Shown here: piece by piece, positions 1 to 46,920 of the stretch
Position numbering within the stretch: the first letter of the stretch is position 1
Layout of the letters: every line of letters starts with the position of its first letter
Assembly (NCBI GenBank): GCA_043822925.1
Contig: JBDRBF010000020.1
Coordinates: 1 to 46,920, forward strand
DNA: 46,920 nucleotides
DNA from: a bacterium
GTDB lineage: Bacteria > Babelota > Babeliae > Babelales > RVW-14
Reading direction: 5' to 3'
Notes under the pieces: generated by a model
Seen by the model: the letters and a program-made list of their open reading frames with translations, nothing else
The model's database searches: none
What the model was told of the DNA's origin: nothing
Position numbers and translations under genes: made by a program

Positions 1-2
1 CT

Positions 3-47
3 TCTGCGAAAAAAACAGCTCCAGGGATGCTTTCAGCAGTGAAGTAA
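3..47 (+). CDS. 3' end of upstream gene, likely a paralog of 249..2105 (partial)
   Basis: Reads SAKKTAPGMLSAVK*, nearly identical to the C-terminus AAKKTAPGTLSAVK* of the next gene. Confidence 0.8.
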   Translation, partial: SAKKTAPGMLSAVK

Positions 48-117
48 AAAATAACACAATTTAATACACAAATTTTGTTATAAGAGAGGGCAGTGATTGA
101 ATGATCGCTGCCCTCTT
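9..117 (+). repeat. Direct repeat copy 1 (gene tail plus terminator)
   Basis: 109 bp, one mismatch to 2067..2175. Confidence 0.95.
85..116 (+). terminator. Intrinsic terminator-like hairpin
   Basis: AGAGGGCAGTGAT / ATCGCTGCCCTCT stem followed by a T-rich tract. Confidence 0.75.
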
Positions 118-248
118 ATGTTTTTTTGATTGGTTTTGAGTTTAAACGGTAAGATCTTGAAATGTGACTTGGGATAAGCATAAACTAATATTATGTTGTT
201 AATTACAAAGAGAGTGGTTCTAGGTTTTCTATCTAAGGGAGATGTGAT

Positions 249-2105
249 ATGAGATTGATGAAGAAATTGTTAGCGCTTGTGTTTGCGCTGGTGGCAATGG
301 GCCAGATTTATGCTGATATGTTGCCAGATGTTTGGATTCTACGTGGTGGGAGACCACATTTTAGAACGGGAATTACAAAAGATTCGCCTCAGGGAGCTGA
401 TTGGGTAGTAGTTGATCTGCCAGGGAGAGAAAAGGCTCAATGGGTAAGCGTCGGGCCAAATGGTCAAGTGTGGGTTATTGGTGCTGCTATTCCAGAAAGA
501 GCTCCCGATGGGCCTCTGTATTACCGTGTAGGTGTTACGCCAACTTCCCCTATGGGGACTAGTTGGGCTAAGATTGATGGTTTTGCAGTATGCGTTGCCG
601 TTAGTAATAACTTTGTGATTCATACAAATCGTTTAGGTGAAATTTACGCTAGTCCAGCAATTACTGATGCAAATCTTAATGCGACATGGAAAAAAGTAGA
701 CGGAACGATTAAATTCATTTCTATTAATAAAGACGATATTGTATGGGGAATTCAAGCTCCAGATAAAATTTATGTTTGGGACAAACCTTTTGCCGCAGCA
801 GATTTTAATTCTACCCCTTGGGCTAGCCATTGGAAGCCTGTTGCTGGAGGACTTTCTCAACTTTCCGTTGGTCCTGATATAGATGGTAACCGTTTGGTTT
901 GGGGTACTGGTAGTGACTATGCCACTTTCTATAGAGTGGGAGTAACTACCGCTGTGCCAGGGGGAACTGAATGGAGGAGGGAAATTGGTTCAATTCACAG
1001 AATTTCTATTGCTCCTTATCCTGTGAAAATGAGTTCACAGAGTACACATAGTGGAGGAATGGTTTGGGGGGTTAATCAATATGGAAATATTTATTATAAA
1101 AAGGATGCAACTGCAGGAGACTATAGGCGTAACTGGCTCCCGCTTGCAGGATCAGGTGCGGGATCAGCAAGTCATATTAGTGTTGGTGGAATAGAAGATC
1201 CTGTTTCATTCGTAACAGCAGCAGCAGCGGAAAAAGCAGCAGCGGAAAAAGCAGCAGCGGAAAAAGCAGCGGCAGATAAAGCAGCGGCAGATAAAGCAGC
1301 GGCAGATAAAGCAGCAGCAGATAAAGCAGCGGCAGATAAAGCAGCAGCAGATAAAGCAGCGGCAGATAAAGCAGCGGCAGATAAAGCAGCAGCAGATAAA
1401 GCAGCAGCAGATAAAGCAGCGGCAGATAAAGCAGCGGCAGATGCAGCGGCGGCACAAGCGGCGGCAGATAAAGCTGCGGCACAAGCGGCGGCAGATAAAG
1501 CAGCGGCAGATAAAGCGGCAGCAGAAGCAGCGCTGACGCCAGCAGCCAAAAATATCGAAGTTATTAAAGCTATTAATCAAGTGCCAAATATTGTAACCAA
1601 AATAAAAAGTTTATATACGTTAATGCAACAAGCAGCGGGACAACAATTTGATGCACAAACGCAAAGTACTTTTGCAGAAGCGCTTGTAAATGCATTTAAC
1701 GATGCGCGTACTTCAGATTCATATATGCAACAAACACTGCAAGCGGCTGCAAAATCGTCATTACTTAATGCTGATCAGCAAAAATATGTAACACAAACTA
1801 TGATTCCTATGTTTGCAGGAACAACAGCTCAGGCAGCTGCGCCATCGCCTACGCAAGTAGTTCCAGTTTCAGCAGCGCCGGTGTCAGCAGTTACAACTTC
1901 TGTTCCGGTTGCTAAAACAACGGCTGTAGTCAAACCAGTTACAACAGTAGCTAAGAAAACAGTAGCTAAGAAAACAGTCGCTAAGAAACCTGTGGCTAAG
2001 AAGCCTGTGGCTAAAAAAGCAGTAAAAAAAGTAGTTAAGAAGGTTGTTAAAAAGAAAGCTGCAGCAAAAAAAACAGCTCCAGGGACGCTTTCAGCAGTGA
2101 AGTAA
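249..2105 (+). CDS. Secreted tectonin (TECPR)-repeat beta-propeller protein with AAADK stalk and Lys-rich tail
   Basis: Signal peptide; about 6 W..V.G...ISV....VWG repeats including YYRVGVT...P.GT.W; (AAADK)n; VAKKT/VAKKP repeats. Confidence 0.85.
   Translation: MRLMKKLLALVFALVAMGQIYADMLPDVWILRGGRPHFRTGITKDSPQGADWVVVDLPGREKAQWVSVGPNGQVWVIGAAIPERAPDGPLYYRVGVTPTSPMGTSWAKIDGFAVCVAVSNNFVIHTNRLGEIYASPAITDANLNATWKKVDGTIKFISINKDDIVWGIQAPDKIYVWDKPFAAADFNSTPWASHWKPVAGGLSQLSVGPDIDGNRLVWGTGSDYATFYRVGVTTAVPGGTEWRREIGSIHRISIAPYPVKMSSQSTHSGGMVWGVNQYGNIYYKKDATAGDYRRNWLPLAGSGAGSASHISVGGIEDPVSFVTAAAAEKAAAEKAAAEKAAADKAAADKAAADKAAADKAAADKAAADKAAADKAAADKAAADKAAADKAAADKAAADAAAAQAAADKAAAQAAADKAAADKAAAEAALTPAAKNIEVIKAINQVPNIVTKIKSLYTLMQQAAGQQFDAQTQSTFAEALVNAFNDARTSDSYMQQTLQAAAKSSLLNADQQKYVTQTMIPMFAGTTAQAAAPSPTQVVPVSAAPVSAVTTSVPVAKTTAVVKPVTTVAKKTVAKKTVAKKPVAKKPVAKKAVKKVVKKVVKKKAAAKKTAPGTLSAVK
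1218..1532 (+). repeat. 15 bp tandem repeat encoding AAAEK/AAADK
   Basis: GCAGC(G/A)GCAGATAAA units, about 20 copies. Confidence 0.95.
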
Positions 2106-2175
2106 AAAATAACACAATTTAATACACAAATTTTGTTATAAGAGAGGGCAGTGATTGAATGATCGCTGCCCTCTT
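2067..2175 (+). repeat. Direct repeat copy 2 (gene tail plus terminator hairpin 2143..2174)
   Basis: Matches 9..117 at offset 2058. Confidence 0.95.
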
Positions 2176-2264
2176 GTTGTCTAAGCATTATTTTATTATA
2201 GTAAATTTAATGAGTAGATGAGGCGGTGAAGTTTCTGGGTTATTTTTGTGTGAGGAGAATGATA

Positions 2265-3296
2265 ATGAGAAGTATGAAGAATTTTATGATTATTTTTGTG
2301 GTAATGATGCCGATTTTATTGTGTGGGGGGCAGATTTTTGGAGTGGCCGTAAAATATAATACACCTATTATGATTAAATCGAAAAAATTTACCGAAAAAA
2401 CTGTCAGTAGAGGTTGGTGGGTACATGCATGGAGCCGTGATATTAAGAATAATCCCACAGATCAATCAGAAAAAGAGGGCGATTGGGGTGTCGGGCGTTT
2501 TGCAAATAGAATGCCAAATATTGCTGCTCCAGAAAATCATCACGAAATATTAATTGGAATGGGGTCAGATGCTGATACACGTGATGAAAATGGCAATCAA
2601 TTTTTTATTATTCAAGATGCTACGGATGAAGCAAAAACTGGTATTGTGCGTTATGGTGATGCGGTAAAAATATTGGCGACATTTTCTGGCGCTGGAGTAA
2701 AGGAAGAGGCTGGTTTGCAAGTAAAACCACGTGTATTGTGGGTTCATAATCCAGCGGCGCTTTTTTATCCAGATGGCTGCGAGATTGTTGTTTCCGTTCC
2801 TGAATGTAAAGAAACTCAAACGAGTAAAGCGCATTTTGCTTTTATGAGTTCAGATAAGGGGAATGGGTTGCCGGTTGAAAGTGGTGATGTTTTATATTTG
2901 AGAAGTTTGTCTGGTGATCCTAAATCTGATAGTGCGCGTTTATGGGCGTATGAGTTTTCGCGTTGGGGAACAGGATATCAATGCCTTGTTCTTAATAAAG
3001 GTGATATGCGTGAAACAGATAATGGAAAGTTTCAGATTCAAATTGTTCAAAAATCTGATTTAACAGCTGACGGCCAAAAGGCATATGACGAGCTTATGGT
3101 GGCTCCTGGATATGCGTTTTTGAAAGAAAAAATAAAAAAAGTTGAGCCGGTAAAAAATGAGCAAAAAAAAGAAGAGAACCTTTATGGTACGCTTACTGAG
3201 TTAGAAAAAAAAGAAGCAGAACTAAAAAAAGATATTGAGGCTTTTGAGAAAGAAAAAGCTGGAAAAGAAAAATCTATAGTTGGCCAGAAGAAGTAG
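2265..3296 (+). CDS. Secreted protein, possible MIR-like beta-trefoil with charged C-terminal coiled coil
   Basis: AGGAG 7 nt before ATG 2265; signal peptide; three repeats VKYNTPIMI / VRYGDAVKI / VESGDVLYL. Confidence 0.65.
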   Translation: MRSMKNFMIIFVVMMPILLCGGQIFGVAVKYNTPIMIKSKKFTEKTVSRGWWVHAWSRDIKNNPTDQSEKEGDWGVGRFANRMPNIAAPENHHEILIGMGSDADTRDENGNQFFIIQDATDEAKTGIVRYGDAVKILATFSGAGVKEEAGLQVKPRVLWVHNPAALFYPDGCEIVVSVPECKETQTSKAHFAFMSSDKGNGLPVESGDVLYLRSLSGDPKSDSARLWAYEFSRWGTGYQCLVLNKGDMRETDNGKFQIQIVQKSDLTADGQKAYDELMVAPGYAFLKEKIKKVEPVKNEQKKEENLYGTLTELEKKEAELKKDIEAFEKEKAGKEKSIVGQKK

Positions 3297-3326
3297 GTAA
3301 ATTTCTCGTGTGCACGAAGCTTGTAT

Positions 3327-3349
3327 TAGACCGGGGTTTTAACCCCGGT
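3327..3349. repeat. Palindrome family D / bidirectional terminator
   Basis: TAGACCGGGGTTTTAACCCCGGT between convergent genes; same pattern as 6051..6077. Confidence 0.6.
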
Positions 3350-3352
3350 TTT

Positions 3353-4057
3353 TTACCAGGGCAAAATTATGGTGCCTTTTTCCATCGTTTTTTCGCGCGG
3401 CGTAATTTTTTCATGAAAAATCTTTGTGTCTAATGTATAGAGTAGAGATTTATTTGCGGCGTGATCAATTTTTACTTCTTTATGTGCTTTTAATAAAATT
3501 TGTGGTAAATGAATATCGTTATCTGCAAATTCTATATGCCATTTTTCTAGATGGTCAACGTATTTCGGGTCGATTAATATGACTATGCTATCTTGAGGAA
3601 TAGCATGTGCTATTTTTTTTTCTTCCCATGTAAAGCCACCAAACTGAGCAGCTTTTAGAGCGTATGCTTTGTAGCTCTTTGTGTGGTCAAGTTTGAGATT
3701 TTTAATGGTGTTTGTTTTTTCAAATTGTGGGATAATCTGTTTGCTGATAATAAGCGTGAATTCGTTTGGTTTTCCTTCTGTAAGAGGGAAAGAAAAGAAA
3801 CCCTCAGAATTGTTTATTGTTTCCATGCCATTATAATAAATTCTGAATGGTGATATTTCGTCTTCGTTGTGTAAAATTTTTAGATAGCCCTTGAGTTCTG
3901 TAACTTTCTTTCCAGAAAAATTTTGATCTTCTGGTGTTTTTTGTTCTGCTATTATGTTGGCATTTGGGTTTTGTGGTTCTTCTGAATAGACTAAGCAGGT
4001 ATTAGCTAATGTGAGAATAGTGCTAGCCAGTAACAAGGTAATGCGTTTTTGGTTCAT
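3353..4057 (-). CDS. Secreted hypothetical protein
   Basis: 234 aa ORF with N-terminal signal peptide. Confidence 0.8.
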   Translation of the reverse strand: MNQKRITLLLASTILTLANTCLVYSEEPQNPNANIIAEQKTPEDQNFSGKKVTELKGYLKILHNEDEISPFRIYYNGMETINNSEGFFSFPLTEGKPNEFTLIISKQIIPQFEKTNTIKNLKLDHTKSYKAYALKAAQFGGFTWEEKKIAHAIPQDSIVILIDPKYVDHLEKWHIEFADNDIHLPQILLKAHKEVKIDHAANKSLLYTLDTKIFHEKITPREKTMEKGTIILPW

Positions 4058-4190
4058 ATTTTGAACTTTCGAGTTTAATGTTTTGGTTAATAGTAATTAT
4101 TTGTTGTCTAGCGTATCAAATCTTGCAAGAAATGCGCAAGTTTGTTTTACTGATTAAATAATAAAAGGGTTTAGCCAGGAGGGTCGGCGT

Positions 4191-4700
4191 ATGAATATGA
4201 CAAAGAAAATAAGTGGGTTTGGGTCTCGAGTTAAATCTGGGATGACAAAAATAAAGAATTTAAAAAATATAAAAGAGTTTTTTAAGCAAGAATTGGGCAG
4301 TGGCTCTTCGCCAGAAAAATTAGCGCTTTCGTTTTGTGTTGGGCTTTATATAGCGTGCTCGCCTTTTATTGGAGCCCATACGCTTATGATGTTTGCAAGT
4401 CGGTGGCTTTTTGGGCTTAATTTACCCATATTGTTTGTGGCGACAAGTTTGAATAACCCGTGGACGATGGTTCCTGTTTTTGCAGGCGAGTACGTTTTTG
4501 GGCATTGGCTTGTGCATAGTTTTTTACATATGAACCCCACGTGGACATTATCTTTGGGTAAAATTTTTGGGTCAGGGTCTGTCTGCTTGTGGTCTTTTTT
4601 TATTGGGTGTAATATCCTAGGCATTGTGCTAGCCGTACTGGCTTATCCTGTTATATATATGGTTTTTAAGAAGATATCAGGCAGACTTACGGCAGGTTAA
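4191..4700 (+). CDS. DUF2062-like membrane protein
   Basis: SPEKLALSFCVGLYI..PF.G.HT and NNPWT motifs. Confidence 0.75.
   Translation: MNMTKKISGFGSRVKSGMTKIKNLKNIKEFFKQELGSGSSPEKLALSFCVGLYIACSPFIGAHTLMMFASRWLFGLNLPILFVATSLNNPWTMVPVFAGEYVFGHWLVHSFLHMNPTWTLSLGKIFGSGSVCLWSFFIGCNILGIVLAVLAYPVIYMVFKKISGRLTAG
4221..4246 (-). repeat. Palindrome family C, in frame inside a CDS (GSRVKSGMT)
   Basis: Reverse complement GTCATCCCAGATTTAACTCGAGACCC resembles C copies at 18435 and 23861. Confidence 0.7.
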
Positions 4701-4750
4701 GAATGTAGAGTGCTCAAGTACGTGAATATACGAAGAATAAGTAGATTTTG

Positions 4751-5206
4751 ATGAAAGAGATAGCAAGAAATAAAAAAGCCTTTTTTGATTATGAGATACT
4801 GGACACTATGGAAGTTGGAATTGTTTTAACGGGGGACGAAGTAAAGTCGGCTAGAAAGGGTCAGGTTTCATTACTTGATGCTTTTGCGGTTGTTCAGGCA
4901 GGAGAACTTACTCTTTTAAACTGTTCGATTGCTCCATATTCACATGCGTATTCAAAAAAAGATGATTTATCAAGAAGAACCAGAATATTGTTGGCCAAAA
5001 GACGTCAGATTGATTCTTTAATTGGTGATATTTCTCGTAAGGGATTAACGCTTATCCCGCTTAAGATGTATTTTAATGCTCGTGGCTTTATTAAATTAGA
5101 AATAGGGCTCGCTAAACACAAAAAAGCGCACGATAAAAAACAAAGTCTTAAAGAACGTGATATTAAACGTGAGACGGCTCGGGAGCTTAAAAAGCGTTCT
5201 GAATAA
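4751..5206 (+). CDS. smpB: SsrA-binding protein
   Basis: NKKAFFDY, GIVLTGDEVKS, G.TLIPLKMYF, HDKKQSLKER. Confidence 0.97.
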   Translation: MKEIARNKKAFFDYEILDTMEVGIVLTGDEVKSARKGQVSLLDAFAVVQAGELTLLNCSIAPYSHAYSKKDDLSRRTRILLAKRRQIDSLIGDISRKGLTLIPLKMYFNARGFIKLEIGLAKHKKAHDKKQSLKERDIKRETARELKKRSE

Positions 5207-5219
5207 TTTTGGGGCATGT

Positions 5220-6035
5220 ATGATAATCGGTTCAGAAATTTATCCAATACAGTTGTGTTCAGATTCTATGAAGTTAGCTAAAGATCATTTACAAGTAGCT
5301 CAGTCAGGGGCTGTTTTTATTGTTGAGCAGCTTGCGCATGCGCATGGCCGGCAGGGGCGGGACTGGCTTGTTTCTGATGGTCAATTAGCGCTTACGATTT
5401 TATTAAAACCGGCACAAGATAGAATACGTTCAGGGGGGCCAGATGGTGCTCCTGTTATTTCCCAAGAGCTTAATTATTTAAACATGGCTCTATCGCTTGG
5501 GATTCTTGAACCATTAAAAAAATATGGTGTTGGTTTGAAGTGGCCGAACGATTTTTTTGTACATGATAAAAAAGTAGGCGGGATGCTTCTTGAATCTGTA
5601 TGGTCTGGTCAAAGCATAGGGCTTGTTGGAGTGCCTGATCTAGCAGGTGTTATTTTAGGCTTTGCGCTTAATATTAATAATAGTTTTGATTGTTCTCATG
5701 AATTATTTAGTAAAGCGATGAGCTTACATGAACTTGCTGGTAATAGTTTTGATATAGTTTTGTTACAAGACGATATCTTGGCAGAGCTTGATATCTGGTA
5801 CCAAAAATGGTGTGCCGGTGATTTTGAAACTATTTTTGATGCCTGGAAAAAGAATCAAATTTATATGGGTAAAAAAATTTCCGTTCACAACACTGATAAA
5901 AGTGTCATGAACGGAATATTTATTGATTTGTTATCTAATGGAGATCTTGTTCTAAAAGATGATCATGGCGTTATGCACACGATCTCTTTTTGTTCTGTAA
6001 GTGCCCTTAATCCCGTTCTCTCCTCAGGCTGGTAA
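5220..6035 (+). CDS. birA: Biotin protein ligase (no HTH domain)
   Basis: GRQGRDW, LKWPND, KKVGGMLLE; GGGG before ATG 5220. Confidence 0.92.
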   Translation: MIIGSEIYPIQLCSDSMKLAKDHLQVAQSGAVFIVEQLAHAHGRQGRDWLVSDGQLALTILLKPAQDRIRSGGPDGAPVISQELNYLNMALSLGILEPLKKYGVGLKWPNDFFVHDKKVGGMLLESVWSGQSIGLVGVPDLAGVILGFALNINNSFDCSHELFSKAMSLHELAGNSFDIVLLQDDILAELDIWYQKWCAGDFETIFDAWKKNQIYMGKKISVHNTDKSVMNGIFIDLLSNGDLVLKDDHGVMHTISFCSVSALNPVLSSGW

Positions 6036-6050
6036 GCCTGAAACTTATTC

Positions 6051-6077
6051 TAGCCTATGGTTTCAACCATAGGGCTA
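6051..6077. repeat. Palindrome family D
   Basis: TAGCCTATGGTTTCAACCATAGGGCTA between convergent birA and sppA. Confidence 0.6.
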
Positions 6078-7052
6078 TGCAAGTGTAATGTTGTTCTGTT
6101 CTTGGGCTTGAGCATGTATAAAGTTTTTGTACACGTCGTTCAAAAATAAGGCAACTTTTGTTGAAAAGCTATTGCCATCGGAGCTGTATTCTTCGTCGCT
6201 TCCCATAAGAAGTTTCATCAAACCACCGGATGCTTTTTCTGCAGGAACAAATTTAATGTCTTGTTTTTCGTCTATTTTTGCTAACTTTTTGATTGCTTTT
6301 ATAGCTTCGCGATGTGAGCCAATTTGGTCAATAAGTTTAAGTTCAAGAGCTTGATTACCCATGAAAATTTGGCCATTGGCCCATTTTTCTTGGGCTTTAT
6401 CTGAAAGGTTTCTGCTTTGTGCGATATCTTTAACAAATTGTAGGTAAGCACTGTTTGAAAGTTTTTGTAAGTAAACTTCTTCTTCTTTACTCATTTCTTT
6501 TGTTGGACTACCAGCTGTTTTATATTTACCTGATTGGATGTAGCCAATTGAAACGTTCCAGTTATCGAGTAATTTTTTGACATTAGGAATTTGCATTAAA
6601 ACGCCAATGCTGCCAACGAGTGATGATGGGCTTGCAATAATAGTATTTGCTGCAGATGCTACATAGTAGCCCGCTGATGCGCATACGTTTTCGACTAGAA
6701 CGATGACCGGCTTCTTTTTCTTAAATGCGTTTATTTCGTTATAAAGAGCTTGAGCCGTACCAGGCATGCCGCCTGGGCTTTCTATTTTAATAAAAAGAGC
6801 TTTAATTTCTGGATCTTTTTCACATTTTTCTATGTGTTTTGTATAGAACGATGAATCATGAATGATCCCGGTAATTTTGAGCAAGCCGACGTGGGCCTTT
6901 GGTTTTAGAGTTTCTTTGATTGTTGTAAATACGTTGCTGATAATAAGCGGGGCAATTTGTAGGATAATTACGACTAAAAATAGGTTCTTGAGAAAAGCCC
7001 AAAAGCGTTCTGTGCGTGGTTTTTTAGTTTTTTGTTCTTCTGATGTATTCAT
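6075..7052 (-). CDS. sppA: Signal peptide peptidase, 36K type (S49)
   Basis: IESPGG, CASAGYYVASAA, GSIGV, SGKYK. Confidence 0.95.
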   Translation of the reverse strand: MNTSEEQKTKKPRTERFWAFLKNLFLVVIILQIAPLIISNVFTTIKETLKPKAHVGLLKITGIIHDSSFYTKHIEKCEKDPEIKALFIKIESPGGMPGTAQALYNEINAFKKKKPVIVLVENVCASAGYYVASAANTIIASPSSLVGSIGVLMQIPNVKKLLDNWNVSIGYIQSGKYKTAGSPTKEMSKEEEVYLQKLSNSAYLQFVKDIAQSRNLSDKAQEKWANGQIFMGNQALELKLIDQIGSHREAIKAIKKLAKIDEKQDIKFVPAEKASGGLMKLLMGSDEEYSSDGNSFSTKVALFLNDVYKNFIHAQAQEQNNITLA

Positions 7053-7119
7053 CAGGGTCCCTCATATAATAGTGTTGCGATTTTTTTATAGTTCAGCAAG
7101 AAACGTATGTTTTTGTTTG

Positions 7120-7578
7120 TTAGAGAGAGCAATGAGCAGGAACTCGAATTTCCTGATCTTTGATGACGCGTCCGCTTGCATCTTTGACGGTGAAGTTTAC
7201 AACTTTTTTATTTGTTGTGTTGTATAAGATTTCGACTGTTTTGTCAGTAGCGAGTCCTGGTTGAAGGTCTTGGACAATTAAGTCAGGTTTTTTGTGATAG
7301 TCTGAGTAATAGATTTTAGTGGACATCTTTTTTGGGGTCATGCCGGTGATTCCAGCTGTTTTGAGGTCGTAGGTGCATAAAGCCTTTAATGTTCGACCAG
7401 TTCTGTGTTTGTTTATGTTTTTAAGAGCATCAGCGATAAGGTCATTATTATTGGCAAAGTATGCGAAGTCGGTGCTTATGGCTTGATTAGTATTGATTTC
7501 AGCTTCAAAATATGTTCCAGATAGGGCGATAGTAAAAACTGTGCAGGTTAATAGTTTTGCTAAATAGCTACTTTTCAC
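7120..7578 (-). CDS. Secreted hypothetical protein
   Basis: GGAGG before GTG 7578; hydrophobic N-terminus. Confidence 0.7.
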   Translation of the reverse strand: MKSSYLAKLLTCTVFTIALSGTYFEAEINTNQAISTDFAYFANNNDLIADALKNINKHRTGRTLKALCTYDLKTAGITGMTPKKMSTKIYYSDYHKKPDLIVQDLQPGLATDKTVEILYNTTNKKVVNFTVKDASGRVIKDQEIRVPAHCSL

Positions 7579-7735
7579 AGTGCCTCCGTGCATTTTTATT
7601 TAATCTATTATTATCTTGAACTAAATTTAAGAGACCCTTTCTAAATTCCCCGTAATCAGTATACCTAACTTGTAAACCGGAAAAGAACAAGAATCTTTTT
7701 AAGTGGGAAAAGGGTGAAAGCTAAAGTACTTAGAC

Positions 7736-7763
7736 AGTATAGCCCATCTTGCTAAAATGTCAA
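7736..7763 (-). promoter_or_regulatory. sigma70-type promoter
   Basis: TTGACA-16-TATACT on the minus strand. Confidence 0.6.
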
Positions 7764-7829
7764 AACGGGGTCGCGTGACTATCTGTAATTACGTGCATTG
7801 TGCGTATTTAGGGCTATTTTGGGGAGTGT

Positions 7830-8729
7830 TTATTGCGATGCGGCGAGCCAGCGGGGTTTATCTTGTAGGTCTTTATGCATAGTGATATCTGTGAAGTTAT
7901 TTTCTCGTAAACAGTTTTCGAGTTGTCCTGAAGATTGGTCGATTCCAAACTCTAAAACTATTTGTGGCGTGTTGTTGTTATGTGGTTTTTTTAGATACTT
8001 GTGAGCTTCTGGAATTATTTGTTCATATATAGCTAGGCCGTGATTTTGGGCAACTAGCGCTTGCTCATCTTCCCATAAGCGAATTTCGTCGGAAACTTTC
8101 CGGTAGCTTTCTTGGGATAAATATGGGGGGTTGCTTATGATAATATCGAATTGGTTTTGTGCTTCAAGCGCGTCAAATAGGTTTGATTGTATAAATGTGA
8201 TATTTGATATGTCGTTATACGCTTTGTTTTTTTGTGCGAGCTTTATTGCTTTGTCGTTTATATCGGTGCCTATTATTGTTGCTTGTGGGAATGCTTTGGC
8301 CAGCGCTAGGCCTATGCAGCCTGAGCCGCAGCAGAGATCAAGAATGGCTAGTGGTGGGGCGGGGATGGCATTACGAGTGTTTTGTTCAATCTTATCGATT
8401 AACCAGAGCGTTATTTCTTCAGTTTCTGGCCGAGGGATAAGTATCGGTGGTTCTACGATTATTTCAAGAGAACAAAAGGGTACGCTGCCTAAAATATATT
8501 GTAATGGCTTTTTTTCGTTTATATATTGGCCAATCCAGTGTTCGAGTGTTTTTTCTTGATCTCCGGTTAAAGAGATATTTGTTTGAGTTAAAAGTGCAGC
8601 TTTTTTTGTTTTAGTGATAGCTTCTAGTAACCACCAGGCTTCTTGTTCTTCGTTGCCTGTTGTGTTCCGGGCACGTAACTTGGTTGCAATAGATTGTACA
8701 AATTCATGTAAAATTGATTTTACGGGCAT
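7830..8729 (-). CDS. prmC: Release factor glutamine methyltransferase
   Basis: PLQYILG, LIPRPETEE, LDLCCGSGCI, SNPPY. Confidence 0.96.
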   Translation of the reverse strand: MPVKSILHEFVQSIATKLRARNTTGNEEQEAWWLLEAITKTKKAALLTQTNISLTGDQEKTLEHWIGQYINEKKPLQYILGSVPFCSLEIIVEPPILIPRPETEEITLWLIDKIEQNTRNAIPAPPLAILDLCCGSGCIGLALAKAFPQATIIGTDINDKAIKLAQKNKAYNDISNITFIQSNLFDALEAQNQFDIIISNPPYLSQESYRKVSDEIRLWEDEQALVAQNHGLAIYEQIIPEAHKYLKKPHNNNTPQIVLEFGIDQSSGQLENCLRENNFTDITMHKDLQDKPRWLAASQ

Positions 8730-8732
8730 TTT

Positions 8733-9368
8733 TTATCCCAGTAAGAGTTTTATTGTATTGTCTGTCAGTTTGGCTAAATTATTTTTGAGTTCTTGTGCGC
8801 GTGTTAAGAGCGCGTTTATTTGATCTTTGTTTGAGTTGCTTTTTGATAATAGATTAAAAAACTGTGTTGTAAAATCGACTAAAGCCTGTTCTTCTTCTTG
8901 GATCTTATTGATAAATGCAAAAAGTGGGATTTTGTCTTGGCCGTGTTTTTCTATAATTTTGTGAGCAAGTAGTAAGTGTGCTTCATCTTGTTTGTTTTGT
9001 GTTATAAGTTTATTAAGTGTTATTACAAGTTCGGTGTCGTTTGACCAGAGTAAGTTTTTGAGTTGTTTTTTTATATCGCCAAGCATTAATGCAATTTCAA
9101 ATTCATTTGGTTCGCGGGCAGAGGTTATAGCACCAAAAGGGTTGGCTTTTGTTGGGCCTGAAATCGTAAGTGGTTGGCCATTTAAGTTTTGACCGTCAGC
9201 TTGTTTTAAAATATCTTTTAAAGAAAATGTTTCTTGGTTTGAGATTGCATTGTCTACTTTATCTCGCAGGCGAGATAGTTTTGGCATTGTACTTTTTGCA
9301 TGCATACTGTTTTGCATACAGAACGTAGATACTATGAGTATTTGCAGCATAGATATTTGTTTCTTCAT
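8733..9368 (-). CDS. Secreted helical hypothetical protein
   Basis: 211 aa, signal peptide, AAGGGAG SD. Confidence 0.8.
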   Translation of the reverse strand: MKKQISMLQILIVSTFCMQNSMHAKSTMPKLSRLRDKVDNAISNQETFSLKDILKQADGQNLNGQPLTISGPTKANPFGAITSAREPNEFEIALMLGDIKKQLKNLLWSNDTELVITLNKLITQNKQDEAHLLLAHKIIEKHGQDKIPLFAFINKIQEEEQALVDFTTQFFNLLSKSNSNKDQINALLTRAQELKNNLAKLTDNTIKLLLG

Positions 9369-9383
9369 ATTACTCCCTTGTTT

Positions 9384-10343
9384 TTATTCGTTTAATAATC
9401 CGTGTACATATTCCTGGGCATTAAAAATTTTAAGGTCTTCGAGTTTTTCTCCAAACGTGACATAAACTATTGGTAGTCCAAATGTCTGTGCAATTGAAAA
9501 GACGATTCCACCTTTTCCTGTTCCATCAAGTTTTGTTAAAACGATGCCATTAACTTGTGTTGCTTGATGAAAGACTTCAGCCTGTCGTAAAGAATTTTGG
9601 CCGAGCATAGAATCGATAGTGAGCCAGGTATGTATAATTTCTTGTGGCGATTGTTTGTAAATAATCTGGCGCATTTTTTCAAGTTCTTTCATAAGGTTCA
9701 CTTTTGTTTGCAACCGTCCAGCTGTATCAATAATTATATGGTCAAAGTTTTCTTCTTTATATTTTTTATAGGCATCAAAAATAACAGAAGCTGGGTCTTG
9801 GCTTTCTTTGCCAATAAATACGCTTGTTCCTGTTTTTTGCCCCCATTCGGCCAGTTGGTGCGTTGCTGCTGCTCTGAACGTGTCGCCTGCAACCAGAAGT
9901 ACTTTTTTGTTATTATTTTTGAGTAATTGTGCAAGCTTGCCTACAAAAGTTGTTTTGCCGCTACCGTTAACACCTACGATTAAAAGTACTGCAGGAATAT
10001 CCTGTTGTATTAGCGAGGGAATATTATTGGGAGTTTTTGTTTCAGCGTTCTCCCTGAGTTTGTCGAAGGGTTGTGTAATTTTTATGTCTAAAATATCGAG
10101 TAAAATTTGTTCGAGGCATTTTTTTAGGTCTTCGCTCGATTCAATTTTTTTGTTTTTTATATCTTGTGTTAAATTCTCAATAATTTTTTGTGTTGTCTTG
10201 ACTCCCGTGTCAGCCGAGATCAATAAATTTGAAAGTTCGGTCAGTAATTTTTGATCGACCGTATTTCCCGAAAATAATGCTGCAATTTTGTTCGTAAACT
10301 CAGCGTATACTTTTTTGATCTTACTTTTAAAAAAACTAAACAT
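9384..10343 (-). CDS. ftsY: SRP receptor GTPase (NG domain only)
   Basis: GVNGSGKTT, DTFRAAA, DTAGRLQT, TKLDGTGKGG. Confidence 0.97.
   Translation of the reverse strand: MFSFFKSKIKKVYAEFTNKIAALFSGNTVDQKLLTELSNLLISADTGVKTTQKIIENLTQDIKNKKIESSEDLKKCLEQILLDILDIKITQPFDKLRENAETKTPNNIPSLIQQDIPAVLLIVGVNGSGKTTFVGKLAQLLKNNNKKVLLVAGDTFRAAATHQLAEWGQKTGTSVFIGKESQDPASVIFDAYKKYKEENFDHIIIDTAGRLQTKVNLMKELEKMRQIIYKQSPQEIIHTWLTIDSMLGQNSLRQAEVFHQATQVNGIVLTKLDGTGKGGIVFSIAQTFGLPIVYVTFGEKLEDLKIFNAQEYVHGLLNE
10046..10070 (+). repeat. Palindrome family A, inside ftsY (PFDKLREN)
   Basis: CGTTCTCCCTGAGTTTGTCGAAGGG, 22/25 identical to the intergenic copy 22361..22385. Confidence 0.85.
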
Positions 10344-10457
10344 GTGTGCGCTCGTTTCTTAATTAAATTATTTTATGCTCGTGAGTCTTATTATTTCAGA
10401 CGAGATTCGGGATCTAATCTGTATATAAAATTCTAGCATAAACGGGTATTTTTGTAA

Positions 10458-11612
10458 TTACCTGAGCATGTTTTTAATAATAAGACCAATAATAACCAGC
10501 GCAGAACATCCAGCCAGAGTCCCAAGGGCATAGGTGACAATATTGCGTGCTTTTTCAAATATAAAAAAATATAGAGAGGCGTTCATGCTTATTATGGCAT
10601 AAAGTGCCAGCGTTATGTTGGTGCTTATATTATTATGCATAAAGTGTACGCAGGCTGCCAGCATGGCAAAGCCCATTGCTTTTTTCATAGTGAGTAACCA
10701 CATTCCAGAACGGGGCATGAGCGAGAGTGCGCTAGAAAATATTCCAATAATAACCAGAATTAATCCCATGCCAATAGAAAATAAGAAGAGTGTTAAGAAG
10801 CCAATAATTGGGTTGCCTTGTTTGGCAGCAACGCCTAAAAGTAGGGCGAGAGCTGGAGTAAGACATGGTGATGCGACGGTGCCGGAAAGCATGCCGAAGA
10901 CAAATATTTTAAGTAAAGAGCCTTGTGTTTGGATCTCTGTTTTGTGGGATAAAAATTTGGGAATATAGATATCGTAAAAATCGAACATAGAAAAAGCGAG
11001 GTATAAAAAAAAGAGTATCATGAGCCCTATAACCAAGGGGGAGCTGGCCCAGCGGCCAAAGAGTATCGATGCTTTTGCGGATAAATATCCTAGTGACGCA
11101 TATACAATTGCAATACCAGTTACATATGATATTGCCGAGAGAACGCTGTGTTTAAGCGTATGCGATGCCTGTGCTTGCAGCACGCCGACGGTTACGGGAA
11201 TCATGGGGTATACACACGGGGTAAAGCTGGTAAGAATACCGGCAATAAAGGCGAATAATAAAAGAAGCAATATAGAACTTGTTGTTTTTTTCTCACTTGT
11301 TTTCTTGAGTAATTCGTTAATAGTTGTGCGTGTTTTTTTTCTATTTGCCGGTTTGTTATCTGCTTGAGATTCTTGTGTCTCTTGAGTTTGTGCGTCTATT
11401 GATGCTGGTCTTCTTGTATCGGTTTTAATGCCGCCAATCTTTTGTTCTGTGTTTTGTGTGAGTGTAATTGTGCGATCTTTTGCTTGATTGATGTCGTGGA
11501 GGTTCGTGCGATCAAAAATAACTCGGTGTGCATATACGGCCGCATTGTAGCTTATGGTGAGTACGGCTGCTAGTAATACGATGCTGGCTAGTTCAAGTGT
11601 GCGTGATTTCAT
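10458..11612 (-). CDS. dsbD: DsbD/CcdA transmembrane domain protein, no C-terminal thioredoxin domain
   Basis: SFTPCVYPMIP, ASPCLTP, PRSGMW. Confidence 0.8.
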   Translation of the reverse strand: MKSRTLELASIVLLAAVLTISYNAAVYAHRVIFDRTNLHDINQAKDRTITLTQNTEQKIGGIKTDTRRPASIDAQTQETQESQADNKPANRKKTRTTINELLKKTSEKKTTSSILLLLLFAFIAGILTSFTPCVYPMIPVTVGVLQAQASHTLKHSVLSAISYVTGIAIVYASLGYLSAKASILFGRWASSPLVIGLMILFFLYLAFSMFDFYDIYIPKFLSHKTEIQTQGSLLKIFVFGMLSGTVASPCLTPALALLLGVAAKQGNPIIGFLTLFLFSIGMGLILVIIGIFSSALSLMPRSGMWLLTMKKAMGFAMLAACVHFMHNNISTNITLALYAIISMNASLYFFIFEKARNIVTYALGTLAGCSALVIIGLIIKNMLR

Positions 11613-11660
11613 GAAGTTTTCTCCTTTATAAGATTATTCATTTAACTTCGTTTAATAGCG

Positions 11661-12677
11661 TTAAAGAGAGCTTTTTCTTTCAATTGGGGTTTCGTTAGTG
11701 GATGTTGTTTGTGTGTCTGTGTTTGTTTGTTCGATTATTGTAGGTGAGAGTATGGTTACGTTTTTTAGTTCTTTATCAAACTCTGGGAATTTTATTTGTG
11801 CTTGGTCAATCGGTTCTTCCCAACTCCAAAGATTTTCTTTTTCGCGAAATACGCAATAATTATTATCCCAAGTTTTCTCTGGTTGGGGTGTTGGGCTTTT
11901 AATATTGCTTTCTATAGTTGGGGCTTTTGATTCTGTTACGGTGCTTTCTGGCGTGAGGGAAAGATCGGGGGAATCTGTGTCTTCTGGTGTTTTGAATGCG
12001 CAGGTATAGATAGAGTCTGGATGAGTTCTGAGTAAAAATAATTCGCCCCATGCTGTTTCTATAACCTGTTCGTCTTTTTTCCAAAAAAAGAGTCCGTTAT
12101 TTAGGGCGCTATCTGGGCGTGATGGGTCTATATAAATAAAGTTTGGCGTATTTGTTTGTGTATCGATTTGAGCTTCTGTTTGGTTAGCGTTTAATTTTAT
12201 GAGCGCGTAATGCTCGTTTGTTTTGCTGAATTCGGGGACAAGTAACCAGCGGAGTTGTTCTTTGACTTCGCTGCGTATTTGGATTTCTGGGCCGACAGGT
12301 TTTGTGTTTGCAAGCGTTACGATGGTGCTTATTTGTTCTGGAGTTTCTGTGTCTTGGGAGTTTATAGTTGTTTGTGCGTTTTGTGTTTCTTGTGTTGATG
12401 TGTCTATTGGATCTGGGGTTAATTCTGTTTGAGATAGTTCTGGGGGGGGGGAGGGATCTTCAGGCGTGATATTTTGAGGGACTTCTGTTTCTTGTGTTGG
12501 TGTGTCTATTTGATCTTGGGCTAATTCTGTTTGAGATTCTTCTGGAATATTTTTTTTTTGTTTGGGTGGGGTGCCCATGGCGAGAATAATTTGGGGTGAG
12601 CAAAAAAGTGTTATAACGAGTGTCATATAAAAAAGCGTGATTTTTTTGCGTTTTTTGTGTGTTTGTTTTTTAATCAT
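11661..12677 (-). CDS. Secreted Thr/Pro/Glu-rich hypothetical protein
   Basis: Signal peptide; internal repeat SQTELAQDQIDTPTQET / SQTELTPDPIDTSTQET. Confidence 0.75.
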   Translation of the reverse strand: MIKKQTHKKRKKITLFYMTLVITLFCSPQIILAMGTPPKQKKNIPEESQTELAQDQIDTPTQETEVPQNITPEDPSPPPELSQTELTPDPIDTSTQETQNAQTTINSQDTETPEQISTIVTLANTKPVGPEIQIRSEVKEQLRWLLVPEFSKTNEHYALIKLNANQTEAQIDTQTNTPNFIYIDPSRPDSALNNGLFFWKKDEQVIETAWGELFLLRTHPDSIYTCAFKTPEDTDSPDLSLTPESTVTESKAPTIESNIKSPTPQPEKTWDNNYCVFREKENLWSWEEPIDQAQIKFPEFDKELKNVTILSPTIIEQTNTDTQTTSTNETPIERKSSL

Positions 12678-12840
12678 ACGTTAATTCCCACGTTAATACT
12701 CGATTTTTCTAAAGTGTAATTCGAGTCTTGTTTATAACTGTAGTATGGATTTTAGCGTATCGTATTCAGAAATTTTTAATAGATGCGATAATTATTATAT
12801 GTGATTTTATTGGTAATAAGTGGAGTGTTATTTAATTATG

Positions 12841-12882
12841 AAAAAGAAGCCCCCGGCTACGCATATACGTAATCGGGGGCTT
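12841..12882 (-). terminator. Intrinsic terminator
   Basis: AAGCCCCCG...CGGGGGCTT stem with T tract on the minus strand. Confidence 0.75.
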
Positions 12883-12915
12883 GTAATATTAAAAATTTGG
12901 ATGGTAATTTAAAAC

Positions 12916-13347
12916 TTAATTGCCTCTACGTGCAAGTAAGAAGCCGATAACTCCGGCACAAGCTGCAAGAGCAATACTCAAGACCACAATGAAGACCCAG
13001 TTTAAATCTGGTTTGTTATTTTGTTCATGTTGTTTTTCTTGTTGTTTTTCAACTTTTTGTTCAAGTTTAATTTTTTGTTCAAGATCTTGCTCTCTTTGCA
13101 TTTGTTCTGTTTTTTCTATAGCTTTTTCAGCTTTAGCTTTTGCTTTCGTTGCTTTTTCTTCAGCTCTGTTTGCTTTTTCTTCAGCTTCACGTGCCTCGCG
13201 TTTGCCATCTTTGCTCATGACATTGCCAATAATAAGCCCGGTGGCCAGGCCTGCGCCCACTCCAATAGCAGCATCACTGCCCCTTGGTTCTATTTTGGGA
13301 AGAAACATGAGCGTTAAGAGGGCTAAAAGTACTATAAGTTTTTTCAT
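12916..13347 (-). CDS. Secreted coiled-coil protein with Gly-zipper-like segment and C-terminal membrane anchor
   Basis: Signal peptide, AAIGVGAGLATGLIIG, charged helix, TM plus RR tail. Confidence 0.75.
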   Translation of the reverse strand: MKKLIVLLALLTLMFLPKIEPRGSDAAIGVGAGLATGLIIGNVMSKDGKREAREAEEKANRAEEKATKAKAKAEKAIEKTEQMQREQDLEQKIKLEQKVEKQQEKQHEQNNKPDLNWVFIVVLSIALAACAGVIGFLLARRGN

Positions 13348-13624
13348 AAATGTTCCCCATTATTAAAGTATTAAGAGCCTATTTTTTCACCTGTTTATTA
13401 TATGTTTATTTACGTATAGTTTATGTATTACTACCATGATTATAGCTTACACTATAAATTTCAGGCAGTCAATATTCGCCTTATATTTGGTCGTGAAAAG
13501 TGCTAAGAAGCATGTTTTTTGTGAAAAAATACAAAATATGACTAAAAAGTGACATTATTGTTACACTCTTGTTCAGCGTAAGAAAAGTGAAAAACTGGTG
13601 TTTTAAGCGTTTGGAGATGAGATA

Positions 13625-14911
13625 ATGAAGCATGATATGATTTTGAAAAATAATGCACAGGCCAGCGCAAGTTCTATTTTTTCATTAATAGAACAAGAAA
13701 AAGAACGGCAAGACCGGTGCATAAACTTAATAGCATCAGAAAATTATGCTAGTTCTCATGTTATGGCGGCTACTGGATCCGTGCTTACTAATAAATATGC
13801 TGAGGGGTACCCATCTAGTCGATATTATGGTGGGTGTCAGGTTGTTGATAAAGTAGAAAATTATGCGCGAGACATGGGTAAAAAACTTTTTAATGCTGAA
13901 CATATAAATGTACAATCACATTCTGGATCTTCGGCTAACATGGCTGTGTATTTAAGTTGTCTTGAGCCTGGTGATACTATCTTGGGCATGAATATTAATT
14001 CTGGTGGGCATTTGACCCATGGGCATCCAGTTAACTTTTCAGGTAAGCTTTATAATATTGTTTCGTACGGGGTGTCTCCTGAAAATGAACGTATTGATTA
14101 TGACGAAATCGAGTTGCTCGCCAATCAGCATAGTCCCCGTTTAATTATAGCAGGCGCTTCAGCATATTCGCGCGTTATTGATTATGCAAAACTCGAAGAG
14201 ATTGCAAAAAATAATCATGCTTTATTATTGATTGATATGGCGCATATCGCTGGGCTTGTGGCTGCAGGATTGCACCCAAACCCTATGGCGTATGCTGATT
14301 TTGTAAGTAGCACAACGCATAAAACGTTACGTGGGCCGCGTGGCGGTTTTGTGTGCTGTAAAGCTGATTATGCTCAGCGTTTAGATAAAGCGGTTATGCC
14401 GGGGGCACAGGGAGGGCCACTGATGCATGTGATTGCAGCAAAAGCTATCGCATTTGATGAAGCTCTTACTCCTGAATTTAAAATATATCAAGAACAAGTA
14501 ATAAAAAATGCACAAGCTATGACTAACGCGTTTCAGGATCTTGGGTATCGTATTGTCTCTGGAGGTACTGATAACCATTTATTTTTGGTTGACCTAAAAA
14601 GTAAAAGTTTTGACGATGTTCTAACGAGTAGTGAAAAAATTACGGGCAAAGTTGTTGAAGAAACACTTGAAAAATGTTCTATTATTTTGAACCGTAATCT
14701 TATTCCATTTGATACAGAAAAACCTATGATAACGAGTGGGATTCGAATTGGTACCCCTGCTATCACGACACGTGGGTTTACTGAAAAAGAAGTTTGTCAA
14801 ATCGTACATTGGATAGATGAAGCGATTACTCGTCGCCATGACGATTTATTTTTATCTTCGCTTAAAAAAGAAGTTGAAAGCTTGTGCGCTCGTTTCCCAA
14901 TAAATGTATAA
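13625..14911 (+). CDS. glyA: Serine hydroxymethyltransferase
   Basis: [33 protein letters not shown]. Confidence 0.98.
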
Positions 14912-14943
14912 AAATTAATTTTTGGATTCTTCGATAAATATTG

Positions 14944-15046
14944 GACCCTTTGGCAAACTTAGCATGAGCGTTTAGTTTTGTTCTGCGCTCATGCTGAGCT
15001 TGTCGAAGCATTTTCTGTAGACCCTTTGGCAAACTTAGCATGAGCG
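14944..15046. repeat. Cluster of three family A palindromes (fwd/rev/fwd)
   Basis: 14944..14970 identical to 15020..15046; inverted copy at 14986..15010. Confidence 0.9.
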
Positions 15047-15064
15047 CTTTTAACTACTTTTTGA

Positions 15065-16708
15065 TTAAGCTTGTGCTATTTTTTCTTGAGCTATTTCTGT
15101 GTTTGTTTGTTGTTCGAGTTGTGTAATTTTAGGTGAGATTTTTTTCTTTCTGTAGCCGGTTGCTTTTAATTGGAGTGCATATTTTATAGCTTCTTGTATT
15201 CCTGTAATATTGTTTGTAACTGAGTTTTTAACATTTGATAAGACCGATGTAAATTCTTTTTCTGAATAATTAAAATCGAGTGTAGAAATTTCAGTTAAAT
15301 TGCGAACATAAATAATAATAGGCGCATATTCATTATTTTTATCGATAATCACACTGAATGAAGTTTTGAGTAAATCGTTTGAATTAAAATCGGGGAATTC
15401 GATATGATGTGTGTCTGCATAATTTTGTATGAGCTGCATAGCTGTATGTTCAGGAGTTAGTCCTCCGGTTGCATCACAGACAATAAATATATCGATGTTT
15501 CTTCTAAATAGCGCAGGTATGGGTAAATTGATTGCAACGCCTGCATCAGGAAGCGTTAGATATTTGTCTTTGTACATAGGTCTTTTATTTACTTTATAGG
15601 TAAAGTTGGGAACCTTTGGTGTTGCGATGCGTTGATTGCCAAACCAAAAACCGGTAACCCATGTAAAAAGTTCGTCAGGAAGATCTATTCCAAAAGATTT
15701 TGCAATTTCAGCATGAATATAATAAATGGCATCGTAAACGCTGGCTGCATATGCTGATCCAAAAAGACCAAGCATGTATGCAAGTGTTTCTTCTGAGCGG
15801 GCGTCAGTGCTATGTCCGTTTTTAAATTCTTTTCCAAATCCTGATGTTGGAATCCATGTTTCTAGATACGTGCTGCCTACTTCAAATGGGGTGTATTCCA
15901 TCCATGGATAGGGGATTGATTCGTTTGCTATCGCCGAGGTAAATACTGGTATAGGATATTCGCCTGAAGCGACCGTTGGGGCCAGATCAGATAAGTATGA
16001 ATGCTGCCCGCTAACATCGTCAGGCGTTTTTAAGAAGACGTTACCCAATATTCCGCCCCAAATATCATTAAGGGATATTTGGCGTCCTGAGCTAAATTTG
16101 TCCCAAATTGAGTCTAAAATTTCTTCGATTTTGAGCTTGTTTGGATCAAAAGCTTTATATAATCTTTTTCTAAGAAAAATTTCTAAATCTTGGAGTGACG
16201 TTTCTTTTAACATCCATGAAGCAGCTAACCATGTTGATCCGGAAAGTGTTGCAAGATACGCTGCTGAATCTAGGAGTTTTATGTCTTCAAGCCCCTGTAG
16301 TAATCCCAGTGCTGCAACTGCGGCTCGGCATCCGCCTCCGCTACAGGCGATACCTATTATCGGTGTTTCTTGATTGGGAAACTTTTGTTGAACAAAATTT
16401 TGTAGTGTCTCGTGAGCTCTTTCTAGTCTGGCCGCACGAATTTGTTTTTCTGCTAGGCAAAGTTTATTATCATAGCGAGCATTTATCGTTTTTGCTCGAT
16501 TTAGGTTTTTTTTTGAAGTTTTAGGCTGTGAGTTTAAGTCGATAATTGTAATATCTGGATTTGTTCTTACGGGATTTACGAAACTTGGTTTTGGTGCGGG
16601 AAGTTGGGGGCGTGGCTTTTCAGTTCGACTGTGTACGTTTGAAGCCAAGCATATAAGTAAGCTTGTATTGAGAAGTATTTTTTTTAAAAGAACAGAAAGC
16701 TTCTTCAT
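15065..16708 (-). CDS. Secreted cPLA2/lysophospholipase (PLA2_B)-family phospholipase
   Basis: ACSGGGCRA, TLSGSTW, EYTPFEVG, GLFGSAYA, DAG; AAGGGAG SD and signal peptide at 16708. Confidence 0.88.
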   Translation of the reverse strand: MKKLSVLLKKILLNTSLLICLASNVHSRTEKPRPQLPAPKPSFVNPVRTNPDITIIDLNSQPKTSKKNLNRAKTINARYDNKLCLAEKQIRAARLERAHETLQNFVQQKFPNQETPIIGIACSGGGCRAAVAALGLLQGLEDIKLLDSAAYLATLSGSTWLAASWMLKETSLQDLEIFLRKRLYKAFDPNKLKIEEILDSIWDKFSSGRQISLNDIWGGILGNVFLKTPDDVSGQHSYLSDLAPTVASGEYPIPVFTSAIANESIPYPWMEYTPFEVGSTYLETWIPTSGFGKEFKNGHSTDARSEETLAYMLGLFGSAYAASVYDAIYYIHAEIAKSFGIDLPDELFTWVTGFWFGNQRIATPKVPNFTYKVNKRPMYKDKYLTLPDAGVAINLPIPALFRRNIDIFIVCDATGGLTPEHTAMQLIQNYADTHHIEFPDFNSNDLLKTSFSVIIDKNNEYAPIIIYVRNLTEISTLDFNYSEKEFTSVLSNVKNSVTNNITGIQEAIKYALQLKATGYRKKKISPKITQLEQQTNTEIAQEKIAQA

Positions 16709-16817
16709 AGACTCTCCCTTTTTTGTACTTTTAGTTCGATAGGACACTTACTACTTTTTTCTATCGTAATACCAAAAATATTTTTGTAACACTAATTTTT
16801 GGAGCTTGCTTTTAAAT

Positions 16818-17603
16818 TCACGTAATCGTTGTCATTGTTAATTGTCTAAGCGCGTTTTCTTTATCCCGTCTATATGAGTGATACTCGTGATGACATATCG
16901 TGCATATATTATGTTCTGTGTGAATATGAGCTTCAGGTACACCGCAAGCGTGTAATATTAATTTATTGCAGCCCGGATTATCAAAAAATAATTTGTTATC
17001 GCGTGATATAATTGATTGTTCAATATGTGCCAGTTGCTTAGCTGGTATTGGGGAGAATTTAGCGTAGAAATTTTCTTGTACTTCGTAGCAGCATGTTTTA
17101 GCACTGGGCCCAAAATACACGTGTACTTGCGCTGGATCTGTGCCAAATGCTTCTTGCATAGCGCGTAGTGCTTTTTCGGTGATTCCTGTAACAGTTCCAG
17201 GCCAGCCAGCGTGTATAACTGCAACTGCGTTATTTATGCTGTCATGTATTATGATGGGCAAGCAATCAGCCGTGACGACAGCTATGGCGACATTTTTTTG
17301 ATTTGTGATTAAATAGTCACCGCTCGTTTTATAGAGAGAAATATGCACATTTTTTTCTATGCTTTGTGGGGTATTTGTGATGTCTTGGCTTTGTACATTA
17401 TTTTTGTCTTGTAATAATTTACTTGTATTGTCTATGCACAGGCCATCTGTGCCGTGTACTTGTTTTAGGGCAATAAGATGGGTGGCTCCAAGTTTTTGTG
17501 CGAGTTCTATACAACAGGTGTGAAATTCTGGCGTACGCCAATCGACCGGGCACGTGTGCTTGTCACCAAAAAATATGGGAAAAGCTGCTTTTGTATTCAA
17601 CAT
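16818..17603 (-). CDS. pgeF: YfiH/PgeF family protein
   Basis: QVHG, TADCLPI, IHAGW.G, CYEV, CTIC..SYRR. Confidence 0.93.
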   Translation of the reverse strand: MLNTKAAFPIFFGDKHTCPVDWRTPEFHTCCIELAQKLGATHLIALKQVHGTDGLCIDNTSKLLQDKNNVQSQDITNTPQSIEKNVHISLYKTSGDYLITNQKNVAIAVVTADCLPIIIHDSINNAVAVIHAGWPGTVTGITEKALRAMQEAFGTDPAQVHVYFGPSAKTCCYEVQENFYAKFSPIPAKQLAHIEQSIISRDNKLFFDNPGCNKLILHACGVPEAHIHTEHNICTICHHEYHSYRRDKENALRQLTMTTIT

Positions 17604-17617
17604 GATATTTCTCTGTG

Positions 17618-17642
17618 AAAAAGGGCCCCAGTTGGGGCCCTT
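17618..17642 (-). terminator. Intrinsic terminator
   Basis: AAGGGCCCCA / TGGGGCCCTT stem plus T tract on the minus strand. Confidence 0.75.
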
Positions 17643-17663
17643 AGGTTTATTTCGTTCTTATTG

Positions 17664-18620
17664 TTACGCTTGAATAGGCGTTATTTTTTGGGCGCTTACT
17701 TGTGCTGTATCTTGTATTATTTCTTGTTCTATTTCTCGTGTATTTGCTTCATTATCGTCTGCATCGTCTATAATTTCATTTATATAAACAAGTGCTTGCT
17801 CGATTACTTCTGGGTGATTTTTAGAAAGTGCGGTTAAGAATTTTTCAAATTTGTCTGTATGACTAACTATTTTGTCTTTCCAGAATGTCCACAATGGGTG
17901 ACCAACAGGAAGTTTTTGGATTAATTCGTTTAAAATAGAATAGGTTAGTTTTTTGATTTCTTCTTTAGAATGATCTTTTGTGTTTACGAGTTTTTCTACG
18001 GCCGTGTCTTGCAATATTTCGACAATAATATCTGAGAATAATGCAACGTTTTGAAGTTCGTCAAAATAGCGTACTTCACAGATAACGTTTTTATCTTCTG
18101 GTGTAACGGTGAAAGAGCCATCTATGCACAAGTATGTTTTTTTAGGCGAATTTTTGAGAAGATCTGCAAGCTTTTCGTTCAGTTCAAGCTGTGTGGCATC
18201 GAGAATTAACGTTTCGTCTATTTTATAAAATAATGGAGATAAGCCTGTTGCATCTTTTAAGTAGGCATTAAAAAGATCGTCTTGGGTTTTACATTCTTTG
18301 AGCTTTTTATAGGTTCTTTCGATTTCTTTAAGCGATACTCGTCCTAAATCTTTAATGCTTATATTGAGTATGTGGTCAAAATATTGTGTGAGCGTTGCGT
18401 CTTGTTCTAGGGCGTCAAATGCTATGATAATTATGTCATCCTGACCGTGTCCGGCGTAGCCTTGTGCGAAGCCTGGAACTTGATTCAGGATCTGTTCATT
18501 TTGTTTTGATTCCTTCATGAAAAAATCAAATTCTTGCGTTTGCATTTGGGCTGAATTTGCCTGGTTGCATGTAGCGCCGGCACATAAAAGAGCTATTGAG
18601 AGTATATGTTTTCTTATCAT
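17664..18620 (-). CDS. Secreted hypothetical protein; paralog of 19520..20029
   Basis: Signal peptide; shared IKDLG...DATGL...YLCIDG...EV domain. Confidence 0.85.
   Translation of the reverse strand: MIRKHILSIALLCAGATCNQANSAQMQTQEFDFFMKESKQNEQILNQVPGFAQGYAGHGQDDIIIIAFDALEQDATLTQYFDHILNISIKDLGRVSLKEIERTYKKLKECKTQDDLFNAYLKDATGLSPLFYKIDETLILDATQLELNEKLADLLKNSPKKTYLCIDGSFTVTPEDKNVICEVRYFDELQNVALFSDIIVEILQDTAVEKLVNTKDHSKEEIKKLTYSILNELIQKLPVGHPLWTFWKDKIVSHTDKFEKFLTALSKNHPEVIEQALVYINEIIDDADDNEANTREIEQEIIQDTAQVSAQKITPIQA
18435..18493 (+). repeat. Nested palindromes: family B inside family C, within a CDS
   Basis: GTCATCCTG[ACCGTGTCCGGCGTAGCCTTGTGCGAAGCCTGG]AACTTGATTCAGGATCT. Confidence 0.85.
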
Positions 18621-18696
18621 AAAGACCCTTTCTTTGTAAAAATAATAATTAATTAGCAGGGTATGCGTTTTTGGGTAAAAATCAAGACATTTGCAT

Positions 18697-18733
18697 AAAA
18701 AACAAGCCCCCGCGTAATTTTACGCAGGGGCTT
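18697..18733 (-). terminator. Intrinsic terminator
   Basis: AAGCCCC..GCGTAA / TTACGC..GGGGCTT stem plus T tract. Confidence 0.7.
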
Positions 18734-18761
18734 ATGAGTGTTTTGCTTTTGTTATTAAGCG

Positions 18762-19457
18762 TTAGTTTTTTCTTGGAGCGCCTTGGCAGACCCTATTCGA
18801 TTTTATAAATTTATCACCATTAATGTGGGGTGTTGTTTGTTCTATTTTTGCGCGATTGGCGATTGGAGTGCCTGGGCAGGTAAGTGTTCGATTGGCTTTA
18901 GGTGTTTCGGGTTCTATGTCGTTGTTTGCCTTGTCTTGAGCTTCAAATTCAAGCATATTAAGGAAATTTTTTGAAACAGAATTTATACATTTTTTAATAA
19001 ATTTTAAGAGTTCTAAATCGTTATCTGTAAAAAGATTTTTTTCTAAGTAATATTCAATTCCGTTGTCTTTGGCGTATTTAACAAAAAAACGTGCGTATGT
19101 TTTTGAGCTTTCTGCAATAAGGCCTTTAAGTAGTTTTTTTTGTTTATCGTTTAGTTGTTGTAGCTTGTTTGCGAATATTTCGTTTAATAAATTTGCGGCT
19201 TCTTTTTGTACGATTTTTTCTAGTTTATTCAAGCGGTTTGAGTCGTCGTTATCCTGCCAATCTGCAATTTCTATTGCCAAGATTTCTGCAAAAAGACTGT
19301 GTTTAAGATTTTTAACTATAGCACATTTAAGTGTAGCGACTGTTATCTCTGTTTGGTTTATGTCTGTTTGGCTTGCTTTGTCCATAGGCTGGGCCATTTG
19401 TATTGAGCATGCAGTTAGGGCAAGTGCGAGAAGTATATTTTTTGTTCGTATCATCAT
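18762..19457 (-). CDS. Secreted hypothetical protein (start MMIRTK)
   Basis: Upstream DNA and signal peptide are shared with 19520..20029, which places the start at 19457. Confidence 0.8.
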   Translation of the reverse strand: MMIRTKNILLALALTACSIQMAQPMDKASQTDINQTEITVATLKCAIVKNLKHSLFAEILAIEIADWQDNDDSNRLNKLEKIVQKEAANLLNEIFANKLQQLNDKQKKLLKGLIAESSKTYARFFVKYAKDNGIEYYLEKNLFTDNDLELLKFIKKCINSVSKNFLNMLEFEAQDKANNDIEPETPKANRTLTCPGTPIANRAKIEQTTPHINGDKFIKSNRVCQGAPRKN

Positions 19458-19486
19458 ACGATATTCTTTCCAGTAAAAATGTTTGT
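19395..19486 (-). repeat. Duplicated RBS plus signal peptide segment (other copy 19967..20058)
   Basis: Colinear at offset 572, e.g. TTTTTGTTCGTATCATCAT and TTCTTTCCAGTAAAAA. Confidence 0.85.
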
Positions 19487-19519
19487 GTTTTAGGACTGAT
19501 AAAAATGCCCCGCGCATAC

Positions 19520-20029
19520 TCATAGTGCTACGGCGGCTTCTTGTGTTATTTCTTCCGTTTGGGTTGCAGCATCAACTTGGGTTGCAGCGTTGGTGTTTTT
19601 GAGATGATTTGAACACTTTTTCATAAAATTAGAAAGCATCGAGAGGAAGATGTGTACCTCAAAAACAATATTAGGGGTTTCTTTTTTTAAGGTGTATCTT
19701 CCATTTGCGCAAAGGTATATTTTTTCTGCGGGATTTTTTTCCATGAAAGTGCTTATATTCTTAGGGAGATTAATATGTTGGGCTTTGAGGACTACATCTT
19801 CGTTTACTTTGCTGAAAAGCCATGTTAAGCCTGTTGTATCTTGCAAGCGCAGCTCTAAGAGGTCTTCTTTTGTCTCGCATGCTTTAACGTCGTTATATAT
19901 TTTTACAAGTTTTGAGATTTCGACTTTTCCAATGTCTTTGATATCGACTTCTGGGCTTACGGCTTGCATTTGCATAGTACATGTTGTTAGGGCTAGAGCG
20001 AGAATTATTTTTTTTGTTCGTATCATCAT
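19520..20029 (-). CDS. Secreted hypothetical protein
   Basis: MMIRTKKIILALALTTC signal peptide; domain shared with 17664..18620. Confidence 0.85.
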   Translation of the reverse strand: MMIRTKKIILALALTTCTMQMQAVSPEVDIKDIGKVEISKLVKIYNDVKACETKEDLLELRLQDTTGLTWLFSKVNEDVVLKAQHINLPKNISTFMEKNPAEKIYLCANGRYTLKKETPNIVFEVHIFLSMLSNFMKKCSNHLKNTNAATQVDAATQTEEITQEAAVAL

Positions 20030-20207
20030 GAGATTTTCTTTCCAGTAAAAAAGTTTGTATTTTTCTGCCCAATAAGCACTCCGTGTGTTTATTGTTTATG
20101 CAAAATAATATTGAGAGGGCTAGTTTAATTTCTTTTTTGAGTAATGCAAGAGAAAGTATGGGATAATTTAAGCTCTGGTAGATTTTGTGATTTTGGTGAT
20201 TTGGAAA

Positions 20208-20873
20208 CTAGCGTAAAAAACCATCGATTATAATTTGTTCGGCATTGTGCGGTATAATGCCTCGGCTTTGTAGATAAAATAAGTGATTGGTATCAAGTGT
20301 GCTGATGGCTGCGCCGTGTTTGCACTGGGCATCATGCGCTAGAACTTCAAGCGTTGGTTTGCCGATTATATGAGCATGTTTGCTGAGCAGTATGTTTTTG
20401 CTTGATTGTGTAGCCTCAGATTTATAGGCTTCTTTTTCTATGCGAATAAGATTGTCGCAGGTAAATTGCGCTGTGTCATTTAAGACACTTTTTACTTTTA
20501 CGGTACTTTTTGTATGTGGCGCTTGATGGTGCTGGGTTGTTTTAAATATAAAATTATTTGTTTTTGTACCGTAATAGAGCCCTGTGATTGTTGCGTTGGC
20601 GCTTGTGCCAGCTAAGTGTACGATTATAGAGAGAGATTTGCATGTTTTTGGGCCTGTTTTTTTGCTAGAGTGCTTAATGTTTTTGAGTACATAATTTAAT
20701 GTACTGTTTTCTTTCAGAATAAACTCACGCGAGTAGTTATGATTTTCTGGGATTTCAAGATTTGTGGTGTCTAATTTTAGGGTGCATGTGTTATTGCACA
20801 AGTCGTCAAGAATATCTAAGTGTGTGTTTTTTGGGACTGTAATAATTGTATGCGTATTTTTGGCGTTATTCAT
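20208..20873 (-). CDS. sufD: SufD-like Fe-S assembly protein (short)
   Basis: HQAPHTKS, KPTLEV...AQCKHGA, LFYLQSRGI; ATG overlaps the sufB stop. Confidence 0.88.
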   Translation of the reverse strand: MNNAKNTHTIITVPKNTHLDILDDLCNNTCTLKLDTTNLEIPENHNYSREFILKENSTLNYVLKNIKHSSKKTGPKTCKSLSIIVHLAGTSANATITGLYYGTKTNNFIFKTTQHHQAPHTKSTVKVKSVLNDTAQFTCDNLIRIEKEAYKSEATQSSKNILLSKHAHIIGKPTLEVLAHDAQCKHGAAISTLDTNHLFYLQSRGIIPHNAEQIIIDGFLR

Positions 20874-22308
20874 GGGGTGTTTCCATTTCAAGTTCAATAA
20901 GCCGGTTCATTTCTATCGCAAATTCCATTGGCAATGTTTTGACCAGCGGGCTAATAAACCCGTTAATAATAAGCGTTCGTGCGTCGGAGCTGGACAGTCC
21001 CCTGCTCATTAAATAAAATAATTTATCGTTGTTTATCTTGCTTACTGTTGCTTCGTGTCCAATATCACAGGGCGCTGTTTGTATATCTATAATTGGGTAC
21101 GCGTCGGCACGTGATTGCCCATCAAGAATAAGCGCATCACACTGAACAAACGATTTACAAGATAGAGCATTTTTTGTGACTTTTACTAAGCCGCGATAGC
21201 TTGTTCTGCCACCGTTATTACTAATAGATTTAGAGATTATTCGTGAACTGGTATGCGGGGCTGTGTGTATTACTTTGCCGCCAGAATCGTTTATTTGAGA
21301 ATTACTTGTTGCCATAGCAAGCGACAAGATCTCGGCGCGTGCTCCGGGTTCTTGTAATATTATGCACGGATATTTCATGGTTACTTTGCTGCCAAGATTA
21401 CAATCTATCCATTCGACGCATGCGTTTTGGTAAGCTATAGCACGTTTGGTAACTAAGTTATAAATGTTTTTTGACCAGTTTTGTATCGTATAATACCGTA
21501 TCTGTGCGCCGGGTAATGCGATAATTTCGACGACTGCTGAGTGCAGCGAGCTACTGGCATATGTCGGGGCCGTACAGCCCTCGATATAGCTTACTGATGC
21601 GTCTTTGTCGACAATAATTAATGTGCGTTCAAACTGGCCCATGCGTGGGGAGTTAATTCTAAAATATGTTTGTAATGGCACAGAAACATGTACGCCTGCT
21701 GGTACGTAAATAAAGCTCCCGCCACTCCAGACGGCTGTGTTAAGTGCTGCAAATTTATTGTCTGTGTATGGGACCAGTGTGCCAAAATATTGGCGCAATA
21801 AATCTTCGTGTTTTCTTAAGCCAGAATCTGTGTCGAGAAATATAATGCCGAGTTCTTCCCATTCTTTTTTAAGATTATGGTACACGACTTCAGATTCGTA
21901 CTGTGCCCCTAGGCCAGCCAAGTGTTCGCGTTCTGCTTCTGGAACGCCTAGGCGTTCAAATGTATGTTTAATATCTTGTGGGACATCATCCCAGGTTCTT
22001 TTTTGTTGTTTTATTGGTTTTAAATAAAAGTATATATCGTCGATGTTTAGTTCAGATAAATCAGGGCCCCATGTTTGCACTGGGTGCTTTATGAATTCTC
22101 CCAGCGCTTTTAGGCGCAGCTCAAGCATCCAGGCCGGTTCATTTTTTTCAGCCGAGATCTTTCTGACAATTTCTTCGGTCAGGCCTAGATCTGATTTATA
22201 TACAAATTGTTCTGGAACAGAAAAGTTCCCGTTTTGGGCTTTATCTGTTTTCGTATTATCTGTGTTGGTGTTATCTGGATTTGTACTGTTGTTTGTGTTC
22301 TTTTTCAC
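20866..22308 (-). CDS. sufB: Fe-S cluster assembly protein SufB
   Basis: AQYESEVVY, WSGGSF, GQFERTLII, YIEGCTAP, KVTMKYP. Confidence 0.97.
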   Translation of the reverse strand: MKKNTNNSTNPDNTNTDNTKTDKAQNGNFSVPEQFVYKSDLGLTEEIVRKISAEKNEPAWMLELRLKALGEFIKHPVQTWGPDLSELNIDDIYFYLKPIKQQKRTWDDVPQDIKHTFERLGVPEAEREHLAGLGAQYESEVVYHNLKKEWEELGIIFLDTDSGLRKHEDLLRQYFGTLVPYTDNKFAALNTAVWSGGSFIYVPAGVHVSVPLQTYFRINSPRMGQFERTLIIVDKDASVSYIEGCTAPTYASSSLHSAVVEIIALPGAQIRYYTIQNWSKNIYNLVTKRAIAYQNACVEWIDCNLGSKVTMKYPCIILQEPGARAEILSLAMATSNSQINDSGGKVIHTAPHTSSRIISKSISNNGGRTSYRGLVKVTKNALSCKSFVQCDALILDGQSRADAYPIIDIQTAPCDIGHEATVSKINNDKLFYLMSRGLSSSDARTLIINGFISPLVKTLPMEFAIEMNRLIELEMETPHE

Positions 22309-22360
22309 GCGTGCCTAATGCTTATTTTGTCATCTCAAGTGCTCCCCCCTAGATACAACG

Positions 22361-22385
22361 CGCTCACCCTGAGCTTGTCGAAGGG
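22361..22385 (+). repeat. Palindrome family A, intergenic
   Basis: CGCTCACCCTGAGCTTGTCGAAGGG. Confidence 0.85.
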
Positions 22386-22464
22386 CCAAAGCCTTGAAAG
22401 TTCTTTTTTAAGAGCAAAAGCGTAGCACATTTCGCGAAGAATATTAAATAGACGTTATTTAACT

Positions 22465-23139
22465 TCAAATTTGTCGATTCTGGAGGTTTTTTGGGCTTTC
22501 AGGGGTCATATTCATGTCCGTTTCTTGGTTTTCGTATATTTTGTTTTGGATCGTTAGATTGTTAAAGTAAATTTGTGTTCTTTGTTTTTTTTCATATTTT
22601 TTTTCTTGTTCAATCAAATCGTTGCGTTCTTTTAGGTCAGGCGTGAAGACTTCATAAAGTGTGTCTTTTATGAATAATACTGTTTTGTTCATGATGTTTT
22701 TGGCGTTTGAGTTGTTTCTTGTAAGCACATCTATAAACGTGTTAATTTTATCGAGAAAGAGTTCGAGGTTTTCTTTGTAAAAATCTTGATTAAAGACTTG
22801 GAAGAAAAAGAATACGTTTTTTTTGAGCATGATTAATGATTGGTTGTTATCTGTAAAAAATTTCTGTTTATATCTTTCTAAGATTGTATAAATACGTGAT
22901 TTAATGTGTTGTTTAAAAAAGTTTAAAGGGGGGATCTCTTTACGGATTTCTTTGGGAAGTGCCCAGCGAAAGTATTGATAAAATTCTGCAAATTCTTCAG
23001 GGGTAAACTTTGTATCGATGATATTTGTTAATTCTTTGTCGTGAGATAAATCTTGTTTTAATGTGTATATATTTGAATTTATAAGCGCAATTAAAATTAT
23101 TGTGGTGGCAAAGAATTTTAGATTACATATCGTTTTCAT
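22465..23139 (-). CDS. Secreted hypothetical protein
   Basis: Signal peptide; AAGGGGG SD. Confidence 0.75.
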   Translation of the reverse strand: MKTICNLKFFATTIILIALINSNIYTLKQDLSHDKELTNIIDTKFTPEEFAEFYQYFRWALPKEIRKEIPPLNFFKQHIKSRIYTILERYKQKFFTDNNQSLIMLKKNVFFFFQVFNQDFYKENLELFLDKINTFIDVLTRNNSNAKNIMNKTVLFIKDTLYEVFTPDLKERNDLIEQEKKYEKKQRTQIYFNNLTIQNKIYENQETDMNMTPESPKNLQNRQI

Positions 23140-23287
23140 GGGGCCCCCTTGTAAATCGCCAGAATAGTTTTCTTAGACCTAAATTTACGTTTAGTATTTA
23201 TAATAATTTTATACGTAACGTGAATATACACCGAGAATAGGTGGCGATAGCAAGAGTTTGAGAAAAATAGGACGCAGCCCCAGGTTT

Positions 23288-25180
23288 TTATTTTTTATAA
23301 AACATTGGTAGTTCGCTGCCATGCCAAGAATCAATATTGATACATCCCAGATCTTTGAGTAATTCGATATCGCACTTATTATTGGTTTCTTTTTTATTAT
23401 GTTTTTCTGATTTTTTGATTTGGAGATCGATAATATTCTTATCTAAAGAACAGACCCAGCCGTGGCCATTAAAGCTAATAAAATTTTTGCGCTCTAGTTT
23501 ATTTAACTCGTTTAGAATTTCTTTCCAGACGCTCATAAAACTGTCGCCATTTTGGTTTGGTTCTATCGCGAGTGTCTTGAAGTTTTCAAATGTCCAGCCG
23601 GTATGTATGTTTTCTTCTAGGTCTGCAGTTTTGTAGAACGCGTGTTTATTGAGTGCGCCATAGAGTAAGTAATTTACTTTGCTCATGACACAGTAGGCGA
23701 GCATTTGGGTGTCGCCAGGTAAATATGTTTCGAGTAATTTTGGCGTATATTTGTTTTGTTTTTCTTTGCTTCTATATATTGTTTTGGATATAGAGCTGGT
23801 TTTTACGTTATCACAAAATTGAGTGTAACTTTCCCAGGGGCTTATGCTCCAAGAGATCTTGTCATCCCAGACTTGCCTGCCCTTTGGAGCCACTTGGGCG
23901 TAGTAGGGATCTGGGTTCAAGAGCTTGCCCGGCGTAGCCTCGTGCGAAGCCTGGGCCTTTTTCCTATATTTAAAATCGACGATATTTTGTGTTCTTTTAT
24001 AAAGCTCTGGGTTTTTGCCAAAAATTTCGGCCAGATGGTATTGCAAAAGCATCTCTTTTGTAAAATAGGTATTGTCCCAAAGATTTTCTGTTTTATTAAA
24101 TAGGTCTTGTAGTTGTTTTGTGACTATATAAAGAGGGTGCTTTGTGTCTTGTGAAATATCATGATTGTTATTGTCTAGGCCCAGGCGTAAAAGCATCAAT
24201 TTGTATAAGCCGGTTAAGTAAAAACAGTATTTTTGATTATTAAGCATTAATGTTATTTCGGGGGTGCTAAAATCAAAGGCATTTTCCGGCATGCCGAGTA
24301 AGTTTGCCGGTTGCATGATTGTTTCACTTTGATGTTCAGCAAGAGCTCCTGGGATTGTTTGTTCGTCTCTGAATGTATAGTTGAGGGCGTTAACTTTATG
24401 GGCATAAAATGTTTTTTTATTATTGAGCGAGCGAGCGTCTGTTTGGGATAAATGTGTTATTGGAGTTGTGATTTGGTTTGTTAGTGTGTTTTTGTCGCCC
24501 GTGAACATTTTATAGTAGTTATCTTGCTTTGCGTTATAGCCATAATAAAAACCATTTTCGTCTTGGTAAAAGGGCATCTTTGTTGCATTGTTGGCAATAA
24601 ATTCGTCGCCGCGTATTGAATCAGTAGTTTCTTGAGAGCTCAGTTGGCTGGTCGCCCTATCAAAATAGATTTTTTCAAGTGCTTCCCGGTGAGCTATAAA
24701 GTAGGGGCATGAATAAAAAGAAAAGATATTATTAAAGTTAGATATAAATGTGTTCTCTTGTGTATACATATGGGGCAGTACTGGCCCTTTGTCTATACCT
24801 GTTTTAATAAAAACTTGTAAGGCCGGATATTTTGAGCTGAGTATTTGTTTGAATGTTGCGTGCCAGGTTATAACGTACTGGTATTCTCGTCCAAACCAAA
24901 TTCTTTTAGTTGCCCACTGTGCGTCGGGAATATCTGTTAGTTTGTTTGTTTGTTTAAGTAAGTTTTCGAGTTTATGCAGGTTATACATGGGTGAAATAAA
25001 ACAGGTACTGTTTACTTGTTGGTGGAATAGATATTTGGTTGCTTTTGGGGTTTGAGGGGCTAGATCTTCATCTGGTAATTTTTTAGAATAACTTTGAGAT
25101 AATTGAATCAAAGATTTTGAAAGTTTCAGGAGTGCATGCTTGAGCTTGTTTAGTTGTGCTCCAAGCTTTTGCCCGATCAT
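23288..25180 (-). CDS. Hypothetical protein with N-terminal heptad helix and in-frame palindrome insertions
   Basis: 630 aa ORF; no recognisable domain. Confidence 0.8.
   Translation of the reverse strand: MIGQKLGAQLNKLKHALLKLSKSLIQLSQSYSKKLPDEDLAPQTPKATKYLFHQQVNSTCFISPMYNLHKLENLLKQTNKLTDIPDAQWATKRIWFGREYQYVITWHATFKQILSSKYPALQVFIKTGIDKGPVLPHMYTQENTFISNFNNIFSFYSCPYFIAHREALEKIYFDRATSQLSSQETTDSIRGDEFIANNATKMPFYQDENGFYYGYNAKQDNYYKMFTGDKNTLTNQITTPITHLSQTDARSLNNKKTFYAHKVNALNYTFRDEQTIPGALAEHQSETIMQPANLLGMPENAFDFSTPEITLMLNNQKYCFYLTGLYKLMLLRLGLDNNNHDISQDTKHPLYIVTKQLQDLFNKTENLWDNTYFTKEMLLQYHLAEIFGKNPELYKRTQNIVDFKYRKKAQASHEATPGKLLNPDPYYAQVAPKGRQVWDDKISWSISPWESYTQFCDNVKTSSISKTIYRSKEKQNKYTPKLLETYLPGDTQMLAYCVMSKVNYLLYGALNKHAFYKTADLEENIHTGWTFENFKTLAIEPNQNGDSFMSVWKEILNELNKLERKNFISFNGHGWVCSLDKNIIDLQIKKSEKHNKKETNNKCDIELLKDLGCINIDSWHGSELPMFYKK
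23861..23955 (+). repeat. Family B inside C (23861..23918) plus a second B copy (23923..23955), within a CDS
   Basis: GTCATCCCAGACTTG[33 bp]ATCTGGGTTC, then CCGGCGTAGCCTCGTGCGAAGCCTGG (25/26 to 18451..18476). Confidence 0.85.
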
Positions 25181-25278
25181 AAAATCACTTCCCCCAGAAA
25201 ATGAGATTAATAACGAAAAACTAATATATGTTTTATATTCTAGTTAGTTTAGGAATCAAAAAGCGAGAGTTTTATAGA

Positions 25279-27132
25279 TTAGGCTTTTCTGGTATGGAAA
25301 ATGATAATTGAAATGGCGGCTGGCGTCATGCCGGGGATCAGTTGGGCTTGTGCTATGGTTTTTGGTTTGTAATGGTTAAGCTTTTCTTGCATTTCTCCCG
25401 TTAGTCCAGGAAAATTGAGGTAATCAAATTTATCTGAGATTTCCAGCTCTTGGTATTTTATGGCTTTTTCGACTTCTAGGTGTTCTTTCTTTATGTATCC
25501 AGCGTATTTTATTTCGGCATGTATGCACAAGAGGGCTCGGCTTGAGAGTGCTTCTATATTAATAGATTTGGCGAGCAATAATTCTCGGGCTTTTTTCTGC
25601 GTGTCTGCGTCAAATGTAATCGAATTCAATGTTTCATAGAGCTCGCCCTTATTTCGTTCTTGTTTTACGATATTTACGCACGTTTCGATTATATTTTTTT
25701 CTTCTAAGAATTTAGTGTATAAATTGTCGTCTATTAGTCCCAAGTTTTTGCCATAGGGCATGAGGCGTAAAAAAACGTTATCTTGGCGCAATAATAAGCG
25801 GCGTTCAGCTCGTGAAGTAAACATGCGATATGGTTCATCGACTCCAAGCGTGATCAAATCGTCAATCATGACGCCGATATAACTTTCATTTCTATTTAGT
25901 ATGAATTGCTGAGCGCCTGTTGCTTTTAGGTGGGCGTTTATTCCAGCCAGCAACCCTTGGCCTGCAGCTTCTTCGTATCCCGTAGTTCCATTTATTTGTC
26001 CTGCCAGATATAACCCCTGAACAGTTTTGGTTTCCAAACTGTGCGTTAAATTACTTGGCTGAATAAAATCGTATTCTATAGCGTAGGCACATTTTGTAAT
26101 TTGGGCGTTTTCGAAGCCTTTAATAGATTTTATATATGCTTCTTGCACGTGTAATGGGAGCGATGTTGAAAGTCCTGCTGGATATATTTCTTCATAGCCT
26201 TGTCCTGGGTGCTGGCCTTCTGGTTCTACAAAAACGTGATGCATAGGTCTATCGGGAAACCGGCGAACTTTATCTTCTATTGATGGGCAATATCTTGGGC
26301 CAACTCCCGTAATATGTCCTGAGTATAGAGCAGCCAGGTGCATCGTATCTTTTATGATTTGGCATGTGTTTTCGTTGGTTTGAGTTATATGACAGGGCAT
26401 TTTTTCTTGCACATCTATTTGTTGAAATTCGTATAAATAATCAAGCTTTTGGTTTTCTTGTATGTTTAATTTTGAGTAATCGATGCTTGCGCGAGCTATT
26501 CTTGGAGGTGTTCCTGTTTTTAGGCGTCCCAGTTTTACGCCCATTGCTTGAGCGATAGAGTCAGAGAGGCCGTATGATGCTTGTTCGCCGCGCCTGCCTC
26601 CAAAATACCTGGTTCGGCCGACGTGTATGACCCCACGCATAAATGTTCCGGTTGTGACGACGACTGATGGCGCATAATAATTTGTGCCGTCGGCGCACTG
26701 TACCCCAATAATTTTATTTTCTTCTGTAAGTATTTGCGTGACCATTGCACTGAGTATCGTTAAATTTTTAGTGCTGTATAAAATTTCTGTTGCGATTCTA
26801 TTATATACGTATTTATCTATTTGTAGTCTTAATCCCTGTACTGCAGGCCCTTTACTTGTATTGAGCATGCGAGCTTGTAAGTAACTTTGTGTACATAGTT
26901 TTGGCATGAGGCCGCCCAGCGCACTTATTTCATAGACAATATGCCCTTTGCCCAGGCCACCAATAGAAGGGTTGCAGGGCATGGTTGCCATTTTTGTTGT
27001 GTCTGGCGTAAGCAAAAGTGTGTGTGAGCCCATTGTTGCTGCTGCATGTGCAGCTTCTACGCCTGCATGTCCTGCGCCCACTACTATGACATCAAAGTTA
27101 TTATTTTTATTATTGTTATTTATGTTCTTCAT
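25279..27132 (-). CDS. mnmG: tRNA U34 modification enzyme MnmG/GidA
   Basis: [51 protein letters not shown]. Confidence 0.98.
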
Positions 27133-27281
27133 GTTATGAAGTTTATACTATTTTTAACTGCTTATCACGGCCCTAAATAATCTTTTTTGTTGTATTTTTG
27201 AACTACGCGTGTTTAAAATTCTATTAGTGTTTTTATGGCGCTGGATTTATTGAAAATTTTGTAAAAAGGGAGTTTGAGACA

Positions 27282-28778
27282 ATGAAGCGCATAATTTTGG
27301 CAAGTATGTTTTTTGTGGCATTGTTGAGTATTGGGTCAGTTCTTTTTGGGCATTCGAAAAAGAACTTTTTAATGCCACGGGCTGTTGGCGTTAATGCGGT
27401 GATGGAGCACGTAACCTGGCAGAGCCAAATTTATGTGCCAAATTATAAACACAAAATTAATAGTTATATTCACGTAACGCCGTTTTATCAAACTTCAGAT
27501 AATAAGCATGTAATTGGTGGCTATTTTGGTCTGAACGGTGTAAATGGTAGCAATGTAATTACTTTTGGTAATACAGCTAAATATGATGAGCATTCAGCCG
27601 ATCTTGATGGTGCTTATTTTATTCATAATAACGATTTGTATGACGAAAGTCCCATTAATGGCACCATGTTTACTCTTAACCCTGAACAAGAAGTTTGGGG
27701 TGCTCGTTTAGATTTCTTCCAAACTATTAATATACCTATTAAAGACTTATTTTTCAGGATAAGTATGCCTGTTGTTCATATAGAAAATAATGTAAAAATG
27801 GGCGTTACGTTTCCTGTTTATAATCCAACAGGTGTTGTGTCGTATGCTGGGACTAATGTGGCATATAATATTATAGATTTTTTTGCAGGGCGTGTAACGG
27901 TAGATCAAGCAACGTCTGGGGCTAATATGCAATTGTCACTTACTAAGGCTAAAGTTGATGGTCGTCAGTCCAAAAATGGCGTAGCAGATATCGATTTGTC
28001 TCTTGGTTATAAGCTGCTTTTTAAAAAAACAAAATATGCATTTTTTGATATCGGCATTACTATTCCAACGGGAAATACGCCTCGTGGCGACTATTTGTTT
28101 GAATCGGTTTGTGGTAATGGCGGTCACGTTGGTCTTGGAACTAGTCTTAACGTTGGGCTTGAACTTTGGAAATGCGAAAAATATTGGATTCGTGTAGATA
28201 GTGCTGTTAAATATAAATATTTGTTTGAGTCTACTGAGAAACGTACACTTGGGATTAAAGATATGTCAGGAAAATCTCTTCCATATGGCCAATATTATTT
28301 GGGAGGGGTTATTAATCAACCGGCCAATACAGCGTATTTCCCGTTGGCAAACGAAGTTACGCGCGATGTAAATATAAAACCAGGTAGTCAAATCGACTCC
28401 CTTATTAATTTTTCTTTTAATACAAAGCACTTTGTTATTGATTTTGGATGCAATATGTATTGGAAAGATGATGAATCTTTGTCTGTAAAAAATTGGAAAG
28501 ATGGTGTTTATGCGATAGCAACCACAAATGATTTGACGGATGCTGATTTTGTAAATGTCCCTGGTGGTGAAAGTTACATTGAATTTACTCTTGATCCTGC
28601 GACTGCAAAAACACCAACTCAATTGACGCATAAAATTTTTGCAGGGTTTGCATACAAAACTGATATTTCAAAATGTTATCCAACATTTGTAGGCTTTGGC
28701 GGTTCTTATGAATTTGTGAGTAAAAATTCAGCACTTGAACAATATGCATTGTGGGTAAAAGCAGGACTATCTTTTTGA
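27282..28778 (+). CDS. Predicted outer-membrane beta-barrel protein, paralog 1
   Basis: Signal peptide; about 12 amphipathic strands; GVAD..PTG..GNGGHVG; ends WVKAGLSF. Confidence 0.7.
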   Translation: MKRIILASMFFVALLSIGSVLFGHSKKNFLMPRAVGVNAVMEHVTWQSQIYVPNYKHKINSYIHVTPFYQTSDNKHVIGGYFGLNGVNGSNVITFGNTAKYDEHSADLDGAYFIHNNDLYDESPINGTMFTLNPEQEVWGARLDFFQTINIPIKDLFFRISMPVVHIENNVKMGVTFPVYNPTGVVSYAGTNVAYNIIDFFAGRVTVDQATSGANMQLSLTKAKVDGRQSKNGVADIDLSLGYKLLFKKTKYAFFDIGITIPTGNTPRGDYLFESVCGNGGHVGLGTSLNVGLELWKCEKYWIRVDSAVKYKYLFESTEKRTLGIKDMSGKSLPYGQYYLGGVINQPANTAYFPLANEVTRDVNIKPGSQIDSLINFSFNTKHFVIDFGCNMYWKDDESLSVKNWKDGVYAIATTNDLTDADFVNVPGGESYIEFTLDPATAKTPTQLTHKIFAGFAYKTDISKCYPTFVGFGGSYEFVSKNSALEQYALWVKAGLSF

Positions 28779-28794
28779 GTAAGGGGACGTGTTT

Positions 28795-30966
28795 ATGAAG
28801 CGTTTTAATTTACGGGCTAATTTGTTTTTTAATCCACAAAAAAATGTTTATGTTTGGATGTTCATGTTACTGCTTTTTTGTGGTCAGCAAAATTTGTTTG
28901 CTGATTTGCCTGAACAGATTCGCATGCTTCAGGAATCTTTAACGTTGCTTAAAACTAAATATGTAGATTTATCGGTTAAATTAAAAAAAGTTAAAGATGG
29001 CTTGAGAAAAGAGATTGAAGAGTATGAAGCTTTTAATGCTCAAAGGTGGCAAAAATATTGTGCATCTCGCAATGAGCAAAGTAGTCAAGTGGCTTTGAAT
29101 AAAAGACGTGAAATCGTAAAATATATTATAGAAAAAATAAATAATGCGGCGGATCCAGAAGTTCTTGTTGAAGCTTTAACTAAAGATTTAGTTGCTAAAG
29201 CTGTGGAGATTCCACGTAACATTCTCACTGATGGGCAGCTTGATGTTGTTGTCCAGAAAGGTGAAAATTATAAAATAAACTTTGAAGACTTTGAGGAAAT
29301 TCCAAAAGCCCTTAAGGCTAAAGAATACTTGTTTTTCGACAATGAAGATGCTTTAAAGACTATTTATAAAAATTTGGAGCAAATTGCGCTTTTTTTTACA
29401 CGTAAAGAAAATGTAGGAAAGCTTTTAACTGATATTGACGTGTCAGTTAAGACAGTGTTGAAAAATATTGCGGATAAGAAAGAAGAAGTGCGCAAGTTGA
29501 AAGAAGAAGAACAAGAAAAGCGTGAAAAAGAGATTTTAAAGAAAATTGAAGAAGAAAAATGGGATGAGCCTGATCCTGTTCGGGGTGCTGAATTTATTCA
29601 AGACGAATGGAAAAAGTTTGCTGATGATCAAAAAGAAGAGCAAGAAGAAGAAAAGCCAGAAGATGCGAAAATAGCAGTCGCACCACTAGCTGAAGACTTG
29701 ATAAAAGAAGAAGTTCCAATGCGGATCGAGATACTTCAAGCTTTGTCTAAAGAAAAAAAAGAGATTTTAAAGAAAATTGAAGAAGAAAAATGGGATGAGC
29801 CTGAGCCTGTTCGGGGTGCTGAATTTATTCAAGACGAATGGAAAAAGTTTGCTGATGATCAAAAAGAGGGGCAAGAAGAAGAAAAGCCAGAAGATGCGAA
29901 AAGATCAGCCGTGCTATTATCTGAAGATTCGATAAAAGAAGAAGTTCCAGTGTTGATGGAGTTTTCTCAAGATGCGTTAAGGAATCTTCAGGAAGAAGAA
30001 GGAAAGCGAATACAGAAAGAAGAAGAGCTGAAGCGATTAGAGGAAGAAGAAGCGTGGAAGCGATTTGAAGAAGCGCGTAAACGGCAAGAGCAAGAAAAAA
30101 TAGAGTTAAAAAAGAAAGAAGAAGAGCGAAAAAAGCGAGAAGAAGAGGAAATACAGGAAGAAGAAAAAGAAATAAGAAAGAAAGATTTTAAGCAGAAACA
30201 ACAAAAATTAGAACAAATTGAAAAAGAAGTAGAACTTAAGGAAATAAAAGAAAAGATAGAGTTAAAAAAGAAGAAAAGAAAAAAGATAAAAAAAGTGTCT
30301 GTCAAGCCTGTAGTGCATAGTTTGTCTGGTGAAGCTGCCGTGCCTGAAGAGCAAGTTAAAGTAAAAAAAACTAAGAAAACAGAAACAAAAGAAGAAGTTA
30401 TTCAAGAGCAAGCAGATGAGCTAGATATCGAAGGCCTGAGACTTGAGCGTGCTAAAGAAGAGATGCGAGGGCTTATTAAGAGTGCTCGAGATATTATTGA
30501 AGAAAGAGCTGATTTAAGCAGAGATAAAACAGAAAAAGAAGCGCAATTTGAGAAGATTCGTGCCGAGGGGGAAATATGGGCTTATGATAAGGGGCAATTT
30601 TTAAAAAAGAAAAAACAACTTTTGTATAAATTAAAGCCAAAAATAAGCGTTAAAGATGATTTTGAGATCGGTTTAAAGAAGCGTTCACAAAAGATAGAGT
30701 ATGAAATAGAAGAAGCCCGACGCCTTAAGAGCGAAGAAGATGAATTGATGCAGAAAGGCCTTGGGATTAAGTCTAAATATGAGGATGCCGGGAAAGCGTT
30801 GGCTGAGATAGATAAAAAATTAGGGGAGAATGAAGTTCTGTTTAATAAAATAAGAGATATTGCTATTGCAATGATTCATAAGGATGATTCTTTGAGTACT
30901 GTAAATGTGGGAATTTATAGGTGGGATGATATTGACAAAGAGTGGGCTGAATTGTCCGAATCTTAG
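28795..30966 (+). CDS. Secreted Glu/Lys-rich coiled-coil protein
   Basis: GGGGA SD; signal peptide ending LFA; long charged helices. Confidence 0.85.
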   Translation: MKRFNLRANLFFNPQKNVYVWMFMLLLFCGQQNLFADLPEQIRMLQESLTLLKTKYVDLSVKLKKVKDGLRKEIEEYEAFNAQRWQKYCASRNEQSSQVALNKRREIVKYIIEKINNAADPEVLVEALTKDLVAKAVEIPRNILTDGQLDVVVQKGENYKINFEDFEEIPKALKAKEYLFFDNEDALKTIYKNLEQIALFFTRKENVGKLLTDIDVSVKTVLKNIADKKEEVRKLKEEEQEKREKEILKKIEEEKWDEPDPVRGAEFIQDEWKKFADDQKEEQEEEKPEDAKIAVAPLAEDLIKEEVPMRIEILQALSKEKKEILKKIEEEKWDEPEPVRGAEFIQDEWKKFADDQKEGQEEEKPEDAKRSAVLLSEDSIKEEVPVLMEFSQDALRNLQEEEGKRIQKEEELKRLEEEEAWKRFEEARKRQEQEKIELKKKEEERKKREEEEIQEEEKEIRKKDFKQKQQKLEQIEKEVELKEIKEKIELKKKKRKKIKKVSVKPVVHSLSGEAAVPEEQVKVKKTKKTETKEEVIQEQADELDIEGLRLERAKEEMRGLIKSARDIIEERADLSRDKTEKEAQFEKIRAEGEIWAYDKGQFLKKKKQLLYKLKPKISVKDDFEIGLKKRSQKIEYEIEEARRLKSEEDELMQKGLGIKSKYEDAGKALAEIDKKLGENEVLFNKIRDIAIAMIHKDDSLSTVNVGIYRWDDIDKEWAELSES
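29525..29949 (+). repeat. Intragenic tandem duplication, 231 bp (77 aa) period
   Basis: 29525..29718 vs 29756..29949 (KEILKKIEEEKWDEP.PVRGAEFIQDEWKKF...). Confidence 0.95.
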
Positions 30967-31179
30967 AATTGATATTGAGAAGAAGAGTTGGTAATTGTTT
31001 AACATGGTATGTGGTGAGGCTGCGGCCGGGGGTACTGTAAAAGTGAATTGCTGCTTTTTTGCAAAAAGTGTGTTATGAAATAATGAGTGTTGCAGGACGT
31101 TGTGCTATAACACTCATTATAAAAATGTTTATTCACACGAATCTTGTTCAAATGAAACTTGAATGAAGAAGGAATGGTA

Positions 31180-32664
31180 ATGTATCAAAAAAATGTGAAA
31201 AATAATGTGAGAGAGAAGATGCAAAAAAGCTTACAAGACTTGAATTTGTTTGGTTTTGGTAATATTTATAAGAGACGTGTAAGTATTGGGTTAATGCTTG
31301 TGCTTTTTGTGCTGTTTTTTATAAAAAATGGTAGTGCGACAGCGTTAAATAACCAATATGATCCGGCTCCTTTTCATACTATTTATGGAACGGACAAATT
31401 TTATACAGAGCGGGATAGCTCTGCGATTTCTTTTAATTTATCACCATATTATCAACATACGGCCAGCGCGAGCAAATCGGGAGATGGGCACAAAACGTCT
31501 GCAGGAAATATATATGGTGCGTGGAATATGCTCGGTGTTTTTTTTAATATGCCTAATGGATCAGTTCAGAATCCAGCGTATGTTACGGCAAAAAATGCGA
31601 TTACTCAATTACAGTTTAATCCAGCCGATAAGAAGACTAATACTAATTTAGCAAAAGAAGAGAATTTTGATGTTAACGGGCAAGATTCTGTAGCGATTAA
31701 GAGCGCTTTATATGAATTAGTTGGTGTTGAGTACGAAAAGATGGGCTTGCGTGGGCAGTTTGCTTTTGACTTTGCATTTGGCTTAGGTGTTGCTGTTAAG
31801 GGCGGCGTCGCTGATTATAAAAATATTCCAAAATCGTTTTATGTTAAGGATGCAACTGGTACAAATGAAATCGAAGATACGCGTGCTGCTCCTGTTACTG
31901 ATGTTATGGGTGCTATTGAAAATATTTTGATGACAGCAAATAAACGAGATGGCATAGCGCAAGCGCTTGGTCTTGATTTATCTGCTCAGCGCAAAGTTGA
32001 TTTAGAAGATTTACATGTGAGTGTGTACTGGCATGCCCCGATAAAATTTAAAGATAATGGTTCGACGGCTTTCAAACTTATTCCTATGGTTTCAGTTGGC
32101 GGTTGGCTGCCTATATCTGAAGAAAGAAATCAGGATAAACTGTTTTCTGTTCCAACGGGTAACGATGGCTTTACTGCGGTAACGATAGACGGTTCGCTTA
32201 TGCTTGATTTTCCTGAGATGATTCAAGTTGGTGCTGGCGGTGGCGTTTCGATATCAATGACAGAAGAACTAGAGAATCAGCGTATACCAACAAGTAAGTA
32301 TCAGGTCGGGCTTATTCCATGGAAAACAAATATAAGCAATAAGCCAGGCACGGTTTGGTATGCAAATATTTCGTTTAAAGCAGATAATTTTTCTCCACAA
32401 TTTTCTTTTTATTTTGATTATATATTTACTGAACATTTGAAAGATAAGATTACGATTAAAGAAACAAATGCAAATAAAAAAGCGTTGTTTAAGCCAGCAG
32501 TACTTGAGGAGCGTTCTTCTTGGAAGGCTCAAAATATTAATGCTGGTCTCAAGTATGAGTTTACCAAAAATTGCTTTATGGGTATTGCAGTTCAGGGTTA
32601 TATAAATGGTGAAAAAACATATCGTACAACAACTATGTTGGGTTCTTTGGGATTAGTATTTTAA
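31180..32664 (+). CDS. Predicted outer-membrane beta-barrel protein, paralog 2
   Basis: Hydrophobic leader; FNLSPYYQH, PTGNDG, amphipathic strands; ends LGLVF; exact start uncertain. Confidence 0.65.
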   Translation: MYQKNVKNNVREKMQKSLQDLNLFGFGNIYKRRVSIGLMLVLFVLFFIKNGSATALNNQYDPAPFHTIYGTDKFYTERDSSAISFNLSPYYQHTASASKSGDGHKTSAGNIYGAWNMLGVFFNMPNGSVQNPAYVTAKNAITQLQFNPADKKTNTNLAKEENFDVNGQDSVAIKSALYELVGVEYEKMGLRGQFAFDFAFGLGVAVKGGVADYKNIPKSFYVKDATGTNEIEDTRAAPVTDVMGAIENILMTANKRDGIAQALGLDLSAQRKVDLEDLHVSVYWHAPIKFKDNGSTAFKLIPMVSVGGWLPISEERNQDKLFSVPTGNDGFTAVTIDGSLMLDFPEMIQVGAGGGVSISMTEELENQRIPTSKYQVGLIPWKTNISNKPGTVWYANISFKADNFSPQFSFYFDYIFTEHLKDKITIKETNANKKALFKPAVLEERSSWKAQNINAGLKYEFTKNCFMGIAVQGYINGEKTYRTTTMLGSLGLVF

Positions 32665-32676
32665 AAGAAGCTTTAG

Positions 32677-33306
32677 ATGAAAAAGTTTTTTTTAATTTTT
32701 ATTTTTTGCTTAGGTTGTTTGTTTGATGTGTGTCTTGGGCAAGAGATAATAGTTTGTCATGAGCAAATGGTTAATTTTCTTAAAAATTATTGCGATTTAG
32801 ATGTAGACGCGCGTTGGAAAGAAGAGATTGTTCCTGAGATCAAAAAAATGTGTAGGCGAGGGGTGGCGGTTAATCAGTGTCCTAAAGAATTGTTTAAGCG
32901 GCTTGAAGATCTGCGTGCAGATTTGTATAATTTTGTATTAGCTTATAAAAATAAAAAAGTGTTAGCATCTGAGTTAGGTGCAACGTTAATAGAGAAGATA
33001 AATTTGTGTGATCCCGCGTTTTTTAATCGCATAAAAAGCAAGCAGGAAGCGTTTAAAAGAGCTTTGAAGAAAAACGAAGATTCAGAGCATTATTACGAAG
33101 ATAATACACATAGTTTATTGGCAGTTAATTTGCTGGGGGTTTTGGTTTACACGTTGGTGCCGTTTTTTTCTTCAAGACGGTTATTTGAGCGGTTTAAGAA
33201 AGCAAAGAAGAAATCTCCGTATGGGCATGTTGAAAAAATGCCCCAGTTAAATGTTTGTTTTGAAGTTTCAGCTGGTAAGATAAAAATTTCTTCTATTACT
33301 GATTAA
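32677..33306 (+). CDS. Secreted or membrane-anchored hypothetical protein
   Basis: Signal peptide; helical body; hydrophobic segment near the C-terminus. Confidence 0.75.
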   Translation: MKKFFLIFIFCLGCLFDVCLGQEIIVCHEQMVNFLKNYCDLDVDARWKEEIVPEIKKMCRRGVAVNQCPKELFKRLEDLRADLYNFVLAYKNKKVLASELGATLIEKINLCDPAFFNRIKSKQEAFKRALKKNEDSEHYYEDNTHSLLAVNLLGVLVYTLVPFFSSRRLFERFKKAKKKSPYGHVEKMPQLNVCFEVSAGKIKISSITD

Positions 33307-34525
33307 AGTTATTGGCTAGATCAAATATGGGCAGGTAGATACTGAGCATGAGGCCGGCAATAATTAAGCCAGTTATGATAAGCAAGATAGGCTGCAACGT
33401 TGTTGTGAGAAAGTGTAATTTGCTTTTGAGTTGGACCATGAAAATCTGAGCTGCTTTATCAAGCATTATATCAAGTTTGCCACTGTGTTCACCGGTGGCA
33501 ACCAGCGCTATTAAATTTTCCGGATAATATTTTGCGCCAACTTGCTTGAGCGCTTGTTCAAGTGTTTGCCCGTGCGTTACGGCATTGAGCAAAATACTAT
33601 TTTTTTGCTGAAAGCTCTGGTTGGCGATTGTTAAATTTGCGTTTTCTATTGCGCTACTGAGGGGGATTCCAGCATGTAAAAATAACGATGTTGTTTGTAA
33701 AAATGTGATTCTGTCAGAAAGCAATAAGATATTATTGATATATGGCAGTGCAAGTAGCAGCCTGTCTATTATCTGAGTTATTGGTTTTAAGCGTGTTAAT
33801 AGTGAGAGAGCAAAGATAATAAATGGGGTTGTAAGTATTAAGAAAATGCTTGTTTTTGTTTGTAACGCGTTGCTTATTGCAAATACTATTTGAGTTGAGT
33901 ATGGGAGCGGGCGTTCGAATGTATTAAAAATAGTGGAAAATTGTGGGACGATAAAAATAAAAAGTCCTAAGATAATAAAAATCGCAAACAAAAGAGTTAT
34001 GCCTGGTAGCAGTGCGGCACGCATGAGGTCTTTTTTGAGCGTGAGTCTATCTTCAAGATGTTTTTCGATTTTTTGTAAGCATATTCCTAAATTACCTGTT
34101 TTTTCGCCAGCATCAATAATATGAATCATAAATGGGTTAAATATGTGCGGGAAGCATTTTAGTGTTGTAGAAAAGCTGTCCCCATTTTTTATATCTGTAG
34201 CTAGTTGAGTAACGGTGTTTTTGAATGCGTTATGGCTGGTTTGTTTAGCGAAAAGATTTAGAGCATGGGCTATATCAACACCATTGCTGACTAAAATAGC
34301 CAGATGTTGGAAAAAAGTGATTAAAAGATGATCGGTAATTTTTTTTTCAGCCAAAAACGTAAATAGAGAGAATATAGGTGATTTTTTTTGTGCCGGGTTG
34401 CAGGTAAGTAGTGCGATATTTTGAGCTAAAAGATTTTGTTTGAGTTGATCTATTGTCGTGGCGTGACTTATTCCTGTTTTTTTTGTTCCATATGTATCGA
34501 TCCCGGTCCAATAATAAGTAGGCAT
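33296..34525 (-). CDS. pilC: Type IV pilus / T2SS platform protein (PilC/GspF)
   Basis: Y.W.G.D..G N-terminus; AGEKTGNL and TGEHSGKL repeats; IYLPIF. Confidence 0.92.
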   Translation of the reverse strand: MPTYYWTGIDTYGTKKTGISHATTIDQLKQNLLAQNIALLTCNPAQKKSPIFSLFTFLAEKKITDHLLITFFQHLAILVSNGVDIAHALNLFAKQTSHNAFKNTVTQLATDIKNGDSFSTTLKCFPHIFNPFMIHIIDAGEKTGNLGICLQKIEKHLEDRLTLKKDLMRAALLPGITLLFAIFIILGLFIFIVPQFSTIFNTFERPLPYSTQIVFAISNALQTKTSIFLILTTPFIIFALSLLTRLKPITQIIDRLLLALPYINNILLLSDRITFLQTTSLFLHAGIPLSSAIENANLTIANQSFQQKNSILLNAVTHGQTLEQALKQVGAKYYPENLIALVATGEHSGKLDIMLDKAAQIFMVQLKSKLHFLTTTLQPILLIITGLIIAGLMLSIYLPIFDLANNFNQ

Positions 34526-34549
34526 AAAAGCCCCCTAATTTATGTTTTT

Positions 34550-34840
34550 TTAGATTTTCATTTGAATTTCTACGCCCAGTTGAGCAAGTATGGTGTCTAA
34601 TTTGTTAGCAGACTCGATACGTACGCGTTTATTCCGTGATGTGAGCCCTGAGATTATGTATACGCTTTCTTGGGGCAAATTAAGCTTTTTGCTTAAAAAT
34701 TTAACAAGTTCTTGGTTGGCTTTGCCTTTTTCTGGTGGGCTTTTTACGTAACATTTGATTCTGCCGGCTTTATCGGCGGTGCAAAGTTGCTTGCCAGAGG
34801 CGGGAAATACCTTAATATCTATCGTTATTATTGTTTTCAT
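34550..34840 (-). CDS. DUF167 (YggU/UPF0235) protein
   Basis: PPEKGKANQEL, ISGLTSRNK. Confidence 0.9.
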   Translation of the reverse strand: MKTIITIDIKVFPASGKQLCTADKAGRIKCYVKSPPEKGKANQELVKFLSKKLNLPQESVYIISGLTSRNKRVRIESANKLDTILAQLGVEIQMKI

Positions 34841-34979
34841 TGTATTTAAAAATAAAAAAATTCAGAAAATCGAGACAATTTATTTAATCTCATTTATACT
34901 CCATTTTAACTTAAAACACTAACTAACTTAAAATACTAACTTAAAAAAACGGTTTGTATTAAAATAAGTTATAAAATTG

Positions 34980-35053
34980 GCGCCCATAGCTCAATTGGAT
35001 AGAGTATCAGACTACGAATCTGACGGTTAGAGGTTCGAGTCCTCTTGGGCGCA
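34980..35053 (+). tRNA. tRNA-Arg(ACG), CCA not encoded
   Basis: GCGCCCA/TGGGCGC acceptor stem; TCAGA-CTACGAA-TCTGA; GTTCGAG. Confidence 0.96.
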
Positions 35054-35073
35054 TGATCTTAAAAATATAGGTT

Positions 35074-35165
35074 GGAGAGATGGCTGAGTGGTCGAAAGCG
35101 CTTGCCTGCTAAGTGAGTATCTGGGGAAACCCGGATCGAGGGTTCGAATCCCTCTCTCTCCACCA
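35074..35165 (+). tRNA. tRNA-Ser(GCT)
   Basis: GGAGAGA/TCTCTCC; CTGCTAA loop; long variable arm; CCA. Confidence 0.96.
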
Positions 35166-35194
35166 TACTAAGCTAAAGCTGCGTATGGCAGGCC
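35163..35194 (-). repeat. Palindrome family B overlapping the tRNA-Ser CCA
   Basis: Reverse complement GGCCTGCCATACGCAGCTTTAGCTTAGTATGG fits the B pattern. Confidence 0.65.
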
Positions 35195-35232
35195 AGTCTA
35201 AAAAAAATCTCTGCTTAGAATAAGTCTTTACT

Positions 35233-35324
35233 GGAGAGGTGGCAGAGTGGTTGAATGCAACGGTCTTGAAAACCGTCACACCGGGAAACCGGTGTCGGGA
35301 GTTCGAATCTCCCCCTCTCCACCA
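35233..35324 (+). tRNA. tRNA-Ser(TGA)
   Basis: GGAGAGG/CCTCTCC; ACGGT-CTTGAAA-ACCGT; long variable arm; CCA. Confidence 0.96.
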
Positions 35325-35337
35325 TTAAGTCGTTATC

Positions 35338-35363
35338 GTTATCCTGAATAGATTTTGGGATCC
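35338..35363 (+). repeat. Degenerate palindrome family C
   Basis: GTTATCCTGAATAGATTTTGGGATCC vs GTCATCCTGAACTTGATTCAGGATCT. Confidence 0.5.
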
Positions 35364-35428
35364 AAGTCAAACAAGAATCAACAAAATTATGTCGTGAACG
35401 GTGTTAAAGTTAATTAAATGGGGCTTAT

Positions 35429-36691
35429 ATGGATAATAAAGTAAAAAAGTTTGCAAAATCAGTTCTATCGGATATTCAAGCGAAAATTCAAGACGTTTCT
35501 CATGAATTAAAAAAAACGTATGAAGTTGTTACATTAAATAAGTATTTAGCATCTTGTGGTCTTTGTTCTCGCCGAAAAGCTGAGGATGAGATAAAGCAGG
35601 GGTTCGTTACGGTGAATCACGCTGTAATTACTAATCCTGGTTATCGGGTTCAAGAGAAAGATGTTGTTCGGTATAAAAAACATGAAGTAAAGCCAGAAGA
35701 TTTTGTGTATATTTTGCTGAATAAACCAGATGGATATGTTACAACGGTTTCTGATCCTCATAATAAAAAGACTGTTATGCAGTTAATTGAGAGTTCGGTT
35801 GTAGGGGACAGGCGATTGTTTCCTGTTGGTCGGCTAGACCTTCATACAACGGGGCTTTTGCTTATTACGAATGATGGGGAATTGTCTCAACAGTTAGCGC
35901 ATCCTAAAAATGGGGCGCAAAAAATGTATCAAGTATTGCTTGATCAGCCTTTGCTCGAAAAAGATTTGCAAAAAATTCGTGATGGAATCAATTTAGATGA
36001 CGGTTTTGTTAGTTCTGACCGAGCATATTACATTTCTGGTGGTTCAAAGCGGCGTGTTGGCATTCAGATTCATACGGGAAAAAATCGTATTATTCGTAGA
36101 ATTTTTAAATTTCTTGGTTATAACGTTGTTTCTCTTGATCGTGTGGCGTATGCTGGTTTATCAAAACATGGTTTATTGCGTGGCCAATGGCGATTTTTAA
36201 TGCCAAATGAAGTTGTAGCGTTGCGTCACGCTGGTAAGGCTACGACTATGGATATTATTAAAAGTGTAAAAGAGAGTAAATCGGTAGCCAGAACAAGGCC
36301 GAGTAGGCCTTCTGCTACGGTAAGATCTCGTTGGGCTGCAGATAAAGCGAGATCTAGTCGTCCTACAAATAAAGAAAAGATTAATTGGGCAGTAGGCAAA
36401 GTTCCGTCTAGTCAGCCTATAGATAAAGAAAAGTCGCGTCGCTCAACAGGTAAAGCAAGACCTGGTCGGCCTACAAATAAAGATAATTCTAGTTGGTCGA
36501 CAGATAATGGAAAATCGAGCCGGCCTGTTGGTAAAAAAAGATCTGGTCAGCCTATAGATAAAGACAATTCTAGTTGGTCTATAGATAAAGCAAAGCCGAG
36601 TCGCCCAGCCGGTAAAGCAAAGCCGAGTCGGTCTACAACTAAAGAAAAACCTAGTTGGACAGCAGCTAAAGCTCGATTCAAAAAATCATAA
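35429..36691 (+). CDS. rluB: rRNA pseudouridine synthase (RluB/RsuA family) with repetitive basic tail
   Basis: S4 domain SRRKAE; LNKPDGYVTT; VGRLD..TTGLLL.TNDG. Confidence 0.88.
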   Translation: MDNKVKKFAKSVLSDIQAKIQDVSHELKKTYEVVTLNKYLASCGLCSRRKAEDEIKQGFVTVNHAVITNPGYRVQEKDVVRYKKHEVKPEDFVYILLNKPDGYVTTVSDPHNKKTVMQLIESSVVGDRRLFPVGRLDLHTTGLLLITNDGELSQQLAHPKNGAQKMYQVLLDQPLLEKDLQKIRDGINLDDGFVSSDRAYYISGGSKRRVGIQIHTGKNRIIRRIFKFLGYNVVSLDRVAYAGLSKHGLLRGQWRFLMPNEVVALRHAGKATTMDIIKSVKESKSVARTRPSRPSATVRSRWAADKARSSRPTNKEKINWAVGKVPSSQPIDKEKSRRSTGKARPGRPTNKDNSSWSTDNGKSSRPVGKKRSGQPIDKDNSSWSIDKAKPSRPAGKAKPSRSTTKEKPSWTAAKARFKKS

Positions 36692-36712
36692 AATATTTAT
36701 ATTTTGCTTAGA

Positions 36713-36756
36713 GAGTAGGTCTATATTAAGTTTTAAATTTGATATAGACCTACTTT
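36713..36756 (+). terminator. Hairpin downstream of rluB
   Basis: AGTAGGTCTATAT / ATATAGACCTACT stem. Confidence 0.7.
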
Positions 36757-36981
36757 AATTTATATGCGCTTGAGTATTAGCTTGAGGATGCTCAAGCTAA
36801 AGTGTTGTGATTGTGAGTCTTACGATATAAGCTGTGGCGCTTCTTGTGCGTCATGCTCAGTAATGGTTTGTTTGTAGTTGTTTTTTTTCTAGTAATCGTG
36901 GTTTTTATTTTGAGGGATTTTGTGAGATCGATTGCGTATTGAGATTTGTTGATAAAAAAATATTTTTGTTTGTTTTTTGAC

Positions 36982-37010
36982 TTGACATAGAACCAGGGTG
37001 TTGGTACCAT
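36982..37010 (+). promoter_or_regulatory. Near-consensus sigma70 promoter
   Basis: TTGACA-17-TACCAT with extended TGn and an A/T tract upstream. Confidence 0.8.
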
Positions 37011-37015
37011 TTGGC

Positions 37016-37167
37016 AAGATAATTTGTTCGCAGTAGAAGGCAAATGCAAAGTTGTGAAAAGTTATCTTCAAAATATGAAATAAAGTCCCTAAATGAACAA
37101 TACCTAAAAAGTATTGTTCGCCCCCCCAACCCTCCAGCTTGTTCTAAGTTGGAGGGAGTTTTTTTTT
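37016..37167 (+). ncRNA. Candidate ~150 nt small RNA of unknown family
   Basis: Lies between promoter and terminator; three hairpins; C-rich linker; T9 tail. Confidence 0.65.
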
Positions 37168-37192
37168 AGATATATAAAATTGTTATTAGCTG

Positions 37193-37666
37193 TTATTTTT
37201 TATTTGTTTGAGCGATTCGGCTTAATGGTCCCTGAATATGTTTATCATGTTGTTTAAATACAGTTCGCACAAGATAACTATAGTTACATCTCTTTTTTGT
37301 ATCTAGATAGTTATTTGTTGTAATGGGAGTTTTATTTAACGAGTGTTTTGGAATAAATCCGTTTTTTGTGAGGCAATAAATATTATAGCCAACAAAATGG
37401 GTGTTTTTTTGTGTGTATTTTTGTAGTTCTTCTTCTGTTGTTTTATCCCAGGATATTTTTTTGCCTGTTTGAGTTGTTTTTACAGAAACATTTTGAACAC
37501 TTGGTAAATCAAGTGTCGCGACGGTGATAACTGTTTTTTTAGCGAAAGAAAACGGATAACGCCGTTTTCTTCCACAATTTGAAAAGCAACATACAATAAG
37601 AAGCAGAGCACTATATAGTTGGCGTGAAGATAGTTCCAAATTCTTCAGCTGCTTTTTTAATTTCAT
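37193..37666 (-). CDS. Putative lipoprotein with FN3-like domain
   Basis: LLLIVCCFSNC-GRK lipobox-like; ISW..GYNIY..LN..PI..Y.D..YSYLVR; start uncertain, overlaps atpA. Confidence 0.65.
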   Translation of the reverse strand: MKLKKQLKNLELSSRQLYSALLLIVCCFSNCGRKRRYPFSFAKKTVITVATLDLPSVQNVSVKTTQTGKKISWDKTTEEELQKYTQKNTHFVGYNIYCLTKNGFIPKHSLNKTPITTNNYLDTKKRCNYSYLVRTVFKQHDKHIQGPLSRIAQTNKK

Positions 37667-39125
37667 TGACATCGTCTTCTGATAAATCTTGTGTCTTTTC
37701 AATGTTTTTATATACCTCTGGGTAAGCCCCTTGAATATAACTTGCGCATTGTACTACAAATGGTTTGATATTTCGTAATTGTAGTTTGCGTAAATAGCCT
37801 TCTTTAAGTAAGAATAGAAAAATAGTCTGATCAACAAATGAGTATGTCTCGTGTTCTTGTTGATTTAAAATTTCGAGGGCTCTTCGACCAGCATCAAGTG
37901 CTTTTTGACTTTCTTTATCAAGTTCTGAACCGAATTGTGCAAAGGCGAGAAGCTCTTTGTATTGAGCTAAATCAAGTTTTAATGTGCCAGACACTTTTTT
38001 CATTGCTTTTGTTTGAGCAACGCTGCCAACACGTGATACTGAAAGTCCAATATCTATAGCAGGTCTAACACCGCTATTAAATAAATTGGTGTCTAAAAAA
38101 ATTTGTCCATCGGTGATTGATATTAAATTTGTTGGAATATATGCAGAGATGTCATCACCTTGGGTTTGAATTATAGGTAGAGCTGTTAGAGAGCCGCTTC
38201 CTAGTTCTTCGCAAAGTTTGCCTGCACGCTCAAGAAGTCTCGAGTGAATATAAAAAATATCACCTGGATAGGCTTCTCGTCCAGGTGGGCGTCTTAATAG
38301 TAACGATAGTTCGCGATAAGCGATGGCGTGGGCACTTAGATCATCATAGAGAATAAGAACATCTTTGCCTTTGTTCATAAAATATTCACCGATAGTGCAA
38401 CCAACGTATGGCGATAAATATTGGTTTAGTGCGGGTTCTTTTGCATTTGCGTCAATAATTATAGTATAGGCAAGGGCGCCAAATTGTTCGAGCTGATAGA
38501 TCATTTTTGCTGTGTCAGATTGCTTATGCCCAATAGAGACATAAATACAAATTACGTTTTGATTTTTTTGATGTAAAATCGTGTCGAATGCTATGGTGCT
38601 TTTTCCGGTACGTCGGTTACCAATTAAGAGTTCTCGTTGTCCGCGTCCAATGGGAATAAGGCTGTCAATAGCTATGATGCCGGTCTCTAACGATTGATTG
38701 ATCGGACTCCTGCGTGCTATGCCTGGAATTGTTGGCTCTATGGGCATTTCTTTATCGAACTCGAGCTGTCCGCAGGCATCGATGGGTTTTCCACGTGCGT
38801 TAATAACTCTGCCGATGAGTTTATCTCCAACAGGAATAGAGAAAACCTTTCCTGTTCTTTTGGCGATTTCTTGTTCTTTTACGGAGGTTGATTCATCAAG
38901 TAAGACAACCGAAACGTAATCTTCATCAAGATTTAAAACGAGGCCGCTGCCTCCACCTTCGAATGTGATAAATTCGCTGAAAGATGCGTTTTTAAGGCCA
39001 TAAATGCTGCAAATTCCATCGCCAACTTTAATCACTGTTCCAATCTCGTCTAAGTTTTCTTGGGGTTTTTCACTCAAGACTTGTTCAAGTATCGAAACTA
39101 TATCAGTATCTCTTTTTTCTATCAT
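37611..39125 (-). CDS. atpA: F1 ATP synthase alpha subunit
   Basis: VGDGI, PIGRGQREL, RRPPGREAYPGD, SITDGQI. Confidence 0.98.
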   Translation of the reverse strand: MIEKRDTDIVSILEQVLSEKPQENLDEIGTVIKVGDGICSIYGLKNASFSEFITFEGGGSGLVLNLDEDYVSVVLLDESTSVKEQEIAKRTGKVFSIPVGDKLIGRVINARGKPIDACGQLEFDKEMPIEPTIPGIARRSPINQSLETGIIAIDSLIPIGRGQRELLIGNRRTGKSTIAFDTILHQKNQNVICIYVSIGHKQSDTAKMIYQLEQFGALAYTIIIDANAKEPALNQYLSPYVGCTIGEYFMNKGKDVLILYDDLSAHAIAYRELSLLLRRPPGREAYPGDIFYIHSRLLERAGKLCEELGSGSLTALPIIQTQGDDISAYIPTNLISITDGQIFLDTNLFNSGVRPAIDIGLSVSRVGSVAQTKAMKKVSGTLKLDLAQYKELLAFAQFGSELDKESQKALDAGRRALEILNQQEHETYSFVDQTIFLFLLKEGYLRKLQLRNIKPFVVQCASYIQGAYPEVYKNIEKTQDLSEDDVNEIKKAAEEFGTIFTPTI

Positions 39126-39676
39126 AATCCTACTCGATGTAAAACAGACCGCTTAACATTATTAAGTTGTTTAACGAATGAGCGTTCCCATACAACATTA
39201 TCTCCAAGAATTTTTATTCCACAAATTAACGTTTTGTCTATAAAAAAATCAGCTAAAATTGTTGCGTTAATAGTTTTTTTCAAAAAGCTGTGTATCGTTT
39301 GCTTTTCGTTTTCTTCAAGAGGATGTGATGAATAAACTTTAAAAGAAAGAATGTTTTTACGTGTTTTATATTCTTTTATAATCTGTTCGACAACTTTATC
39401 AAATATTTCGATTCTTTTTTGTTTGAAAAGAGCCCGAGCTAAAATACAACTTGTAGCGTCTATTTTTAAAGAGTGTAATATTTTTTCAAATGAATTTTCT
39501 CTAATATTATCAGGGATAGATGATAAATTTAGATACATAGAAATTGCTTTGTTTGTTTTAAAAAAAAATCTTAGTTTTTCTAAATTGTCAAAACATGCTT
39601 TATCCATTTTGTTAAGGTAGAGGTTGAGTAAAGCTGAGGCATATTTTTTAGCAATGACTTCTGTTTGTAGTATCAT
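39122..39676 (-). CDS. atpH: ATP synthase delta subunit
   Basis: IAKKYASAL; SSHPL; DKTLICGIKI; position before atpA. Confidence 0.88.
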   Translation of the reverse strand: MILQTEVIAKKYASALLNLYLNKMDKACFDNLEKLRFFFKTNKAISMYLNLSSIPDNIRENSFEKILHSLKIDATSCILARALFKQKRIEIFDKVVEQIIKEYKTRKNILSFKVYSSHPLEENEKQTIHSFLKKTINATILADFFIDKTLICGIKILGDNVVWERSFVKQLNNVKRSVLHRVGL

Positions 39677-40176
39677 GTTTTTGCGTGATTATTTAGAGGT
39701 AAAGTAAGGATAAGTTTTTGTAGTTCGGTTGATCCGTGTTCTTGCGCATAGAGTGCCATCAGTTTTTTTTCTACTAAGCTGAAGACTTGAGGTATTACCT
39801 GTTCAGCTATTTTCGCATTCGCAAAGTGTGCTTCTTGAACTGTTCTTTTTGCTTCTATTTGGTCATAAATTATTTTTTTTGAAGCATCTTCTTGTTGTTT
39901 ATTTTTAAGCATTGCTTGGTACCATATCTGGACTCTTTTCTCCAAAGTGATGAGTGTTTTTTTTTGTACTCCAATTTGAAGATCCATTCGTTTTATGGTT
40001 GCCGTTAAAAGTTTTTCTTTATCCAACAGCTCTGATTGGTGTTTTTTGTAGTTTTTTATGCGGTGAAACAAAAATGGGATAATATGCTTTTTCCCGAGCG
40101 CCCATAATTGATAAAACAGCAAAGAAAAAAGTGTTGCATGAAATATAATACTTAAAGCGCTGCTACCAACATGCAT
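39673..40176 (-). CDS. atpF: Divergent ATP synthase b subunit
   Basis: N-terminal TM plus long helix; position between b' and delta. Confidence 0.65.
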   Translation of the reverse strand: MHVGSSALSIIFHATLFSLLFYQLWALGKKHIIPFLFHRIKNYKKHQSELLDKEKLLTATIKRMDLQIGVQKKTLITLEKRVQIWYQAMLKNKQQEDASKKIIYDQIEAKRTVQEAHFANAKIAEQVIPQVFSLVEKKLMALYAQEHGSTELQKLILTLPLNNHAKT

Positions 40177-40522
40177 GGGATATTCTATTCGTTAGAATTT
40201 TTTCTGCTTGATCACTGAGTTGTTTTATTTCTTGTTCATTTTTTTTATATGCAAGTTTTGAGCGAATTGGAATGTCTTGCGATTGTTCAACGTGATATTG
40301 TTTTTTTAGATATAACCGAAAATCCTGCAGTAAGCTTTCTTTTTCTTCAGTTTTTTTAACTAAAGAAAGTTCTCTTTGTTGTAAACTTACAAGTAATGCT
40401 TTGCGCGCTTTCTCGCGTTGATCGCGCATTGCAACAATAGGTTTACATAAAAGTCTACTGAGAAAGAAGTATGTAATCCAAAAATTAATAATTTGTACAA
40501 AAAGAGTGACGTTGATATCCAT
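40163..40522 (-). CDS. ATP synthase b' subunit
   Basis: INVTLFVQIINF...KPI....QRE. Confidence 0.85.
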   Translation of the reverse strand: MDINVTLFVQIINFWITYFFLSRLLCKPIVAMRDQREKARKALLVSLQQRELSLVKKTEEKESLLQDFRLYLKKQYHVEQSQDIPIRSKLAYKKNEQEIKQLSDQAEKILTNRISHACW

Positions 40523-40562
40523 TGGTATTTCCTTTATGGAGGCTCTTTTTTTACGTGTTATG

Positions 40563-40808
40563 TTATTTTACATAAAAGAGTAAAATTAACGAGATAAGAA
40601 GCGCGTATATTGCCGTAGATTCAACGAAGGCTAATGCGACGATCATTGTCCTTAGAATGACGTTTGCATTTTCTGGTTTTTTGCCGATACCTTCACATGC
40701 TTTTCCACCGATAAGACCTTGTCCGATTGACGGTCCAAGTGTGCCTATGCCCATACAGAGTCCTGCTGCTAAGCATGCAGCTGTTTTTACCCAATTGATA
40801 TCAGCCAT
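40563..40808 (-). CDS. atpE: ATP synthase c subunit
   Basis: GPSIGQG, KKPE loop, ESTAIY. Confidence 0.97.
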   Translation of the reverse strand: MADINWVKTAACLAAGLCMGIGTLGPSIGQGLIGGKACEGIGKKPENANVILRTMIVALAFVESTAIYALLISLILLFYVK

Positions 40809-40897
40809 AAGGTTCCTTTTTGTATATAGTTTTGTATATATCTATTTACTTTGTGCTCACCCTGGGGTTTTCTATGTGCCATCTATATGTTTATGTT

Positions 40898-40927
40898 AGT
40901 ATGTAAACATATGCGTTTATTTGTCAA
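40898..40927 (-). promoter_or_regulatory. sigma70-type promoter for atpE
   Basis: TTGACA-18-CATACT on the minus strand. Confidence 0.55.
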
Positions 40928-40971
40928 ATACTATTATATAAATATTTGTATTGGCTAAGCTTTCAACATAT

Positions 40972-41733
40972 TTATAATGTTTGTTGTACCTGTTTTTGAG
41001 GTTTTGCCTGATTTGTCTGGTTAATAAATTGTAAAATTTGCTCAATAATTTCGTTTTGTCGTTTTTCGTTTTTTTCAAATTCAGTGTTGCCGTTTATCGT
41101 TAGTACTGGAATATTACGTAATGTTCCGTGTACATCTTTTTTCTCGATTAACCAATCTTCGTGCATATTATGTAGGTCTGTCAGGTATGATAACGGTATA
41201 GCTGTTTCTTCTGATCTATTCCGTTTTGTGAGCCGTTGGTAGCAAATAGTGGGGTCTGCTTGTAAATATATGAATCCAGATGGTTTCTTTGCATATTTTT
41301 CTTCAAGCCAGGCAAACCAATCTTTGTATATTTGCCATTCTAGATCGGTCATGAACCCTGATTTATAGCAATTTTTAGCAAAACAAAACCGGTCACAATA
41401 TATTGAACGCTCTAAAAATTGTATGTTTTTGCCTGACGATAAATTGTCGTTTTCTTGAAGCGTCTCTATTCGGCTAATAAATGCATATGATTGGAATGTA
41501 TATGCCCACCGGGGGGTGTCTTTGTAAAATAGGTCAAGTAAGTTGCCGGTTGTGCCAACTTTTTGCCATTTATCTGTTGGTTCAAGTATGACGTCAGCAT
41601 CGAGCATTTTAGCAATTATATTGAGAAAAGTTGATTTTCCGGCGCCGATATTGCCTTCTAGGATAAATGTTTTTTTGGGGACGAGCCCTGGTACGTGTGA
41701 TGAACTTGTTGGTTGCATGGTGTTGCCTTTCAT
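40972..41733 (-). CDS. Deoxynucleoside kinase
   Basis: EGNIGAGKST, EP..KW, ERSIYCDR.CFA, R.RSEE. Confidence 0.93.
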   Translation of the reverse strand: MKGNTMQPTSSSHVPGLVPKKTFILEGNIGAGKSTFLNIIAKMLDADVILEPTDKWQKVGTTGNLLDLFYKDTPRWAYTFQSYAFISRIETLQENDNLSSGKNIQFLERSIYCDRFCFAKNCYKSGFMTDLEWQIYKDWFAWLEEKYAKKPSGFIYLQADPTICYQRLTKRNRSEETAIPLSYLTDLHNMHEDWLIEKKDVHGTLRNIPVLTINGNTEFEKNEKRQNEIIEQILQFINQTNQAKPQKQVQQTL

Positions 41734-42055
41734 AAAAAAATCTCGTCATAAAAAATTTTGTCTTAAGTGTTCTCTTAAAATTAAAAAAAGCACCTATTTA
41801 TGTGCAAATATAAAGTGCAAATAGTGGAAGTTCGTAGAATTGAGTTAATTTTATCGTGGAGCGCGGCGAAAATCTATTCAAATTTAATTTTTTTCGTATT
41901 TGACTCATTGTCAATGGGCTAAATTGACATTGTGGAGATTTTTGTTTTACTTAGAGCCTGCTCATGCAGATCTTGGTATTGGGAGAGTTATTTCTTATTT
42001 GAACGTTGTATTTATTATTATGTAATTTAAAAAAAAGAATAAAAAGAATACGTGT

Positions 42056-43573
42056 ATGGCGAGAAAAACAAAATTATTATTGTGGGCTTTTTCTTTTGGT
42101 ATTTTATTTTTTCCATTCATATGCGTGTGCGATGATAGCGATGATGCGCCAGAATTTACTGGAGATGTGAGTATTGAAGATCTTAATATTATTGAGCAAA
42201 AACCAGATTTTTCACAGTATGTTTTGAGAGGTGATCTTGATTATGAGAAGCTTTTGGATCTTCTTTGTGCTATAGAAAGTCCGTTATGGAAGAGTACACA
42301 GATTCCTAAGGGGCGCGATCCGTTATATCTTTTACCATATAAAATTACGGCACTTGAATATGGTGGGATTTCGACCAGTCTATTTTTTAATATGACAAAT
42401 AAAATGCAAGTTAGCTCTGATAGTCTTTTGGATGTAAAAATAATAAGTAAGCAAAAAGTAACTGATTTTTTAAATGAGTTATTAAAGTCTGATGATGGGT
42501 TGGAGATTACGGCTCAGGAGCTTTCAAGTATTGTTCCCTTGCTTCAAAAGATTACGCTTCAAGAGATAAAAGCTGGCTTTTTTTTGCAGGGTGGTTTTGT
42601 TAAGGGCCCATTTAATATTCAGGTTAATACGTTGTGCCAAGTCGCTGAAAGAAATTTTTGGCTTAATAAGCGAGAACGAGCTGAAGCCTCTTCTATAATA
42701 CAGAAGAAATTTCCTGGAGGATCTCTTGATGATAAAGAGCTTTATCGATTGACGTATGGTTTTGGTGATACGCGTGTGAAGTGTGGCTTGAATACTTTGA
42801 ATATGACTGATTTTGTGGTTGATTTTGGATTTGAGGGTATTGTTCCAACCAGTAGGATTTCGTCAAAACATCATATGACGACCGTAGTTGATATTAATCT
42901 AGATGAAGATAACGAAATTATTAAAGAAACGCTTGTTAATTTACTGCGGGGAACAAGAGATTTGCTCCTTGAGCCTAAGCTTGGCAATGGGGGGCATTTT
43001 GGGGTTGGGTGTTATATTGAATCTAAGATAGGGCTTTTTAATAACTTGGCAAATATGTGGCTTCGTTTTTCATATAATAAACTTTTTGCCAACGATGAAT
43101 ATCGTTTGATTATGTTTAATAATGCGACTGGAAGGTTGGATAAACAAGAGGTGATAGATTTGTTTATAACAGATCCAACGGCAGGAAAAGAGTTAATAAG
43201 CCTGTTCGCTCGAGAGTTTATCTTTCCGTCGTCATTTAAAACGAGTGTAAATCCGGGAGGTATTTTTAATGCTATAGTAAGCATCTCGTTTGATGTGAAA
43301 AAAATGAACATAGCGTTGGGATATGATTTTTATGCTCAGCAGCAGGAACGTATTGAAAAAGTCTATAGTTCAAGCGTGCAAATGTCAGAATTAAGAATAG
43401 AAGATGCACAAATTCCAGATATCTATCAGCATAAAATTTTTTCAGAAGCTTTGTATACCAAACAATATAAGCGGTCTAAAGTAGGGTTAGGTCTTGGTGG
43501 AGATGTTACGGCTCATAGTAAAAATCTTGGGTATGATTGGACTGTGTACTTAAAGGGAACGGCGTCGTTTTAG
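42056..43573 (+). CDS. Predicted outer-membrane beta-barrel protein, paralog 3
   Basis: Signal peptide; GFGD..VPT..GNGGHFG, LGYDFY, QHKIF; ends VYLKGTASF. Confidence 0.7.
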   Translation: MARKTKLLLWAFSFGILFFPFICVCDDSDDAPEFTGDVSIEDLNIIEQKPDFSQYVLRGDLDYEKLLDLLCAIESPLWKSTQIPKGRDPLYLLPYKITALEYGGISTSLFFNMTNKMQVSSDSLLDVKIISKQKVTDFLNELLKSDDGLEITAQELSSIVPLLQKITLQEIKAGFFLQGGFVKGPFNIQVNTLCQVAERNFWLNKRERAEASSIIQKKFPGGSLDDKELYRLTYGFGDTRVKCGLNTLNMTDFVVDFGFEGIVPTSRISSKHHMTTVVDINLDEDNEIIKETLVNLLRGTRDLLLEPKLGNGGHFGVGCYIESKIGLFNNLANMWLRFSYNKLFANDEYRLIMFNNATGRLDKQEVIDLFITDPTAGKELISLFAREFIFPSSFKTSVNPGGIFNAIVSISFDVKKMNIALGYDFYAQQQERIEKVYSSSVQMSELRIEDAQIPDIYQHKIFSEALYTKQYKRSKVGLGLGGDVTAHSKNLGYDWTVYLKGTASF

Positions 43574-43605
43574 GTAGTTAAATATATTTATAAAATCGGA
43601 TTTTG

Positions 43606-43660
43606 CCCTTCGACTGGCTTGTCCCTACGCCAAGGCTACGGTGCACAGGCAGGGTGAGCG
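43606..43660 (-). repeat. Nested palindromes: family B inside family A, intergenic
   Basis: Reverse complement CGCTCACCCTG[CCTGTGCACCGTAGCCTTGGCGTAGGGACA]AGCCAGTCGAAGGG. Confidence 0.85.
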
Positions 43661-43693
43661 CATTTCTGAGTGGCAAAGAAATAGGAGTAAGTC

Positions 43694-44395
43694 ATGCATA
43701 ATAGTTATTTAAAAAAGAGTATATTTTTGATTGGTGGGTCTTTTGTATTGTTCTTGAGCGTTAGTGCGCAAAAACAATCGGGACAGGTCTCTCAGGTTTC
43801 TGTGGGCACTGTGGCTTCGGTTTCAGCCGGATCAGATATCGTGGCAAAAGAGTTGCATGATCCGGTAATGGGTAAGGTTTTAGACCCATTATGGGGCAGC
43901 AAGCCATCTATTTTATTGCGTATAGATCTTTCTATGCGAGCTATTAGGAATGCGTTTGCTCATATACAGGAGCGTAAAGCTTCTGGTCAAGTTTATTCGC
44001 CGGAAAGTGATAAAGAATTTATTGAAAAAGAAATGGCGATTATTCTTCATCCTGTAGAAGGCTTTTTTGGTGATATTGTAGCAGTTGCTGATATAATTAA
44101 GCCGCTTTTAAGTGAGAGCCTCGTTGGTCCAGGGCAGCCAGAAGAGTCGATTCTTTTGATGCAATATTTTTCTCTTAAAGAGAAGGATTTGGCTAAGTTT
44201 TGTGAGAGAACAATAAAATCGATTGATAGCTTTGAGCGAATTTGTCGTGAATTTATTCAATTGTTTGTTGATTTAAAAAAGAGCTTGTCGCCTACAACAA
44301 AAGCTGCATACTCTGCGTATCTTGTGAAGTTTAAAGAAGAACAAGCTCAGATGCAAAGAGAAAAAGCAGCACAGCAAAAAGTTGTTGCAAGATAG
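43694..44395 (+). CDS. Secreted helical hypothetical protein
   Basis: AGGAG SD; signal peptide ending VSA. Confidence 0.8.
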   Translation: MHNSYLKKSIFLIGGSFVLFLSVSAQKQSGQVSQVSVGTVASVSAGSDIVAKELHDPVMGKVLDPLWGSKPSILLRIDLSMRAIRNAFAHIQERKASGQVYSPESDKEFIEKEMAIILHPVEGFFGDIVAVADIIKPLLSESLVGPGQPEESILLMQYFSLKEKDLAKFCERTIKSIDSFERICREFIQLFVDLKKSLSPTTKAAYSAYLVKFKEEQAQMQREKAAQQKVVAR

Positions 44396-44418
44396 GTATA
44401 ACAAAACGGGAAGATATA

Positions 44419-46701
44419 ATGGGGCAGGCACCAAGTAAAGAACTAACGCAACTGTGTGGAACAATCGAAAAAGTTGTTTATAAAAGTGCTGAAAGCGGTT
44501 TTTCGGTTTTTTCCTTAAAAGTAAGTTCATCAGAAACCGTGATGGCCAAAGGGTGCTTGCCTGAAGTTTTTCAAGGTGAAGAAGTCTTTTTGTCTGGTAC
44601 ATGGGGGTTTCACCCAAAATTCGGTCGTCAATTTGATGTTCAAGAATGTCAGGCCAAAGCTCCATCAAGTGTGCTTGGTATCAGAAAATATCTTGCGTCA
44701 GGTTTAATTAAGGGCATTGGTCCTAAATTTGCTGAACGTATAGTTGCTGTTTTTGGTGAGCGTACGCTTGATATAATCGATAAACAGTCACATAGACTAT
44801 TGGAAGTCGAGGGAATTGGTAATGGGCGCGCCGATATTATTAGCAAAGCTTGGCAAGACCAAAAAGAGATTTCTAAAGTTATGCTTTTTTTGCGTGAACG
44901 AGACGTCTCGGCTTCGTTTGCGGTTAAAATTTTTAAAACATATGGCAATAAAGCTATCGAACTTATTCAAGCAAATCCATATAGGCTTGTTGAAGACATT
45001 TGGGGTATAGGTTTTAAAAGTGCAGATCAAATAGCTCTTAAATTGGGCTTGAAACCTGATAGTTTGGATCGCATTAAAGCTGGTATAATTCATATTATAA
45101 CGAGCGCAACTGGTGATGGGCATTTGTATGTTGTGGTTGAAGAGCTTAAAAAAGAAGTTATTACGTTATTAGATTTAAGTGTGAAAACGAGTGCTGGTAG
45201 CAGTGCTGTTAATTGTTATGAGTTAATAAACAAAGCTCTTTTTGATTTACATACGCAAGATAAAGTAAAGCTTATTACGTATCAAGAAAAGCACTATCTA
45301 ACGCTGCCCCAATTTTATTATTCAGAAAAGGGCATAGCCCAAAAAATACAGAAACTTTTGAGTTATCGCGACGAGCTCTTATCTCCGGATAGAACGCCCA
45401 TAGATATTGACGAAATTTATCAAAAATTACGTGCTGGTCAGGTAAATGCGAGTGCTAGCGCAAATAATCTAGAAAATAATAAAAATAATATTTTTTTAAA
45501 CGAAGATCAGCAGCGTGGGATTATTGCTTGCTTGCAAAGTAAAATTACGATTATTACTGGTGGTCCAGGTACTGGTAAAACGACGCTTATAAAACAGTTA
45601 TTGGAAGTTTTTGATGGGCAGCGCTTACGTTATCGGCTAGCTGCGCCGACCGGACGAGCTGCAAAACGTATGTTTGAAAGTACGGGACGTAATACTGAGA
45701 CGCTACACAGATTGCTTGAATTTACCCCTGGGTTTATGAGTTTTGCCCGTAACGAACAAAATGCACTTAGTCTCGATTATCTTGTTGTCGACGAAGCATC
45801 TATGATAGATGTGTTTTTAATGCACTCGATTTTAAAAGCGCTTCCAGAGCGAGGGCGTTTGGTGCTTATTGGCGATATCGACCAGTTACCGTCAGTTGGT
45901 GCAGGTAATGTGCTTAAAGATTTAATTATGTCAGAAAAAGTTGCCGTTATACGTTTAGCGCAAGTTTTTCGGCAAGCGCAAGATAGTATGATTATTGTGA
46001 ACGCGCATAATATTAATAAAGGCGAGTTTCCTGTATCGGCTGGACCAGAAAGTAAACGTGACTTTTTTTATTTAAAACAACAAGAGCCTGAAGAATTTTT
46101 CCCGTTATTACATACGATTTATAAAAAGAGGTTTCCAGCGCTTGGGATACACCCAGATAATACGGTTGTTTTGGTTCCTATGAATCGGGGAACTATCGGG
46201 ACACAAAGAATAAATCAAGAACTCCAAATGATCTTAAATCCAGAAAAGCCGGGAGAAAAGACCGTTTCTCGGTTTGGTCAGGTTTATAGAATTGGTGACC
46301 GTGTCATGCAAATTCGCAATAACTATGAAAAATTTGTGTTTAACGGCGACATGGGCAAGATAAAAGAGATAGATCAAGAAGATCAAAAAATACTTATCGA
46401 ATTTGGCGAGAGAACGCTTGATTACGATTTTTCTGAACTTAACGAGTTGACGCTTTCTTATGCGATATCTATTCACAAAAGCCAGGGGTCAGAATTTGAC
46501 GCAGTTATTATTCCCATTTTTATGCAGCATTTTATTTTGTTGCAGCGAAACTTAATTTATACGGCGATTACAAGAGCAAAAAAACTGTGTATCTTGGTGG
46601 GACAATCAAAGGCGATAGCCATGGGTATAAAAAATGGCAAAGGCGTTACTCGGCTTACGTTTTTGAAAGAGTTTCTTACGACTGATTTACAGGCTAGATG
46701 A
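44419..46701 (+). CDS. recD2: RecD2-like SF1B helicase
   Basis: H.KFG.QF, IKGIGPK.A, TGGPGTGKTT, APTGRAAKR, VDEASM, HKSQGSE. Confidence 0.96.
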   Translation: MGQAPSKELTQLCGTIEKVVYKSAESGFSVFSLKVSSSETVMAKGCLPEVFQGEEVFLSGTWGFHPKFGRQFDVQECQAKAPSSVLGIRKYLASGLIKGIGPKFAERIVAVFGERTLDIIDKQSHRLLEVEGIGNGRADIISKAWQDQKEISKVMLFLRERDVSASFAVKIFKTYGNKAIELIQANPYRLVEDIWGIGFKSADQIALKLGLKPDSLDRIKAGIIHIITSATGDGHLYVVVEELKKEVITLLDLSVKTSAGSSAVNCYELINKALFDLHTQDKVKLITYQEKHYLTLPQFYYSEKGIAQKIQKLLSYRDELLSPDRTPIDIDEIYQKLRAGQVNASASANNLENNKNNIFLNEDQQRGIIACLQSKITIITGGPGTGKTTLIKQLLEVFDGQRLRYRLAAPTGRAAKRMFESTGRNTETLHRLLEFTPGFMSFARNEQNALSLDYLVVDEASMIDVFLMHSILKALPERGRLVLIGDIDQLPSVGAGNVLKDLIMSEKVAVIRLAQVFRQAQDSMIIVNAHNINKGEFPVSAGPESKRDFFYLKQQEPEEFFPLLHTIYKKRFPALGIHPDNTVVLVPMNRGTIGTQRINQELQMILNPEKPGEKTVSRFGQVYRIGDRVMQIRNNYEKFVFNGDMGKIKEIDQEDQKILIEFGERTLDYDFSELNELTLSYAISIHKSQGSEFDAVIIPIFMQHFILLQRNLIYTAITRAKKLCILVGQSKAIAMGIKNGKGVTRLTFLKEFLTTDLQAR

Positions 46702-46770
46702 TCCTTCGATAAAGTCAGGGCGAGCGCTGCGCTCATGCTGAGCTCTGAGCTTGCCGAAGAGTCGAGGCAT
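46702..46770. repeat. Inverted pair of family A palindromes; the second contains a nested A core
   Basis: TCCTTCGATAAAGTCAGGGCGAGCG then CGCTCATGCTGAGCT[CTGAGCTTGCCGAAG]AGTCGAGGCA. Confidence 0.8.
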
Positions 46771-46791
46771 TTAATAAAAAAGGGCAAGATA

Positions 46792-46920
46792 ATGGGAGCT
46801 ACTGCTCAACGTTGCTTTGATGAGTGTACGTTTGTTATTCTTGGAGCAACTGGGGATTTGACCAAGCGTAAGCTTATTCCGGCTATTTATAAACTTATAG
46901 CAGAACAAAAATTATGTAAA
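46792..46920 (+). CDS. zwf: Glucose-6-phosphate dehydrogenase, 5' part (truncated by window end)
   Basis: [22 protein letters not shown]. Confidence 0.9.

Follow-up and report, generated by a model that had tools for sequence, protein, structure and literature searches.

How short palindromic repeats spread without a transposase is a question raised by a contig of a Babelota bacterium (JBDRBF010000020.1, assembly GCA_043822925.1), the whole 46,920 nucleotides of which are called the window below. Here, copies of a small hairpin, element B, lie inside other palindromic repeats, and the question is which activity put them there. The empty hosts are known from dozens of intact copies, so that nested B gives exact junctions, and the nested copies therefore record in vivo where the DNA was cut and joined, in the manner of footprints.

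Element B and its hosts in the window

B is a single hairpin comprising a 5' tag of 4–5 nt (usually CCTG, but also CCGTG, CCAG or CTTG), a 6-bp covarying stem, a GWA/GWA internal loop, a GC stem and a variable loop. The five copies reported in the initial annotation were all found at their noted places, with limits refined by stem pairing, and the three described as lying within other palindromes do so, the host being restored when B is taken out. The copies, their hosts and the neighbouring features are as follows.

14985..15011, plus strand: uninterrupted A variant, an empty host for comparison
18434..18493, plus strand: host C (TGTC-tagged palindromic repeat) with B in its 5' stem, in frame within ORF 17664-18620 (minus strand)
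18445..18477, plus strand: B copy with CCGTG tag; 2-nt junction ambiguity, limits from stem pairing (earlier 18444-18476)
22360..22385, plus strand: uninterrupted A copy, an empty host for comparison
23840..23962, minus strand: 123-bp (41-codon) in-frame insertion in ORF 23288-25180, containing C and both B copies
23860..23923, plus strand: host C with B after the fourth loop base; 3' arm and tail degenerate
23876..23908, plus strand: degenerate B copy (score 3.8) in the loop of C
23924..23955, plus strand: further B copy in the C element that carries the 23876 copy, placed in its 3' tail; same context at C2:35634
35074..35165, plus strand: tRNA-Ser(GCT), whose CCA is also the end of the B 3' arm
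35163..35192, minus strand: B copy at the tRNA-Ser 3' end, followed on the plus strand by a second CCA (35193-35195)
43606..43661, minus strand: host A (GCTC-tagged palindrome with tandem G.A mismatch) with B in its 5' stem
43620..43649, minus strand: B copy with degenerate 3' arm (score 3.8) in the stem of A

An assembly artefact was ruled out, as contigs of two other studies cross the 18434 and 23860 composites with no gaps. An Rfam scan of the window returned three tRNAs and nothing else. The junction at 18445 had been reported to read CCTG^AA; it is ambiguous by 2 nt, and stem pairing favours TGA^A over that parse. No homologs were found for ORF 17664-18620. The insertion in ORF 23288-25180 is missing from all three non-identical homologs (27–36% identical; its limits are approximate), and shows nested B inserts lengthening a protein by 41 residues. 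The palindromic elements that Rickettsia and Wolbachia carry within coding sequences (PMC3733652) are likewise in-frame palindromic inserts, but their sequence differs and the insert here is a nested composite.

The A site occupied by the 43620 copy is also filled in 10 higher-scoring genome copies elsewhere. The B copy at 35163 begins at the tRNA-Ser CCA, a link absent from the initial annotation; next to the tRNA-linked GIY-YIG genes that relatives possess, B typically occupies such a tRNA 3' end.

A descriptor scan of the genome gave 89 matches to B, against 11 in one order-4 Markov genome, and 57 of the real matches scored at least 4.8, the best control score being 4.7. These 57 are the copies counted below, a set that excludes the degenerate window copies at 23876 and 43620. 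Covariation of the outer stem was seen in an unfiltered set, which is the fair test, the other alignment consisting of 13 hand-picked viral copies and the five window copies. Fold energies of single copies were weak (z −2.2 to +1.9). A stricter pattern had matches in 21 of 31 genomes and its reversed control had none. A literature search found no publication on B.

Placement and junctions of B

Of the 57 copies, 45 lie within another hairpin repeat, 2 in a repeat tail and 4 at tRNA 3' ends. Excision of B restored a known host in 34/57 cases, compared with 0/1500 for random excisions. Nesting in hairpin repeats is therefore real and genome-wide, and the proposal that B is a dispersed mini-element strongly enriched in other palindromic repeats is supported. 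About 62 C and 42 A copies are intact, and with 30 filled hosts among the 57 B copies the filled share of A and C is roughly a quarter. The 51 nested copies fall into 37 classes of host site and B subtype. Six of the subtypes are shared by two or three host types, and some multi-level composites are present more than once in near-identical form (C4:777 and C47:17174). Within this genome orientation is fixed, with 0 reverse-host insertions in one regex test. The idea that the arms of B were copied from its target was ruled out, as removal of the whole of B restores hosts exactly.

Nesting was also found in other phyla, where lineage-specific B arms sit in lineage-specific hosts; one such search took only hosts with 9-bp stems and forced the junction, and so speaks for occurrence rather than preference. 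Both ends of B are precise across phyla, the insert being 30–31 nt in 30 of 40 restored hosts.

The initial annotation had proposed a fixed target, CYTG^A. This did not hold up: the full motif fits 14/57 junctions and CYTG precedes 20/57 copies, while the genome contains 7684 CYTGA sites, and hosts A and C simply have CYTG in their loop or stem. The four bases to the left of B take 21 different forms among the 57 copies, whereas IS200/IS605 elements insert 3' of one fixed tetra- or pentanucleotide. Most junctions lie in a hairpin loop or at a mismatch and read G^A or G^T, a parse that fits 48/57. As the initial annotation had suggested, no fixed target duplication was seen, but the junctions have 0–6 nt of microhomology. 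With tRNA ends left out and copies collapsed to classes, microhomology exceeded permutation (47/82 against 34 expected, p=0.0006). A rule by which the first stem base would be complementary to the base preceding the tag was rejected, being significant when every copy is counted (p=0.0015) but no longer so after collapsing to classes (p=0.06).

No empty orthologous site was seen among relatives, which match only conserved genes, at about 70%. Likewise, no joint removing B was seen over 17600-36000, a span that takes in the window copies from 18445 to 35163, in low-depth contigs from 4 of 11 listed sequencing runs.

A tRNA-linked GIY-YIG gene beside B in relatives

The partner of B in relatives is not the transposase that had been proposed but a tiny nuclease linked to tRNA genes. 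The gene, here called the P0003 type, encodes a small (~80 aa) SLX1-like GIY-YIG nuclease and lies beside tRNA genes. P0003 matches PF01541, its best PDB match is SLX1 (E=0.0017), and 30/30 proteins of the type share the same catalytic Tyr, Tyr, Arg, His and Glu. B was found within 400 bp of 23/30 P0003-type loci, 4/24 Ssn-like loci, 1/29 top Y1 loci and 0/35 background tiles; against loci of the Y1 type that this genome itself carries (own-type loci, 8/30) the difference has p=2e-4. B also lies near 55/80 metagenome P0003-type loci. The gene was present in 15/20 B-bearing and 1/10 B-free genomes, kin among these not being independent. One B-rich species that retains the gene has 50 pattern matches to B and 6 matches to the gene.

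A tRNA adjoins 22 of the 30 loci, and the adjacency of B and gene could reflect a common preference for tRNA ends. A duplicate tRNA 3' stub that starts at the 3' end of B stands behind the gene at 4 loci; the position is after TTCG in L190, L191 and L195 and just before the T loop in L193 and L196, together 5/24 with a T arm upstream. Free-standing GIY-YIG homing endonucleases, e.g. SegB of phage T4, also lodge in tRNA clusters, sometimes with partial tRNA duplication. The P0003 type shares the tRNA neighbourhood and the occasional duplication, but has no DNA-binding domain past its 80-aa core and is accompanied by a dispersed hairpin.

The genome of the window, which is 92% complete, yielded no P0003-type gene, whether intact or in clear decay, to protein, profile HMM, nhmmer and tblastn searches; a very weak relic (nhmmer E 0.1–0.2, in a small search) lies beside tRNA-Gln on contig C40. 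Of 80 viral B loci, none has a P0003-type gene in its vicinity, and nesting in C was seen at only 1.

Among the closest published counterparts are the Ssn nucleases with their NTS/SRM hairpins (Chenal et al. 2025, PMC11893778), which pair a tiny single-domain GIY-YIG gene with a dispersed, 5'-tagged imperfect hairpin. As in that system, the single-domain P0003-type gene adjoins its hairpin. B differs in its tag and its internal GWA/GWA loop, and its partner gene in lying at tRNA genes, in being nearest to SLX1 in the PDB and in being ~32% identical to the C-flanked protein. The paper only hypothesizes a mobile origin of Ssn cassettes, and the sections consulted describe neither nesting nor insertion sites. 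The published SRM pattern does not match the B copy tested and has one match in the whole genome. As a control for Ssn-like loci the pattern, with matches at 4/24 of these and in 0/34 strict intact C copies, is insensitive here, and its counts at such loci were not used as evidence.

Host C itself fits a CGTC-tagged REP, with a CGTC/TGTC tag, an 8–9 bp stem starting with AT, a loop of 4–5 nt and a CCA tail, and inverted C copies bound both small Ssn-like GIY-YIG genes of the genome. Its anatomy is like that of the repeats of Di Nocera et al. (2013, PMC3733652), which include dRS3, RPE-4 and RPE-6. According to that paper, REP dimers have entered other palindromes in three species, REPs can lie in frame within genes, and CGTC repeats have no dedicated transposase. 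There the inserted element is a CGTC or GTAG repeat, whereas here a third family, B, enters a CGTC repeat; a CCTG-tagged family does not appear in the text of the paper.

Routes by which B could have spread

The most probable interpretation of these data, which we put at about an even chance, is that B is a non-autonomous single-hairpin element. It would be the hairpin motif of the P0003-type nuclease and would owe its spread to nicks in single-stranded hairpins followed by copying that microhomology assists; we infer both the movement and the enzyme activity. The nuclease would act on single-stranded DNA, nicking hairpin loops or mismatches for the most part between a G and a following A or T, and the free 3' end would be repaired by copying a B-bearing template with 0–6 nt of microhomology, so that no fixed duplication would arise. 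Repeat hairpins (A, C, B itself and Y1-flanking repeats) and tRNA arms would be the commonest targets, and filled hosts would then multiply as composites or by conversion. The present genome would have lost the intact gene, and its B copies would therefore be old or have been moved by another enzyme.

The tallies of B at P0003-type loci, the co-occurrence of gene and B, the tRNA neighbours and stubs, the invariant catalytic residues, the G^A or G^T junctions, the microhomology, the subtypes shared across hosts and the outer-stem covariation speak for this nuclease-based account. Several results count against it, among them the missing intact gene in this genome, the viral loci, the failure to see an empty orthologous site and the possible common preference for tRNA ends. 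G^A or G^T fits 44/75 junctions of relatives, a hairpin folds across the excised junction in only 24/89 cases in relatives (control 113/1000), and the gene was not detected with the query used in 5/20 B-bearing genomes. Moreover, GIY-YIG enzymes are hydrolases not known to have a strand-transfer step, which leaves the joining step unaccounted for.

It could be, and we suggest it tentatively, that B and the 80-aa SLX1-like protein form an undescribed transposition system in several bacterial phyla, in which a nuclease without strand-transfer chemistry sends a 30-nt hairpin, by nick-primed copying, into targets defined by structure (hairpin loops, mismatches and tRNA arms). If so, the same nick-primed step would build the gene cassettes at tRNAs as well as the mosaics of nested repeats, with a bearing on the spread of CGTC-type repeats without a transposase. 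The data point to an undescribed route of spread for very short DNA elements, and the nested copies offer defined substrates on which to study what is probably a second family of tiny nucleases specific for single strands or structures.

It is unlikely that B is instead a rarely inserting passenger of micro-homing, in which empty hosts would be cut by the Ssn-like nuclease that belongs to host C or by some other enzyme that cuts hairpins, B-filled hosts would resist, and repair would convert empty to filled. The two intact, C-bounded Ssn-like genes are in the genome and the partner of B is absent; the sites are few and fixed, with B subtype tracking site; and the recurring composites and the filled quarter of A and C hosts would fit as well. 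On the other hand, B also fills tRNA arms, A, D, B itself and Y1 repeats, SsnA cuts upstream of its own motif rather than in loop or stem (PMC11893778), and the first insertions would still need a mechanism. Micro-homing can act on top of nuclease nicking.

The initial annotation had looked to a Y1 HUH transposase; on this account an enzyme of the IS200-like (subclass 1.2) or RAYT-like kind would excise and reinsert B. Such enzymes perform strand transfer on tag-plus-hairpin substrates, four Y1 genes with the subclass 1.2 signature Y---Q--HH are present in the genome, B lies in both terminal repeats at 2/30 own-type Y1 loci (L428 and L429), and B resembles GTAG REPs with RAYT/TnpA-REP and IS200/IS605 elements (PMC3479197, PMC6006769) in having a tetranucleotide at the 5' foot of an imperfect hairpin and no fixed target duplication. 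However, B has no fixed target word, its joints both fall directly at the tag and the hairpin foot, its tags are not of the GTAG type, and the TnpA-REP guide rule (a cut complementary to tag bases 3 and 4), which predicts C^A, fits 1/57 and 3/75 junctions. B is one hairpin, where IS200/IS605 elements have two distinct subterminal hairpins bounding a Y1 tnpA, and it does not bound a Y1/RAYT gene as REPs do; the four Y1 genes of the genome are bounded by other repeats, and the one scanned fell below the NF047646 cut-off. Where the arrangement near Y1 genes is clear, B is a passenger nested in their own repeats. With the low counts of B near Y1 given above, the link is weak and this account quite improbable, though a Y1 protein could still be the joining enzyme.

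Spread with no dedicated enzyme, in which replication would stall at hairpins and B would be copied into loops when the template switches from one hairpin to a nearby or similar one, is very improbable: variable microhomology, insertion at structural weak points and the persistence of B in genomes and viruses without the gene agree with it, but the precise ends across phyla, the retained tag, the orientation fixed in this genome and the strong tie to one gene class do not.

Finally, it is extremely improbable that B never moved alone and that its copies all stem from the amplification, as whole units, of a single ancient composite or a few of them (C+B, A+B), and as the sole cause this is largely refuted, for although some composites are near-identical and a whole C+B+B block entered ORF 23288-25180, judged against its homologs, the nested copies are spread over many site and subtype classes with subtypes crossing host types, other phyla have their own arms in their own hosts, and B occurs alone at tRNA ends and in viruses.

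Structure and junctions of the B element

The genome that contains the window (1.52 Mb, 92% complete; the window is contig C20) was scanned with a descriptor of B, a hairpin of about 30 nt whose 5' tag of 4-5 nt (mostly CCTG) is followed by a ~6-bp stem, an internal GWA/GWA loop (W, A or T), a GC stem of 2 bp and finally a variable loop. The five copies listed in the initial annotation were present at the positions it gave. The scan returned 89 matches against 11 in one order-4 Markov control (top score 4.7), and the counts below use the 57 matches scoring at least 4.8; the 32 left out include real degenerate copies, such as those at 23876 and 43620 of the window. A stricter pattern matched in 21 of 31 genomes, while its reversed control gave 0. 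Stem positions 2-6 paired above shuffled expectation (position 2, for example, in 61 of 89 against 31) in a set of 89 of the relatives' 213 copies taken irrespective of the 3' arm. The composites at 18434 and 23860 were gapless in contigs from two other studies.

B meets its flanks at G^W junctions (^ marks the junction) with variable microhomology. The base before the cut was G in 40 and A in 15 of the 57 copies, the base after it A in 36 and T in 17, and a G^A or G^T reading was compatible with 48/57 junctions here and 44/75 in relatives. The fixed target CYTG^A proposed previously was not borne out: CYTG preceded 20 of the 57 copies and CYTG^A fitted 14, in a genome with 7684 CYTGA sites, and the corresponding values in relatives were 25 and 11 of 89. 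No fixed target duplication was found. The left flank shared 0-6 nt with the 3' end of B, more than under permutation, also without the tRNA-end copies; after collapsing to classes, an overlap of at least 1 nt was present in 47/82 against 34 expected (p = 0.0006).

Nesting of B in other hairpins

B is enriched in other hairpins, at fixed sites. Rule-based sorting of the 57 copies, in which a few B-in-B assignments are loose, placed 14 in other B copies, 10 in the loop and 6 in the stem of palindromic repeat C, 10 in the stem and 4 in the loop of repeat A, and 1 in D, a fourth palindrome; the others lay in the C tail (2), at tRNA 3' ends (4) and elsewhere (6). Excision of B restored a reference host (at least 75% identity to one of nine) in 29/57 copies at set limits and in 34/57 when a tolerance of up to 4 nt was allowed, and 0/1500 random excisions, scored without tolerance, did so. 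The enrichment within other palindromic repeats that the initial annotation had implied was supported. Given ~62 C and ~42 A copies that remain intact, the filled share of hosts is roughly one quarter. The insertion sites were few, namely position 12 or 18 of A, position 10, 11 or 16 of C, and the GAA loop of B.

Six B subtypes were each shared by two or three types of host, and the 51 nested copies fell into 37 classes of host site and B subtype, indicating that the movement or conversion of B was independent of the hosts. In ORF 23288-25180, a C+B+B block forms a 41-codon insertion absent from three homologs; no other evidence of an empty site was obtained, and this applies to the whole block. 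A C+B composite is also read in frame near the N terminus of ORF 17664-18620 (minus strand; 318 aa, signal-peptide-like start), for which no homologs were found.

A is itself nested in C loops and in the loops of other A copies of this genome, and B loops carry inserts in turn, so that nesting reaches three or four levels (C4:777, C47:17174 and C6:17566, for example). A collapsed B at C41:34060-34100 has a single GCGAAGC mini-hairpin; it lies in the stem of a variant A copy whose loop holds a full B.

Candidate enzymes and mechanism

The four Y1 (HUH transposase) genes of the genome are bounded by repeats other than B. Two intact genes encode 101-aa GIY-YIG proteins:

C2:35307-35630, L005, bounded by inverted C repeats, tags outward
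C57:5808-6113, L006, bounded by inverted C repeats, tags outward

This arrangement is an Ssn-like cassette, but its motif falls outside the published pattern of the SRM, the hairpin motif of Ssn nucleases: in the form given in the available text of PMC11893778, that pattern matched 0/34 C copies. Host C shares the anatomy of CGTC-tagged REPs as outlined in the accessible part of PMC3733652. B belongs to neither the GTAG nor the CGTC repeats.

A second GIY-YIG class, P0003 (80 aa), came to light beside B in relatives. It is present in 157/251 genomes of the phylum, and no such gene was found in the window's genome. B lay within 400 bp of 23/30 best P0003-type loci, compared with 4/24 loci of the C-flanked type, 1/29 top Y1 loci and 0/35 background tiles, and was near 55/80 metagenome P0003-type loci. 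Among loci of the genome's own Y1 type, B was near 8/30; two of these eight seem spurious, and at two of them each terminal repeat contains a nested B. At 1/29 and 8/30 versus 23/30, the link of B to Y1/RAYT genes was weak. The P0003-type gene occurred in 15/20 B-bearing versus 1/10 B-free genomes (genome G018 excluded; kin are not independent). The catalytic residues were invariant in 30/30 P0003-type proteins, and the best PDB match was SLX1 (E = 0.0017).

The usual order is a tRNA, an opposite-strand B whose 3' arm supplies CCA, and the P0003-type gene; window copy 35163 holds the same tRNA-end position without the gene. Of 24 loci that have a T arm upstream, 5 carry a duplicate tRNA 3' stub after the gene; the stub begins at a second B, which lies within the T loop or immediately before it. 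The T-loop site, TTCG^A, is similar to the C-loop site, CTYG^A. At C40:11475-11770 of the window's genome, a candidate decayed copy of the P0003-type gene, with weak scores, lies between a 5' stub of tRNA-Gln and the intact tRNA-Gln.

The best explanation of these data, to which we give about an even chance, is that a P0003-type enzyme would recognise B and would nick single-stranded hairpins, and that repair would then copy B in from a template. Conversion through the C-flanked nuclease is rated as unlikely; it may act on top of the P0003-type route, but SsnA cuts upstream of its own motif according to the available text of PMC11893778. A Y1 transposase would bring suitable chemistry; however, the C^A junction expected under the TnpA-REP rule (from the accessible parts of PMC3479197 and PMC6006769) was seen in 1/57 copies, and this route is rated slightly lower still. 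The nesting first observed stands, while its fixed-motif Y1 interpretation mostly does not (CYTG^A 14/57; C^A 1/57). Enzyme-free template switching fits less well and is improbable. Some composites were clearly copied whole; composite amplification as the sole process also fits less well and is very improbable. Separately, the tags of hosts A and C both end in TC, and the TnpA-REP rule applied to the host tag gives G^A, which fits 34/57 copies, maybe by coincidence; 15 are G^T.

Occurrence beyond this genome

B is real and widespread, and represents an apparently undescribed variation on the theme of a hairpin repeat with a tiny nuclease. REPs within other palindromes receive a passing remark in the available text of PMC3733652. 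Literature searches yielded no paper on B, on how it nests or on the class of tRNA-linked genes; the figures and supplements of PMC3733652 and PMC11893778 could hold B-like motifs.

By exact pattern, B in the C loop was found in 5/251 genomes of the phylum. With 9-bp host stems there were 63 loci across all GTDB genomes, evidence of occurrence only because the pattern forces the junction; record titles name Desulfobacterota relatives, Rickettsiales, other Alphaproteobacteria, Saccharibacteria and others. A strict restored-host-arm test was passed by 40/63 loci, with an insert of 30-31 nt in 30/40. Nesting is looser in relatives than in the window's genome, and in a fold test of the relatives, a hairpin spanned the junction left by excision in 24/89 versus 113/1000 controls. 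At three G018 loci (L023, L335 and L336), B interrupts the stem of C on the other strand from C's tag, so the host tag is not required for targeting. At locus L055 (G015:C19:8670-9112), a 69-bp unit containing B is repeated seven times in tandem, adjoining a tRNA-like end. Of 80 viral B loci, 1 was nested in C and 3 had a tRNA nearby; on the viral contigs (L068-L147), B-like copies were common and mostly free-standing, several apparently in frame in genes.

In the window itself, a 117-bp direct repeat (1-117 and 2059-2175, 97%) lies either side of ORF 249-2105, which contains a 15-bp tandem array at about 1175-1558.

Follow-up and report, generated by a model that had tools for sequence, protein, structure and literature searches.

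A phylum-wide, apparently undescribed small RNA with unpaired C-rich tracts in Babelota

A predicted intergenic transcription unit between a pseudouridine synthase gene and the atp operon

What is encoded in the non-coding DNA that separates a pseudouridine synthase gene from the convergent end of an atp operon in a genome of Babelota? The locus lies in a stretch of 46,920 nt (the window, meaning the whole stretch that was analysed) from a genome referred to here as G000. A first-pass annotation had proposed a plus-strand small RNA (sRNA) gene at this place. The features of the locus are as follows.

35429-36691, plus strand: pseudouridine synthase gene with S4 and synthase domains, RluB/RsuA type, not resolved to subfamily (PF00849 and PF01479)
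36712-36756, plus strand: 20-bp terminator-like hairpin that sets the pseudouridine synthase gene upstream apart from the sRNA
36982-37010, plus strand: sigma70-type promoter (TTGACA 36982-36987, 17-nt spacer, TG 37002-37003, TACCAT 37005-37010)
37016-37167, plus strand: predicted sRNA transcript of about 150 nt (start placed by the spacing from the -10; fold z=-6.3)
37016-37068, plus strand: hairpin 1, a variable 5' leader that is not conserved (MFE fold and locus comparison)
37085-37093, plus strand: seed A, GUCCCUAAA, predicted unpaired (unpaired probability mostly 0.8-0.9)
37095-37119, plus strand: hairpin 2, 9 bp, variable loop (fold and compensatory changes)
37120-37129, plus strand: seed B, predicted unpaired C-run, G-C7-AA in the window (C7 itself 37121-37127)
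37130-37167, plus strand: intrinsic terminator, CCCUCC/GGAGGG stem and U-tract (stem 37130-37156, T9 37159-37167)
37193-37702, minus strand: convergent ORF of 169 aa, last gene after atpA (homologous cluster of 38 members)
37611-39125, minus strand: atpA, end of the convergent operon (PF00006, PF00306, PF02874)

The promoter with its extended TG, hairpin 2, the C7 run, the terminator and T9 all lie where the first-pass annotation had put them, the last four also being present in the MFE fold. On its own the promoter match is not beyond chance: it is the best (10/12, TG present) of six promoter-like sites in 36000-38500, and such sites are equally common in shuffles (7.2 +/- 2.6). When G000 was crudely scanned for non-coding stretches with a strong promoter ahead of a terminator, two units emerged in all, one of them the sRNA. 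The 150-nt plus strand folds with an MFE of -42.3 kcal/mol (z=-6.3; 0/200 shuffles as low), compared with z=-3.2 (1/200 shuffles) for the minus strand, on which no U-tract was found.

The absence of a plus-strand gene downstream was confirmed, as the 169-aa ORF and atpA come next, both on the minus strand. Homologues of this ORF form a cluster of 38 among the neighbours of 54 sRNA loci, with no match in NCBIfam and a Pfam match only below the cutoff. The closest downstream ORF is convergent in 52/54 loci and in all of a further 20 (72/74 together), arguing that the sRNA is not a leader. The convergent operon is the atpA end in the window's family and some others, and elsewhere an M23-peptidase/PilO-like/secretin operon, while the genes upstream of the sRNA differ between loci and the pseudouridine synthase is not conserved there.

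Several features of these neighbours were noted in passing. The pseudouridine synthase carries a basic, low-complexity, repetitive C-terminal extension of about 150 aa. The atp genes at 37193-40808 comprise c, two b-like ORFs, delta and alpha, the remaining subunits not being adjacent, and the ORF after them (37193-37702) belongs to a family that ends the operon in many relatives.

Transcription of the locus is weakly hinted at by one wastewater metatranscriptome contig from a close relative (186 nt, depth 3.1, one of four RNA runs), which aligned to 37012-37166 with 9 differences in 155 nt and agrees in its aligned part with the predicted transcript within a few bases. In the same run the rest of 35836-37839 is uncovered except for a small piece within 36838-37004. 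Such contigs show neither strand nor ends and may come from DNA, and the other three runs (X2-X4), which gave no coverage of the locus, are uninformative.

Conservation and covariation across the phylum

With a covariance model built from 47 copies, a full-length single copy of the sRNA was found in 143 of 151 genomes of Babelota (Dependentiae/TM6), in 17 of 18 families, and five genomes held an extra weak or partial match. By BLAST, the 3' ~85 nt matched once per genome in 60 relatives at 79-95% identity. An exact 26-mer had 34 matches among 185,579 species genomes, labelled either TM6/Dependentiae/Babeliales or generically ('uncultured Pseudomonadota', 'bacterium') with the same locus; genomes outside Babelota were probed by this exact 26-mer alone, so distant homologues in other phyla are not excluded. 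A degenerate pattern found no match in IMG/VR, nor did blastn in plasmid and phage collections.

A TTGAC[AT]-17-TANNNT promoter precedes the sRNA at 54/54 distinct homologous loci (leaving out the contig-end locus L037 and duplicate loci), and TTGAC[AT] was recognized by eye at 19/20 divergent loci. Among the sRNA loci inspected from L001-L075, TTGACA and the extended TG are kept and the -10 is not TATAAT, unlike the rRNA promoters (L076-L080), which have TATAAT in the four found; the non-TATAAT -10 of the sRNA may reflect regulation. Between promoter and core, the 54 loci have 5' leaders of 20-78 nt with folding energies from 0 to -17 kcal/mol and no common fold, suggesting that hairpin 1 is accessory. 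Thus, the hairpin 1 described earlier at 37016-37068 is present in the MFE fold of the window, and it is lineage-specific and outside the conserved unit. As judged from the alignments, that unit is a predicted ~85-nt element made up of UCCCUAA (seed A), hairpin 2, the C-run and the terminator.

Compensatory changes were observed at 11/20 pairs in 40 divergent copies (alignment fitted to the model) and at 6/20 in a plain MAFFT alignment of 52 copies, with 0/500 shuffles as high in either case, a control that is inflated by the relatedness of the copies. Among the 40 divergent homologues, 8/9 pairs of hairpin 2 changed on both sides with 98.6% of cells paired, and of the 11 pairs of the terminator stem three are compensatory and five invariant. 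One-sided stem changes nearly all yield G-U on the plus strand.

In the same alignment seed A reads UCCCUAA in 31/40 homologues and the CCCU motif is absent in 4/40, whereas a C4-8 run stands immediately before the terminator in 40/40; in most other families seed B is A-C5/6-UAA. In the two copies from genus g21 seed A is gone and hairpin 2 differs in sequence with its pairing intact, so that the C-run and terminator alone stay invariant. The most divergent copy, L081 (G108):1088-1177, has a shorter linker, and its hairpin 2 loop has gained a C6-UAA motif and so resembles a 6C-type loop.

The search for homologues and covariation in relatives therefore bore out the earlier proposal, showing conservation in 143/151 genomes and compensatory stems, and a plus-strand small RNA gene is strongly supported by the strand difference in fold (z=-6.3 vs -3.2) and by phylum-wide conservation of promoter, stems and terminator. 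We regard it as very probable that the locus is a real RNA gene. The non-coding unit is conserved and structured, is bounded by signals of its own and has C-rich tracts outside its stems. To our knowledge, regulatory sRNAs are rarely conserved over an entire phylum.

Lineages without the RNA

Of the eight genomes without a match, seven were treated as losses; a second covariance model run on the genomes without a match found nothing convincing. The syntenic gap lacks the sRNA at all five loss loci examined (G093, G159, G050, G140 and G070; one gap is 2 nt), and the convergent operon remains at each of them, while G104 and G055 were counted as losses from the model search and their genus, not from the syntenic site. 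G165, G005 and G013 had no full match and are incomplete, and were not counted. On this comparison the sRNA has been lost five times independently, indicating that it is not essential.

Relation to known RNA families

No Rfam family reached its gathering score at the locus, so the novelty that had been claimed for it stands. Of the six matches at E<=10 the best, rli38 (E=1.2), was treated as chance, and in the whole window Rfam found only three tRNAs. The first-pass annotation had not recognised the sRNA as SRP RNA, RNase P RNA, tmRNA or 6S RNA. The first three were each found elsewhere in G000 by family model, none matching at the sRNA locus, and for 6S RNA there is neither an RF00013 match in 6/6 Babelota genomes nor a long rod around a central bubble in the fold. 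Another tmRNA-like match below the cutoff (G000:C35:7756-8133, L103; 42.5 bits, E 8e-16) was observed about 600 nt from the true tmRNA.

The sRNA has its own promoter and intrinsic terminator, an intergenic position and no conserved ORF, as expected of a trans-acting base-pairing sRNA. A leader peptide was rejected because several homologues lack the sole ATG of the core and the hairpin 2 loop lengths shift the frame. A riboswitch or attenuator leader is contradicted by the convergent downstream gene (72/74 loci) and by an alternative fold about 11 kcal/mol worse, and a terminator/antiterminator switch by the cost of that fold (median 10.8 kcal/mol, range 6.6-14.4). Against a CsrB/RsmY-type sponge, the conserved core has a single GGA, which is part of the terminator stem, and CsrA was found in 0/41 genomes, as was Hfq. 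No stretch complementary to 16S rRNA is shared among five genomes (best 9-10 nt, at differing places), and an altered anti-SD in Babelota was discarded, since the 16S tail is canonical in 5/5 genomes.

A literature search of main texts, mostly outside subscription journals, found no description of an sRNA in Babelota. The main texts of PMC4378268 and PMC4776705 do not mention small or non-coding RNA, and in the text portions of PMC6561590 and PMC12172432 there is, respectively, no 'non-coding' and no RNA-initial word. The genome-map legend of PMC6561590 marks 'other ncRNAs', and the annotation or large motif-discovery supplements of that study could list the sRNA. Taken together, this is apparently an undescribed family acting like C-rich anti-SD sRNAs.

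Three known systems come closest, compared here by their published descriptions. RsaE/RoxS of Staphylococcus and Bacillaceae is described in PMC2790875 as a conserved, Hfq-independent RNA whose unpaired UCCC blocks ribosome initiation on several mRNAs. Seed A of the window likewise has an unpaired UCCC (UCCCUAA, 31/40 homologues), but the phylum is a different one, there is no sequence or model match, the Babelota seeds lie on either side of a hairpin that covaries, with a C5-7 run among them, and the candidate targets concern cell division, proteolysis and secreted proteins, not metabolism. The 6C RNA of Actinobacteria, according to PMC6486639, is phylum-wide, carries C-runs that reach many mRNAs through G-C pairs with no chaperone, and has replication and secretion targets. 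The Babelota RNA is also a phylum-wide C-run sRNA, for which such pairing is inferred; whereas the C-runs of 6C sit in hairpin loops, those of Babelota are in single-stranded linkers, except in G108, and the RNA does not have two hairpins with C-rich loops, the hairpin 2 loop being variable. IhtA of Chlamydia is reported in PMC4355289 as conserved in an obligate intracellular bacterium and controlling a developmental protein by short G/C-rich pairing; it occludes the AUG with a loop and, going by a section heading there, has no SD interaction. In contrast to IhtA, the Babelota seeds contain no CAU, and no Rfam match was found.

The covariance models of RsaE/RoxS and 6C gave no gathering-level match in the window or at four divergent loci, and neither family is among the six matches at E<=10. 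With no model match and a different architecture, the sRNA is not a member of RsaE/RoxS, 6C or IhtA. By analogy, we infer that it plays a part like that of IhtA and works like RsaE/RoxS and 6C.

Poly-G Shine-Dalgarno sites and their proposed pairing with the C-runs

The unpaired C-rich tracts had been proposed to pair with G-rich Shine-Dalgarno (SD) motifs. In 5/5 genomes the 16S tail reads CCUCCUUU, the ordinary sequence, and G000 shows a strong enrichment of G-rich SDs ahead of its starts, with at least four Gs at -18..-4 in 214/1286 called genes compared with 32 at -40..-26. That poly-G SDs are common although the 16S tail is canonical counts for pairing between C-run and SD. Moreover, the excess of GGGGG-N3-9-ATG over the N14-20 spacing has a median of 21 in 143 carriers of the sRNA, against 5 in the seven losers (p=0.002, or p=0.009 when five lineages are counted; ratio test p=0.04; p=0.037 with a reversed-pattern control), where the carrier-loser statistics rest on five independent losses and related genomes are not independent. 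Exceptions to this trend are G140 and G050, and the excess is <=5 in 17/143 carriers.

Genes with such sites also tend to encode signal-peptide-like proteins, with both gene starts and signal peptides called by in-house heuristics, of which the signal-peptide one wrongly flags FtsA. In G000, 58/91 genes with an SD of at least five Gs are signal-peptide-like, compared with 125/276 with a canonical SD (p=0.0025). This bias gave ~0.01 with one gene per paralogue cluster and p=0.05 with first-ATG starts (42/69 vs 93/200), and was not significant among operon-internal genes (7/15 vs 24/67). Three genomes of the distant family f3 showed the same direction without significance (13/21 vs 10/25, p=0.24), after 39/60 G5 and 35/60 AGGAG places had been filtered out as non-gene-starts. 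Among 489 genes in homologous loci, 3/7 genes with at least five Gs are signal-peptide-like, a comparison with no power. Irrespective of the sRNA, poly-G SDs are a distinct class in G000, enriched before secreted orphan proteins.

Two other comparisons went against pairing. SD G-runs tend to be preceded by AA and followed by A, which suits the 16S tail, and the C or UU that the seeds predict are not in excess there. A composite site for both seeds occurs at chance level (45/261 genomes, the reversed control giving at least as many matches); of the 30 two-seed loci examined, seven are at a gene start and six of these look secreted by eye, although one of the seven is G000's own and two are homologous. 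The pairing proposal is supported in part, by the carrier-loser, ftsA, lon and signal-peptide data, and failed the flank and two-seed comparisons. In addition, base-pairing with mRNAs leaves the invariant sequence within the stems unexplained.

Two observations from these sequences stand apart. In 5/5 genomes, UCG-AGGGAG or UCG-AAGGAG comes after the anti-SD, just past the 16S 3' end (L076-L080), and the resulting hairpin would mask the anti-SD in pre-16S rRNA. In G000, two near-identical genes of ~925 aa, presumably gyrA-like, lie on different contigs (C6:18135-20927 and C57:8546-11320) with almost the same leader, reflecting either duplication or a strain mixture.

Candidate targets

Both lon and ftsA have G5 SDs in G000 and in the distant family f3, a pattern that emerged unexpectedly from the f3 replicate. 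A prospective comparison of ftsA then followed in 30 genomes outside the discovery set. An SD of at least four Gs precedes ftsA in 15/23 carriers and 1/7 losers (p=0.03); for at least five Gs the counts are 10/23 and 1/7 (p=0.21). The median cognate cofold ddG was -12.4 in carriers and -5.5 in losers (p=0.02), the partner being each carrier's own sRNA and, for losers, that of G065. Loser G050 keeps G6, and 8/23 carriers have no run of at least four Gs. Since the 16S pairing energy at ftsA shows the same trend as the sRNA energy (p=0.08), the G-runs may simply be strong SDs. The ftsA of G108 was seen to have no G-run.

For lon, an SD of at least five Gs was found in G000 and in 9/9 metagenomic relatives (two near-identical), a set not split by sRNA carriage and holding no loser SDs; four of the nine carry UAGGGGG, the complement of CCCCCUA. 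In an accessibility model of G000, ftsA ranked 7 and lon 247 of 1286. On these comparisons, we infer that ftsA and lon are the best conserved candidate targets.

A G-rich leader of topA is confined to members of f1, f7, f13 and f14 (6/24 relatives with a readable start), and pilC was rejected as a conserved target, having no conserved G-run. For ruvC here, the SD likewise contains no G-run. The pilC-like genes show an internal TGA in G047:C21:39002-40180 and a split over two frames in G006:C1:1159090-1160296.

By the account in PMC4378268, ftsA mRNA of Babela massiliensis is present throughout the cycle and ftsZ mRNA only from 16 h. Regulation of ftsA at the level of translation would be compatible with this. 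In C. destructans, PMC6561590 gives a putative signal peptide on 44% of proteins.

Alternative explanations

Among the other readings, the one that survives best, though it is unlikely, is a protein sponge or scaffold, whose two CCCU/CCCC sites flanking the hairpin would be occupied by a dimeric protein with affinity for C-rich RNA (KhpA/KhpB, Rho, S1 or NusA). KH domains and Rho prefer C-rich RNA, and a sponge would fit the CCC(U/C)A motif repeated on either side of hairpin 2, the sequence-invariant stems, the KhpA-like genes over cutoff in 31/41 genomes and the Rho found in 5/5. However, KhpA does not track the sRNA: loser G070 has it (E 1e-19), and carriers sampled from f6, f12, f2 and f5 have no short KhpA-type match, with weak hits in longer proteins. 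Rho is also present in losers G070 and G050, CsrA as partner is absent (0/41 genomes), and a sponge does not predict the carrier-loser pattern of ftsA.

It is quite improbable that the RNA is a cis element of the convergent operon (M23-pilO-secretin or atpA), either a terminator working in both directions or a short antisense transcript, by which the operon's 3' end would be insulated or trimmed. The downstream gene is indeed convergent (52/54 and 20/20 loci) and often abuts the terminator, but that neighbour varies (atpA operon, secretin, M23 peptidase, PilO-like, exonuclease) while the sRNA does not, and the operon persists without the sRNA at 5/5 loss loci. The minus strand has no U-tract, one-sided changes are nearly all G-U on the plus strand, and terminators are not known to keep their sequence across a phylum as a rule.

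A ribosome- or rRNA-directed RNA, be it an anti-SD mimic or a decoy in 16S maturation or for idle ribosomes, seems a shade less probable still. Its dispensability in five lineages stands against the housekeeping-like conservation and consensus -35 that suggest such a role. The 5' arm of the terminator resembles the 16S tail, yet the core shares no complementary stretch with the 16S region of five genomes (best 9-10 nt), and the pre-16S trailer hairpin has AGGGAG in 4/5 genomes, while the AAGGAG of the G006 trailer comes with no matching seed change.

That the RNA is a highly reduced stand-in for 6S RNA, binding RNA polymerase, is very improbable. RF00013 finds nothing in 6/6 Babelota genomes, which is weak evidence for 6S absence as the search was positive in just 5/14 control genomes, and the alternative fold that closes seed A against the 3' arm of the terminator costs a median of 10.8 kcal/mol (6.6-14.4). 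The fold also lacks the long rod and central bubble of 6S RNA, and the core of ~85 nt compares with a model of 187 positions.

We give hardly any credence to a host-directed telomerase-template mimic, for which CCCUAACCCU and CCCCAACCC, which resemble the complements of TTAGGG and TTGGGG telomere-type repeats, and the CCCUAA that occurs twice in most families would speak, because UAG, UAU and UAC variants break the repeat in 9/40 homologues and a C-run beside a C-rich terminator arm yields such a match by itself. The vesicles that bacteria of Babelota release inside protists, as described in PMC6561590, were counted in its favour.

Proposed mechanism and meaning

The reading that we favour, and consider probable from the comparative data, is that of a trans-acting sRNA working without Hfq or CsrA, whose C-runs would block poly-G SD sites. 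Its conservation indicates that the RNA is probably ancestral to Babelota, with its own sigma70 promoter and terminator, transcription being hinted at. Hairpin 2 and the terminator, by fold and covariation, would keep the two C-rich stretches single-stranded, and the C-runs may then form all-G-C pairs with poly-G SDs, which the 16S tail CCUCCUU would read only with G-U wobble; canonical AGGAG sites would fit the C-runs poorly. As with RsaE and 6C, pairing would block 30S loading without Hfq, and the comparative ribosome-binding-site data point to ftsA, lon and a changing set of lineage-specific secreted proteins as putative targets. A role in the timing of division and secretion in the intracellular cycle is speculative.

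Babelota are parasites of protists; they grow into an undivided mass and do not divide until late. It is conceivable, although we hold it doubtful, that the two SD classes form a regulatory code, in which the sRNA would read poly-G, ignore AGGAG, and act as a life-cycle master switch for FtsA, Lon and secreted proteins. If this were true, FtsA, Lon and secreted host-manipulating proteins would be held back while the undivided replication body grows, repression would be released when it splits into infectious cells, and orphan effector genes would enter the regulon merely by gaining a G-run SD.

The sRNA persists in reduced parasite genomes of ~1 Mb without Hfq and CsrA; it warrants a new Rfam family and could act as a short phylum marker. 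With cultured hosts, named candidate targets and five loss lineages as controls, it offers a handle on the late division of these bacteria.
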